In this document: positions 1-64,000 of the stretch, piece after piece
Layout: every line of letters starts with the position of its first letter
Position numbering within the stretch: the stretch's first letter is position 1
Origin: Mytilus californianus
Taxonomy: Eukaryota
Assembly (NCBI RefSeq): GCF_021869535.1
Contig: NW_026262712.1
Coordinates: 9,176,001-9,240,000, forward strand
Length of the DNA: 64,000 nucleotides
Reading direction: 5' to 3'
Notes under the pieces: generated by a model
Database searches by the model: none
What the model was told of the DNA's origin: nothing
The model's input: the letters and a program-made list of their open reading frames with translations, nothing else
Translations under genes and position numbers: made by a program

Positions 1-617
1 AGTGAAAGTAAACCGACAAAAATTTCAGTAGAGAATAAAGAAAAGGAAAGATCAGATAATGAGAGTCGACATATAAAATCTTCTACAGATGGAAATAGAA
101 AACAGGACATAAAACATGAAAATGACAGTCGGGAATATTCAGACAAATATAAACATTCAGAAAAACATAAACATCCGCATTCAGAAAAGCATACGCATGG
201 AATTTCAGAAAAACCTAAACATGGACAATCAGAGAGGCATAAACCTGGGAATTCAGAAAAGCATAAACATGGATATTCAGAAAAATCTGAACATGGATAT
301 TCAGAAAAATCTTAACATGGACAATCAAATAAGCATAAACATGGAAATTCAGAAAAGCATAAAGAAGTCAAAGGAGAAAATTCTGAAAAGTACAAGAATT
401 TTCCTGATAAAAGTGGTTCCAAAAAAGGAGATGATGACAAGCAAATGAAGAGGAAAACATTGCCAGTAAAAAGTCAAAGCACGATGACAAAACTGAAAAC
501 TGTGACAAAAAGAAAGATTCCATAAAAATAGATGAGACTGAAATGATATCTGTTGAGGTAAAGAAGAAAGAAAATAAAAAGGAAGAAAAACTGCATGAAC
601 CATAGAAGAAATTGGAG

Positions 618-3600
618 GAAAGCTTAAGTAATGCTTCTAATACTATAGAATTGACAATGAAATGTAAAATTTGTAAAGAAATCCATAGCTCTAAATCAGC
701 ATTAGAAAAGCACATGATCAGTGTACATAATACCAAATTGGGCCGTAAAAGATTTGGATGTAAACTTTGTACTCAATCTTTTGATACAACGTCTATTTTG
801 ATCAAACATATCGAATCGCACAAAGAGGAAAGAAAAAAAAGTGAAGAAAAAGGAAAGACAGAAACAGTCCAAACAAATAAAAGAGAAGGAAAAGGAAAGA
901 CAGAAACATTAGAAACAAAAACAAGAGAACAAAAAGGAAAGACAGAAGCAATAGAAAAAAAAATAAGAGAACAAAAAGGAAAGACAGAAACAAAAGAAAC
1001 AAAAACAAGAGAACAAAAAGGAAAGACAGAAACAGTGAAGATAAAAACAAGAGATCAAAAGGGAGAGACAGAAACAAAAATAAGAGAACATAAAGGAAAG
1101 ACAGAAACAAAAATAAGAGAACATAAAGGAAAGATAGAAACAGTAGAATCTAAAATAAGGAGAAAAAAATTGGCAATAAGTCATGTAAGTTACAAAAAGC
1201 AAGGAACAACCAAAATCACAGATAACATCATAAATTTCTATCTGAAGATGACTTGAACAGTGAAACAAGCTCAGTTATCATGACTCCGACATTTCCCGTG
1301 GAAAATACCGATGTAAACAAAAACTCTGAAAGAGATGTTTATAGAAAAAGTAAAAGAATGGAGGAAAGGAAAAAGAGCGAAGAGTCAGTAGTCGTGCCGA
1401 TTGATCCATCCCAGATCAAGACAGAACATCCTGACATCTTCGACATTGACTCCTTGGTCCATACTATTGATAGGAACTCTGAGATTTGTCCAAGGAAGTT
1501 CAATAGGTCGTACAGAGACATTGAAACAGAAATGATTATGACAGAAATTACTGGATCCCAGACTGGTTCCCCAGTTCAAAAAGAAACAGTTGTCAACATT
1601 AAAAAGGAGCCTAATAGTTCACCTATCAAAGGTTTGATGCAAATGGCAATGCAAAAAGGTTTAGAAGATAGTGACCAGTGGGGCAATTTCAGTGAATTTG
1701 ATATTGATAGTGTTGTTAATGTTGTCAATAGAAGAGACGAGGGGAGACAACTGGCAGATTGTCATGTAAATATTGTGAAAGTAGAAGACCAGGGGAGGCA
1801 ACTGGCTGATTGTCATGTAAATATTGTGAAAATAGAAGACCAAGGAAGGCAACTTGAAGATGGCATTGTAAATTTTGTGAATAGAGAAAACCATGGGAGA
1901 GAACTAGAAGATAGTAATATCACTATTGTGAAAGAAGAAATACAGGGGAGGCAACTAGAGGAAGAGGAATATTTACAGATGGATGATATTGAAGCTCTTG
2001 TTCATTATACAAATAGAAAATCGCATTCAGTCAGTCCTTCGAAGAACAATGCTTCTCAACAGCCATCATTGTCAGCTAAACCTAAAACAATTGTTGGCCT
2101 GCGACTGACAGATGACAACAAAGGAAGTAAATCTCCAAATAAAAAGGGAGATTACTCTTTATCATTATCACCACAAATGAAAAAGAACTATAAATTAAAA
2201 GACTGTTCTGTGGTTTTGGACACCGATAAAGACATTCAGTCTAAACTGCTGAATTAACAGAAAAATGCAGAGTCTGGAAAGGAAGACATGAACAGTAGTG
2301 TACATGTTTAAAGAAGTGGAGACATTTCTTATTTTAAGAATGTTGCAAAGAAACCCAAAATTGGTCCAAAATGCATGAAAAGACAAGACAAAGATGAAGT
2401 AAAAGATCACAAAAAGTCTAAATATGTTATTGACCACAAAGCCAAAGTTTTGAAACTGAATTTATCAAGGTTGGATAAAAATCTGGAAGCAAATGAGACT
2501 GATAAAGAGATTGAAAAAGAAGTGACAAAAAAGTTAGAAATTGAAAATGAAAGGAGAAAGGAGAAATCTCGTCCTAAACATGAGGAAAAATCTGAAAGTG
2601 AAAGTAAACCGACAAAAATTTCACTAGAGAATAAAGAAAAAGAAAGATAAAAAAATGAGAGTCGACATAAAAAATCTTCTACAGATGGAAATAGAAAATA
2701 GGACAAAAAACATGAAAATGACAGTCAGGAATATTCAGACAAACATAAACATTCTGAAAAACATAAACATCCGCATTCAGGAAAGCATACACATGGAATT
2801 TCAGAAAAACCTAAACATGGACAATCAGAGAAGCATAAACCTGGGAATGCAGAAAAGCATAAACATGGATATTCAGAAAAATCTGAACATGGATATTCAG
2901 AAAAATCTAAACATGGACAATCAGATAAGCATAAACATGGAAATTCAGAAAAGCATAAAGAAGTCAAAGGAGAAAATTCTGAAAAGTACAAGAATTTTCC
3001 TGATAAAAGTGGTTCCAAAAAAGGAGATGATGACAAGCAAATGAAATCATCAAAAAATGTAAAGAGGAAAGCAAATGAGACTGATAAAGAGATTGACAAA
3101 GAAGTGACAAAAAAGTTAGAAATTGAAAATGAAAGGAGAAAGGAGAAATCTCGTCCTATAAACATAAGGAAAAATCTGAAAGTGAAAGTAAACCGACAAA
3201 AATTTCAGTAGAGAATAAAGAAAAGGAAAGATCAGATAATGAGAGTCGACATATAAAATCTTCTACAGATGGAAATAGAAAACAGGACAGAAAACATGAA
3301 AATGACAGTCGGGAATATTCAGACAAACATAAACATTCAGAAAAACCTAAACATCCGCATTCAGGAAAGCATACGCATGGAATTTCAGAAAAACCTAAAC
3401 ATGGACAATCAGAGAAGCATAAACCTGGGAATTCAGAAAAGCATAAACATGGATATTCAGAAAAATCTGAACATGGATATTCAGAAAAATCTTAACATGG
3501 ACAATCAAATAAGCATAAACATGGAAATTCAGAAAAGCATAAAGAAGTCAAAGGAGAAAATTCTGAAAAGTACAAGAATTTTCCTGATAAAAGTGGTTCC

Positions 3601-3797
3601 AAAAAAGGAGATGATGACAAGCAAATGAAGAGGAAAACATTGCCAGTAAAAAGTCAAAGCAAGATGACAAAACTGAAAACTGTGACAAAAAGAAAGATTC
3701 CATAAAAAGACCTGAGACTGAAATGATATCTGTTGAGGTAAAGAAGAAAGAAAATGAAAAGGAAGAAAAACTGCATGAACCATCGAAGAAATTGGAG
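618..3797 (+). pseudogene. Representative unit: disrupted large exon encoding two C2H2 zinc fingers, KGKTETK(I/T)RE(Q/H) repeats, 17-aa GRQLADCHVNIVKVEDQ repeats and 8-aa KHGxSEKx repeats
   Basis: Consecutive ORF pieces 612..1256, 1253..2257 and 2375..2650 join by single frameshifts or stops into one long frame. Every unit has at least one stop or frameshift. Confidence 0.85.
663..821 (+). CDS. Tandem C2H2 zinc-finger pair (first copy; repeated in all 12 units)
   Basis: CKICKEIHSSKSALEKHMISVH (C-x2-C-x12-H-x4-H) and CKLCTQSFDTTSILIKHIESH (C-x2-C-x12-H-x3-H). Confidence 0.85.
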
Positions 3798-6700
3798 GAA
3801 AGCTTAAGTAATGCTTCTAATACTATAGAATTGACAATGAAATGTAAACTTTGTAAAGAAATCCATAGCTCTAAATCAGCATTAGAAAAGCACATGATCA
3901 GTGTACATAATACCAAATTGGGCCGTAAAAGATTTGGATGTAAACTTTGTACTCAATCTTTTGATACAACGTCTATTTTGATCAAACATATCGAATCGCA
4001 CAAAGAGGAAAGAAAAAAAAGTGAAGAAAAAGGAAAGACAGAAACAGTCCAAACAAATAAAAGAGAAGGAAAAGGAAAGACAGAAACATTAGAAACAAAA
4101 ACAAGAGAACAAAAAGGAAAGACAGAAACAATAGAAACAAAAATAAGAGAACAAAAAAGAAAGACAGAAACAAAAGAAACATAAACAAGAGAAGAAAAAG
4201 GAAAGACAGAAACAGTGAAAATAAAAACAAGAGAACAAAAGGGAGAGACAGAAACAAAAATAAGAGAACATAAAGGAAAGACAGAAACAAAAATAAGAGA
4301 ACATAAAGGAAAGATAGAAACAGTAGAATCTAAAATAAGGAGAAAAAAATTGGCAATAAGTCATGTAAGTTACAAAAAGCAAGGAACAACCAAAATCACA
4401 GATGACATCATAAATTTCTATCTGAAGATGACTTGAACAGTGAAACAAGCTCAGTTATCATGACTCCGACATTTCCCATGGAAAATACCGATGTAAACAA
4501 AAACTCTGAAAGAGATGTTTATAGAAAAAGTAAAAGAATGGAGGAAAGGAAAAAGAGCGAAGAGTCAGTAGTCGTGCCGATTGATCCATCCCAGATCAAG
4601 ACAGAACATCCTGACATCTTCGACATTGACTCCTTGGTCCATACTATTGATAGGAACTCTGAGATTTGTCCAAGGAAGTTCAATAGGTCGTACAGAGACA
4701 TTGAAACAGAAATGATTATGACAGAAATTACTGGATCCCAGACTGGTTCCCCAGTTCAAAAAGAAACAGTTGTCAACATTAAAAAGGAGCCTAATAGTTC
4801 ACCTATCAAAGGTTTGATGCAAATGGCAATGCAAAAAGGTTTAGAAGATAGTGACCAGTGGGGCAATTTCAGTGAATTTGATATTGATAGTGTTGTTAAT
4901 GTTGTCAATAGAAGAGACGAGGGGAGACAACTGGCAGATTGTCATGTAAATATTGTGAAAGTAGAAGACCAGGGGAGGCAACTGGCTGATTGTCATGTAA
5001 ATATTGTGAAAATAGAAGACCAAGGAAGGCAACTTGAAGATGGCATTGTAAATTTTGTGAATAGAGAAAACCATGGGAGAGAACTAGAAGATAGTAATAT
5101 CACTATTGTGAAAGAAGAAATACAGGGGAGGCAACTAGAGGAAGAGGAATATTTACAGATGGATGATATTGAAGCTCTTGTTCATTATACAAATAGAAAA
5201 TCGCATTCAGTCAGTCCTTCGAAGAACAATGCTTCTCAACAGCCATCATTGTCAGCTAAACCTAAAACAATTGTTGGCCTGCGACTGACAGATGACAACA
5301 AAGGAAGTAAATCTCCAAATAAAAAGGGAGATTACTCTTTATCATTATCACCACAAATGAAAAAGAACTATAAATTAAAAGACTGTTCTGTGGTTTTGGA
5401 CACCGATAAAGACATTCAGTCTAAACTGCTGAATTAACAGAAAAATGCAGAGTCTGGAAAGGAAGACATGAACAGTAGTGTACATGTTTAAAGAGAAGTG
5501 GAGACATTTCTTATTTTAAGAATGTTGCAAAGAAACCCAAAATTGGTCCAAAATGCATGAAAAGACAAGACAAAGATGAAGTAAAAGATCACAAAAAGTC
5601 TAAATATGTTATTGACCACAAAGCCAAAGTTTTGAAACTGAATTTATCAAGGTTGGATAAAAATCTGGAAGCAAATGAGACTGATAAAGAGATTGAAAAA
5701 GAAGTGACAAAAAAGTTAGAAATTGAAAATGAAAGGAGAAAGGAGAAATCTCGTCCTAAACATGAGGAAAAATCTGAAAGTGAAAGTAAACCGACAAAAA
5801 TTTCACTAGAGAATAAAGAAAAAGAAAGATAAAAAAATGAGAGTCGACATAAAAAATCTTCTACAGATGGAAATAGAAAATAGGACAAAAAACATGAAAA
5901 TGACAGTCAGGAATATTCAGACAAACATAAACATTCTGAAAAACATAAACATCCGCATTCAGGAAAGCATACACATGGAATTTCAGAAAAACCTAAACAT
6001 GGACAATCAGAGAAGCATAAACCTGGGAATGCAGAAAAGCATAAACATGGATATTCAGAAAAATCTGAACATGGATATTCAGAAAAATCTAAACATGGAC
6101 AATCAGATAAGCATAAACATGGAAATTCAGAAAAGCATAAAGAAGTCAAAGGAGAAAATTCTGAAAAGTACAAGAATTTTCCTGATAAAAGTGGTTCCAA
6201 AAAAGGAGATGATGACAAGCAAATGAAATCATCAAAAAATGTAAAGAGGAAAGCAAATGAGACTGATAAAGAGATTGACAAAGAAGTGACAAAAAAGTTA
6301 GAAATTGAAAATGAAAGGAGAAAGGAGAAATCTCGTCCTATAAACATAAGGAAAAATCTGAAAGTGAAAGTAAACCGACAAAAATTTCAGTAGAGAATAA
6401 AGAAAAGGAAAGATCAGATAATGAGAGTCGACATATAAAATCTTCTACAGATGGAAATAGAAAACAGGACAGAAAACATGAAAATGACAGTCGGGAATAT
6501 TCAGACAAACATAAACATTCAGAAAAACCTAAACATCCGCATTCAGGAAAGCATACGCATGGAATTTCAGAAAAACCTAAACATGGACAATCAGAGAAGC
6601 ATAAACCTGGGAATTCAGAAAAGCATAAACATGGATATTCAGAAAAATCTGAACATGGATATTCAGAAAAATCTTAACATGGACAATCAAATAAGCATAA

Positions 6701-9700
6701 ACATGGAAATTCAGAAAAGCATAAAGAAGTCAAAGGAGAAAATTCTGAAAAGTACAAGAATTTTCCTGATAAAAGTGGTTCCAAAAAAGGAGATGATGAC
6801 AAGCAAATGAAGAGGAAAACATTGCCAGTAAAAAGTCAAAGCAAGATGACAAAACTGAAAACTGTGACAAAAAGAAAGATTCCATAAAAAGACCTGAGAC
6901 TGAAATGATATCTGTTGAGGTAAAGAAGAAAGAAAATGAAAAGGAAGAAAAACTGCATGAACCATCGAAGAAATTGGAGGAAAGCTTAAGTAATGCTTCT
7001 AATACTATAGAATTGACAATGAAATGTAAACTTTGTAAAGAAATCCATAGCTCTAAATCAGCATTAGAAAAGCACATGATCAGTGTACATAATACCAAAT
7101 TGGGCCGTAAAAGATTTGGATGTAAACTTTGTACTCAATCTTTTGATACAACGTCTATTTTGATCAAACATATCGAATCGCACAAAGAGGAAAGAAAAAA
7201 AAGTGAAGAAAAAGGAAAGACAGAAACAGTCCAAACAAATAAAAGAGAAGGAAAAGGAAAGACAGAAACATTAGAAACAAAAACAAGAGAACAAAAAGGA
7301 AAGACAGAAACAATAGAAACAAAAATAAGAGAACAAAAAAGAAAGACAGAAACAAAAGAAACATAAACAAGAGAAGAAAAAGGAAAGACAGAAACAGTGA
7401 AAATAAAAACAAGAGAACAAAAGGGAGAGACAGAAACAAAAATAAGAGAACATAAAGGAAAGACAGAAACAAAAATAAGAGAACATAAAGGAAAGATAGA
7501 AACAGTAGAATCTAAAATAAGGAGAAAAAAATTGGCAATAAGTCATGTAAGTTACAAAAAGCAAGGAACAACCAAAATCACAGATGACATCATAAATTTC
7601 TATCTGAAGATGACTTGAACAGTGAAACAAGCTCAGTTATCATGACTCCGACATTTCCCATGGAAAATACCGATGTAAACAAAAACTCTGAAAGAGATGT
7701 TTATAGAAAAAGTAAAAGAATGGAGGAAAGGAAAAAGAGCGAAGAGTCAGTAGTCGTGCCGATTGATCCATCCCAGATCAAGACAGAACATCCTGACATC
7801 TTCGACATTGACTCCTTGGTCCATACTATTGATAGGAACTCTGAGATTTGTCCAAGGAAGTTCAATAGGTCGTACAGAGACATTGAAACAGAAATGATTA
7901 TGACAGAAATTACTGGATCCCAGACTGGTTCCCCAGTTCAAAAAGAAACAGTTGTCAACATTAAAAAGGAGCCTAATAGTTCACCTATCAAAGGTTTGAT
8001 GCAAATGGCAATGCAAAAAGGTTTAGAAGATAGTGACCAGTGGGGCAATTTCAGTGAATTTGATATTGATAGTGTTGTTAATGTTGTCAATAGAAGAGAC
8101 GAGGGGAGACAACTGGCAGATTGTCATGTAAATATTGTGAAAGTAGAAGACCAGGGGAGGCAACTGGCTGATTGTCATGTAAATATTGAGAAAATAGAAG
8201 ACCAAGGAAGGCAACTTGAAGATGGCATTGTAAATTTTGTGAATAGAGAAAACCATGGGAGAGAACTAGAAGATAGTAATATCACTATTGTGAAAGAAGA
8301 AATACAGGGGAGGCAACTAGAGGAAGAGGAATATTTACAGATGGATGATATTGAAGCTCTTGTTCATTATACAAATAGAAAATCGCATTCAGTCAGTCCT
8401 TCGAAGAACAATGCTTCTCAACAGCCATCATTGTCAGCTAAACCTAAAACAATTGTTGGCCTGCGACTGACAGATGACAACAAAGGAAGTAAATCTCCAA
8501 ATAAAAAGGGAGATTACTCTTTATCATTATCACCACAAATGAAAAAGAACTATAAATTAAAAGACTGTTCTGTGGTTTTGGACACCGATAAAGACATTCA
8601 GTCTAAACTGCTGAATTAACAGAAAAATGCAGAGTCTGGAAAGGAAGACATGAACAGTAGTGTACATGTTTAAAGAGAAGTGGAGACATTTCTTATTTTA
8701 AGAATGTTGCAAAGAAACCCAAAATTGGTCCAAAATGCATGAAAAGACAAGACAAAGATGAAGTAAAAGATCACAAAAAGTCTAAATTTGTTATTGACCA
8801 CAAAGCCAAAGTTTTGAAACTGAATTTATCAAGGTTGGATAAAAATCTGGAAGCAAATGAGACTGATAAAGAGATTGAAAAAGAAGTGACAAAAAAGTTA
8901 GAAATTGAAAATGAAAGGAGAAAGGAGAAATCTCGTCCTAAACATGAGGAAAAATCTGAAAGTGAAAGTAAACCGACAAAAATTTCACTAGAGAATAAAG
9001 AAAAAGAAAGATAAAAAAATGAGAGTCGACATAAAAAATCTTCTACAGATGGAAATAGAAAATAGGACAAAAAACATGAAAATGACAGTCAGGAATATTC
9101 AGACAAACATAAACATTCTGAAAAACATAAACATCCGCATTCAGGAAAGCATACACATGGAATTTCAGAAAAACCTAAACATGGACAATCAGAGAAGCAT
9201 AAACCTGGGAATGCAGAAAAGCATAAACATGGATATTCAGAAAAATCTGAACATGGATATTCAGAAAAATCTAAACATGGACAATCAGATAAGCATAAAC
9301 ATGGAAATTCAGAAAAGCATAAAGAAGTCAAAGGAGAAAATTCTGAAAAGTACAAGAATTTTCCTGATAAAAGTGGTTCCAAAAAAGGAGATGATGACAA
9401 GCAAATGAAATCATCAAAAAATGTAAAGAGGAAAGCAAATGAGACTGATAAAGAGATTGACAAAGAAGTGACAAAAAAGTTAGAAATTGAAAATGAAAGG
9501 AGAAAGGAGAAATCTCGTCCTATAAACATAAGGAAAAATCTGAAAGTGAAAGTAAACCGACAAAAATTTCAGTAGAGAATAAAGAAAAGGAAAGATCAGA
9601 TAATGAGAGTCGACATATAAAATCTTCTACAGATGGAAATAGAAAACAGGACAGAAAACATGAAAATGACAGTCGGGAATATTCAGACAAACATAAACAT

Positions 9701-12700
9701 TCAGAAAAACCTAAACATCCGCATTCAGGAAAGCATACGCATGGAATTTCAGAAAAACCTAAACATGGACAATCAGAGAAGCATAAACCTGGGAATTCAG
9801 AAAAGCATAAACATGGATATTCAGAAAAATCTGAACATGGATATTCAGAAAAATCTTAACATGGACAATCAAATAAGCATAAACATGGAAATTCAGAAAA
9901 GCATAAAGAAGTCAAAGGAGAAAATTCTGAAAAGTACAAGAATTTTCCTGATAAAAGTTGTTCCAAAAAAGGAGATGATGACAAGCAAATGAAGAGGAAA
10001 ACATTGCCAGTAAAAAGTCAAAGCAAGATGACAAAACTGAAAACTGTGACAAAAAGAAAGATTCCATAAAAAGACCTGAGACTGAAATGATATCTGTTGA
10101 GGTAAAGAAGAAAGAAAATAAAAAGGAAGAAAAACTGCATGAACCATCGAAGAAATTGGAGGAAAGCTTAAGTAATGCTTCTAATACTATAGAATTGACA
10201 ATGAAATGTAAACTTTGTAAAGAAATCCATAGCTCTAAATCAGCATTAGAAAAGCACATGATCAGTGTACATAATACCAAATTGGGCCGTAAAAGATTTG
10301 GATGTAAACTTTGTACTCAATCTTTTGATACAACGTCTATTTTGATCAAACATATCGAATCGCACAAAGAGGAAAGAAAAAAAAGTGAAGAAAAAGGAAA
10401 GACAGAAACAGTCCAAACAAATAAAAGAGAAGGAAAAGGAAAGACAGAAACATTAGAAACAAAAACAAGAGAACAAAAAGGAAAGACAGAAACAATAGAA
10501 ACAAAAATAAGAGAACAAAAAAGAAAGACAGAAACAAAAGAAACATAAACAAGAGAAGAAAAAGGAAAGACAGAAACAGTGAAAATAAAAACAAGAGAAC
10601 AAAAGGGAGAGACAGAAACAAAAATAAGAGAACATAAAGGAAAGACAGAAACAAAAATAAGAGAACATAAAGGAAAGATAGAAACAGTAGAATCTAAAAT
10701 AAGGAGAAAAAAATTGGCAATAAGTCATGTAAGTTACAAAAAGCAAGGAACAACCAAAATCACAGATGACATCATAAATTTCTATCTGAAGATGACTTGA
10801 ACAGTGAAACAAGCTCAGTTATCATGACTCCGACATTTCCCGTGGAAAATACCGATGTAAACAAAAACTCTGAAAGAGATGTTTATAGAAAAAGTAAAAG
10901 AATGGAGGAAAGGAAAAAGAGCGAAGAGTCAGTAGTCGTGCCGATTGATCCATCCCAGATCAAGACAGAACATCCTGACATCTTCGACATTGACTCCTTG
11001 GTCCATACTATTGATAGGAACTCTGAGATTTGTCCAAGGAAGTTCAATAGGTCGTACAGAGACATTGAAACAGAAATGATTATGACAGAAATTACTGGAT
11101 CCCAGACTGGTTCCCCAGTTCAAAAAGAAACAGTTGTCAACATTAAAAAGGAGCCTAATAGTTCACCTATCAAAGGTTTGATGCAAATGGCAATGCAAAA
11201 AGGTTTAGAAGATAGTGACCAGTGGGGCAATTTCAGTGAATTTGATATTGATAGTGTTGTTAATGTTGTCAATAGAAGAGACGAGGGGAGACAACTGGCA
11301 GATTGTCATGTAAATATTGTGAAAGTAGAAGACCAGGGGAGGCAACTGGCTGATTGTCATGTAAATATTGTGAAAATAGAAGACCAAGGAAGGCAACTTG
11401 AAGATGGCATTGTAAATTTTGTGAATAGAGAAAACCATGGGAGAGAACTAGAAGATAGTAATATCACTATTGTGAAAGAAGAAATACAGGGGAGGCAACT
11501 AGAGGAAGAGGAATATTTACAGATGGATGATATTGAAGCTCTTGTTCATTATACAAATAGAAAATCGCATTCAGTCAGTCCTTCGAAGAACAATGCTTCT
11601 CAACAGCCATCATTGTCAGCTAAACCTAAAACAATTGTTGGCCTGCGACTGACAGATGACAACAAAGGAAGTAAATCTCCAAATAAAAAGGGAGATTACT
11701 CTTTATCATTATCACCACAAATGAAAAAGAACTATAAATTAAAAGACTGTTCTGTGGTTTTGGACACCGATAAAGACATTCAGTCTAAACTGCTGAATTA
11801 ACAGAAAAATGCAGAGTCTGGAAAGGAAGACATGAACAGTAGTGTACATGTTTAAAGAGAAGTGGAGACATTTCTTATTTTAAGAATGTTGCAAAGAAAC
11901 CCAAAATTGGTCCAAAATGCATGAAAAGACAAGACAAAGATGAAGTAAAAGATCACAAAAAGTCTAAATTTGTTATTGACCACAAAGCCAAAGTTTTGAA
12001 ACTGAATTTATCAAGGTTGGATAAAAATCTGGAAGCAAATGAGACTGATAAAGAGATTGAAAAAGAAGTGACAAAAAAGTTAGAAATTGAAAATGAAAGG
12101 AGAAAGGAGAAATCTCGTCCTAAACATGAGGAAAAATCTGAAAGTGAAAGTAAACCGACAAAAATTTCACTAGAGAATAAAGAAAAAGAAAGATAAAAAA
12201 ATGAGAGTCGACATAAAAAATCTTCTACAGATGGAAATAGAAAATAGGACAGAAAACATGAAAATGACAGTCGGGAATATTCAGACAAACATAAACATTC
12301 TGAAAAACATAAACATCCGCATTCAGGAAAGCATACACATGGAATTTCAGAAAAACCTAAACATGGACAATCAGAGAAGCATAAACCTGGGAATGCAGAA
12401 AAGCATAAACATGGATATTCAGAAAAATCTGAACATGAAACATGGACAATCAGATAAGCATAAACATGGAAATTCAGAAAAGCATAAAGAAGTCAAAGGA
12501 GAAAATTCTGAAAAGTACAAGAATTTTCCTGATAAAAGTGGTTCCAAAAAAGGAGATGATGACAAGCAAATGAAATCATCAAAAAATGTAAAGAGGAAAG
12601 CAAATGAGACTGATAAAGAGATTGACAAAGAAGTGACAAAAAAGTTAGAAATTGAAAATGAAAGGAGAAAGGAGAAATCTCGTCCTATAAACATAAGGAA

Positions 12701-14864
12701 AAATCTGAAAGTGAAAGTAAACCGACAAAAATTTCAGTAGAGAATAAAGAAAAGGAAAGATCAGATAATGAGAGTCGACATATAAAATCTTCTACAGATG
12801 GAAATAGAAAACAGGACAGAAAACATGAAAATGACAGTCGGGAATATTCAGACAAACATAAACATTCAGAAAAACCTAAACATCCGCATTCAGGAAAGCA
12901 TACGCATGGAATTTCAGAAAAACCTAAACATGGACAATCAGAGAAGCATAAACCTGGGAATTCAGAAAAGCATAAACATGGATATTCAGAAAAATCTTAA
13001 CATGGACAATCAAATAAGCATAAACATGGAAATTCAGAAAAGCATAAAGAAGTCAAAGGAGAAAATTCTGAAAAGTACAAGAATTTTCCTGATAAAAGTG
13101 GTTCCAAAAAAGGAGATGATGACAAGCAAATGAAGAGGAAAACATTGCCAGTAAAAAGTCAAAGCAAGATGACAAAACTGAAAACTGTGACAAAAAGAAA
13201 GATTCCATAAAAAGACCTGAGACTAAAATGATATCTGTTGAGGTAAAGAAGAAAGAAAATAAAAAGGAAGAAAAACTGCATGAACCATCGAAGAAATTGG
13301 AGGAAAGCTTAAGTAATGCTTCTAATACTATAGAATTGACAATGAAATGTAAACTTTGTAAAGAAATCCATAGCTCTAAATCAGCATTAGAAAAGCACAT
13401 GATCAGTGTACATAATACCAAATTGGGCCGTAAAAGATTTGGATGTAAACTTTGTACTCAATCTTTTGATACAACGTCTATTTTGATCAAACATATCGAA
13501 TCGCACAAAGAGGAAAGAAAAAAAAGTGAAGAAAAAGGAAAGACAGAAACAGTCCAAACAAATAAAAGAGAAGGAAAAGGAAAGACAGAAACATTAGAAA
13601 CAAAAACAAGAGAACAAAAAGGAAAGACAGAAACAATAGAAACAAAAATAAGAGAACAAAAAAGAAAGACAGAAACAAAAGAAACATAAACAAGAGAAGA
13701 AAAAGGAAAGACAGAAACAGTGAAAATAAAAACAAGAGAACAAAAGGGAGAGACAGAAACAAAAATAAGAGAACATAAAGGAAAGACAGAAACAAAAATA
13801 AGAGAACATAAAGGAAAGATAGAAACGGTAGAATCTAAAATAAGGAGAGAAAAATTGGCAATAAGTCATGTAAGTGACAAAAAGGAAGGAACAACCAAAA
13901 TCACAGATGACATCAAAAAAATTTCTATCTGAAGATGACTTGAACAGTGAAACAAGCTCAGTTACTGGTATCATGACTCCGACATTTCCGGTTGCAAATA
14001 CCGATGTAAACAAAAACTCTGAAAGAGATATTTATAGAAAAAGTAAAAGAATGGAGGAAAGGAGAATCAGTAGTTGTGCCGATTGATCCATCCCAGATCA
14101 AGACAGAACATCCTGACATCTTTGACATTGACTCCTTGGTCCATACTATTAATAGGAACTGTGAGATTTGTCCAAGGAAGTTCAATAGGTCGTACAGAGA
14201 CATTGAAACAGAAATGATTATGACAGAAATTACTGGATCCCAGACTGGTTCCCCAGTTCAAAAAGAAACAGTTGTCAACATTAAAAAGGAGCCTAATAGT
14301 TCACCTATCAAAGGTTTGATGCAAATGGCAATGCAAAAAGGTTTAGAAGATAGTGACCAGTGGGGCGATTTCAGTGAATTTGATATTGATAGTGTTGTTA
14401 ATGTTGTCAATAGAAGAGACGAGGGGAGACAACTGGCAGATTGTCATGTAAATATTGTGAAAGTAGAAGACCAGGGGAGGCAACTGGCTGATTGTCATGT
14501 AAATATTGTGAAAATAGAAGACCAAGGAAGACAACTTGAAGATGGCATTGTAAATTTTGTGAATAGAGAAAACCATGGGAGAGAACTAGAAGATAGTAAT
14601 ATCACTATTGTGAAAGAAGAAATACAGGGGAGGCAACTAGAGGAAGAGGCATATTTACAGATGGATGATATTGAAGCTCTTGTTCATTATACAAATAGAA
14701 AATCGCATTCAGTCAGTCCTTCGAAGAACAATGCTTCTCAACAGCCATCATTGTCAGCTTAACCTAAAACAATTGTTGGCCTGCGATTGACAGATGACAA
14801 CAAAGGAAGTGAATCTCCAAATAAAAAGGGAGAAAACTCTTTATCATTATCACCAAAAATGAAA

Positions 14865-16780
14865 TAAAATGCTCCGCAGGGCGCAGCTTGATACGACCGC
14901 AGAGGTCGAACCCTGAACAGTTGGGGCAAGTATGGACACAACATTCAAGCTTGATACAGCTCTGAATTTGGATTGTGATTAAATATTTGACACAGCATAG
15001 GTTTCTGACACAGAATGAATGTGGTCTAAGAACTTAAAAATTTTTAAATTGGACATTCACCTATTATGGTCCAATATCCAAAATCTAAATACATGGAAAG
15101 ATTCAGCATATCAAAGAACCCCAAGAATTCAATTTTTGATGAAATCAAACAAAGTTTAATTTTGGACCCTTTTGACCTCAATGTGGACAAAGTTGAAAAC
15201 GGGGCCCAAAAATCAAAAATCTAAATACATGGTTAGATTCAGCATATCAAAGAACCCCATATATTCAATTTTTGTTGAAATCAAACAAAGTTTAATTTTG
15301 GACCCCGATTTGGACCAACTTGAAAACTGGGCCCATAATCAAAAATCTAAATACATGTTTAGATTCAGCATATCAAAGAACCCTAATAATTCAATTTTTT
15401 GTTAAAATCAAACTAAGTTTAATTTTGGACCCTTTGGACCTTAATGTAGACCAATTTGAAAACGGAACCAAAAATTAAGAATCTAAATACACGGTTAGAT
15501 TCGGCATATCAAAGAACCCCAATAATTCAATTTTTGATGAAATCAAACAAAGTTTAATTTTGGACCCTTTGGACCTCAATGTGGACCAATTTAAAAACGG
15601 GGCCCAAAATCCAAAAACTTAATACACGATTAGATTCAGCATATTAAAGAACCCCAAGAATTCAAGAATAAAACCCCATTGAAATTGATCAAGAAATAAG
15701 CAATTTATACGAAGTATCTTCTTTTGCACAATACTGTACAATTGACAATTTCTTGCTATTGCGCAATATTGTGCTATTGGATATTTCTTGCTATTGCGCA
15801 ATACTGTGCAATTGAAGATTTCTTGCTATTGCGCAATACTGTGCAATTGAAGATTTCTTGCTATTGTGCAATACTGTGCAATTGAAAATTTCTTGCTATT
15901 GCACAATACTTATTATATAATAATTTACACATCCTGTTTGGTGTGTATCTCCTACCATATCATTATTATTTACTTTTAAATATTAATCAGAAATAACCAA
16001 CTTAAAATGGAAAATTTTAAAAGAAAAAAAAAAGGAAAAAAAAGAAAAAAAAAGAAAAAAAAAAATCCCCCCCCCCCCAAACCCCTTATGATTCATCACC
16101 CCAAAACTCAATCCCAGCCTTCCCTTTGTGGTATGGTACCTTGCAGTACAATTTCAGAGAGATCCATACACTTGAACACAAGTTATTGTCTGGAAACTAG
16201 AAAAATGCTTATTTTTGGCCCCTTTTTGGCCCCCAATTCCTAAATGTTTCGGGCAATTACCCCCCAAACTCAATTCCAGCTTTCCCTTTGTGATATGGAA
16301 CCTTGTAGTACAATTTCAGAAATATCCAAACACTTACACACAAGTTATTGTCATGAAACTAGAAAAATGCTTGTTTTATGCCCCTTTTTTGGCCCCTAAT
16401 TCCTAAAATTTTGAGGCAATTACCCCCAAAATCAATTACAGCCTTCCCTTTGTGATATGGAACCGTGTAGTACAATGTCAGAGAGATCCATACACTTACA
16501 CACAAGTTATTGTCTGGAAGTTACAAAAATGCTCATTTTTGGCCCCTTTTTGGCCCCTTATTCCTTAACTGTTGGTACCATAACCCCCAAAATCAATCCC
16601 AACCTTCCTTTCGTGGTATTGAACATCATGGTAAAATTTCATGGAGATCCATTCACTTAAACTAAAGTTAGAGTGCGAAAACCAATGTGTCTTCGGACGA
16701 TGCCGGACGACGCCAGACGATGACGACGCCAACGTCATACCAATATACGACCAAAAAATTTTTAATTTTTGCGGTCGTAT
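14865..16780 (-). mobile_element. Non-autonomous Helentron-like element (HINE, family E, copy E1) inserted in unit 5
   Basis: Interrupts the unit in an A-run (ATGAAA|...|AAAAACTATA) with no long TSD. Subterminal inverted repeat ATACGACCGCA/TGCGGTCGTAT, palindromic 5' end, GC hairpin at the 3' end, a (GAC)n tract, and internal ~160-, ~35- and ~130-bp tandem arrays. Confidence 0.85.
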
Positions 16781-19700
16781 AAAAACTATAAATTAAAAGA
16801 CTGTTCTGTGGTTTTGGACACCGATAAAGACATTCAGTCTAAACTGCTGAATTTACAGGAAAATGCAGAGTCTGGAAAGAAAGACATGAACAGTAGTGGA
16901 CATGATTTAAAGAGAAGTGGAGACATTTCTTATTTTAAAAATGTTGCAAAGAAACCCAAAATTGGTCCAAAATGCATGAAAAGACAAGACAAAGATAAAG
17001 TAAAAGATCACAAAAAGTCTAAATTTGTTATTGACCATAAAGCCAAAGTTTTGAAACTGAATTTATCAAGGTTGGATAAAAATCTGGAAGCAAATGAGAC
17101 TGATAAAGAGATTGACAAAGAAGTGACAAAAAAGTTAGAAATTGAAAATGAAAGGAGAAAGGAGAAATCTCGTCCTATAAACATAAGGAAAAAGTCTGAA
17201 AGTGAAAGTAAACCGCCAAAAATTTCAGTAGAGAATAAAGAAAAAGAAAGATCAGATAATGAGAGTCGACATATAAAATCTTCTACAGATGGAAATAGAA
17301 AACAGGACAGAAAACATGAAAATGACAGTCGGGAATATTCAGACAAACATAAACATTCAGAAAAACCTAAACATCCGCATTCAGAAAAGCATACGCATGG
17401 AATTTCAGAAAAACCTAAACATGGACAATCAGAGAAGCATAAACCTGGGAATTCAGAAAAGCATAAACATAGATATTCAGAAAAATCTAAACATGGATAT
17501 TCAGAAAAATCTAAACATGGACAATCAGATAAGCATAAACATGGAAATTCAGAAAAGCATAAAGAAGTCAAAGGAGAAAATTCCAAAAAAGTAGAAGAAT
17601 TTTCCTGATAAAAGAGGTTCCAAAAAAGGAGATGATGACAAGCAAATAAAATCACCAAAAAATCTAAAGAGGAAAGCAAATGAAGAGGAAAACATTGCCA
17701 GTAAAAAGTCAAAGCACGATGACAAAACTGAAAACTGTGACGAAAAGAAAGATTCCATAAAAAGACCTGAGACTAAAATGATATCTGTTGAGGTAAAGAA
17801 GAAAGAAAATAAAAAGGAAGAAAAACTGCATGAACCATAGAAGAAATTGGAGGAAAGCTTAAGTAATGCTTCTAATACTATAGAATTGACAATGAAATGT
17901 AAACTTTGTAAAGAAATCCATAGCTCTAAATCAGCATTAGAAAAGCACATGATCAGTGTACATAATACCAAATTGGGCCGTAAAAGATTTGGATGTAAAC
18001 TTTGTACTCAATCTTTTGATACAACGTCTATTTTGATCAAACATATCGAATCGCACAAAGAGGAAAGAAAAAAAAGTGGTGAAGAAAAAGGAAAGACAGA
18101 AACAGTCCAAACAAATAAAAGAGAAGGAAACGGAAAGACAGAAACATTAGAAACAAAAACAAGAGAACAAAAAGGAAAGACAGAAACAATAGAAACAAAA
18201 ATAAGAGAACAAAAAAGAAAGACAGAAACAAAAGAAACAAAAACAAGAGAAGAAAAAGGAAAGACAGAAACAGTGAAAATAAAAACAAGAGAACAAAAGG
18301 GAGAGACAGAAACAAAAATAAGAGAACATAAAGGAAAGACAGAAACAAAAATAAGAGAACATAAAGGAAAGATAGAAACAGTAGAATCTAAAATAAGGAG
18401 AGAAAAATTGGCAATAAGTCATGTAAGTGACAAAAAGGAAGGAACAACCAAAATCACAGATGACATCAAAAAAATTTCTATCTGAAGATGACTTGAACAG
18501 TGAAACAAGCTCAGTTACTGGTATCATGACTCCGACATTTCCGGTGGCAAATACCGATGTAAACAAAAACTCTGAAAGAGATATTTATAGAAAAAGTAAA
18601 AGAATGGAGGAAAGGAGAATGAGCGAAGAATCAGTAGTTGTGCCGATTGATCCATCCCAGATCAAGACAGAACATCCTGACATCTTTGACATTGACTCCT
18701 TGGTCCATACTATTAATAGGAACTGTGAGATTTGTCCAAGGAAGTTCAATAGGTCGTACAGAGACATTGAAACAGAAATGATTATGACAGAAATTACTGG
18801 ATCCCAGACTGGTTCCCCAGTTCAAAAAGAAACAGTTGTCAACATTAAAAAGGAGCCTAATAGTTCACCTATCAAAGGTTTGATGCAAATGGCAATGCAA
18901 AAAGGTTTAGAAGATAGTGACCAGTGGGGCAATTTCAGTGAATTTGATATTGATAGTGTTGTTAATGTTGTCAATAGAAGAGACGAGGGGAGACAACTGG
19001 CAGATTGTCATGTAAATATTGTGAAAGTAGAAGACCAGGGGAGGCAACTGGCTGATTGTCATGTAAATATTGTGAAAATAGAAGACCAAGGAAGACAACT
19101 TGAAGATGGCATTGTAAATTTTGTGAATAGAGAAAACCATGGGAGAGAACTAGAAGATAGTAATATCACTATTGTGAAAGAAGAAATACAGGGGAGGCAA
19201 CTAGAGGAAGAGGCCTATTTACAGATGGATGATATTGAAGCTCTTGTTCATTATACAAATAGAAAATCGCATTCAGTCAGTCCTTCGAAGAACAATGCTT
19301 CTCAACAGCCATCATTGTCAGCTTAACCTAAAACAATTGTTGGCCTGCGATTGACAGATGACAACAAAGGAAGTGAATCTCCAAATAAAAAGGGAGATAA
19401 CTCTTTATCATTATCACCAAAAATGAAAAAACTATAAATTAAAAGACTGTTCTGTGGTTTTGGACACCGATAAAGACATTCAGTCTAAACTGCTGAATTT
19501 ACAGAAAAATGCAGAGTCTGGAAAGAAAGACATGAACAGTAGTGGACATGATTTAAAGAGAAGTGGAGACATTTCTTATTTTAAAAATGTTGCAAAGAAA
19601 CCCAAAATTGGTCCAAAATGCATGAAAAGACAAGACAAAGATGAAGTAAAAGATCACAAAAAGTCTAAATTTGTTATTGACCATAAAGCCAAAGTTTTGA

Positions 19701-22700
19701 AACTGAATTTATCAAGGTTGGATAAAAATCTGGAAGCAAATGAGACTGATAAAGAGATTGACAAAGAAGTGACAAAAAAGTTAGAAATTATAAATGAAAG
19801 GAGAAAGGAGAAATCTCGTCCTAAACATAAGGAAAAATCTGAAAGTGAAAGTAAGTGACAAAAATTTCACTAGAGAATAAAGAAAAAGAAAGATCAGATA
19901 ATGAGAGTCGACATATAAAATCTTCTACAGATGGAAATAGAAAACAGGACAGAAAACATGAAAATGACAGTCGGGAATATTCAGACAAACATAAACATTC
20001 AGAAAAACCTAAACATCCGCATTCAGAAAAGCATACGCATGGAATTTCAGAAAAACCTAAACATGGACAATCAGAGGAGCATAAACCTGGGAATTCAGAA
20101 AAGCATAAACATAGATATTCAGAAAAATCTAAACATGGATATTCAGAAAAATCTAAACATGGACAATCAGATAAGCATAAACATGGAAATTCAGAAAAGC
20201 ATAAAGAAGTCAAAGGAGAAAATTCCAAAAAAGTACAAGAATTTTCCTGATAAAAGAGGTTCCAAAAAAGGAGATGATGACAAGCAAATAAAATCACCAA
20301 AAAATCTAAAGAGGAAAGCAAATGAAGAGGAAAACATTGCCAGTAAAAAGTCAAAGCACGATGACAAAACTGAAAACTGTGACGAAAAGAAAGATTCCAT
20401 AAAAAGACCTGAGACTAAAATGATATCTGTTGAGGTAAAGAAGAAAGAAAATAAAAAGGAAGAAAAACTGCATGAACCATAGAAGAAATTGGAGGAAAGC
20501 TTAAGTAATGCTTCTAATACTATAGAATTGACAATGAAATGTAAACTTTGTAAAGAAATCCATAGCTCTAAATCAGCATTAGAAAAGCACATGATCAGTG
20601 TACATAATACCAAATTGGGCCGTAAAAGATTTGGATGTAAACTTTGTACTCAATCTTTTGATACAACGTCTATTTTGATCAAACATATCGAATCGCACAA
20701 AGAGGAAAGAAAAAAAAGTGGTGAAGAAAAAGGAAAGACAGAAACAGTCCAAACAAATAAAAGAGAAGGAAACGGAAAGACAGAAACATTAGAAACAAAA
20801 ACAAGAGAACAAAAAGGAAAGACAGAAACAATAGAAACAAAAATAAGAGAACAAAAAAGAAAGACAGAAACAAAAGAAACAAAAACAAGAGAAGAAAAAG
20901 GAAAGACAGAAACAGTGAAAATAAAAACAAGAGAACAAAAGGGAGAGACAGAAACAAAAATAAGAGAACATAAAGGAAAGACAGAAACAAAAATAAGAGA
21001 ACATAAAGGAAAGATAGAAACAGTAGAATCTAAAATAAGGAGAGAAAAATTGGCAATAAGTCATGTAAGTGACAAAAAGGAAGGAACAACCAAAATCACA
21101 GATGACATCAAAAAAATTTCTATCTGAAGATGACTTGAACAGTGAAACAAGCTCAGTTACTGGTATCATGACTCCGACATTTCCGGTGGCAAATACCGAT
21201 GTAAACAAAAACTCTGAAAGAGATATTTATAGAAAAAGTAAAAGAATGGAGGAAAGGAGAATGAGCGAAGAATCAGTAGTTGTGCCGATTGATCCATCCC
21301 AGATCAAGACAGAACATCCTGACATCTTTGACATTGACTCCTTGGTCCATACTATTAATAGGAACTGTGAGATTTGTCCAAGGAAGTTCAATAGGTCGTA
21401 CAGAGACATTGAAACAGAAATGATTATGACAGAAATTACTGGATCCCAGACTGGTTCCCCAGTTCAAAAAGAAACAGTTGTCAACATTAAAAAGGAGCCT
21501 AATAGTTCACCTATCAAAGGTTTGATGCAAATGGCAATGCAAAAAGGTTTAGAAGATAGTGACCAGTGGGGCAATTTCAGTGAATTTGATATTGATAGTG
21601 TTGTTAATGTTGTCAATAGAAGAGACGAGGGGAGACAACTGGCAGATTGTCATGTAAATATTGTGAAAGTAGAAGACCAGGGGAGGCAACTGGCTGATTG
21701 TCATGTAAATATTGTGAAAATAGAAGACCAAGGAAGACAACTTGAAGATGGCATTGTAAATTTTGTGAATAGAGAAAACCATGGGAGAGAACTAGAAGAT
21801 AGTAATATCACTATTGTGAAAGAAGAAATACAGGGGAGGCAACTAGAGGAAGAGGCCTATTTACAGATGGATGATATTGAAGCTCTTGTTCATTATACAA
21901 ATAGAAAATCGCATTCAGTCAGTCCTTCGAAGAACAATGCTTCTCAACAGCCATCATTGTCAGCTTAACCTAAAACAATTGTTGGCCTGCGATTGACAGA
22001 TGACAACAAAGGAAGTGAATCTCCAAATAAAAAGGGAGATAACTCTTTATCATTATCACCAAAAATGAAAAAACTATAAATTAAAAGACTGTTCTGTGGT
22101 TTTGGACACCGATAAAGACATTCAGTCTAAACTGCTGAATTTACAGAAAAATGCAGAGTCTGGAAAGAAAGACATGAACAGTAGTGGACATGATTTAAAG
22201 AGAAGTGGAGACATTTCTTATTTTAAAAATGTTGCAAAGAAACCCAAAATTGGTCCAAAATGCATGAAAAGACAAGACAAAGATGAAGTAAAAGATCACA
22301 AAAAGTCTAAATTTGTTATTGACCATAAAGCCAAAGTTTTGAAACTGAATTTATCAAGGTTGGATAAAAATCTGGAAGCAAATGAGACTGATAAAGAGAT
22401 TGACAAAGAAGTGACAAAAAAGTTAGAAATTATAAATGAAAGGAGAAAGGAGAAATCTCGTCCTAAACATAAGGAAAAATCTGAAAGTGAAAGTAAGTGA
22501 CAAAAATTTCACTAGAGAATAAAGAAAAAGAAAGATCAGATAATGAGAGTCGACATATAAAATCTTCTACAGATGGAAATAGAAAACAGGACAGAAAACA
22601 TGAAAATGACAGTCGGGAATATTCAGACAAACATAAACATTCAGAAAAACCTAAACATCCGCATTCAGAAAAGCATACGCATGGAATTTCAGAAAAACCT

Positions 22701-25700
22701 AAACATGGACAATCAGAGGAGCATAAACCTGGGAATTCAGAAAAGCATAAACATAGATATTCAGAAAAATCTAAACATGGATATTCAGAAAAATCTAAAC
22801 ATGGACAATCAGATAAGCATAAACATGGAAATTCAGAAAAGCATAAAGAAGTCAAAGGAGAAAATTCCAAAAAAGTACAAGAATTTTCCTGATAAAAGAG
22901 GTTCCAAAAAAGGAGATGATGACAAGCAAATAAAATCACCAAAAAATCTAAAGAGGAAAGCAAATGAAGAGGAAAACATTGCCAGTAAAAAGTCAAAGCA
23001 AGATGACAAAACTGAAAACTGTGACGAAAAGAAAGATTCCATAAAAAGACCTGAGACTAAAATGATATCTGTTGAGGTAAAGAAGAAAGAAAAATAAAAA
23101 GGAAGAAAAACTGCATGAACCATCGAAGAAATTGGAGGAAAGCTTAAGTAATGCTTCTAATACTATAGAATTGACAATGAAATGTAAACTTTGTAAAGAA
23201 ATCCATAGCTCTAAATCAGCATTAGAAAAGCACATGATCAGTGTACATAATACCAAATTGGGCCGTAAAAGATTTGGATGTAAACTTTGTACTCAATCTT
23301 TTGATACAACGTCTATTTTGATCAAACATATCGAATCGCACAAAGAGGAAAGAAAAAAAAGTGGTGAAGAAAAAGGAAAGACAGAAACAGTCCAAACAAA
23401 TAAAAGAGAAGGAAACGGAAAGACAGAAACATTAGAAACAAAAACAAGAGAACAAAAAGGAAAGACAGAAACAATAGAAACAAAAATAAGAGAACAAAAA
23501 AGAAAGACAGAAACAAAAGAAACAAAAACAAGAGAAGAAAAAGGAAAGACAGAAACAGTGAAAATAAAAACAAGAGAACAAAAGGGAGAGACAGAAACAA
23601 AAATAAGAGAACATAAAGGAAAGACAGAAACAAAAATAAGAGAACATAAAGGAAAGATAGAAACAGTAGAATCTAAAATAAGGAGAGAAAAATTGGCAAC
23701 AAGTCATGTAAGTGACAAAAAGGAAGGAACAACCAAAATCACAGATGACATCAAAAATTTCTATCTGAAGATGACTTGAACAGTGAAACAAGCTCAGTTA
23801 CTGGTATCATGACTCCGACATTTCCGGTGGCAAATACCGATGTAAACAAAAACTCTGAAAGAGATATTTATAGAAAAAGTAAAAGATTGGAGGAAAGGAA
23901 AAAGAGCGAAGAATCAGTAGTTGTGCCGATTGATCCATCCCAGATCAAGACAGAACATCCTGACATCTTTGACATTGACTCCTTGGTCCATACTATTAAT
24001 AGGAACTGTGAGATTTGTCCAAGGAAGTTCAATAGGTCGTACAGAGACATTGAAACAGAAATGATTATGACAGAAATTACTGGATCCCAGACTGGTTCCC
24101 CAGTTCAAAAAGAAACAGTTGTCAACATTAAAAAGGAGCCTAATAGTTCACCTATCAAAGGTTTGATGCAAATGGCAATGCAAAAAGGTTTAGAAGATAG
24201 TGACCAGTGGGGCAATTTCAGTGAATTTGATATTGATAGTGTTGTTAATGTTGTCAATAGAAGAGACGAGGGGAGACAACTGGCAGATTGTCATGTAAAT
24301 ATTGTGAAAGTAGAAGACCAGGGGAGGCAACTGGCTGATTGTCATGTAAATATTGTGAAAATAGAAGACCAAGGAAGACAACTTGAAGATGGCATTGTAA
24401 ATTTTGTGAATAGAGAAAACCATGGGAGAGAACTAGAAGATAGTAATATCACTATTGTGAAAGAAGAAATACAGGGGAGGCAACTAGAGGAAGAGGCATA
24501 TTTACAGATGGATGATATTGAAGCTCTTGTTCATTATACAAATAGAAAATCGCATTCAGTCAGTCCTTCGAAGAACAATGCTTCTCAACAGCCATCATTG
24601 TCAGCTTAACCTAAAACAATTGTTGGCCTGCGATTGACAGATGACAACAAAGGAAGTGAATCTCCAAATAAAAAGGGAGATAACTCTTTATCATTATCAC
24701 CAAAAATGAAAAAACTATAAATTAAAAGACTGTTCTGTGGTTTTGGACACCGATAAAGACATTCAGTCTAAACTGCTGAATTTACAGAAAAATGCAGAGT
24801 CTGGAAAGAAAGACATGAACAGTAGTGTACATGATTTAAAGAGAAGTGGAGACATTTCTTATTTTAAAAATGTTGCAAAGAAACCCAAAATTGGTCCAAA
24901 ATGCATGAAAAGACAAGACAAAGATGAAGTAAAAGATCACAAAAAGTCTAAATTTGTTATTGACCATAAAGCCAAAGTTTTGAAACTGAATTTATCAAGG
25001 TTGGATAAAAATCTGGAAGCAAATGAGACTGATAAAGAGATTGACAAAGAAGTGACAAAAAAGTTAGAAATTATAAATGAAAGGAGAAAGGAGAAATCTC
25101 GTCCTAAACATAAGGAAAAATCTGAAAGTGAAAGTAAGTGACAAAAATTTCACTAGAGAATAAAGAAAAAGAAAGATCAGATAATGAGAGTCGACATATA
25201 AAATCTTCTACAGATGGAAATAGAAAACAGGACAGAAAACATGAAAATGACAGTCGGGAATATTCAGACAAACATAAACATTCAGAAAAACCTAAACATC
25301 CGCATTCAGAAAAGCATACGCATGGAATTTCAGAAAAACCTAAACATGGACAATCAGAGAAGCATAAACCTGGGAATTCAGAAAAGCATAAACATAGATA
25401 TTCAGAAAAATCTAAACATGGATATTCAGAAAAATCTAAACATGGACAATCAGATAAGCATAAACATGGAAATTCAGAAAAGCATAAAGAAGTCAAAGGA
25501 GAAAATTCCAAAAAAGTACAAGAATTTTCCTGATAAAAGAGGTTCCAAAAAAGGAGATGATGACAAGCAAATAAAATCACCAAAAAATCTAAAGAGGAAA
25601 GCAAATGAAGAGGAAAACATTGCCAGTAAAAAGTCAAAGCACGATGACAAAACTGAAATCTGTGACGAAAAGAAAGATTCCATAAAAAGACCTGAGACTA

Positions 25701-27757
25701 AAATGATATCTGTTGAGGTAAAGAAGAAAGAAAATAAAAAGGAAGAAAAACTGCATGAACCATCGAAGAAATTGGAGGAAAGCTTAAGTAATGCTTCTAA
25801 TACTATAGAATTGACAATGAAATGTAAACTTTGTAAAGAAATCCATAGCTCTAAATCAGCATTAGAAAAGCACATGATCAGTGTACATAATACCAAATTG
25901 GGCCGTAAAAGATTTGGATGTAAACTTTGTACTCAATCTTTTGATACAACGTCTATTTTGATCAAACATATCGAATCGCACAAAGAGGAAAGAAAAAAAA
26001 GGGGTGAAGAAAAAGGAAAGACAGAAACAGTCCAAACAAATAAAAGAGAAGGAAACGGAAAGACAGAAACATTAGAAACAAAAACAAGAGAACAAAAAGG
26101 AAAGACAGAAACAATAGAAACAAAAATAAGAGAACAAAAAAGAAAGACAGAAACAAAAGAAACAAAAACAAGAGAAGAAAAAGGAAAGACCGAAACAGTG
26201 AAAATAAAAACAAGAGAACAAAAGGGAGAGACAGAAACAAAAATAAGAGAACATAAAGGAAAGACAGAAACAAAAATAAGAGAACATAAAGGAAAGATAG
26301 AAACAGTAGAATCTAAAATAAGGAGAGAAAAATTGGCAATAAGTCATGTAAGTGACAAAAAGGAAGGAACAACCAAAATCACAGATGACATCAAAAAAAT
26401 TTCTATCTGAAGATGACTTGAACAGTGAAACAAGCTCAGTTACTGGTATCATGACTCCGACATTTCCGGTGGCAAATACCGATGTAAACAAAAACTCTGA
26501 AAGAGATATTTATAGAAAAAGTAAAAGATTGGAGGAAAGGAAAAAGAGCGAAGAATCAGTAGTTGTGCCGATTGATCCATCCCAGATCAAGACAGAACAT
26601 CCTGACATCTTTGACATTGACTCCTTGGTCCATACTATTAATAGGAACTGTGAGATTTGTCCAAGGAAGTTCAATAGGTCGTACAGAGACATTGAAACAG
26701 AAATGATTATGACAGAAATTACTGGATCCCAGACTGGTTCCCCAGTTCAAAAAGAAACAGTTGTCAACATTAAAAAGGAGCCTAATAGTTCACCTATCAA
26801 AGGTTTGATGCAAATGGCAATGCAAAAAGGTTTAGAAGATAGTGACCAGTGGGGCAATTTCAGTGAATTTGATATTGATAGTGTTGTTAATGTTGTCAAT
26901 AGAAGAGACGAGGGGAGACAACTGGCAGATTGTCATGTAAATATTGTGAAAGTAGAAGACCAGGGGAGGCAACTGGCTGATTGTCATGTAAATATTGTGA
27001 AAATAGAAGACCAAGGAAGACAACTTGAAGATGGCATTGTAAATTTTGTGAATAGAGAAAACCATGGGAGAGAACTAGAAGATAGTAATATCACTATTGT
27101 GAAAGAAGAAATACAGGGGAGGCAACTAGAGGAAGAGGCATATTTACAGATGGATGATATTGAAGCTCTTGTTCATTATACAAATAGAAAATCGCATTCA
27201 GTCAGTCCTTCGAAGAACAATGCTTCTCAACAGCCATCATTGTCAGCTTAACCTAAAACAATTGTTGGCCTGCGATTGACAGATGACAACAAAGGAAGTG
27301 AATCTCCAAATAAAAAGGGAGATAACTCTTTATCATTATCACCAAAAATGAAAAAACTATAAATTAAAAGACTGTTCTGTGGTTTTGGACACCGATAAAG
27401 ACATTCAGTCTAAACTGCTGAATTTACAGAAAAATGCAGTCTGGAAAGAAAGACATGAACAGTAGTGTACATGATTTAAAGAGAAGTGGAGACATTTCTT
27501 ATTTTAAAAATGTTGCAAAGAAACCCAAAATTGGTCCAAAATGCATGAAAAGACAAGACAAAGATGAAGTAAAAGATCACAAAAAGTCTAAATTTGTTAT
27601 TGACCATAAAGCCAAAGTTTTGAAACTGAATTTATCAAGGTTGGATAAAAATCTGGAAGCAAATGAGACTGATAAAGAGATTGACAAAGAAGTGACAAAA
27701 AAGTTAGAAATTATAAATGAAAGGAGAAAGGAGAAATCTCGTCCTAAACATAAGGAA

Positions 27758-29755
27758 TAAAATGCTTCGCTGGGGCGCAGCTTGATACGACCGCAGAGGT
27801 CGAACCCTGAACAGTTGGGGCAAGTATGGACACAACATTCAAGCTTGATACAGCTCTGAATTTGGATGGTTATTAAATATTTGACACAGCATAGGTTTCT
27901 GACACAGAAAGAATGTGGTCTAAGAACTTCAATTTTTTTAATTTACCTATTATGGTCCAATGTCCAAAATCAAAATACATGGTTAGATTCAGCATATCAA
28001 AGAACCCCATATATTCAATTTTTGTTAAAATCAAACAAAGTTTAATTTTGGACCCCAACTTGGACAAACATGAAAACTTTGCCCATAATCAAAAATCTAA
28101 ACACATGTTTAGATTCAGCATATCAAAGAACCCCAAGAATTCAATTTTTGTTAGAATCAAACTAAGTTTAATTTTGGACCCTTTGAACCTTAATGTAGAC
28201 CAATTTAAAAAACAGGACCCAAAATTAAAAATCTAAATACACGGTTAGATTTAGAATATCAAAGAACCCCAATAATTCAATTTTAGATGAAATCAAACAA
28301 AGTTTAATTTTGGACCCTTTTGACCTCAATATGAACCAATTTGATAACGGGGTCCACAAATAAAAAATCTAAATACATGGTTAGATTCAGCATATCAAAA
28401 AACCCCATATATTCAATTTTTGTAGAAATCAAACAAAGTTTAATTTTGGACCCCAATTTGGACCAACTTGAAAACTGGGCCAAAAATCAAAAATCTAAAT
28501 ACATGTTTAGATTCAGCATATCAAAGAACCTCATATATTCAATTTTTGCTAAAATCAAACAAAGTTTAATTTTGGACCCTTTGGACCTTAATGTAGACCA
28601 ATTTGAAAACTGGACCCAAAATTAAAAATCTAAATACACTGTTAGATTCGGCATAACAAATAAATAAATGTGGTCAAAGATTTTACAAATCTAATGCGCC
28701 ATACTGTGCAATTAAAGATTACTTCTTGAAATTTTTCAATATTTGAAATTTGAAAAAAAAATAATACGTATTTGAAGAATATTTCTTTTTAATTTCTGAA
28801 ATCTGAAATGAGAAAAAATTGACCCCCCACAATTTCTTTTTATCCCCCCCTCCCACCTTTTTTCCCCCAAAAAATTCTTTCCCTCAAGATATAGTCATAA
28901 TCTCAATTCAAATTTCCAATGGAGTTGGCAACCATAATTACCCATTTAAATTTACCATAGTGCTAACTTAATCTATTTTATAATAGAATTAAAAATATAG
29001 TGTCAAATCTTTCATATGGATTTTTTTGTAACAAAAAAAAAGATGCAACATTTGCAGATATTTTTACTGGTCTTCCTTTATAAATATGCATTTCTTTAAA
29101 CATAATTTAAAAGCAGTGTAAGGGAAGTAACTAAAACGTTGTATTTGGATTACCTCCCTTACACTGTTTTAAATTATCTTTATTGTTCATTAACCATTAC
29201 TTTATACATAATTTAAAAGCAGTGTAAGGGAGATAATTTCAATGATGTATTTGATTTATCTCCCTTACACTGCTTTAAATTATGTTTTGTACTAAAGTAT
29301 TTGTCCATTAACCAGGACAACCTTGTTTTTCCCCCTTTTTTGCCCCAAATTCCTAAACGGTTTGAGCCATAACCCCCCAAAGCAAATCCTTACCATCCCT
29401 TTGTGGTATGGAAACTTGTAGTATAATTTCAGAGAGATCCATACACCGTTGCACAGTTATTGTCTGGAAACTAGAAAATGCTTATTTTTGGCCCCTTTTT
29501 GGCCCCTAATTCCTTAACTGTTGGTACCATAACCCCCAAAATCAATCCCAACCTTCCTTTTGTGGTATTTAACCTTATGGTCAAATTTCAAAAAGATCCA
29601 TTCACTTAAACTAAAGTTAGAGTGCGAAAACCAATGTGTATTCGGACGACGACGCTGGACGACGACGCCGGACGACGACGGCGACGCCGGACAACGACGA
29701 CGACGACGCCAACGTCATACCAATATAGGACCACAAAATTTTTTTGCGGTCGTAT
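27758..29755 (-). mobile_element. HINE family E, copy E2 (different interior) inserted in unit 9
   Basis: Interrupts CATAAGGAA|...|AAAAATCTGAAAG. Same termini as E1, with a (GAC)n tract and ~130-bp repeats, but a distinct middle section. Confidence 0.85.
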
Positions 29756-32700
29756 AAAAATCTGAAAGTGAAAGTAAGTGACAAAAATTTCAGTAGAGAA
29801 TAAAGAAAAAGAAAGATCAGATAATGAGAGTCGACATATAAAATCTTCTACAGATGGAAATAGAAAACAGGACAGAAAACATGAAAATGACAGTCGGGAA
29901 TATTCAGACAAACATAAACATTCAGAAAAACCTAAACATCCGCATTCAGAAAAGCATACGCATGGAATTTCAGAAAAACCTAAACATGGACAATCAGAGA
30001 AGCATAAACCTGGGAATTCAGAAAAGCATAAACATAGATATTCAGAAAAATCTAAACATGGATATTCAGAAAAATCTAAACATGGACAATCAGATAAGCA
30101 TAAACATGGAAATTCAGAAAAGCATAAAGAAAAAGGAGAAAATTCCAAAAAAGTACAAGAATTTTCCTGATAAAAGAGGTTCCAAAAAAGGAGATGATGA
30201 CAAGCAAATAAAATCACCAAAAAATCTAAAGAGGAAAGCAAATGAAGAGGAAAACATTGCCAGTAAAAAGTCAAAGCACGATGACAAAACTGAAAACTGT
30301 GACGAAAAGAAAGATTCCATAAAAAGACCTGAGACTAAAATGATATCTGTTGAGGTAAAGAAGAAAGAAAATAAAAAGGAAGAAAAACTGCATGAACCAT
30401 CGAAGAAATTGGAGGAAAGCTTAAGTAATGCTTCTAATACTATAGAATTGACAATGAAATGTAAACTTTGTAAAGAAATCCATAGCTCTAAATCAGCATT
30501 AGAAAAGCACATGATCAGTGTACATAATACCAAATTGGGCCGTAAAAGATTTGGATGTAAACTTTGTACTCAATCTTTTGATACAACGTCTATTTTGATC
30601 AAACATATCGAATCGCACAAAGAGGAAAGAAAAAAAAGGGGTGAAGAAAAAGGAAAGACAGAAACAGTCCAAACAAATAAAAGAGAAGGAAACGGAAAGA
30701 CAGAAACATTAGAAACAAAAACAAGAGAACAAAAAGGAAAGACAGAAACAATAGAAACAAAAATAAGAGAACAAAAAAGAAAGACAGAAACAAAAGAAAC
30801 AAAAACAAGAGAAGAAAAAGGAAAGACAGAAACAGTGAAAATAAAAACAAGAGAACAAAAGGGAGAGACAGAAACAAAAATAAGAGAACATAAAGGAAAG
30901 ACAGAAACAAAAATAAGAGAACATAAAGGAAAGATAGAAACAGTAGAATCTAAAATAAGGAGAGAAAAATTGGCAATAAGTCATGTAAGTGACAAAAAGG
31001 AAGGAACAACCAAAATCACAGATGACATCAAAAATTTCTATCTGAAGATGACTTGAACAGTGAAACAAGCTCAGTTACTGGTATCATGACTCCGACATTT
31101 CCGGTGGCAAATACCGATGTAAACAAAAACTCTGAAAGAGATATTTATAGAAAAAGTAAAAGAATGGAGGAAAGGAAAAAGAGCGAAGAATCAGTAGTTG
31201 TGCCGATTGATCCATCCCAGATCAAGACAGAACATCCTGACATCTTTGACATTGACTCCTTGGTCTATACTATTAATAGGAACTGTGAGATTTGTCCAAG
31301 GAAGTTCAATAGGTCGTACAGAGACATTGAAACAGAAATGATTATGACAGAAATTACTGGATCCCAGACTGGTTCCCCAGTTCAAAAAGAAACAGTTGTC
31401 AACATTAAAAAGGAGCCTAATAGTTCACCTATCAAAGGTTTGATGCAAATGGCAATGCAAAAAGGTTTAGAAGATAGTGACCAGTGGGGCAATTTCAGTG
31501 AATTTGATATTGATAGTGTTGTTAATGTTGTCAATAGAAGAGACGAGGGGAGACAACTGGCAGATTGTCATGTAAATATTGTGAAAGTAAAAGACCAGGG
31601 GAGGCAACTGGCTGATTGTCATGTAAATATTGTGAAAATAGAAGACCAAGGAAGACAACTTGAAGATGGCATTGTAAATTTTGTGAATAGAGAAAACCAT
31701 GGGAGAGAACTAGAAGATAGTAATATCACTATTGTGAAAGAAGAAATACAGGGGAGGCAACTAGAGGAAGAGGCATATTTACAGATGGATGATATTGAAG
31801 CTCTTGTTCATTATACAAATAGAAAATCGCATTCAGTCTGAGTCCTTCGAAGAACAATGCTTCTCAACAGCCATCATTGTCAGCTTAACCTAAAACAATT
31901 GTTGGCCTGCGATTGACAGATGACAACAAAGGAAGTGAATCTCCAAATAAAAAGGGAGATAACTCTTTATCATTATCACCAAAAATGAAAAAACTATAAA
32001 TTAAAAGACTGTTCTGTGGTTTTGGACACCGATAAAGACATTCAGTCTAAACTGCTGAATTTACAGAAAAATGCAGAGTCTGGAAAGAAAGACATGAACA
32101 GTAGTGGACATGATTTAAAGAGAAGTGGAGACATTTCTTATTTTAAAAATGTTGCAAAGAAACCCAAAATTGGTCCAAAATGCATGAAAAGACAAGACAA
32201 AGATGAAGTAAAAGATCACAAAAAGTCTAAATTTGTTATTGACCATAAAGCCAAAGTTTTGAAACTGAATTTATCAAGGTTGGATAAAAATCTGGAAGCA
32301 AATGAGACTGATAAAGAGATTGACAAAGAAGTGACAAAAAAGTTAGAAATTATAAATGAAAGGAGAAAGGAGAAATCTCGTCCTAAACATAAGGAAAAAT
32401 CTGAAAGTGAAAGTAAGTGACAAAAATTTCAGTAGAGAATAAAGAAAAAGAAAGATCAGATAATGAGAGTCGACATATAAAATCTTCTACAGATGGAAAT
32501 AGAAAACAGGACAGAAAACATGAAAATGACAGTCGGGAATATTCAGACAAACATAAACATTCAGAAAAACCTAAACATCCGCATTCAGAAAAGCATACGC
32601 ATGGAATTTCAGAAAAACCTTAACATGGCCAATCAGAGAAGCATAAACCTGGGAATTCAGAAAAGCATAAACATAGATATTCAGAAAAATCTAAACATGG

Positions 32701-35700
32701 ATATTCAGAAAAATCTAAACATGGACAATCAGATAAGCATAAACATGGAAATTCAGAAAAGCATAAAGAAGTCAAAGGAGAAAATTCCAAAAAAGTAGAA
32801 GAATTTTCCTGATAAAAGAGGTTCCAAAAAAGGAGATGATGACAAGCAAATAAAATCACCAAAAAATCTAAAGAGGAAAGCAAATGAAGAGGAAAACATT
32901 GCCAGTAAAAAGTCAAAGCACGATGACAAAACTGAAAACTGTGACGAAAAGAAAGATTCCATAAAAAGACCTGAGACTAAAATGATATCTGTTGAGGTAA
33001 AGAAGAAAGAAAATAAAAAGGAAGAAAAACTGCATGAACCATCGAAGAAATTGGAGGAAAGCTTAAGTAATGCTTCTAATACTATAGAATTGACAATGAA
33101 ATGTAAACTTTGTAAAGAAATCCATAGCTCTAAATCAGCATTAGAAAAGCACATGATCAGTGTACATAATACCAAATTGGGCCGTAAAAGATTTGGATGT
33201 AAACTTTGTACTCAATCTTTTGATACAACGTCTATTTTGATCAAACATATCGAATCGCACAAAGAGGAAAGAAAAAAAAGTGGTGAAGAAAAAGGAAAGA
33301 CAGAAACAGTCCAAACAAATAAAAGAGAAGGAAACGGAAAGACAGAAACATTAGAAACAAAAACAAGAGAACAAAAAGGAAAGACAGAAACAATAGAAAC
33401 AAAAATAAGAGAACAAAAAAGAAAGACAGAAACAAAAGAAACAAAAACAAGAGAAGAAAAAGGAAAGACAGAAACAGTGAAAATAAAAACAAGAGAACAA
33501 AAGGGAGAGACAGAAACAAAAATAAGAGAACATAAAGGAAAGACAGAAACAAAAATAAGAGAACATAAAGGAAAGATAGAAACAGTAGAATCTAAAATAA
33601 GGAGAGAAAAATTGGCAATAAGTCATGTAAGTGACAAAAAGGAAGGAACAACCAAAATCACAGATGACATCAAAAATTTCTATCTGAAGATGACTTGAAC
33701 AGTGAAACAAGCTCAGTTACTGGTATCATGACTCCGACATTTCCGGTGGCAAATACCGATGTAAACAAAAACTCTGAAAGAGATATTTATAGAAAAAGTA
33801 AAAGAATGGAGGAAAGGAGAATCAGTAGTTGTGCCGATTGATCCATCCCAGATCAAGACAGAACATCCTGACATCTTTGACATTGACTCCTTGGTCCATA
33901 CTATTAATAGGAACTGTGAGATTTGTCCAAGGAAGTTCAATAGGTCGTACAGAGACATTGAAACAGAAATGATTATGACAGAAATTACTGGATCCCAGAC
34001 TGGTTCCCCAGTTCAAAAAGAAACAGTTGTCAACATTAAAAAGGAGCCTAATAGTTCACCTATCAAAGGTTTGATGCAAATGGCAATGCAAAAAGGTTTA
34101 GAAGATAGTGACCAGTGGGGCAATTTCAGTGAATTTGATATTGATAGTGTTGTTAATGTTGTCAATAGAAGAGATGAGGGGAGACAACTGGCAGATTGTC
34201 ATGTAAATATTGTGAAAGTAGAAGACCAGGCGAGGCAACTGGCTGATTGTCATGTAAATATTGTGAAAATAGAAGACCAAGGAAGACAACTTGAAGATGG
34301 CATTGTAAATTTTGTGAATAGAGAAAACCATGGGAGAGAACTAGAAGATAGTAATATCACTATTGTGAAAGAAGAAATACAGGGGAGGCAACTAGAGGAA
34401 GAGGCATATTTACAGATGGATGATATTGAAGCTCTTGTTCATTATACAAATAGAAAATCGCATTCAGTCAGTCCTTCGAAGAACAATGCTTCTCAACAGC
34501 CATCATTGTCAGCTTAACCTAAAACAATTGTTGGCCTGCGATTGACAGATGACAACAAAGGAAGTGAATCTCCAAATAAAAAGGGAGATAGCTCTTTATC
34601 ATTATCACCAAAAATGAAAAAACTATAAATTAAAAGACTGTTCTGTGGTTTTGGACACCGATAAAGACATTCAGTCTAAACTGCTGAATTTACAGAAAAA
34701 TGCAGAGTCTGGAAAGAAAGACATGAACAGTAGTGGACATGATTTAAAGAGAAGTGGAGACATTTCTTATTTTAAAAATGTTGCAAAGAAACCCAAAATT
34801 GGTCCAAAATGCATGAAAAGACAAGACAAAGATGAAGTAAAAGATCACAAAAAGTCTAAATTTGTTATTGACCATAAAGCCAAAGTTTTGAAACTGAATT
34901 TATCAAGGTTGGATAAAAATCTGGAAGCAAATGAGACTGATAAAGAGATTGACAAAGAAGTGACAAAAAAGTTAGAAATTATAAATGAAAGGAGAAAGGA
35001 GAAATCTCGTCCTAAACATAAGGAAAAATCTGAAAGTGAAAGTAAGTGACAAAAATTTCAGTAGAGAATAAAGAAAAAGAAAGATCAGATAATGAGAGTC
35101 GACATATAAAATCTTCTACAGATGGAAATAGAAAACAGGACAGAAAACATGAAAATGACAGTCGGGAATATTCAGACAAACATAAACATTCAGAAAAACC
35201 TAAACATCCGCATTCAGAAAAGCATACGCATGGAATTTCAGAAAAACCTTAACATGGCCAATCAGAGAAGCATAAACCTGGGAATTCAGAAAAGCATAAA
35301 CATAGATATTCAGAAAAATCTAAACATGGATATTCAGAAAAATCTAAACATGGACAATCAGATAAGCATAAACATGGAAATTCAGAAAAGCATAAAGAAG
35401 TCAAAGGAGAAAATTCCAAAAAAGTACAAGAATTTTCCTGATAAAAGAGGTTCCAAAAAAGGAGATGATGACAAGCAAATAAAATCACCAAAAAATCTAA
35501 AGAGGAAAGCAAATGAAGAGGAAAACATTGCCAGTAAAAAGTCAAAGCACGATGACAAAACTGAAAACTGTGACGAAAAGAAAGATTCCATAAAAAGACC
35601 TGAGACTAAAATGATATCTGTTGAGGTAAAGAAGAAAGAAAATAAAAAGGAAGAAAAACTGCATGAACCATCGAAGAAATTGGAGGAAAGCTTAAGTAAT

Positions 35701-38314
35701 GCCTCTAATACTATAGAATTGACAATGAAATGTAAACTTTGTAAAGAAATCCATAGCTCTAAATCAGCATTAGAAAAGCACATGATCAGTGTACATAATA
35801 CCAAATTGGGCCGTAAAAGATTTGGATGTAAACTTTGTACTCAATCTTTTGATACAACGTCTATTTTGATCAAACATATCGAATCGCACAAAGAGGAAAG
35901 AAAAAAAAGTGGTGAAGAAAAAGGAAAGACAGAAACAGTCCAAACAAATAAAAGAGAAGGAAACGGAAAGACAGAAACATTAGAAACAAAAACAAGAGAA
36001 CAAAAAGGAAAGACAGAAACAATAGAAACAAAAATAAGAGAACAAAAAAGAAAGACAGAAACAAAAGAAACAAAAACAAGAGAAGAAAAAGGAAAGACAG
36101 AAACAGTGAAAATAAAAACAAGAGAACAAAAGGGAGAGACAGAAACAAAAATAAGAGAACATAAAGGAAAGACAGAAACAAAAATAAGAGAACATAAAGG
36201 AAAGATAGAAACAGTAGAATCTAAAATAAGGAGAGAAAAATTGGCAATAAGTCATGTAAGTGACAAAAAGGAAGGAACAACCAAAATCACAGATGACATC
36301 AAAAATTTCTATCTGAAGATGACTTGAACAGTGAAACAAGCTCAGTTACTGGTATCATGACTCCGACATTTCCGGTGGCAAATACCGATGTAAACAAAAA
36401 CTCTGAAAGAGATATTTATAGAAAAAGTAAAAGAATGGAGGAAAGGAGAATCAGTAGTTGTGCCGATTGATCCATCCCAGATCAAGACAGAACATCCTGA
36501 CATCTTTGACATTGACTCCTTGGTCCATACTATTAATAGGAACTGTGAGATTTGTCCAAGGAAGTTCAATAGGTCGTACAGAGACATTGAAACAGAAATG
36601 ATTATGACAGAAATTACTGGATCCCAGACTGGTTCCCCAGTTCAAAAAGAAACAGTTGTCAACATTAAAAAGGAGCCTAATAGTTCACCTATCAAAGGTT
36701 TGATGCAAATGGCAATGCAAAAAGGTTTAGAAGATAGTGACCAGTGGGGCAATTTCAGTGAATTTGATATTGATAGTGTTGTTAATGTTGTCAATAGAAG
36801 AGATGAGGGGAGACAACTGGCAGATTGTCATGTAAATATTGTGAAAGTAGAAGACCAGGCGAGGCAACTGGCTGATTGTCATGTAAATATTGTGAAAATA
36901 GAAGACCAAGGAAGACAACTTGAAGATGGCATTGTAAATTTTGTGAATAGAGAAAACCATGGGAGAGAACTAGAAGATAGTAATATCACTATTGTGAAAG
37001 AAGAAATACAGGGGAGGCAACTAGAGGAAGAGGCATATTTACAGATGGATGATATTGAAGCTCTTGTTCATTATACAAATAGAAAATCGCATTCAGTCAG
37101 TCCTTCGAAGAACAATGCTTCTCAACAGCCATCATTGTCAGCTTAACCTAAAACAATTGTTGGCCTGCGATTGACAGATGACAACAAAGGAAGTGAATCT
37201 CCAAATAAAAAGGGAGATAACTCTTTATCATTATCACCAAAAATGAAAAAACTAAAAATTAAAAGACTGTTCTGTGGTTTTGGACACCGATAAAGACATT
37301 CAGTCTAAACTGCTGAATTTACAGAAAAATGCAGAGTCTGGAAAGAAAGACATGAACAGTAGTGTACATGATTTAAAGAGAAGTGGAGACATTTCTTATT
37401 TTAAAAATGTTGCAAAGAAACCCAAAATTGGTCCAAAATGCATGAAAAGACAAGACAAAGATGAAGTAAAAGATCACAAAAAGTCTAAATTTGTTATTGA
37501 CCATAAAGCCAAAGTTTTGAAACTGAATTTATCAAGGTTGGATAAAAATCTGGAAGCAAATGAGACTGATAAAGAGATTGACAAAGAAGTGACAAAAAAG
37601 TTAGAAATTATAAATGAAAGGAGAAAGGAGAAATCTCGTCCTAAACATAAGGAAAAATCTGAAAGTGAAAGTAAGTGACAAAAATTTCACTAGAGAATAA
37701 AGAAAAAGAAAGATCAGATAATGAGAGTCGACATATAAAATCTTCTACAGATGGAAATAGAAAACAGGACAGAAAACATGAAAATGACAGTCGGGAATAT
37801 TCAGACAAACATAAACATTCAGAAAAACCTAAACATCCGCATTCAGAAAAGCATACGCATGGAATTTCAGAAAAACCTAAACAAGGCCAATCAGAGAAGC
37901 ATAAACCTGGGAATTCAGAAAAGCATAAACATAGATATTCAGAAAAATCTAAACATGGATATTCAGAAAAATCTAAACATGGACAATCAGATAAGCATAA
38001 ACATGGAAATTCAGAAAAGCATAAAGAAGTCAAAGGAGAAAATTCCAAAAAAGTACAAGAATTTTCCTGATAAAAGAGGTTCCAAAAAAGGAGATGATGA
38101 CAAGCAAATAAAATCACCAAAAAATCTAAAGAGGAAAGCAAATGAAGAGGAAAACATTGCCAGTAAAAAGTCAAAGCAAGATGACAAAACTGAAAACTGT
38201 GACGAAAAGAAAGATTCCATAAAAAGACCTGAGACTAAAATGATATCTGTTGAGGTAAAGAAGAAAGAAAATAAAAAGGAAGAAAAACTGCATGAACCAT
38301 CGAAGAAATTGGAG

Positions 38315-38320
38315 GTAGGT
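38315..38320 (+). other. 5' splice donor ending the array exon (phase 0)
   Basis: TTG GAG|GTAGGT. Array homology stops here and T-rich intron-like DNA follows. It is in phase with the exon at 40091. Confidence 0.7.
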
Positions 38321-38363
38321 GTTGTTTCATTTTCTATTCTATTGCATCATTCACACATTCATG

Positions 38364-38490
38364 TAGTTCGTTTCTATGTAAGTTGGAGTTTGTTTTTGTT
38401 GCACTTCAGTATTTCTTTTGTAACCCGGATTTGTTTTCTCTCAATCAATTTATGACTTTTGAACAGCAGTATACTACTGTTGCCTATATT
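38364..38490 (+). repeat. Degraded copy of the 3' tail of the Penelope-like element family
   Basis: GTAACCCGGATTTG...GAACAGCAGTATACTACTGTTGCCTATATT matches the reverse complement of 61591-61760. Confidence 0.7.
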
Positions 38491-38616
38491 CCTGGATTTC
38501 AGCAATTTAACATGGCGTGTCACTCCTTAGTTACGACATATCAACTGTGGATTTGACAGTAAATAGCCAACGAAAAAAATATTTGGATTAAGAATTATAA
38601 GGATTGAACACATTTT

Positions 38617-39604
38617 TGTCTCGCCTTGACGGAGTCAAAAAGCTAGACATATGTATGCTGTTTCCGGCATCGGCGGCGGCATCAACAATGTATTAGTTTG
38701 TGATTAGGTCTAGTTCATGGTGAACCACTAGTGGTAGGTCAATGATATTTGGTATGCAGTTGTATTAACATTGGCACATCTCATTACCATGGAGATTATT
38801 TGGCCCCGCCCCCTCAGTCAAGGTCTATTGACTTTTAAACTTTTCATAGTTTACATGTATTAGTTTGTGATTAGGTCAATTTATGGGGAACCACTAGTGG
38901 TAGGTTAATGATATATGGTATGCAGTTGTATAAGCATTGCCATATCTCATTTCCATAGGGATTATTTGGCTCCGCCCCTTAGTCATGGTCTATAGACTTT
39001 GAAAATTTTGCTAAGTTAACATGTATTAGTTTGTAATTAGGTTAGTTCAAGGGGAACCATTAGTGGTAGGCAGATGTTAATTGGTGTTCAGTTGTATAAA
39101 CATTAGCACATCTCATTTCCAGGGAGAATATTTGGCCCCGCCCCCTTCAGTGATGGTCTATTTACTTTGAAACTTTTGCTTAGTTTACATGTATTAGTTT
39201 GTGATTAGATCAGTTTAAGATGAACTGCTAATGTTAAGTCAATGATATTTGGTATGCAAATTTATTGGCATTTGCAAGTATCGTTTCCATGGAGATTATA
39301 TAGCCCCACCCCTGATCATCATGTTCATTGACTTTGAAACTTTTACATAGTTTACAAGTTAATGTTTGTGTTTAGGTTTGTTTAAAGGGAACGACTTATG
39401 ATAAGTCAATGTTATTTGGTATGCACTTGTATTAGCATTGGCACATCTCATTCCATGGAGATTGTTTAGCCATGTACCTTCAGTCATGGTTCATCGACTT
39501 TGAATATTTGCATAACTTACATGTTTAAGTATTGCTATTTTAATTTCAACATTTGCATTATCAAAATTACAAAAAGGCGAGACATATCTCTGTGATAACA
39601 GTTT
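38617..39604 (+). mobile_element. HINE-like element with ~160-bp core repeats
   Basis: Perfect subterminal inverted repeats TGTCTCGCCTT (~38617) and AAGGCGAGACA (39574-39584), a 3' hairpin CTGT-GATA-ACAG, T-rich flanks and a tandem core. Confidence 0.8.
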
Positions 39605-39620
39605 ATTTCTAGTGGTTATT

Positions 39621-39900
39621 TAAGAAATAATTCATGCAAGCCTTGGATTTATTTGAAATTTTTAGCTTTTATCTTACAGGGGGTAAAATAGAACTGCAAT
39701 ACACAAGGCAATCTTACCTTCACTTCAGTTTTTCAAATAACCATATTTGTCTAGTTAGAATCGAAATAATTCATGCAAGCTATAGATTTGTTATCATTTT
39801 CACATGGCCTGTGGCTAACGCTCGAGATAAAATTAAATCATAACGGCCAGGCCGTGTGAAAATTTCCAACAAATCTATGGCTTGCATGAATTATTTCTTA
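39621..39900. mobile_element. TA-flanked MITE with an internal foldback
   Basis: TA|AGAAATAATTCATGCAAGCC ... GGCTTGCATGAATTATTTCT|TA. A second left-end copy at ~39783 forms a ~115-bp imperfect palindrome with the right end. Confidence 0.75.
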
Positions 39901-40090
39901 ATTATATTATATGTCCAACCACGTAAACTTGTTTATGTTTTTGTCAACAAATGATGGTTGATCTAATCTTGACCTTTTAGTTGATGCCATTTAAAATGAC
40001 AGGGATTATGACATCTAACCTACCTTGTGTATAAATATATATATAAATATGACCTTTTTATGATCATAATTTACATAAATGTATTTACAG

Positions 40091-40199
40091 ATTTTTAGCA
40101 GTTGTTTGGTAACTAATACATCACCAGATTCAGATGACGAACTGGAAGATTTAGGTCTGCAGGAATTGCCTGAAAATACACCAAGATATATCACACACT
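40091..40199 (+). CDS. Internal coding exon (phase 0 to 1), acidic low-complexity peptide IFSSCLVTNTSPDSDDELEDLGLQELPENTPRYITH
   Basis: TTTACAG acceptor, GTGAGT donor, and an open frame in phase with the donor at 38315. Confidence 0.7.
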
Positions 40200-40294
40200 G
40201 TGAGTAGCTTTATTATGTGAAAGGGGACTGTTAAAAGGGGGCTTGAAAATATAGGAAGGTTTAATGTAGTTAAATGTCAAAATAGCATATTTTT

Positions 40295-41110
40295 ATGCCC
40301 CCACAGTAGGGGAGGGGGCATTAAGTTTTACCCTTGTCCGTCCGTACGTCCCAAAGTTGGTTTCCATTCTCTAACTTTAGTTTGCCTTAACCAAATGTTA
40401 TGAAACTTATACACAATGATTATTACCACTAAATACAGATCAAGTTTGAATTTTGGCGGCGTCACTTTTACCGTTCTAGAGTTATGCCCCTTTACAAATA
40501 GAAAAATTGCTAATTTTTTGTTTCCGTTCTCTAACTTAAGTTTGCTTCAACCAAATGTTATGAATCTTATACACAATGCTTATTATAATATACAGATCAA
40601 GTTTGAATTTTGGTGACTTCACTTTTACTGTTCTAGAGTTATGCCCTTTACAAATGGAAAAATTTCTAAATATCAAGTATTTTTTAAATTGGAGTTATCT
40701 TTCTTTGTCCATGATTATAGTTGAATCAACTACAATCAATGCTTTATACAATGCAATGTATAATTTTACCTTCCACTGATAAATTAAAGCAATTTTTACC
40801 CTTCATTTCTAAAAATATTTTAAAGTCTTCTTTGAAAATTGGATTTATCTTTCTTTGTGCATAATGGTAGTTGAATCAACTACAAACAATGCTTTATGCA
40901 ATGCAATATTCAATTTTACTTCCTACTGATAAATTAAAGCAATCTTCACCATTCAGTGCTTACAAGCACTTTGATTACTGTTCTAGAAGTATGCCTATTT
41001 ACAAATGAAAAAATTGCTGAATTTTTCGTTTCCGTTCTCTAACTTGAGTTTGTCTTAAATTAATGTAATGAAATGTATATATAATGCTTTTTACCACAAA
41101 ACTCAGTTTA
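40295..41110 (+). mobile_element. HINE/pearl-like element with GTCC microsatellite and ~140-bp core repeats
   Basis: ATGCCCC...GGGGCAT 5' hairpin after a T-run, GTCCGTCCGTACGTCC, and a repeated CCGTTCTCTAACTT...TCTAGAGTTATGCCC core. The 3' end is not resolved. Confidence 0.6.
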
Positions 41111-41594
41111 ATTTTTTGTTTCCATTTTTAACCGGATTTTCAAAGGAAATATCGGTTATTAAAATGGTTATGTACGGCAGGCGGCTGGGCGGCTCTTGCG
41201 GCTGCCAAATAACATGAAAACGCTGTAACAAATTTTTTTCAAATTTAAATATGTTGTTTCCTGGGACTTAATGAAGGTCTCTATTAATTTTCAAGATTTT
41301 AGTATATCTCCTTTGTGAGTTATCTTCATTTTTAATATCCAAAAGTAGAATTTTTAAATATTTTACTGTTGTTATCTTTTTATGATTTGTCTTATCTCAG
41401 AATAAAAATTGGAGTGACAGATTTATTTGAAAATTATCTATTTCCTAAGTGGTAATGATTATAAGCTATATCATTAGACATTTTGAAGATTATTACATTA
41501 TTAATTATGTTAGAGTACTATGTTAAACAACCATAGTTCTGTTAAATTAGATATTATAAATATTTCAGCATATGATAATGATTTTTTTTGTTGA

Positions 41595-41838
41595 AAACTT
41601 GTAAACAGTCAAGATCCCCACCCTTAAACCATATATATTCTTGTATGTTACAATAAAACAAATCAAATGAAATAAAAATCAAGTACCCTGGGGTCATCCC
41701 CACCTTCTTTCTGTTTAAGAACTTGTAAACGGTCGAGATCCCCACCCCAAAAATATAAATATTCTTGTATGGGACAATAAAACTAATCAAATGACATATA
41801 GGGAAGTCCATTGGGGTAACCCCTACCCCCCTTTTTTT
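41595..41838 (+). repeat. ~120-bp satellite S (left part, split by host element H2)
   Basis: Unit ACTTGTAAACGGTCAAGATCCCCACCCCTAAACCATATATATTCTTGTATGG... It resumes at ~52910. Confidence 0.8.
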
Positions 41839-42740
41839 AGCTCACCGGGGCCCAAAGGGCCCCATGTGAGCTTATGCCATCACTTGGCGTCCGTCGTCTG
41901 TCGTCGTAAACTATTTCAAAAATCTTCTTCTCTGAAACTACTGGGCCAAATACCTTCAAACTTTAATTAAATGTTCCTTAGGGTATCTAGTTTATAAATT
42001 GTATCCGAAGTTTTGATCCATCGACAAATATGGCCGCCATGGCTATAAATAGAACATAGGGGTCAAATGCAGTTTTTGGCTTATATCTCAAAAACTAAAG
42101 CTTTTAGAGCAAATCTGGCATGGGATAAAATTGTTCAGTTGGTCAAGATCTATCAGCTGTGAAATTTTCAGACGAATCAAACAACCCATTGTTGGGTTGC
42201 TGCCACCGAATTGGTAGTTTTAACAAAATTTTGCAGTTTTTTGTTATTATTTTGAATATTATTATAGATATATATAAACTGTAAGCAACAATAATGTTCA
42301 GCAAAGTAAGATCTACAAAAAAGTTAATATGACCATAATTGTCAATTGACCCCTTAAGGAGTTATTGCCCTTTAAAGACAATTTTACACAATTTGTTCAT
42401 CAAGTTTGCTAACATTTAAAAATCTTCTCCTCTGAAACTACTGGGCCAATTACCTTCAAACATTAACTTAATGTTCCTTAGGGTATCTTGTTTATAAATT
42501 GTATCCGAAGTTTGTATCCATCAACAAACATGGCCGCTATGGCTAAAAATAGAACACAAGGGTCAAATGCAGTTTTTGGCTTATATCTCAAAAACTAAAT
42601 CTTTTAGCAAATGTGACGCGGGGTAAAATTGTTCAGTTGGTCAAGATCTATCAGCTCTGAAATTTTCAGACAAATCGAACAACCCATTGTTGGGTTGCTG
42701 CCGTCGAATTGGTAGTTTTAACAAAAATTTTACAGTTTTT
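41839..42740 (+). mobile_element. HINE-like host element H2, 5' part (~500-bp core repeat, 1.6 copies)
   Basis: 5' end AGCTCACC followed by GGGCCCAAAGGGCCC and GTGAGC. The second core copy stops at TTTTACAGTTTTT. Confidence 0.85.
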
Positions 42741-45700
42741 ATACGATCACAAAAAAATTTTTGTGGTCGTATATTGGTATGACATTGGCGTCGTCGTCGT
42801 CGGCGTCGTCCGAAGACACATTGGTTTTCGCACTCTAACTTTAGTTTAAGTGAATGGATCTCTATGAAATTTTACCACATGGGTCATTACCACAAAAGGA
42901 AGGTAGGGATTGATTTTGGGGGTTATGGTACCAACAGTAAAGGAAAAAGGGGCCAAAAATAAGCATTTTTGTAACTTCCAGACATAACTTGTGTGTTAGT
43001 GTATGGATCTCTCTGACATTGTACCACAAGGTTCCATATCACAAAAGGAATGCTGGGATTGATTTTGGGGGTAATTGCCTCAAAATTTTAGGAATTAGGG
43101 GCCAAAAAAGGGGCAAAAAACAAGCATTTTTCTAGTTTCATGACAATAACTTGTGTTCAAGTGTATGGATCTCTCTGAAATTGTACTGCAAGGTACCATA
43201 CCACAAAGGGAAGGCTGGGATTGATGATGGGGGTAATTGCCTCATTATTTTAGGAATTAGGGGCCAAAAAGGGGCAAAAAACAAGCATTTTTGTGGAGCC
43301 TGCGACTTTTGTCGCAGAAAGCTCGACATAGGGATAGTGATCCGGCGGCGGCGTTAGCTAACTTCTTAAAAGCTTTATATTTTAGAAGGTGGGAGGTCTG
43401 GATGCTTCATACTTTGTATATGGATGCCTCATGTTACGAAGTTTCCGTCAGTCACATGTCCAATGTCCTTGACCTCATTTTCATGGTTCAGTGACTACTT
43501 GAAAAAAAAGTTAAGATTTTTTGTAATGTTAGATTCTCTCTTATTATAAGTAATAGGATAACTATATTTGGTATGTGCGTACCTTGCAAGGTCCTCATGC
43601 CCGTCAGACAGTTTTCACTTGACCTCGACCTCATTTCATGGATCAATGAACAAGGTTAAGTTTTGGTGGTCAAGTCCATATCTCAGATACTATAAGCAAT
43701 AGGTCTAGTATATTCGGTGTATGGAAGGACTGTAAGGTGTACATGTCCAACTGGCAGGTGTCATCTGACCTTGACCTCATTTTCATGGTTCAGTGGTTAT
43801 AGTTAAGTTTTTGTGTTTTGGTCTGTTTTTCTTATACTGTATGCCATAGGTCTTCTATATTTGGTGTATGGAATGATTGTAAGGTGTACATGTCTAGCGG
43901 GCAGGTGTCATCTGACCTTGACCTCATTTTCATGGTTCAGTGGTCAAAGTTAAGTTTTTGAGTTTTGGTCTTTTTTTCTAATACTATATGCAATAGTTCA
44001 ACTATATTTGGTATGTGCGTACCTTGCAAGGTCCTCATGCCCGTCACACAGTTTTCACTTGACCTCGACCTCATTTCATGGATCAATGAACAAGGTTAAG
44101 TTTTGGTGGTCAAGTCCATATCTCAGATACTATAAGCAATAGGTCTAGTATATTCGGTGTATGGAAGGACTGTAAGGTGTACATGTCCAACTGGCAGGTG
44201 TCATCTGACCTTGACCTCATTTTCATGGTTCAGTGGTTATAGTTAAGTTTTTGTGTTTTGGTCTGTTTTTCTTATACTGTATGCCATAGGTCTACTATAT
44301 TTGGTGTATGGAATGATTGCAAGGTGTACATGTCTAGCGGGCAGGTGTCTTCTGACCTTGACCTCATTTTCATGGTTCAGTGGTCAAAGTTAAGTTTTTG
44401 AGTTTTGGTCTTTTTTTCTAATACTTTATGCAATAGGTCATCTATATTTGGTGTATGGAAATATTTTATGATGTACCTATCAGTCTTGCAGGTTTTATTT
44501 GACCTTGACCTCATTTTCACGGTTCATTGCTCAGTGTTAAGTTTTTGTATTTTGGTCTGTTTTTCTAATACTATAAGCAATAGGTCAACTATATTTGTTG
44601 TATGGAAGGATTGCAAGCTGTATTACATGTCTGCCTGGCATTGTTCATCTGACCTTGACCTCATTTTATTGGTTCATTGGTCAATGTTTAGTTTTCTTGG
44701 TTAAGTCTGTATCTTAGAAACTATAAACAATAGGTCAACTATATTTAGTGTATTGAATGATTGTAAGGTGTACATGTATTTCTTGTTTGGTTTATATGAC
44801 CTTGACCTCATTTTCTTGGATCATGTTAAGTGTATGTGATAGTTGTAGTAAAGCTTTATATTTAGGACTATCAACATAATATCAATGATTAGTAAAGAAG
44901 GCGAGACATTTCAGCCTGTGCACTCTTGTTCTAGTTTCAGGACAATAACTTGTGTGTAAGTGTATGGATCTTTCTGAAATTGTACTACAAGGTTCCATAT
45001 CACAAAGGGAAAGCTGGGTTTGAGTTTGGGGGTAATTTCCCTAAATGTTTAGGAATTTGGGGCCAAAAAGGGGCCAAAAAACACATTTTTCTAGTTTCCA
45101 GACAATAACTTGTGTTCAAGTGTATGGATCTCTCTGAAATTATACTGCAAGGTACCATACCACAAAGGGAAGGCTGGGATTGAGTTTGGGGTGATGAATC
45201 ATAAGGGGGTTGAAAAAATTTGGGGGGGGGATTTTTTTTTTTTCCTTTTTTTTCTTTTTTTTCTTTTTTTTTCCTTTTAAAATTTTCCATTTTAAGTTGG
45301 TTATTTCTGATTTATATTTAAAAGCAAATAATAATGATATGGTAGGAGATACACACCAAACAGGATGTGTAAATTATTATATAATAAGTATTGTGCAATA
45401 GCAAGAAATTTTCAATTGTACAGTATTGCACAATAGCAAGAAATCTTCAATTGCACAGTATTGCGCAATAGCAAGAAATCTTCAATTGCACAGTATTGCG
45501 CAATAGCAAGAAATATCCAATAGCACAATATTGCGCAATAGCAAGAAATTGTCAAAATTGTACAGTATTGCGCAATACCAAGAAATATTCAATTGCACAG
45601 TATTGTGCAAAAGAAGATACTTCATATAAATTGCTTATTTCTTGACCAATTTCAATGGGGTTTTATTCTTGAATTCTTGGGGTTCTTTAATATGCTGAAT

Positions 45701-46388
45701 CTAACCGTGTATTAAGTTTTTGGAATTTGGGCCCCGTTTTTAAATTGGTCCACATTGAGGTCCAAAGGGTTCAAAATTAAACTTTGTTTGATTTCATCAA
45801 AAATTGAATTATTGGGGTTCTTTGATATGCCGAATCTAACCATGTATTAAGATTCTTAATTTTTGGTTCCGTTTTCAAATTGATCTACATTAAGGTCCAA
45901 AGGGTCCAAAATTAAACTTAGTTTGATTTTAACAAAAATTGAATTCTTAGGGTTCTTTGATATGCTGAATCTAAACATGTATTTAGATTTTTGATTATGG
46001 GCCCAGTTTTCAAGTTGGTCCAAATCGGGGTCCAAAATTAAACTTTGTTTGATTTCAACAAAAATTGAATATATGGGGTTCTATGATATGCTGAATCTAA
46101 CCATGTATTTAGATTTTTGTTTTTTCGGCCCCGTTATCAACTTTGTCCACATTGAGGTCAAAAGGGTTTAAAATTAAACTTTGTTTGATTTCATCAAAAA
46201 TTGAATTCTTGGGGTTCTTTGATATGGTGAATCTAACCATGTATTTAGATTTGGGTTATTGGACCAATATTTAATCACAATACAAATTCAGAGCTGTATC
46301 AAGCTTGAATGTTGTGTCCATACTTGCCCCAACTGTTCAGGGTTTGACCTCTGCGGTCGTATCAAGCTGCGCCCTGCGGAGCATTTTA
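42741..46388 (+). mobile_element. HINE family E, copy E3 (with nested element H3)
   Basis: 5' ATACGATCAC...GTGGTCGTATA palindrome and 3' TGCGGTCGTATCAAGCTGCGCCCTGCGGAGCATTTTA. Same internal arrays as E1 and E5. Confidence 0.87.
43293..44928 (+). mobile_element. HINE-like element H3 nested in E3
   Basis: Splits CAAGCATTTTT|CTAG in an E3 core unit. 5' GAGCCTGCGAC-TTTT-GTCGCAGAAAGCTC hairpin, ~137-bp GACCTTGACCTCATTTTCATGG repeats, 3' AGGCGAGACA. Confidence 0.85.
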
Positions 46389-46910
46389 TTAAAATTTTAA
46401 TAACTTTCTTATACTATTTTGGATTTGTACCAAACTTGGACAGAAGCTTGTTTATGATCAAAAGCTAGTATCTAGAAGGAAATTTTGTAAAAAAAATAAA
46501 TCCGTTTTTTCCGTATTTTACTTTTAAATGGACTTAGATTTTCTGCCAGGAAACAACATATTCACTCTGTGGTTAAAGTTTTTAAAATTTTAATAACTTT
46601 CTTATACTATTTTGGATTTGTACCAAACTTGGACAGAAGCTTGTTTATGATCAAATGCTAGTATCTAGAAAGAAATTTTGTTTTCTTCCAGTTAACATTA
46701 CATTCAGTCTGCAGTTAAAGTTTTTAAACATTTATTAGATTCATAAACTATCCTGGATTTTTACCAAACTTGGACAGAAGCTTCTTACAATCAAAAGATA
46801 GTATCGAGAGGAATATTTTTATTGATTTACCTTCTCATTTTTGTTGAGCCTGCGATTAACAGAAAAAGTAGGCGAGACACTGGGTTCCTCTGAACCCTTA
46901 CGAATTTTTA
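46389..46910 (+). mobile_element. Orphan 3' half of another HINE-like element (H4)
   Basis: Two core units AAAATTTTAATAACTTTCTTATACTATTTTGGATTTGTACC and a 3' end with AGGCGAGACA. No 5' half is present upstream. Confidence 0.7.
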
Positions 46911-47414
46911 AACATCATAAGAAAAGTTTTTCAGAAAATGTGAATATTAGTTAATTCTTTGTGACACTGACTGTGACATCTTTGATTGAAGTGACGTCAG
47001 AAGAGAGATTTGTCAAATTCTTATCTAAAAAGTAAGAATGTTTTGGCTAAGTTTAACTTAGAGCACAAATGTTGCCCAAAATAATCTTGTTCCAGTGAAA
47101 AGTTAAACACAAAGTAAACTAACTTTTTAAATATCTTTTTTGGAGACGGTTTTGCTATTTATTTTCTCTAATTTTTGTGCTATTTTCACATTTCTTGATC
47201 GGTGTGAGAAAAATATTTCTCCTCACTAGTGAAATATCTGTTCTCGGCAAATGATTGGTCAAAATTTAATTATGATGTAAAATTTTCTTGGTTTCCTCTG
47301 AATTTCCTATCGTGACGTCATGAAAAAAGGCGACCATGCCTGATGACGTCACATATAAAGAACACAACATTCTGCAAATCTTTGAAAAGGAAGGATAAAA
47401 ATCATTAGAGAAAC

Positions 47415-47575
47415 AGATTCTACCACTATAAATCGTGAATTACGATATTTCTCCACTCTCAGCAGTTAAATTTTGATTATTTAAAAAGCTCGGCAAGCCT
47501 TGTGCTTTAAATATTAAAATTAAACTGTCTCGAGTGGAGAAATATCGTAACAAACTTGTTGCAGTGGTGGAATCT
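47415..47575. repeat. Foldback (MITE-like) inverted repeat
   Basis: AGATTCTACCACT...TTACGATATTTCTCCACTC pairs with GAGTGGAGAAATATCGTAA...AGTGGTGGAATCT. Confidence 0.7.
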
Positions 47576-47893
47576 ATATATTTCTAACCATGAACAAGTC
47601 AAATAGTCAAGATTTTCAAAATTTCACCATTTAACTGAATTGACTGCCATTTCATGGCTGTTACTATTATAGGTATAGAACCACTAATTCGGGACGGTCA
47701 GAAGGAACAAAAAATTGCATGAAAGAAGTACATATTTTAAACAAAATTGTTCCTATGCATAGCTGTAACTTTGTCAATAAGTAAAATATTTGGAAAATTT
47801 TGGTATCAAATATATGACAGGTGCACAGACTGGCTGTATCTTCAAATCCCTCTTACTTCAAGGCCAACTTATTTCTGTTTTTATTTTTCTCAG

Positions 47894-48077
47894 GATCAGG
47901 AGGCAGCAGTGTATTTGGTTACATTGTAGACGGACATTTCCGTGGAACCATCAGAATCCCACAGGACACTACATATCATATAGAACCAGTAAAACGATTC
48001 ATTGGTAGAGTCAAGTTACTTCCTAAATCACATACTATTATTTATAAGGAGGAACATATAGATTTAGATCCACACAG
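47894..48077 (+). CDS. ADAM10: ADAM10/Kuzbanian-like exon A (prodomain; phase 1 to 2)
   Basis: SGGSSVFGYIVDGHFRGTIRIPQDTTYHIEPVKRFIG...SHTIIYKEEHI resembles the ADAM10 prodomain (SVIDGRFEGFI...FYVEPAERYI...HSVIYHE). TTTTTCTCAG acceptor, GTAATA donor. Confidence 0.88.
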
Positions 48078-48356
48078 GTAATATGAATACCAGCTACTGT
48101 GGCCAAACAAAACAATACTTACTCATGGTTTGATTTGTCGCTTTTTTTACACACTAATCCTCACCCTTTACATTCTAGGAGTGGAAGCTCTACTGCTTCA
48201 TTACAAATATTTCTGTCACACTTTTATCAAGTACTGCTTAACAGAAAGCCATCAAATTTGGTCAGCAGCTTCAAGGTGATGAGTTGTAATGTGTGAGCAC
48301 TGTTCAGATCTGTCGAGACATTTACATCCTGTTTGCGGATACTTAGAATTTTTCAA

Positions 48357-49073
48357 TACCGTATAGCGGGTAATTTTCGCTTATTATGGTGGTTAAATGA
48401 AAATCGCAAAAATAAATTCTGCCAAAATTTATATACATATGCATACGTTCAGTACTTCCTAATAGGTAAAGCATTTTGTGAACAATCTATTTCTTTCTGG
48501 TAGGCAGGTTGATAACTGTATATGTTAGTTTTAACAACTAACATGCCAAAGGGTATTGTTCATATATGTATTTTCTAAAATGAGGTCGTGAGTTCTAATT
48601 AAACTGTAAACCCTTATTAATTAGTGTCAAATAATTAAATAGTGCAAGGTACTCTGTCAGGTATTTTACCCTTATTAATTAGTGTCAAATTATAAAAGAG
48701 TTGTCAGTTCACTCTTGATAATTTTATAACCTAATCAGTACATCAAAGGTACGGTCAATTTCTTAACTAATCAACTGTAACATTTACAAGTAGTTTGTAC
48801 ACCTGTGACAAATATCTAAGTTACCAGTATTCTTTTGATTAACTGTACCAGAATATAATCAATAAATAAGACGTCAATCAGGTAGAAAAAATATTTTATC
48901 ATTACAATATTTGATTCACTTTTGTTTACTGCAACCATTTCAGTATCCACCAAAATATTTAATTGGCAATTAAGAATCCACCAAAAATAAAAACCGCCAA
49001 AATTTTTTCGTATACTTATTTGCCCCTAAATAGCGAAATTTTACACCCGCGAAAAAACACCCCCTTTAGGGTA
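48357..49073. mobile_element. Probable TA-flanked MITE in an ADAM10 intron
   Basis: Imperfect terminal inverted repeats TACCGTATAGCGGGTAATTTTCGC and GCGAAAAAACACCCCCTTTAGGGTA. Confidence 0.5.
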
Positions 49074-49179
49074 TGTTAATTGAACTGAACTGAATTTCAG
49101 CTTGTGGTATAACAAAAGGTACATTCATTTTTAACAATGTGCAATAAACAAATCAGTACAAAAAACCCCACTTAATATA

Positions 49180-49305
49180 AAAAGCAGAAAATGTGGTATG
49201 ATTGCCAATGAGACAACTCTCCACCAGAGACCAAATGACGTAGAAGTTAACAATTATAGGTCACTGTACAGCCTTCAACAATGAGCAAAACCCATACTGC
49301 ATAGC
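49180..49305 (+). repeat. Short dispersed repeat (SINE-like fragment)
   Basis: ATGTGGTATGATTGCCAATGAGACAACTCTCCAC... is recalled as a common mussel interspersed repeat. Not verified by search. Confidence 0.45.
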
Positions 49306-49465
49306 AAATTAAAAAAAATAACACTATTATGAACAAAGACATGAAAGACACATTTTGAAATAAATGACTAATCAACAATATATCCAATTATGTCTGTTGC
49401 AGTACATACTCTACTGATATACCATCCTTTACTAGTTATGTCATCATCGATTTATATTATTATAG

Positions 49466-49583
49466 GTTAAGAAGAGAAGCAGAAAATGCAGTTGCTTCTT
49501 GTGGAAATGGTAACAGGCAAGTTCATGAATGGATGGAAACTGTTGCTAATTCAGCTGACACAGAAAACTACAGAGTCAGAAGG
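49466..49583 (+). CDS. ADAM10: ADAM10-like exon B (cysteine-switch region; phase 2 to 0)
   Basis: LRREAENAVASCGNGNRQVHEWMETVANSADTENYRVRR, with AG/GT boundaries in phase with exons A and C. Confidence 0.8.
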
Positions 49584-50445
49584 GTAACTGCAATTAGTTT
49601 TGTCCATATTATAAAATTCCTAGAAAAGATAGATTCAGTAAACTGTGCCACTTGCTGGAGGATGAAAACACTTCCTCCTAGAATGTAAAATCATTAAAAA
49701 TTTTAGGGAAAATCCATAGGAAAATATTTCATCTGTTATACCTTATTTTAAAGGTTTATATAAAGAAAAGAAAGAATGTTTTGAGCTGAACTGTTCTTTT
49801 ATTGCTAAAATATATGAAATGCAGAATAAAATGTTCGACATAAAATGAATAGTTATGATGAAAATAATACTTTACAAAAAATAAAACTTAGTCTGGATAG
49901 AGAATTTTATTTGGCTTCTCATTACTTCTTTTCATGAAAATGCTTTACTAAATTGAGAATTTGTGACCATAATCTAGAAATAGAGAAGGGTGGCTATTAT
50001 AAAATTCCTAGAAAGGATAAACTCAGTAAGCTGTGCCACTTGCTGGGGGATGAAAACACTCCCTCGAATGTAAAATCAACAAAACATATATGGACAATTC
50101 ATTGGAAAATTGCTTACCTACTAATAATTTTATGTTTTTCACTAAAGAACAAAGGATGAAAGAAATTCTCAACCCTTCTACGATGGAACTTACAAAGTTA
50201 TTGGCTCCTTTTTAAAACAGTCATTAAAACTGAGGGCAGAAGTTAAATAATTGTTCATGTTTTCAGTTACTATCAATTAAAATTTTATTTCTTTGTTATA
50301 TTTTGTTTTTATTCTTTGTCACCAACAGTCACATGTCAATATTACAATAAAGTACTGCTGTACTATGATGCTTTAAGCAAATCTTCAGCAAACATAATTA
50401 GGTAAACTTTAGTAAGTAGTTATATGAGATTTACTTTTTTTTCAG

Positions 50446-50601
50446 TCCTACTCTGAAGATAAAGAAGACTTTTCCTACCATAACAAATATTCTGAAGTTC
50501 TGAACAGACAGAAGCGTGGAACACTTGTTGGTAAAAATGCATGTTTCCTATTCATGCAGGCAGATCCTAAATTATACAACAAGGTTTTTTCAGCTTATAA
50601 T
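50446..50601 (+). CDS. ADAM10: ADAM10-like exon C (furin site RQKR and start of metalloprotease domain; phase 0 to 0)
   Basis: ...VLNRQKRGTLVGKNACFLFMQADPKLYNKVF resembles ADAM10 LLRKKR...KNTCQLYIQTDHLFF. TTTTTCAG acceptor, GTAAGT donor. Confidence 0.88.
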
Positions 50602-51293
50602 GTAAGTAAAATGCTATATGGTGATTTGATTTTTTTGGTTATGTGGGGATGGGGAAGGGGAGAGGAAGAAGAGGATTAAAACTAACCAGCAGTCAATATG
50701 CACTACTTGACACCTGCTTATTTCTTATGTTCTGTAGGTTGCACAAACCACACCTCTTTTGGGGAGTTATATAATATCCATAGATAAATTGTTTTGTTTA
50801 CATACTGGATCCCAGATATGATCTCTATGTTTTATCTCATATAGACATAACTTAGGAATGTTACCAGTATAAATAAAAAAAATATATATAGCGTCAGCCT
50901 TGAATTCTGAGGGAGACCAAAAGTGAAGGTAGGGGTTGTACAGAATTTAAATACAAGTTAAAACTCTTAGAAGTTCATATAAATGTTGAAAATATGCCGC
51001 ACAGCCCTTTATTTTGACCTTTGAAAAAGTAGTAGTGCATATGAGCTTTCCATTCTAGGATATACTTTTTTTCAAAACTTTATAGTAAAAGTGGCACAGT
51101 TTTAGCTGTAAAAGGAGTTCCTATGGGAAATGGCATTGTCTGTATTTACAGAAATGCAACCTGTAGTGAGCACAACAGTGTGTTTTCTCAGATGGCATCA
51201 TTAGCGCAATTGGCTTAACTTAAAGGGCAGCCTTTATTTCAGCAACAAATAATCCATGCATTGAAGCAATCTCAAAATCAGTACATATTTGCC

Positions 51294-51506
51294 TACTGAG
51301 GATTCATTTATTTTTGTTAGTAACAATCTTCATGGATTGAGAAAAACTTGCATGTTAGTTGAAAATTGATTTCACAGTTTTGCCAAGTTCTGCATACAAA
51401 GCCTAAAGAAAATTTGTAATTTGTTGAACATTTAAATTTGTGGTTCACTTAAATTCACTAAAGCCACATTAATTGGTATCCAAGGAATAATAATGAATCC
51501 GCAGTA
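51294..51506. mobile_element. TA-flanked MITE
   Basis: TACTGAGGATTCATTTATT ... AATAATAATGAATCCGCAGTA terminal inverted repeats. Confidence 0.7.
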
Positions 51507-51717
51507 TTTGAGAAAAATTTATTGAAAACTGTCACAAAATGTTAAAATTGCCTGTGCACTTAAATAAAATTGCAGATAAAAATGTACATCATTAGTCACA
51601 ATCAACTGATCTTATATTTTTTTAAGCAAATATACTTTTTATATAAAAAACTGAAAGTAAAAGAGAATATATATAAAAGAAAAGTGGTTGTATCAACATT
51701 AACATTTATCTTTGCAG

Positions 51718-51864
51718 AATGATGTGTTAGCTAAAGAAGATATTGTAGGAACATTTGCATCCCATGTTGATGCCATTAACACCATCTACTCAAACACAGT
51801 GTTTAAAACATTTGACAACTCAATAAACTACTCAGGAGTAAGATTTAAAATCCAGAGAACTAAA
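51718..51864 (+). CDS. ADAM10: ADAM10-like exon D (metalloprotease N-terminal part; phase 0 to 0)
   Basis: NDVLAKEDIVGTFASHVDAINTIYSNTVF...SGVRFKIQRTK resembles ADAM10 [37 protein letters not shown] acceptor, GTGAGT donor. Confidence 0.88.
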
Positions 51865-52028
51865 GTGAGTACAAATTAGAATTTACGGTAGCAAGTCAGC
51901 AAACTAGGGTAAAGTATCAGAGAGTAAATTTGAAAGGCAGTTATAGGAACTGAATGTTGGTGTTTATGAAACCAAATTCAGATGCTGTTAATTAAGACAT
52001 TTTGCATGCATTTATTATTATGATTTTT

Positions 52029-52675
52029 ATACAACCGCAAAAATTAAAATTTTTTATATATGACCGTAAAACTTAAAAATTTTTTGGTCGTATATTGGTA
52101 TCACGTTGTTGTCGTCGTCAGCGTCTTCCGAAGACAGATGGTTTCCAGATAATAACTTTAGTATAAGTAAATAGAAATCAATAAAATTTTAACACAAGGT
52201 TTATAACCACTAAAGGAAGGTTGGGATTGGGAATAAGGGAAAGGAGGGAGGTGAAAAAAATTGGAGGGGGGGGGGGACAATTTTTCTCATTTCAGATTTC
52301 AGAAATTAAAAGAAAATTTCTTCAAAGATTTATTTTGGGGGGTTAATATTCAACAGCATAGTGTATTGCACAAAAGCAAAAAACCAGGGTAAAATAATTT
52401 TTTTTTGGTTAGGTGGGGGGGGGGGGGGGGGTCAATTCGCAACAGCATAGTGTATTGCACAAAAGCAATAAATTGAATATAAATTCAAATCATATAACCA
52501 ATTTGAAGTTCTTTGACTACAGTTATTCTGTGTCAGAAACCTATTATGTGTCAAAAATTTAGTTACAATCCAAATTCAGACCTGTATCAAGCATGAATAT
52601 TGTGTCCATTTTGGCCCAACTTTTCAGGGTTGGACATCTGCGGTCGTATCCAGCTGCGCTCAGCGAAGCAATTTA
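52029..52675 (+). mobile_element. Short internally deleted HINE family E, copy E4 (doubled 5' end)
   Basis: ATACAACCGCA... then ATATGACCGTA...GGTCGTATA at the 5' end. 3' end TGCGGTCGTATCCAGCTGCGCTCAGCGAAGCAATTTA. Confidence 0.82.
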
Positions 52676-52909
52676 TTTGTTATTATTTTGAATATTATTA
52701 TAGATATATATAAACTGTAAGCAGCAATAATGTTCAGCAAAGTAAAATCTACAAAAAAGTTAATATGACCAAAATTGTCAATTGACCCCTTAAGGAGTTA
52801 TTGCCCTTTAAAGACAATTTTACACAATTTGTTCATCAAGTTTGCTAACATTTAAAAGTCTTCTCCTCTGAAATGCAGGTGAGCGATTCAGGCTCTTGAG
52901 AGCCTCTTG
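52676..52909 (+). mobile_element. Host element H2, 3' part
   Basis: Continues the H2 core exactly where it stopped at 42740 (compare 42241-42430). Ends with subTIR GGTGAGC and hairpin AGGCTC-TTGA-GAGCCT. Confidence 0.85.
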
Positions 52910-53220
52910 TTTGATAACTTATAAACGGTCAAGATTCCCACCCAGAAACCATATATATTCTTGTATGGAACAATATATCAAATCAAATGAAATATAGGGG
53001 AAGTCCACGGGGGTAAACACTACCCCCTTCTTTTTTGAAAACTTGTAAACGGTTAAGATCCCCACCCCTAAACCATATATATTCTTGTATGGGACAATAA
53101 AATAAAGCAAATTAAATTTAGGGGAAGTCCCCTGGGGTAGCCCCTACTCTCCTTTTTTTTTGAAAACTTGTAAACGGTCAAGATCCCCGCCCCTAAACCG
53201 TATATATCCTTGTATGGGAC
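52910..53220 (+). repeat. Satellite S (continuation after H2)
   Basis: ~120-bp units resume at GATAACTTATAAACGGTCAAGAT. Confidence 0.8.
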
Positions 53221-53704
53221 AAAAAAACAAATCATATGAAATAAAGGGCAGGTCCCCTTGGAAAATTAATCAGTTTGTGTGTGTTATATTTGAACATAGA
53301 TTAAATATATATAGGGTTCTTTCAAGTGCTGAATCTGATCTTGTTTTTAATTAGATAATAATCTATTTTTATTATGAGATAAAGTTTTTGACATTGATAG
53401 ATAAGTTGCAGATCTGTATTATTTTTTTACAGATGAAAGAAACAATATTAGCAACTATTAATTAAATTTGATTATAATATGGAGATAGATATAACATCAT
53501 ATCTGATTTTAGAGAAGTATTTTGCTGGTTTTTTACTGGTTTATGGAAATAAGTTTGAGTTATTTGTTTTGAAAAGTGATGTGTTTAATTGATAGATATA
53601 AAATCATATCTAATTTTAGAGATTTATGAGTGGTTAAGTCACATCTAAATTTAGAGAATTATTTTGGTGTTTTGTTACTGGTTCATGGAAATAAATTTGA
53701 GTTT

Positions 53705-54069
53705 TATCTTGTAAACGGTCGAGATCCCCACCCCTAAACCATATATATTCTTGTATGGGACAATAAAACAAATCAAACGAAATATTGGGGGAGTCCCCGG
53801 GACCACCCCCACCCCCTTCTTTTTGAAAACTTGTAAACGGTCAAGATCCCCACCCTGAAACCATATATATTCTTGTATGGGACGATAAAACAAATCAAAT
53901 GAAATATAAGGCGAGTCCCTTGGGGTCACCCCCACCCCATCCTGTTTGAGAACTTGTAAACGGTCAAGATCCCCACCCCTAAACCATATATATTCTTGTA
54001 TGGGACAATAAAACAAATCAAATGAAATATTGGGGGAGTCCCCGGGACCACACCCACCCCCTTCTTTTT
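53705..54069 (+). repeat. Satellite S, three further units
   Basis: Same ~120-bp unit. It ends at the T-run where E5 is inserted. Confidence 0.8.
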
Positions 54070-56291
54070 ATACGACCGCAAAAATTTTTGCGGTCGTATA
54101 TTGGTATGACGTCGGCATCGTCGTCGTCGTCCGAAGACACATTGGTTTTCGCACTCTAACTTAAGTTTAAGTAAATGGTTCTCTATGAAATTTTACCATA
54201 AGGTTCAATACCACAAAAGGAAGGCTGGGATTGATTTTGGGGGTTATGGTACCAACAGTTAAGGAATTAGGGGGCCAAAAATAAGCATTTTTGTAACTTC
54301 CAGACATAACTTGTGTGTTAGTGTATGGATCTCTCTGACATTGTACCAAAAGGTTCCATATCACAAAGGGAATGTTGGGATTGATTTTAGGGGTAATTGC
54401 CTCAAAATATTAGGAATTAGGGGCCAAAAAAGGGGCAAAAAACAAGCATTTTTCTAGTTTCATGACAATAACTTGTGTGTAAGTGTATGGATCTTTCTGA
54501 AATTGTACTACAAGGTTCCATATCACAAAGGGAAAGCTGGAATTGAGTTTGGGGGTAATTGCCCAAAATGTTGAGGAATAAGGGGCCAAAAAGGGGCAAA
54601 AAATAAGCATTTTTTCTAGTTTCCAGACAATAACTTGTGTTCAATTGTATGGATCTCTCTGAAATTGTACCACAAGGTTCCATATCACACAGGGAATGCT
54701 GGGATTGATTTTGGGGGTAATTGCCTCGAAATTTTAGGAATTAGGGGCCAAAAAAGGGGCAAACAACAAGCATTTTTCTAGTTTCATGACAATAACTTGT
54801 GTGTTAGTGTTTGGATATTTCTGAAATTGTACTACAAGGTTCCATATCACAAAGGGAAAACTGGAATTGAGTTTGGGGGTAATTGATCTAAACGTTTAGG
54901 AATTGGGGGCCAAAAAGGGGCCAAAAAACACATTTTTCTAGTTTCCAGACAATAACTTGTGTTCAAGTGTATGGATCTCTCTGAAATTGTACTGCAAGGT
55001 ACCATACCACAAAGGGTAGGCTGGGATTGAGTTTGGGGGTGATGAATCATAAGGGGGTTAAAAAAATTGGGTTTTTTTTTGTTTTTTTTTTTCCTTTTTT
55101 TTTCTTTTAAAATTTTCCATTTTAAGTTGGTTATTTCTGATTTATATTTAAAAGCAAATAATAATGATATGGTAGGAGATACACACCAAACAGGATGTGT
55201 TAATTATTATATAATAAGTATTGTGCAATAGCAAGAAATTTTCAATTGCACAGTATTGCACAATAGCAAGAAATCTTCAATTGCACAGTATTGTGCAATA
55301 GCAAGAAATCTTCAATTGCACAGTATTGTGCAATAGCAAGAATCCAATAGCACAATATTGCGCAATAGCAAGAAATTGTCAATTGTGCAGTATTGCGCAA
55401 TTGCAAGATATATTCAATTGCACAGTATTGTGCAAAAGAAGATACTTCGTATAAATTGCTTATTTCTTGACCAATTTCAATGGGGTTTTATTCTTGAATT
55501 CTTGGGGTTCTTTAATATGCTGAATCTAACCGTGTATTAAGTTTTTGGATTTTGGGCCCTGTTTTTAAATTGGTCCACATTGAGGTCCAAAGGGTCCAAA
55601 ATTAAACTTTGTTTGATTTCATCAAAAATTGAATTATTGGGGTTCTTTGATATGCCGAATCTAACCGTGTATTTAGATTCTTAATTTTTGGTTCCGTTTT
55701 CAAATTGGTCTACATTAAGGTCCAAAGGGTCCAAAATTAAACTAAGTTTGATTTTAACAAAAATTGAATTCTTAGGGTTCTTTGATATGCTGAATCTAAA
55801 CATGTATTTAGATTTTTGATTATGGGCCCAGTTTTCAAGTTGGTCCAAATCGGGGTCCAAAATTAAACTTTGTTTGATTTCAACAAAAATTGAATATATG
55901 GGGTTCTTTGATATGCTGAATCTAACCATGTATTTAGATTTTTGATTTTTGGGCCCATTATCAACTTTGTCCACATTGAGGTCAAAAGGGTCCAAAATTA
56001 AACTTTGTTTGATGTCATCAAAAATTGAATTCTTGGGGTTCTTTGATATGCTGAATCTAACCATGTATTTAGATTTTGGATATTGGACCATAATAGGTGA
56101 ATGTCCAATTTAAAATTTTTAAGTTCTTAGACCACATTCATTCTGTGTCAGAAACCTATGCTGTGTCAAATATTTAATCACAATTCAAATTCAGAGCTGT
56201 ATCAAGCTTGAATGTTGTGTCCATACTTGCCCCAACTGTTCAGGGTTCGACCTCTGTGGTCGTATCAAGCTGTGCCCTGCGGAGCATTTTA
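54070..56291 (+). mobile_element. HINE family E, copy E5 (full length)
   Basis: ATACGACCGCAAAAATTTTTGCGGTCGTATA 5' palindrome, ~160/35/130-bp arrays, 3' GCTGTGCCCTGCGGAGCATTTTA. Confidence 0.87.
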
Positions 56292-56916
56292 TTATATTTA
56301 GTTTGTAAACAGATTTACTAAGTATTGTGCAACAGCAAAGTATTGCACAACAGCAAGAAATCTTCAATAGAAAATAAATATAAATCTTTTAACCAATTTC
56401 AATGAGGATCAATTTAAAGTCTTGAATTGTTTGAGGTTGATACCATGTATTACTATATTGGATATTTGGACATTTTGAAATAGGTCTACATTGAGGTCCA
56501 AGTGTTCCAAAATTAGACTTTGTTTGACTTCATCAAAAACTGAATTCTTGTGGTTCTATGCATGATATGCTGAATCTAACTGTGCATTCAGATTTTTAAT
56601 TTTGGGCCCTGTTTTCAAATTAGTCCATATTAAAGTCCAAAGGGTCCAAAATTAAACTTTGTTCAAATTCATGGTTTTTTTTTATATGCTGAATCTAACC
56701 TTGGATATTGGATCATTAAGTAGATTAAATGCCCCATTTCAAATTTTTAAGTTATCTGACCACATTTATTCTGTGTCAGAAATCTATAATGTGTCAAATA
56801 TTTAATCACTATCAAAATTCAGAGCTGTATCAAGCTTGAATATTGTGTCCATACTTGCCCCAACTGTTCAGAGTTCGACCTCTGCAGTCGTATCCAGCTA
56901 CTCCAGGCGGAGCGTA
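56292..56916 (+). mobile_element. Diverged 3' half of an E-related HINE (E6)
   Basis: Degenerate 130-bp units and 3' module CAGAGCTGTATCAAGCTTGAATATTGTGTCC...TGCAGTCGTATCCAGCT. No 5' half. Confidence 0.7.
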
Positions 56917-57885
56917 TTTTTGTCAACATATAAGTATAATTTGGAAATTAAATCTAGTTATATGTTGGCGAACGTTTTGTAATAAAATTTTATATGAAAC
57001 AGTGTAATACATTGCTCAAGGTTGTAATTGGGTAAACATGATTTCTTTACACCAGTCATGTTTTTCACACCAATGTGTGCAATGATTTTTTGCGCTTTAG
57101 AAATCATTTGTGGAGGTTTGTGATTAAAAAATTTCCTGACACAAAGTCATTGTATTAATAAAGGATCCACTGTTTTCTAATCACTGAAATTTGTGACGTA
57201 CTGCAATTTGTGTTCTTTGACATCGCTAATTGATCGTAACCCGAATATTTTAGGCCCTTCCCATAATCAATTTCTCCTACCTGCAATGTAACTTAGCCAT
57301 CTTAGATCAACTTAATTAATCTTGTAGAACTACTAGAAGAAATATGAAAACCATGTCAATTTTTGCAATAGGAAATTTTGTATGAAATTATAAACAAAAA
57401 AATCCCGAAACTGTAAATTACAATATGTTGTTAATAAGTTTCCAATAGAGATAATCTAAAATCATTGATCTTTTGAAATATTGATCTTGTCTCCCTTTAA
57501 AATTTCAAGAGAATATATTTCACCAAATATTTTAGATATTCATTTAAAGAAAGCTTTGTAGCATGCATAGAAAAACATCTTCCATTTAAGAAGAAATAAT
57601 TCAAACAATTAAATTTGGACATTTCTTGAGCAATTCAAAAAATTATTATGTCTCATCTTACTGATTACTCTTTACAATACAGATTTTCAAAATAACAATG
57701 AAGTGGAATTAAAGTCTAGTATATATATACGTAGGATTAAAAGTATGTTTTATTGAAAATCGGCAGAAGGCCTACAAGTATTGTCCACCCCCCTTTTGAA
57801 TGGAGTTCTTCTTAGACTATTTGAAGGATTGTTTGCCATAATGCGTTAAGACCATATTATACTGCCATTTTGATTTGACTATTTT

Positions 57886-58505
57886 TGTCTCAACCATGTT
57901 ATGGAGGCAAGACCTAAGCATGCTGTAGCCGGCAGTGGTTGCTTCGACAACTTGTTGTGATGGTCAATATAAGGGCAACCACTAATTGAAAGTTAATGAT
58001 ATTTGGTTTGCAGTTGTATAGGCATTGGCACATTGCATTTCCGTTGAGATTGTTTGGCCACAAACCCCAGTCATGATCAATTGACTTTAAAAACTTTTGT
58101 CTAGTTTACATTTCAAAATTTGTGATTATGTCAGTTTTATGGGGGAACAGCTAATGGTAAGTCAATGATATTTGTTATGCAGTTGTTTTAGCATTTGCAC
58201 ATCTCATATCCATGGAGATTATTATGCCCAGTCCCCTCAGTCGTGGAACATTTACTTTGAAGCTTTTGCATATTTTACATGTAAAATTTTGTGATTAGGT
58301 CAGTTTAAGTTGAACTGCTTATGGTAAGTCAATGATATTTGATATTTAAAGTTTGTGATTTGGCTAGTTTAAGAGAAACCACTGAAAATAGGTCAATGAT
58401 ATTTGGTATGCAGTTGTATTAGCATATATAGGCATATCTCATTTGAGGGAGATTAGTTTGCCCTGCACATTCAGTCATGGTTCATTGACCTTGAATATTT
58501 GCATA
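57886..58505 (+). mobile_element. Older diverged relative of the 38617-39604 element
   Basis: Shares the GTCAATGATATTTGGTATGCAGTTGTATTAGCATT core repeats. Confidence 0.65.
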
Positions 58506-58516
58506 GGTTACTTGTT

Positions 58517-59115
58517 ATACCCCCCTGCAAACAAAGAGGGAGTATATAGGAATTACCATGTCCAACTGTTTGTCCGTCCATCTATCTGTCTGTCAGTCCG
58601 TCCTGCTTTGTGTCTGGCACATTCAAATCTTTTGAACCGTAAAACTAAGGTTTATCAAACTTGGTATGCAGTTGCATCATGGGCTGGGGTGTGTCATATC
58701 AAAAGCTAAGTCACGCTGGCTTTGACTTTGACCTTTGACCCCTATGACAGTAAAATCGTGTCTGGGGACATATCAATTGAACCCTAAAACTCAGTTAACC
58801 AAACTTGGTATGCAGTTGCATCATGGGCTGAGGGTGTTTTTATCTTTGACCCCTATGATAGTAAAACCTTGTCTAATTTATGTCTAGGTTAACTAAACTT
58901 GGTATGCAGTTGCATCATGTACTGTGGAGGAGGGGGGGGGGGGGGGGGGGGTCAGATCACTTTGACCTTTGACCCCTATGATAGTAAAACTGTGTCCTGG
59001 AAGTTGCTTTTAGCTGTAAAACTTTTGTTCATCAAACTTGATATGCATTACTGAATTTCAAAGCAGCAACTAAAATGCATGTACGGGGCTATTAGGCCCG
59101 CTTTGTGGACAGCTC
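58517..59115 (+). mobile_element. HINE/pearl-like element with GTCC/GTCT microsatellite
   Basis: ATACCCCC 5' end, GTCCGTCCATCTATCTGTCTGTCAGTCCGTCC, repeated AAACTTGGTATGCAGTTGCATCATG core, GGGGCTAT near the 3' end. Confidence 0.6.
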
Positions 59116-59347
59116 TTTATTAAAGTATCGCAATTTTAATTTCATACTTTGCATTATATTTTCAAAATAGCATACAGGCCAGACATATCTATGTGTCAGC
59201 TGTTTATTACAGGAGTAATGAGACCACAATGACCCTTGTGAATACAACTCGGACATATTTTGACTCAAAGTCTCATACTTGATAGGACTGACTGTTTGCT
59301 ATGTGTAGTTGGCCATATTGTACCTTTATTTTAATTCGATCATTTTT

Positions 59348-60272
59348 ATACGCCCGTTTACGGGACGTATTATGGTATACCGTATGTCCGTCGTCAACAT
59401 GTCGAACATTAATTCAAAAATGCTTTAACCAATATGCATGAAACTTTGGTGAATTGTTTATATCTATTGACGTGAGCTCCCTTTCGTTTTTTATAAATTT
59501 CAGATTTACCATTTCCGGGTTTTGGGGTTTTATTCATTAAAAAAGGGGGGATTTTCCAGTTTTCGGACAATAACTCAAAAAAATTTCACCAATTTGCATG
59601 AAACTTTTGTGAATTGTTCATATCTATTGACGTGAGCTCTCTTTCATTTTTTATAAATTTCTGAGTTACCGTTACCGAGTTTTGGGGTTTTATTCATTAA
59701 AAAAGGGGGGATGTTCCAGTTTTCAGACAATAACTCAAAAACAATTTCACCAATTTGCAAGAAACTTTGGTGAATTGTTTATTTCTATTGACATGAGCTC
59801 CCTTTTGATTTTTATAAATTTCAGACTATATGTTTCCCATTTATGGGGTTTTATTCATTACAAAAAGGGGGATTTTCCAGTTTTCGGACAATAACTCAAA
59901 AATGCTTTCATCATTTTTTATGAAACTTTGGTAAATTGATTATATCTATTTTTTTAAGCTCCCTTTTGATTTTTATAAATTTTCGATTTTACGTTTCCGA
60001 GTTATAAGATTTTATTTGTTTATAGTCTGACAACAGATTTACTAAGTATTGCGCAACAGCACAGTGTATTGCACAACAGCAAGAAATCTTTCATATAACC
60101 AATTTCATGTTCTTTGACTACATTTATTCAGAAACCTATAATATATCAAATATTAAATTACAATCCAAATTCAGACCTGTATCAAGCTTGAATATTGTGT
60201 CCATTTTTGCCCCAACTGTTCAGGGTTGGACCTCTGCGGGCATATCCAGCTGCACTCAGCAAAGCAGTTTAT
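59348..60272 (+). mobile_element. HINE with variant subTIR, ~150-bp core and E-type 3' module
   Basis: ATACGCCCG at the 5' end and CGGGCATAT at the 3' end. It splits a host repeat at ATTCGATCATTTTT|...|GAGTTATGGGACTTT; an intact version of that repeat is at ~60428-60460. Confidence 0.75.
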
Positions 60273-61321
60273 TACTTGAGTTATGGGACTTTAACCTTTT
60301 TTTTGCACTATTGTACCACAATGACCCTTGTGAACTCAACTCTTTTGAGACTGTTTGACAGAAAAATCTCATACTTAGGATTGTTTGCCTTGATGTGTAG
60401 TTGAAAATATTGTACTGTCATTTTTTGATTCGACCATTTTTATAGGAGTTATGGGACTTTGATCATAATTTACATGCAGCAGGGCCCTCTGTGATGGCTG
60501 GCATCACTTTCCTTTAGTTACTGTTAACATAAAGATCACTCTCATTGTGACTTAAATCACTTTAAGTAAAAGGTCAAACTAAATATTGAATATGTTAGCA
60601 GTGATGAACACAAGACTTTTCTGTCAGAATTCCCTTTACTTTGTTTTCAATATCTATAAAAATGGACCTGGATGAAACCAGGGCCCAAATGGAAAAGAAC
60701 ATGTGTTATAATCTATTTATCACATATTATACAAATGCTTAAAAAAAGTACGAAGAATTTTATTGTTCTGTCTAGGAAGATCATACATTTTTTATCCTCC
60801 ATTGAAATAACTTTATTATAACGAAGTTATTTTCAAAACTATAGTCCTTGAATATTAAAATGTCAATGTCAGATTTTTCTTTATTTCTTTAACAAATACC
60901 GCTGTCTTTTTAATTGACATTCCCCATCCTTCATTGTTATTAGGAATGTTTATGACGTCATAACAGGGCACAATAACCGGTTATTTGCCCTGGTCAGGAA
61001 TATGACAAGGGCAAATCTGCAGGTATTGCATATGCAAAACCCTATGTTTCTTAACAAATATGTGATAAAACAGTTCATTGCAGAAAAGGTTTGGAGGAAA
61101 CTGTGGTTAAGAATATTATATTTTATAAAGATAAACTATGCAAAGTATTTGCATTTTAATCACAATAATTCTAACTGAAAAGCAACTATTTGTTTGACTC
61201 TTAACTGTTATCTTTAATGTCAGGCTTTAGTTAACAAAATTTCTGTTCAATAAAACAACTGTTGTCCTCAAACCAAGTAAATAACTGTATAATAATATTT
61301 CATTATGTTATATATGTACAG

Positions 61322-61461
61322 TTGATTAAACAGAAGAGAGAGGAAGAGGGATCGTCTCAGTCATACTCAATGATGTCATCACAGATGCCTGTTATGTGCC
61401 GTTATGGTAGGGCATGTACAAGGAAAGGCTGCCGATTTAGACACGAGACTGACTTGAAGAG
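61322..61461 (+). CDS. Coding exon with a CCCH zinc finger (phase 0 to 2)
   Basis: LIKQKREEEGSSQSYSMMSSQMPVMCRYGRACTRKGCRFRHETDLK (C-x5-C-x4-C-x3-H). TACAG acceptor, GTATGT donor. Confidence 0.7.
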
Positions 61462-61590
61462 GTATGTGATGAAGTCACTGTATGTTTATGATGAATAAAA
61501 AGAGATGTAGGGTATATATCAATTAGACAGCAACCCAATGACACAAGTAACCAAACTTCATCTAGAGGTCAACATACAAGTCTACAACAA

Positions 61591-63388
61591 AAATAAAGGC
61601 AACAGTAGTATACCGCTGTTCGAAAACTCATAAATCGATAGAGATAAAAGCAAATCCGGGTTACAAACTCAAACTGAGGGAAACGCATCAAATATAAGAG
61701 GAGAACAACGATACAACAAAAACACAACATTAAAATGTAACACACACAGAAACGAACTATAATATAACAATGGCCATTTTCCTGACTTGGTACAGGACAT
61801 TTTAAGAAAAAAATGGTGGGTTGAACCTGGTTTTGTGGCATGCCAAACCTCCCGCTTTTATGGCAACGTCAAACACAACACCAAAACGACAACATCACAT
61901 GACAGGACCACAATACAAATAAATGGGAGAACATATAGGACAAAGAAACACACGAATAATAGCTAACAAAAGGTACTAGGCTTAAAATTCAAAACATCAG
62001 ACATGCGTCTCGTCCACACAAGACCAACCAGTGACGCTCAGATGAAAAAAGTTTGAAAGCCAAAACAAATACAAAGCTGAAGAGCACCGAGGACCAAAAC
62101 TTCCAAAAAGTAGCGCCTAACACGGCCAGGATTTTCTGCCTGGGACAAGAACATCCTTATTATTTAGAATAATTTATAATTTTGCAAACGGTAAATTTTA
62201 TAAAATGACTATATAATAGATATACATGATAAAACCAAAGTGGGGACTAACTACAGAATAAAAATGGATACATTACATAAAACAACTTAATCAAACACAT
62301 AAAAAAATACACAGCCGAGTTGGCCAACGCCTCAACGCACAAAGTGAGGTCACATTTGAAATTCTTAAAAAACACACAGAGTGACGTCACATTTGAATTT
62401 GTAAAAATATTTCCCAAAAATAAGATAGGATTAGGATTGATTAAAGATTAGATTTGTAATACTGACATTACATTTATTAATAACAATGAAAATTACAATA
62501 CTTATTAATATCAAATGGTAGTAAATAGATAATTAATTGTATTATCTAGCTATGTCAGTGTTTCTTCTGAATCAAACTGTAAACCAAATATATCGTATAA
62601 ATTTCGTTGAACCAAACTAAAATTTATAAATGAAGGGGGTGTTTAATTATCTTTACCATAACACACGAATATAACAGAAAAGACGTTAAGACATTTGACA
62701 AAATCCGACGAGAACAACAAATATAACATCAAAATTAAATACATGAATTTGGGATAGAAAGGTACTGTGACACGTCTTATAGCAATGCGGTTTCACACTC
62801 AGCAAAACAGTCACAATCGGGAATAAGTCACATTCGGTAATTAAAAGATCAGACGACGTAATGACAAACCACAATCTAACACGTGGTAAAAATGTCCTTA
62901 GTTAGTTTGGACAAAGACACATCGTATGGATCAACCAATTGGTGATGGTGTCCGTAATATTTACGGAGTGTCATTTTTAATCTGTCCTCCTCATAACTTT
63001 GTTGGAGCAGTTTCTGCGTAAGGAGCACACTCCTGTATATGAAGTCCGTGTAGTGTGAACAAGCACGAGAATAACGTATCAATTGAGATATGTAAACACC
63101 ATACGAAGGGGCAGAGGGTATGTTACTGCTGAGAAATGGGAAATTGATAATTGGGAAGTTGAAATCGTCCCGTTTATCATAGATTTTCGTGTGAAGTCGT
63201 CCATCTGTGTCAATATTGAGGAAAAGATCAAGATATGAAGCAGTCCTTCTAGTATCAGTAGTATCCTTAATTTCAAGTTCACTGGGATATATGAGATGTA
63301 AGTATTGGCTGAAATATGGGTTATTCAATGATAGAACATCATCAATATATTGGAAAGTAAAATTAAAGAATTTTGCAAGGTGCTTTTT
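61591..63388 (-). mobile_element. 5'-truncated Penelope-like retroelement (RT C-terminus plus long 3' region)
   Basis: The frame upstream of ORF 62876..63328 reads KHLAKFFNFTFQYIDDVLSLNN (YIDD motif). It continues with YLDL, YDKRDDFNFPIINFPFLSSNIP and YGVYISQLIRYSRAC, typical of PLE RTs. Confidence 0.8.
61990..62045 (-). ncRNA. Degenerate type I hammerhead ribozyme-like motif (probably inactive)
   Basis: The minus strand reads GAGCGTCA-CTGGTTG-GTCT-TGTGT-GGAC-GAGAC-GCAT-GTCTG-ATGT. This has hammerhead spacing and stem II, but the CUGANGA and GAAA cores are mutated. Confidence 0.4.
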
Positions 63389-64000
63389 AAGTCTCCCAAA
63401 CGAAGTTTGGGAAGACTTATTGTTTTTGCTCAGTTCTTATTATTATTATTCTTCTTCTTCTTCTTCTTCTTCTTCTTCTTCTTCTTCTTCTTCTTCCGCC
63501 ACTTTAAAATCAGGGTTTTGTTTGTGCAATGGGGTTTATAAAGGGGTACTTTGAGGGGCAAAAAGAAAAGAGGGTTTTACTATAGAACCCTATGGGATTT
63601 TATTTTTTTAAATTTTCAAATGATTATAAATTGAAAACCGTTTGTGATAGACACAATCTTTTTAATTGAAAATGTTCTAAATGATAAAGCCCATTAAATG
63701 AAATACAGGGTTAGTCCCAAGGGTCACCCCCACCCCCTGCCATTTAAGAAAGTTCTAATACCTTGTAAGTGGTCAAGATCCCCACCCCTAAACCATATAT
63801 ATTTTGGTTTGTTATGCTAAGATGGTTTGAATGATATACAGGGTTAGTCCCCAGGGGTCACCCCGAGCCCCTGCCATTTGAGAAAGTTCTAATATCGTGT
63901 AAATGGTCGAGATCCCCACCCCTAAACCATATATATTCTAGTTTGTCATGACAAAGCACATCAAATGAAATACAGGGTTAGTCCCCAGGGGTCACCCCCA
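63389..64000 (+). mobile_element. 5' part of a HINE-like element with (TTA)n(CTT)n microsatellite and S-like core repeats, truncating the PLE
   Basis: AAGTCTCCCAAAC-GAA-GTTTGGGAAGACTT palindrome after a T-run, microsatellite at 63437-63496, S-related ~145-bp units from ~63700. Confidence 0.65.

Follow-up and report, generated by a model that had tools for sequence, protein, structure and literature searches.

Tandem arrays are usually ascribed purely to DNA slippage and unequal exchange. In D4Z4, each macrosatellite unit is a complete intronless gene (DUX4) with its own start and stop, and in the kringle IV-2 array of LPA, exons are repeated within a gene, their introns are kept and each copy is spliced. 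Pseudogenes derived from circular RNAs are dispersed retrocopies that lie elsewhere, carry the hallmarks of retrotransposition and have a known parent circle (Dong et al. 2016, PMC4897178). Introns can be lost by reverse-transcriptase-mediated recombination of cDNA, as modelled in PMC2614967, and precise intron loss is also possible at the DNA level via microhomology (PMC3698931). Here, we describe a tandem array of ~40 kb in Mytilus californianus that has the form B(AB)12, with 13 copies of an exon, B, and 12 linkers, A, and no intron between copies anywhere.

The window analysed is a 64-kb stretch of DNA (JAKFGE010000006.1:9176001-9240000), which two further loci, L001 and L002, enlarge to a 150-kb supercontig, with 23 kb added upstream; coordinates are those of the window, and a slash marks a joint. 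A sequence-only reading had proposed that the repeat unit is a single exon of ~2640 bp (880 codons), repeated in frame up to a splice donor. Its account of the junctions was borne out. All 12 internal junctions read AAATTGGAG/GAAAGCTTAAGT with 0 mismatches (shuffles expect 0), the final unit ends ...AAATTGGAG, its closing GAG followed by GTAGGT (boundary 38315/38316), and the B-to-A junction translates as KKLE/ESLSNAS in a single frame. Its account of the unit was not: lengths range from 2629 to 3182 nt (transposon insertions excluded), are mostly not multiples of 3 and equal 2640 nt in one unit only, and each unit holds at least 24 stops in every frame. Furthermore, one unit is not one exon, since A and B are separate segments and the array starts ~605 nt into the unit so defined.

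The first copy of B, named B0, has no A before it; when the unit was mapped by blastn to the 150-kb supercontig, this copy began at unit offset 619, and its 3' end occupies 1-617 (+). Twelve full units of 2.6-3.2 kb follow, with identities of 97-99.9%, and were delimited by unit lengths, alignment and blastn. Units 1-4 (618-13302, +) each comprise A and B, measure 3141-3182 bp and carry an extra internal duplication of ~0.58 kb spanning the part of B that is built of 24-bp repeats (SEKHKHG); alignment columns 6212-6795 are exclusive to these units, and blastn finds query positions 1869-2460 twice in each. Units 5-12 (13303-38315, +) measure 2629-2643 bp without insertions, each consist of A (~604 nt) then B (~2.03 kb), and are 99-99.9% identical to one another. 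An alignment gap and blastn revealed a 1.9-kb transposon in the B of unit 5 (14868-16780, +; starting TAAAATGCTCCGC and ending GCGGTCGTAT), whose family is also found at 54070-56288 (-) and 44926-46266 (-), and a 2.0-kb member of the same family lies in the B of unit 9 (27761-29755, +).

The two ends of the array demonstrate that B is a 2.0-kb internal exon with its own acceptor and donor. The 5' end lies outside the window at -1384 (L002:22101, +), directly after ...ttttattttaattttttcag; the acceptor there is followed by GTGATGATACAGAATTTC and reads cag/GTGATGAT. Alignment of four array starts (described below) places this polypyrimidine-CAG acceptor directly before the array. At the other end, the B of the last unit (36290-38315, +), in which the 5' splice site survives, is delimited by homology to B0, the donor and RefSeq models; its homology to B0 runs from AATTTC, and probably from GATGA (nt 3 of the exon), and ends at the donor. 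The first B has retained the acceptor of the gene and the last B its donor. Because both array ends lie at splice sites, random DNA breakpoints are very unlikely. Inside the array, exons are joined where splice sites used to be, and the joins preserve the frame: the B side of the B-to-A junction is exact, since GAG precedes GTAGGT at the array end and A within the array, and the A-to-B joint lies within 2-12 nt of the acceptor, the limit to which the left boundary is resolved. Neither a poly(A) tail nor a target-site duplication was found at either array end, and the array sits in situ between the acceptor and donor of the gene.

These results bear directly on the origin first suggested for the array, in which a phase 0-0 exon was back-spliced into a circle, reverse-transcribed as a concatemer and then expanded. 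The donor at the right boundary, the in-frame junction and the ~881 open codons of a consensus unit all fit such a history, but an acceptor immediately before GAAAGCTTAAGT is not what the array 5' end contains: the array starts with B instead. All four arrays begin ~605 nt inside the unit, with the acceptor before B and not A, and an array with one more B than A is not predicted by a single-exon circle, so we give this history scarcely any weight. The argument that the breakpoint is too precise for random DNA survives, strengthened by an acceptor on the left to match the donor on the right, but the model of one phase 0-0 exon does not. An RNA-based origin is viable in a two-segment version, while the single-exon circle is refuted by the array 5' end.

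In the last unit, segment A (35686-36289, +) is 604 nt long, runs from phase 0 to phase 1, and encodes two C2H2 fingers (35731-35889), then 42-bp KTET repeats, then ...KITDD; a putative cryptic donor is situated 10 nt into A. Both fingers match C-x2-C-x12-H-x3/4-H in translation and are recognized by Pfam (zf-C2H2_4, E=4.4e-6; zf-C2H2, E=7e-4). A is present only between B copies, within arrays; once the arrays were masked, sensitive blastn and tblastn searches of the 150 kb revealed no stand-alone A exon. Nothing beyond chance matches emerged from these searches to derive A from flanking introns or a nearby copy, and the idea that A is an enlarged form of a downstream exon, X, was rejected because local alignments, made for either end and for the full segment, scored no better than shuffles (p 0.6-0.99). 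Among proteins, HMMER against 1.84 billion representatives and a word-indexed search with residues 186-275 returned only generic C2H2 proteins of ~29-35% identity as a source for A. The failure to find a separate A exon in the 150 kb, or a close relative in these two protein searches, counts against the spliced-RNA origin proposed below. The A and junction sequence is present under four organism labels and absent under a fifth.

Downstream of the array, an intron that starts GTAGGT (38316-40090, +) and holds a high-copy transposon-like repeat (~38417 to 39607) leads to exon X (40091-40199, +), which is 109 nt long and runs from phase 0 to phase 1. It was recognized by its flanking splice signals, tttacag/ATTTTTAGC...ACACACT/gtgagt, and by tblastn of the predicted protein P0001, whose residues 119-158 match it at 95% identity; it encodes IFSSCLVTNTSPDSDDELEDLGLQELPENTPRYITH(C). 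Three RefSeq isoforms of LOC127706963 join the last B to this 109-nt exon by a predicted splice, and the models XP_052067662-4 start at 37955 and leave the array at 38315. RefSeq proteins read ...KKLE/IFSSC...ITHC/DDTEFLPEDDL and MSRDG/DDTEF, and the models therefore use the array donor, exon X and the B0 acceptor. The lengths of A (604 nt) and X (109 nt) each leave a remainder of 1 on division by 3, so two B exons can be joined in frame through either segment. No Pfam domain was found in the pieces of B, and a protein search with P0001 for B orthologues gave only M. californianus models and one Logan transcript, which shares solely the exon-X motif. The parent gene is an orphan of Mytilus californianus, represented in RefSeq by LOC127706963 and LOC127706965.

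The ancestral unit was a real coding sequence of ~881 codons, in which both junctions were in frame to within one homopolymer step. Taking the majority base across 22 copies gives a consensus with an open frame of 677 codons in B (shuffles: mean 67, maximum 151) and one of 213 codons in A. When one homopolymer is given 6 A's, and not 5 or 7, the consensus unit is 2643 nt long and reads as 881 codons with 0 stops, and two such units in tandem also contain 0 stops, so that the frame is endless. Neither the consensus nor any present copy reads in frame from A into B. Across the joint itself, which lies 2-12 nt from the acceptor, the frame holds as far as GAT GAC and is broken only by a homopolymer slip 8-14 nt into B.

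All copies have decayed neutrally since the expansion. Each B copy is interrupted by 1-5 nonsense codons and 2-9 frameshifting indels; of 76 indel events, 54 (71%) shift the frame, and dN/dS is ~0.95 in B and 1.0-1.4 in A. The longest open stretches are 343 codons wholly within a unit and 405 codons over a junction. First B copies were considered as possible intact survivors, and all four are broken. Variants common to at least 4 copies comprise 20 synonymous versus 45 non-synonymous changes, a weak hint of purifying selection among older substitutions. Each unit is an internal exon plus linker without its own start or stop, and holds no complete gene.

RNA reads show + strand transcription of the locus, at a per-copy depth that is roughly intron-like. 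Stranded reads run without a gap through A and B on that strand, contigs from three independent runs bridge the B-to-A junction, and RNA depth per array copy roughly equals that of the flanking intron. Because the genome sampled by the RNA runs already contains this junction, reads that span it say nothing about back-splicing. The splice from 38315 to 40091 was not among the RNA-run joints listed, a listing dominated by transposon contigs, and use of the donor thus rests on the RefSeq models. The continuous coverage and the several RefSeq-predicted proteins could be taken to mean that the array still codes for a long, repetitive zinc-finger protein, either as one giant exon or as several spliced ones. 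We consider this very improbable in view of frameshifts and stops in every copy, dN/dS of ~1 and transposon insertions in two units; the RefSeq proteins from the array, moreover, are short (219-580 aa), mutually inconsistent and begin at internal methionines. Given the neutral decay and the intron-like transcription, the array is a pseudo-exon macrosatellite and not a working giant exon. Seven RefSeq proteins in four gene models are fragments of decaying units; the models affected are LOC127706963 (isoforms X1-X4), LOC127706965, an 'ATRX homolog' and a 'DDB_G0271982' protein. Users of these annotations should be warned that they record such fragments as proteins.

The array described above is the first of four. 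Three more arrays of the B/A type lie downstream, and in all four the first copy starts at unit offset ~605-619 behind ttttttcag/. Arrays 1, 2 and 3 each end GAG/GTAGGT, array 4 is truncated by a deletion, and further copies of exon X are found 3' of arrays 2 and 3. The block boundary lies near window position -3100. In a tree, the B0 copies of arrays 1, 3 and 4 group apart from the internal copies, which indicates that B0-A-B is older than the four-fold block duplication. On the same strand, 12 kb before the array starts, lies a nuclear-receptor DNA-binding exon.

This neighbouring exon raises the question of whether the array belongs to the locus at all. A fragment of a longer (AB)n open-frame array might have landed in an intron of the nuclear-receptor gene, with splice-like flanks that match by chance and were taken up by the gene predictor; the same-strand exon upstream, the intron-like RNA depth per copy and the failure of protein searches to find a homologue of B outside M. 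californianus would agree with such an event. Chance is hard to reconcile with a long polypyrimidine tract and CAG exactly at the left end and AG/GTAGGT exactly at the right, with phases that fit exon X and the upstream exon, or with exon X, which is flanked by canonical sites and has a relative in another transcript, and we regard a landed fragment as improbable.

We propose that a B-A-B founder arose from spliced RNA, was expanded by unequal crossing-over and is now decaying neutrally, a reading in which we have slightly better than even confidence. Because the ends of B within the array lie at its splice sites, or a few nt from them, the founder was most likely a copy of spliced RNA. Initially, such an RNA would have been copied into cDNA that recombined with its own gene to produce B-A-B; the template may have been a non-colinear RNA, whether circular with two segments, trans-spliced or exon-repeated, or else the linear mRNA of a B-A-B exon arrangement since lost. 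Unequal crossing-over would then have multiplied the AB units, and the block comprising array and X would finally have been duplicated to four copies. Nothing specifically favours a circular RNA: a trans-spliced or exon-repeated RNA would serve as well, as would the loss of introns from a B-A-B arrangement that has since disappeared. The narrower proposal, that a non-colinear RNA (an A-B circle or an exon-repeated trans-spliced transcript) was copied into DNA, possibly by reverse transcription rolling round the circle, and recombined into its own exon B, is quite unlikely in our estimation; in the literature searched, we found no description of an in-situ macrosatellite formed from circular or trans-spliced RNA.

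Events at the DNA level could also have generated the founder. A B-intron-A-intron-B gene might have lost both introns through microhomology-mediated end joining, or a template switch during replication might have duplicated B and copied A in as filler, with unequal crossing-over thereafter. Precise RNA-free intron loss has been reported in metazoans (PMC3698931), the locus clearly rearranges at the DNA level (the four-fold block duplication, the 0.58-kb duplication and the deletion in array 4), and retrotransposition hallmarks are absent. Against this, two exact deletions or breakpoints at exon borders are required together with an in-frame coding filler of 604 nt, the postulated introns and separate A exon have left no trace in 150 kb, and, judging from the tree, B probably occupied only one position when B0-A-B originated. 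We view a DNA-only origin as unlikely.

With both ends and the internal joints at splice sites, the array offers a concrete and datable case in which an intragenic macrosatellite may have been started from an RNA template. The pre-array state, if found in sister species, could reveal whether non-colinear RNAs (circles, exon repetition) are able to return to the genome without retrotransposon-style insertion. The locus also illustrates how fast such a coding array decays, from ~881 open codons in the ancestor to 0 intact copies now. Like D4Z4/DUX4, it has kilobase-scale units of high identity, unequal exchange and a coding part thought to be RNA-derived, but the mussel unit is an internal gene fragment whose frame once ran from unit to unit, and all copies are broken. 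Like LPA kringle IV-2, it multiplies internal coding exons in tandem within one gene, but without an intron between copies. The diagnostic idea is common to it and circRNA-derived pseudogenes: an exon 3' end that is joined without an intron, exactly at the splice site, to unexpected sequence; unlike them, the mussel copies are tandem, sit within the parent gene, flanked by its acceptor and donor, lack a poly(A) tail and target-site duplication, and include a segment, A, without a known exon of origin (PMC4897178). Finally, the array resembles cDNA-mediated intron loss in that exons are fused precisely and in frame within a gene, without retrotransposition scars, and adjacent junctions were apparently converted together (PMC2614967). 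Neither the order nor the copy number of exons normally changes when introns are lost, however, whereas here one exon has been repeated into a 13-copy macrosatellite.

The units of the array meet at a single junction string, AAATTGGAG/GAAAGCTTAAGT, which occurs 12 times with no mismatch (shuffles expect none), and the last unit ends in the same AAATTGGAG, followed by GTAGGTGTTG from position 38316. Translation is continuous in one frame across this junction (...EPSKKLE/ESLSNASNTIELTMKCKLC...). Thus, the exact junction with a splice donor at the array end and the in-frame read-through claimed by a sequence-only reading of this DNA both hold. That reading had also taken each unit to be a single exon of 880 codons, which is contradicted by unit lengths that are mostly not multiples of 3 and by at least 24 stops per frame in each unit. 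The window contains no N, and its units fall into two types: four long units (618-13302; 3.14-3.18 kb) and eight short units (13303-38315; 2.63-2.64 kb, with ~2-kb insertions in two of the eight). Identity is 99-99.9% inside one type and ~97.5% between long and short types, and indels of 1, 2 and 11 nt distinguish units.

To place the window, the 405-aa open stretch across the junction was used as a HMMER query, which matched RefSeq proteins of Mytilus californianus; the loci of these proteins placed the window at JAKFGE010000006.1:9176001-9240000 and extended it by 23.5 kb on the upstream side (L002) and by 62 kb on the downstream side (L001). Mapping the last unit onto the resulting 150-kb supercontig revealed that array 1 does not start at GAAAGCTTAAGT. 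Instead, its first copy begins at about unit offset 619, at window position -1372 (negative positions lie upstream of the window), and ends at 617. The same start pattern was found in three more arrays downstream, all in L001: array 2 (window 78907-88540, with homology to the unit from 78919 and an exon X copy near 89327), array 3 (103186-110610, homology from 103198, exon X copy near 111084) and array 4 (115173-120235, homology from 115185, partial exon X copy at 120234), where exon X is a 109-nt exon downstream of the array. In all four arrays, the start comes directly after a long T-rich tract with cag as its last three bases, and cag is followed by GTGATGATACAGAATTTCTATCTGAGGATGAC, which reads (G/C)DDTEFLSEDD; the corresponding site inside the arrays is ...ACCAAAATCACAGATGACATCAAAAATTTCTATCTGAAGATGAC. 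At this start, homology is probable from GATGA (exon nt 3) and becomes certain at AATTTC, which lies 12 nt into the exon, so the left boundary of the repeat copy is within 2-12 nt of the acceptor. Because the array starts with this exon at an acceptor and not at GAAAGCTTAAGT, its structure is B(AB)12, in which B is a ~2.0-kb exon with acceptor and donor, and A, a segment of 604 nt, occurs exclusively between copies of B. The sequence-only reading had proposed a back-spliced circle of one exon as a possible founder; the 5' end of the array, which lies in B, excludes it. GAG/GTAGGT terminates arrays 1, 2 and 3, and array 4 is shortened by a deletion that begins in A and reaches into the last part of exon X.

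Homology among the four arrays extends into their flanks, from ~1.7 kb upstream of the first B copy, B0 (window -3100), to ~2.4 kb beyond exon X. This shows that all four arose by copying of a single block; array plus X together form a four-fold higher-order tandem repeat. When all B copies are placed in a tree, B0 of arrays 1, 3 and 4 cluster together, away from the internal copies, and internal copies cluster by array. This grouping indicates that B0-A-B is older than the multiplication of the block and that the arrays have since been homogenised or expanded separately. Under parsimony, the locus contained a single B position at the time of the founding event.

The phase of B is 1 at its start and 0 at its end, and exon X (40091-40199; 109 nt, phase 0 to 1) is bounded in the DNA as tttacag/ATT...CACT/gtgagt. 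RefSeq proteins XP_052067662-4 (LOC127706963) read ...KKLE/IFSSCLVTNTSPDSDDELEDLGLQELPENTPRYITHC/DDTEFLPEDDL..., in which exon 1 corresponds to the terminal part of the last unit (37955-38315), exon 2 to exon X (matching window 40085-40204) and exon 3 to the first B of array 4; use of the donor at 38315, joined to 40091, is thus predicted by RefSeq models. XP_052067667 (LOC127706965) reads MSRDG/DDTEF..., and so uses the B0 acceptor. Its first exon is the terminal part of an exon encoding a nuclear-receptor DNA-binding domain (second zinc finger, GFFRR.../gtaagt; window -13613 to -13484, L002:9872-10001, + strand), taken from the internal Met and spliced to B. Accordingly, a long intron of this nuclear-receptor gene may contain the arrays, or the LOC127706965 model may be a chimaera; no subsequent receptor exon (VRFGR motif) was found within the following 140 kb. 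XP_052065794 ('ATRX homolog', 219 aa) and a 580-aa 'DDB_G0271982' protein are short fragments beginning at internal methionines. A cryptic GT donor, GAAAGCTTAA/GTAATG, lies 10 nt into A (35695/35696) in every unit, and the 580-aa model is predicted to skip from it to AG sites inside B.

Reads of a stranded RNA run covered A and B without interruption at a depth of ~50-130, summed over ~22 copies, with the first mate on the minus strand, so array RNA comes from the + strand. Depth was 8.7 in the unique intron just before X and 15.5 in X (each summed over 3-4 copies). Given these copy numbers, the array and the intron have about the same depth per copy, and no mature-exon-like enrichment over the array was seen in this run. 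The B/A junction was bridged by contigs of three runs carrying three organism labels and is thus no assembly artefact; in a second run search, A and the junction were present under four organism labels and absent under a fifth (labels coded).

A encodes two C2H2 fingers (Pfam E=4.4e-6), both of which match C-x2-C-x12-H-x3/4-H, followed by six 42-bp KTET repeats; B yielded no Pfam domain. B contains a 24-bp-repeat region encoding SEKHKHG-type His/Lys/Ser repeats, which is covered by an extra 0.58-kb internal duplication in the four 3.18-kb units (618-13302). A 51-bp (17-aa) repeat, GRQLADCHVNIVKVEDQ, is present in four copies at 36800-37020 and at the equivalent site in every unit; it and neighbouring sequence carry numerous psi-K-x-E motifs (IKTE, IKKE, VKVE, VKIE, VKEE), candidate SUMOylation sites by resemblance to the consensus.

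In a majority consensus built from 22 copies (18 full units and four B0), one open frame of 213 codons begins at the start of A and another of 677 codons covers all of B; in composition-matched shuffles of B, the longest ORF averaged 67 codons, with a maximum of 151. The sole break is a homopolymer, located 8-14 nt inside B, at which the frame slips: copies in this single assembly carry either 5 or 7 A's. Setting the run to 6 A's yields a stop-free unit of 2643 nt (881 codons), and two tandem units are likewise open. DD is encoded as GAT GAC in the frame of A and GAT GAT in that of B0, so the A/B joint itself is in frame. The lengths of A and X, 604 and 109 nt, are each 1 mod 3. All present copies are dead. 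Nonsense codons (1-5) and frameshift indels (2-9) occur in every B copy, including the four B0; of 76 indel events, 54 are frameshifting; and dN/dS from unique substitution events is ~0.95 for B and 1.0-1.4 for A, no better than in wrong frames.

A has no similarity to exon X and no counterpart outside the arrays in the 150-kb supercontig, and neither protein search found a close relative. An ORF of a Logan transcript, P0160 (453 aa), carries KLLKIYDSCLVTSTSPDSDDELEDLGLQELPENAPKYATY in a context different from that of exon X. P0160 contains the acidic motif of X (CLVT.TSPDSDDELEDLGLQELPEN) with 78% identity, and the rest of the P0160 contig is unrelated. By its sequence, this shared motif suggests that X was borrowed from, or has common ancestry with, another gene.

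The transposon insertions in unit 5 (14868-16780) and unit 9 (27761-29755) are independent events of one ~2-kb family, which begins (A)TAAAATGCTYCGC, ends GCGGTCGTAT, has internal tandem repeats of 136, 35 and 162 bp and also occurs in reverse orientation at 42753-46266 and 54070-56288. The post-array intron holds a very high-copy repeat (38417-39607) that includes a 166-bp tandem array (38688-39524); its summed contig depth, which is not copy number, reaches hundreds of thousands in DNA-like runs, and read ends accumulate at 38417 and 39607.

Because the array has one more B than A, DNA-only tandem duplication models must start from B-A-B. The founding event would then have duplicated exactly one exon, from 2-12 nt from the acceptor through the donor, and a 604-nt in-frame coding segment of correct phase also had to sit between the copies. 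Random breakpoints are very unlikely to give such a founder (rough chance, the product of ~12/2000 for the left end and ~1/1000 for the right). Since joints of this kind are routinely made by splicing, we favour a founder that would have arisen when spliced RNA was copied into DNA, the copy then recombining into the gene. The RNA may have been circular, or a trans-spliced transcript with exon repetition, or else a linear mRNA from a B-A-B exon arrangement that has since been lost. The main rival also invokes a lost B-A-B exon arrangement, from which introns would have been precisely deleted at the DNA level (PMC3698931). The spliced-RNA founder that we favour shares its reasoning with cDNA-mediated intron loss (PMC2614967) and with circRNA-derived pseudogenes (PMC4897178).

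What the first reader, a model, noticed from the sequence alone, without database searches (positions are those of the whole stretch)
42741..52675. Composite Helentron-like macro-transposon that captured four ADAM10 exons
Seen: host element H2 stops at ...CAGTTTTT (42740) and resumes 9.9 kb later at TTTGTTATTATTTTGAAT (52676), at the same T-run as in its intact first unit (~42231-42260). The block between begins with the 5' end of HINE E3 and ends with the 3' hairpin of a different copy, E4. E3's own 3' flank is an orphan half of another element (H4) whose other half is absent. E4's 5' flank is ADAM10 intron. Each E copy therefore has one flank from a donor locus and one from this locus. The junction gains 2 T (8 vs 6), as do the simple insertions. 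Inference: rolling-circle transposition started at E3, bypassed its terminator, copied 5.6 kb of an ADAM10 gene and ended at E4. End-bypass gene capture is an established Helitron model; here two non-autonomous siblings act like a bacterial composite transposon.
Basis: partly seen in the sequence, partly recalled or inferred. Interest (0 to 1): 0.9.

Follow-up and report, generated by a model that had tools for sequence, protein, structure and literature searches.

The report
Two-element rolling-circle transposon carrying ADAM10 exons
In the California mussel genome, a 9.9-kb block bounded by the start of one small rolling-circle transposon and the end of another has carried four intact ADAM10 exons into an intron of an unrelated gene; this is a clean example of a gene-capture route that was already proposed and has one documented case in bats.

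Summary
The window is Mytilus californianus GCA_021869535.1, scaffold JAKFGE010000006.1. A 9,937-bp block (42741-52677) splits a repeat element, H2, at one T-run.

- **Outer ends.** The block starts with the 5' end of E3 (42741-46390) and ends with the 3' end of E4 (52029-52677). Both are Helentron-type non-autonomous elements (HINEs). The outer junctions have the same TTTTT^ geometry, without target duplication, as the simple insertions E1 and E2, whose empty sites lie in the window.
- **Cargo.** Between E3 and E4 lie 5.6 kb of ADAM10 locus: the 3' half of an intronic HINE (H4) and four exons (about aa 103-305) with intact frames and splice sites.
- **True gene elsewhere.** The complete ADAM10 gene is on another scaffold of the same assembly. 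The block sits in an intron of LOC127706963.
- **Inner junctions.** Each is a half of a canonical insertion site whose other half is absent from the window.

One-piece insertion by terminator bypass (composite rolling-circle transposition) is the best explanation (about 0.6).

The native ADAM10 allele carries neither E3 nor E4 and is about 5% diverged, so the donor is not in hand. E4 is a diverged relative of E3, not a close sibling. The mechanism was already proposed for HINEs and documented once in bat Helitrons, so this is a new member of a known kind. The scan had already noted this same stretch (s1-302839).

The parts
41839..42740 (+). H2, left part. This is the host element, itself a HINE of another family. 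It has a 5' AGCTCACC sub-terminal repeat, a palindrome, a GTC microsatellite and 500-bp repeat units. It is inserted in a T-run of a 123-bp satellite.
42736..42740 (+). T5 target run immediately 5' of the block. The intact first unit of H2 has T6 at 42236-42241.
42741..46390 (+). E3, a long-type HINE. Features in order: 5' palindrome 42741-42772, GTC microsatellite, 162-bp repeats, 35-bp and 135-bp repeats, 3' sub-terminal repeat 46353-46362, hairpin 46366-46382. Its last ~125 bp differ at one base (TTTGACC vs TTCGACC) from E1; the terminal 44 bp, with subTIR and hairpin, are identical.
43293..44925 (+). Nested insertion inside E3 of another tandem-repeat-carrying element ('T147': 5' GTGGAGCCTGCGAC..., 3' ...GGCGAGACA...CTCTTGT). 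It is placed after a TTTTT run of an E3 repeat unit.
46391..52028 (+). Captured ADAM10-locus segment (5,638 bp). It is collinear with the native M. californianus ADAM10 gene (L001 24221-30629) at 86-95% identity.
46391..46909 (+). 3' half of H4, a HINE resident in the native ADAM10 intron. It starts exactly at the GTTTTT^AAAATTTTAAT site of an H4 repeat unit. The H4 5' end is absent from the window.
47894..48078 (+). ADAM10 exon (aa ~103-164 of XP_052097566). 61 of 62 residues are identical to the native protein, and AG/GT splice sites are kept.
49466..49583 (+). ADAM10 exon (aa ~165-203), open frame, splice sites kept.
50446..50601 (+). ADAM10 exon (aa ~204-255), open frame, about 6 residue changes versus the native protein, splice sites kept.
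51718..51863 (+). ADAM10 exon (aa ~256-305, start of the metalloprotease domain), open frame, splice sites kept.
51985..52028 (+). E4's 5' flank: a short repeat motif ending in TGATTTTT^. In other loci the motif continues past the T-run with sequence that is absent from the window.
52029..52677 (+). E4, a short, diverged HINE of the E group. Its 5' palindrome is degenerate or duplicated. Its 3' end is intact, with sub-terminal repeat 52640-52649 and hairpin 52653-52669. This end is the outer 3' end of the block.
52678..52912 (+). H2, right part. It is 98% identical to 42240-42437 and ends with the 3' sub-terminal repeat GGTGAGCG plus the palindrome AGGCTCTTGAGAGCCT.

Best explanation
The 9,937-bp block is a compound rolling-circle transposon, made and moved in one event.

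Proposed sequence of events:
1. At a donor ADAM10 locus, E3 had inserted into a TTTTT^A site of the intronic HINE H4. This donor was an allele or copy not present in the primary assembly.
2. At the same donor, E4 sat about 150 bp downstream of the exon encoding aa 256-305, in the same orientation as E3.
3. A Helentron transposase supplied in trans nicked at E3's 5' end and peeled off the strand.
4. It failed to stop at E3's sub-terminal repeat and hairpin, ran through 5.6 kb of ADAM10, and stopped at E4's terminator.
5. The single-stranded product was pasted after the fifth T of a T6 run in H2, inside an intron of LOC127706963.

Shown: the anatomy, the ectopic position, the single-insertion geometry, the orphan half-sites and the parental locus. 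Inferred: the bypass itself, the existence of a donor carrying both E elements, and that the elements are mobilised by a Helentron.
For: - **Family insertion rule.** E1 and E2 have empty sites in 6-7 sister units of the macrosatellite. The element is exactly ATACGACC...TTTTATT, inserted right after TTTTT with no target duplication or loss.
- **Same rule for the block.** The block's two outer junctions obey this rule against H2's own intact unit and more than 25 other H2 units.
- **Inner junctions.** Each is a canonical half-site. E3's 3' flank starts at GTTTTT^AAAATTTT of H4, a site that is uninterrupted at L001 24220. E4's 5' flank ends in TGATTTTT^. Only 0.9% of positions in this region follow TTTTT. 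The partner halves are absent from the window.
- **Genome and parental gene.** The window is 100% identical to JAKFGE010000006.1. The complete ADAM10 gene is on JAKFGE010000025.1.
- **Shared lineage marker.** The captured piece shares the lineage-specific H4 insertion with that gene.
- **Host gene.** Host-gene exons lie at 37955-38314 and 40085-40204.
- **No mosaicism.** E3 is long-type and E4 is E4/E6-type over their whole lengths.
- **Precedent.** Terminator bypass with transduction is shown experimentally for Helraiser (PMC4778049). Composite transposition is documented for HelibatN539 (PMC4224331) and proposed for HINEs (PMC4067079).
- **Assembly quality.** The assembly is 45x HiFi with read N50 14 kb (PMC9710001), so both E elements are spanned by single reads.
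Against: - The only ADAM10 locus found in the assembly has neither E3 nor E4 at the predicted positions.
- That locus differs from the captured piece by about 5% in introns, by dS 0.22 in exons, and by several large indels. No donor has therefore been seen.
- E3's terminator is identical to that of apparently functional copies, so nothing forced a bypass.
- No second copy of the block and no allelic empty site could be looked for.
- No autonomous Helentron with matching termini was examined.
- The last 96 bp before E4 cannot be shown to be ADAM10 intron.
Confidence: 0.6

Rival explanations
1. Ectopic homologous repair. A simple E element already sat in the H2 T-run. A break inside it was repaired from a donor ADAM10 locus flanked by two E copies, one end invading E3 and the other E4, so the 5.6 kb between them was copied in. 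An equivalent route is an excised circle integrating by recombination.
For: - It gives the same final anatomy.
- E elements are very dense (at least 7 in 64 kb), so templates abound.
- The outer junctions would be those of an ordinary insertion.
Against: - It needs the same unseen donor plus a pre-existing element.
- E4 shares only about 200 bp at the 5' end and about 175 bp at the 3' end with long-type E copies, at 77-87% identity. That is poor substrate for homologous recombination.
- E4's differences from the young type run to its last bases, and E3's 5' end is of E5/E2 type, so no mosaic tract is visible.
- None of more than 25 other H2 units carries an E at this site.
Confidence: 0.12
2. 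Single-element read-through plus a later hit. E3 bypassed its terminator and stopped at a cryptic site ending in ...TGATTTTT. The E3-plus-ADAM10 element was inserted in H2, and E4 later inserted independently into the T-run formed at the right junction.
For: With E4 removed, the right junction reads GA-TTTTTT-GTTATT. That is a T6 run in which the family's TTTTT^T rule would place a new insertion exactly at the junction. Cryptic terminators are the commonest outcome of bypass in Helraiser assays (PMC4778049).
Against: - It requires a second, independent hit in this one T-run.
- E4 is the most diverged E copy seen (best match 86.6%). This fits an old resident rather than a later arrival.
- The sequence before E4 looks like a repeat truncated exactly at its T-run, as expected if E4 had inserted into that repeat at the donor.
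Confidence: 0.1
3. Assembly chimera. The assembler walked from the H2 locus through a shared E repeat into an ADAM10-like locus and back through another E repeat.
For: E is a high-copy repeat. The captured piece matches no other locus in hand exactly.
Against: - Two wrong joins would have to restore H2 to the base.
- E3 (3.6 kb) and E4 (0.65 kb) are far shorter than the 13-14 kb HiFi reads at 45x (PMC9710001).
- The window has no N.
- The captured ADAM10 piece differs by about 5% from the native gene, so it is a separate sequence that must lie somewhere.
Confidence: 0.04
4. Filler-DNA capture. E3 and E4 were adjacent insertions in the same T-run, and a 5.6-kb ADAM10 piece was pasted between them by end-joining or templated repair.
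For: Filler-DNA capture is one of the published models for Helitron gene capture (cited in PMC4224331).
Against: Both ends of the ADAM10 piece coincide with canonical TTTTT^ insertion sites, one of them verifiable in the native H4. The chance is about 0.009 per end.
Confidence: 0.02
5. This is the native ADAM10 locus with nested insertions.
For: The exons are intact, in order and on one strand.
Against: - The complete gene is on another scaffold.
- No exon for aa 1-102 or beyond aa 308 is in the window.
- The flanks are the two halves of H2 and the exons of another gene.
Confidence: 0.01

Closest known systems
HelibatN539 compound Helitron in vesper bats (Thomas et al. 2014, PMC4224331) and the Tempel et al. 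2007 end-bypass model
   Same: The 5' end of one rolling-circle element and the 3' end of another in the same orientation moved the host gene segment between them (KCNQ5 in bats, ADAM10 here).
   Different: - In bats the parental locus with both flanking ends was found; here it was not.
- The bat elements are canonical Helitrons; these are Helentron-type HINEs in a mollusc.
- Here both inner termini and both orphan half-sites are preserved, and the cargo is four splice-competent exons.
HINEs: DINE-1 of Drosophila, Cg_HINE of Crassostrea gigas, pearl/CvE/MgE of bivalves (PMC4067079, PMC7492417)
   Same: - 5' sub-terminal repeat with a complementary inverted repeat.
- GTC-type microsatellite.
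- Central ~160-bp tandem repeats.
- 3' sub-terminal repeat followed by a short palindrome.
- Oligo-T target with no target duplication.
   Different: Those papers describe simple elements. Composite rolling-circle transposition is only suggested there, as a possible cause of DINE-1-associated gene duplications, and no case is shown.
Helraiser read-through transduction (Grabundzija et al. 2016, PMC4778049)
   Same: The 3' hairpin acts as terminator, and bypass carries downstream DNA to a new site.
   Different: That is an experimental system with a canonical Helitron. There termination is at cryptic sites; here it is at a genuine second terminator.
IS91 / ISCR one-ended transposition in bacteria (from general knowledge, not tested here)
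   Same: A rolling-circle element misses its terminator and mobilises adjacent DNA.
   Different: The system is prokaryotic with HUH transposases of another lineage.

Membership tests
HINE (Helentron-associated interspersed element), for E3/E4 | 5' sub-terminal inverted repeat with a nearby complementary inverted repeat | tested here: met
   ATACGACCGC...GCGGTCGTAT forms a perfect hairpin (E3 z = -6.2, E5 z = -7.2). It is degenerate or duplicated in E4.
HINE (Helentron-associated interspersed element), for E3/E4 | 3' sub-terminal repeat complementary to the 5' one, followed by a short palindrome close to the 3' end | tested here: met
   GCGGTCGTAT lies 28-37 nt from the end, and a palindrome GCTgCGC-loop-GCGxAGC ends 8 nt from the end. 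Both are conserved in 8 copies. The related E6 changes both the 5' repeat (ATACGCCCG) and the 3' repeat (GCGGGCATAT) together. The single hairpin folds are weak (z -1.2 to -2.1).
HINE (Helentron-associated interspersed element), for E3/E4 | Microsatellite plus central tandem repeats between the two end modules | tested here: met
   A GTC-type microsatellite follows the palindrome, then 162-, 35- and 135-bp arrays.
HINE (Helentron-associated interspersed element), for E3/E4 | Insertion in oligo-T without target-site duplication | tested here: met
   Empty sites of E1 (7 units) and E2 (6 units) lie in the macrosatellite. All seven 5' flanks end in TTTTT.
HINE (Helentron-associated interspersed element), for E3/E4 | Termini shared with an autonomous Helentron encoding Rep/helicase (and endonuclease) | not tested
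   No autonomous element was looked for.
Compound (composite) rolling-circle transposon | Outer ends are the 5' end of one element and the 3' end of another, in the same orientation | tested here: met
Compound (composite) rolling-circle transposon | The whole block sits as one insertion with the family's junction geometry at a site known in the empty state | tested here: met
   The empty state is seen in paralogous H2 units (the neighbouring unit and more than 25 others), not in an allele.
Compound (composite) rolling-circle transposon | The cargo has a parental locus elsewhere in the genome | tested here: met
   L001 on JAKFGE010000025.1 is collinear at 86-95% and shares the H4 insertion.
Compound (composite) rolling-circle transposon | The parental locus carries the two elements flanking the captured segment | tested here: not met
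   In the reference allele the E3 target in H4 is uninterrupted (L001 24220). No E lies after the last captured exon; a different HINE sits there. Other alleles and the alternate haplotype could not be examined.
Compound (composite) rolling-circle transposon | Further copies of the compound element (proof of mobility as a unit) | not testable with these tools
   No tool searches the rest of this genome by DNA.
Functional ADAM10 gene | Complete exon series including the catalytic HExGHxxGxxH motif | tested here: not met
   Only aa ~103-305 are present. The zinc motif at aa 417 of the native protein has no counterpart in the window.

The most novel reading that the evidence does not exclude
This would be the first resolved case of composite rolling-circle transposition by Helentron-type HINEs. 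Two unequal non-autonomous elements moved a 5.6-kb, four-exon, splice-competent piece of a protease gene, in sense orientation, into an intron of another gene. That would make HINE pairs a working exon-shuffling vehicle in bivalves. It would also give a mechanistic basis for the long-noted association of DINE-1-like elements with gene duplicates.
Probability: 0.55. Interest if true: 0.55.

Novelty: new member of a known kind. Interest (0 to 1): 0.45.

Why it matters
Gene capture by rolling-circle transposons is well catalogued, but the capturing event is rarely visible. Captured pieces are usually short and decayed, and the inner ends are lost.

Here both inner termini survive, together with both orphan half-sites, the parental gene, and an intact four-exon cargo in the sense orientation of a host intron. 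The bypass model can therefore be tested directly in one species with public HiFi reads and an alternate-haplotype assembly.

The case also extends the composite model from canonical Helitrons (bats, plants) to the Helentron/HINE branch, where it had only been suggested. That branch dominates bivalve and Drosophila repeat landscapes.

For mussel genomics, which is noted for massive presence/absence variation, this shows one way in which multi-kilobase genic segments are copied between chromosomes.

Tried and rejected
- **Native-locus reading.** Rejected. The window is 100% identical to JAKFGE010000006.1, and the complete gene is on JAKFGE010000025.1.
- **Donor search through proteins.** A protein-database search with the ORF spanning the E3/H4 junction gave only two partial, E-only matches. 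Exact look-ups of that ORF and of the first exon ORF found nothing on record. The isoform X2 proteins P0039 and P0065 were not on record either.
- **Pfam on short ORFs.** Scans of single exons and neighbouring ORFs gave no family. ADAM10 identity rests on the representative-protein search and tblastn.
- **T147 as a link to ADAM10.** I considered that the T147 array inside E3 came from the ADAM10 intron, because L001 has a 92-95% copy between the third and fourth captured exons. The L001 and L003 copies have different flanks, so T147 is simply another dispersed element.
- **M. trossulus paralogues.** I asked whether the captured piece descends from a second ADAM10 paralogue like the two in M. 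trossulus. The exon-by-exon affinities are mixed and the counts too small to decide.
- **Relaxed selection on the captured exons.** The window branch has 5 synonymous and 6 non-synonymous changes, against 7 and 2 on the native branch. This is suggestive only.
- **Earlier scan notes.** Searches by place near the finding and by the words Helentron/HINE returned nothing.

Full report
**Where the window comes from**

The ADAM10-like ORFs led to Mytilus proteins. A 401-aa ORF of the upstream macrosatellite matched two M. californianus proteins. The locus of one of them, L006, is 100% identical to window 20058-44517 over 24,460 bp. The window is therefore GCA_021869535.1, scaffold JAKFGE010000006.1, about 9,176,001-9,240,000. 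This is a hifiasm assembly of 45x HiFi reads (read N50 14 kb) from an animal with 2.73% heterozygosity (PMC9710001). The window contains no N.

**The E family and its insertion rule**

Self-comparison finds these E copies:

| Copy | Coordinates | Strand | Note |
|---|---|---|---|
| E1 | 14863-16780 | - | simple insertion |
| E2 | 27756-29755 | - | simple insertion |
| E3 | 42741-46390 | + | left end of the block |
| E4 | 52029-52677 | + | right end of the block |
| E5 | 54070-56293 | + | not examined for an empty site |
| partial copy | about 56471-56925 | + | 5'-truncated |
| E6 | 59348-60275 | + | related family |

A full copy has these parts:
- a perfect 5' palindrome, ATACGACCGC-loop-GCGGTCGTAT (z about -6 to -7);
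- a GTC-type microsatellite;
- 162-, 35- and 135-bp tandem repeats;
- a 3' GCGGTCGTAT followed by a small hairpin and ...TTTTATT.

This is the architecture defined for HINEs, the non-autonomous partners of Helentrons, and for the bivalve pearl/MgE/Cg_HINE elements (PMC4067079 and PMC7492417).

E1 and E2 lie in a 2.6-3.2-kb macrosatellite whose other units supply empty sites. For E1, AGTTTTTTCATT becomes AGTTTTT[E1]TCATT. For E2, CAGATTTTTCCTTATG becomes CAGATTTTT[E2]CCTTATG. The element is thus exactly ATACG...TTATT. It inserts right after TTTTT, with no duplication or loss.

**The block as a single insertion**

H2 is itself a HINE of another family. It has a 5' AGCTCACC, a palindrome and a GTC microsatellite starting at 41839, and a 3' GGTGAGCG plus palindrome ending near 52912. 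It carries 500-bp internal units and sits in a T-run of a 123-bp satellite.

Its second unit stops at ...ACAGTTTTT (42740) and resumes at TGTTATTATTTTG (52678). A chimera of 60 bp from each side aligns without a break to H2's first unit (94%). It also aligns to more than 25 H2-family units in the ADAM10 loci of M. californianus, M. trossulus, M. coruscus and M. edulis. The only gap is the two element-derived Ts that I had left on the right flank. None of those units carries an E at that run, so it is not a hot spot.

The geometry, five Ts, then the block, then one T, is the same as for E1. The block is 42741-52677, or 9,937 bp.

**What the block contains**

E3 is a long-type copy. Its last ~125 bp differ from E1's at one base (TTTGACC against TTCGACC), while the terminal 44 bp, with the subTIR and the hairpin, are identical to E1's. 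It carries a nested 1.6-kb element (43293-44925), inserted after a TTTTT of one of its repeat units.

From 46391 the sequence is collinear with the native ADAM10 gene of the same assembly (L001, JAKFGE010000025.1). Identities by segment:

| Window segment | L001 segment | Identity |
|---|---|---|
| 46385-48358 | 24221-26198 | 94.8% |
| 49072-49330 | 26197-26451 | 85.8% |
| 49431-49601 | 26631-26801 | 93% |
| 50308-50636 | 27452-27769 | 85.7% |
| 51701-51881 | 30449-30629 | 92.8% |

Four exons encode aa ~103-305 of the 854-aa protein. There is no stop or frameshift, and the AG/GT splice sites are kept. No other ADAM10 exon is in the window.

The first 519 bp (46391-46909) are the 3' half of H4. 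In L001, H4 is a complete 1-kb HINE (23742-24737) inserted at CACATTTTT^AAACATC. That site is empty in M. coruscus. The captured piece therefore descends from the M. californianus-lineage ADAM10 locus.

E4 is short (649 bp) and diverged. It is 77-81% identical to the other copies at its 5' end and 83-87% at its 3' end. Its 3' end resembles E6 along its whole length but keeps the E-type sub-terminal repeat.

**The inner junctions**

E3's 3' flank begins exactly at the GTTTTT^AAAATTTTAAT site of an H4 repeat unit. The same site is uninterrupted at L001 24220. E4's 5' flank ends in TGATTTTT^. Its last 44 bp resemble a short repeat that, in M. trossulus loci, continues past the T-run with sequence not found after E4.

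The H4 5' end and the repeat's continuation are both absent from the window. Only 0.9% of positions in 38-64 kb follow TTTTT.

Each E thus has one flank made by a canonical insertion somewhere else and one flank in H2.

**Ectopic position**

The block lies in an intron of LOC127706963, in the same orientation. Exons of XP isoform X2 (P0065) map to 37955-38314 and 40085-40204, and the remaining exons lie beyond the window.

**The donor problem**

The native locus has neither E3 nor E4. A different HINE, of the E6 family, sits about 45 bp after the fourth captured exon. L001 also lacks about 0.7 kb that the captured piece shares with M. coruscus, and its intron between the third and fourth captured exons is rearranged.

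Exon divergence between the captured piece and L001 is dS 0.22 with dN/dS 0.10. This is as large as the divergence between L001 and M. coruscus. Intron identity is about 95% in both comparisons.

On the branch leading to the window copy there are 5 synonymous and 6 non-synonymous changes, against 7 and 2 on the native branch. This hints at relaxation after capture, but the counts are too small to test.

The donor was therefore a deeply diverged allele or a lost or unannotated copy, not the reference allele. With 2.7% mean heterozygosity, a 5% allelic difference is not extreme. This last point is inference.

**Mechanism and rivals**

Bypass of a 3' hairpin terminator with transduction of downstream DNA is shown experimentally for Helraiser (PMC4778049). 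Termination at a neighbouring element's 3' end is the Tempel model and is documented for HelibatN539 (PMC4224331). For HINEs it was proposed under the name 'composite rolling-circle transposition' (PMC4067079). The anatomy here fits that model point by point.

- **Homologous repair into a pre-existing E.** It needs the same donor plus an extra element. It would rely on about 175 bp at about 85% identity. I see no mosaic tract in E3 or E4.
- **Later, independent E4 insertion at the right junction.** This is geometrically possible, because removing E4 leaves a T6 run. It needs a second hit at that one run by the most diverged copy in the sample.
- **Assembly chimera.** It would need two wrong joins that restore H2 to the base, across repeats much shorter than the reads.

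**Novelty**

A full-text search found 'composite transposition' together with Helentron only in the two 2014 papers. It found nothing on Helitron gene capture in Mytilus beyond a passing mention. This is a well-preserved new instance of a known mechanism in a branch of the superfamily where it had only been suggested. It is not a new kind of system.

Noticed in passing
window 1-38320: A macrosatellite of 2.6-3.2-kb units, 94-99% alike, with strong A and G skew. Each unit carries long ORFs (about 400 and 230-260 aa, with C2H2-like motifs). NCBI models several units as separate genes (P0064, P0065 = LOC127706963). E1 and E2 interrupt two units.
   Followed up: partly
window 41582-41838, 52913-54069, 63681-64000: Arrays of a 123-134-bp satellite flank H2 and E5. 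The same satellite lies in the native ADAM10 gene (L001 39184-40214) at up to 97-99% identity to window 63387-64000.
   Followed up: partly
window 56471-56925 and 59348-60275: A 5'-truncated E-like copy lies 180 bp downstream of E5. E6 is a complete HINE of a related family. In E6 the 5' sub-terminal repeat (ATACGCCCG) and the 3' one (GCGGGCATAT) have changed together relative to E.
   Followed up: partly
L001 30655 onward (native ADAM10, M. californianus): An E6-family HINE sits about 45 bp downstream of the exon that is the last one captured in the window, after a GTTGTTTTT run. This intron is a repeated HINE target.
   Followed up: partly
window 47894-51863 versus L001, L004: Synonymous divergence (about 0.2) is roughly four times the divergence of the alignable introns (about 5%). 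This holds both between the captured copy and the native gene and between species. It is unexplained. Possible causes are that only conserved intron parts align, or that the few synonymous sites are hypermutable.
   Followed up: no
window 61262-61498 (+): A 78-aa ORF with a C-x5-C-x4-C-x3-H motif (MCRYGRACTRKGCRFRH). It is not part of P0065 and has no Pfam hit at E 0.01. It may be an exon of another isoform or gene.
   Followed up: partly
window 62876-63328 (-): A 150-aa ORF with no Pfam hit. It lies next to a long (TCT)n/(T)n tract at 63440-63520.
   Followed up: no
L002 and L003 (M. trossulus CM071706.1): There are two full-length ADAM10 genes 12.6 Mb apart on one chromosome. Only one full-length ADAM10 gene is annotated in M. 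californianus, plus a Glu-to-Gln 'ADAM10-like' paralogue (P0035).
   Followed up: partly
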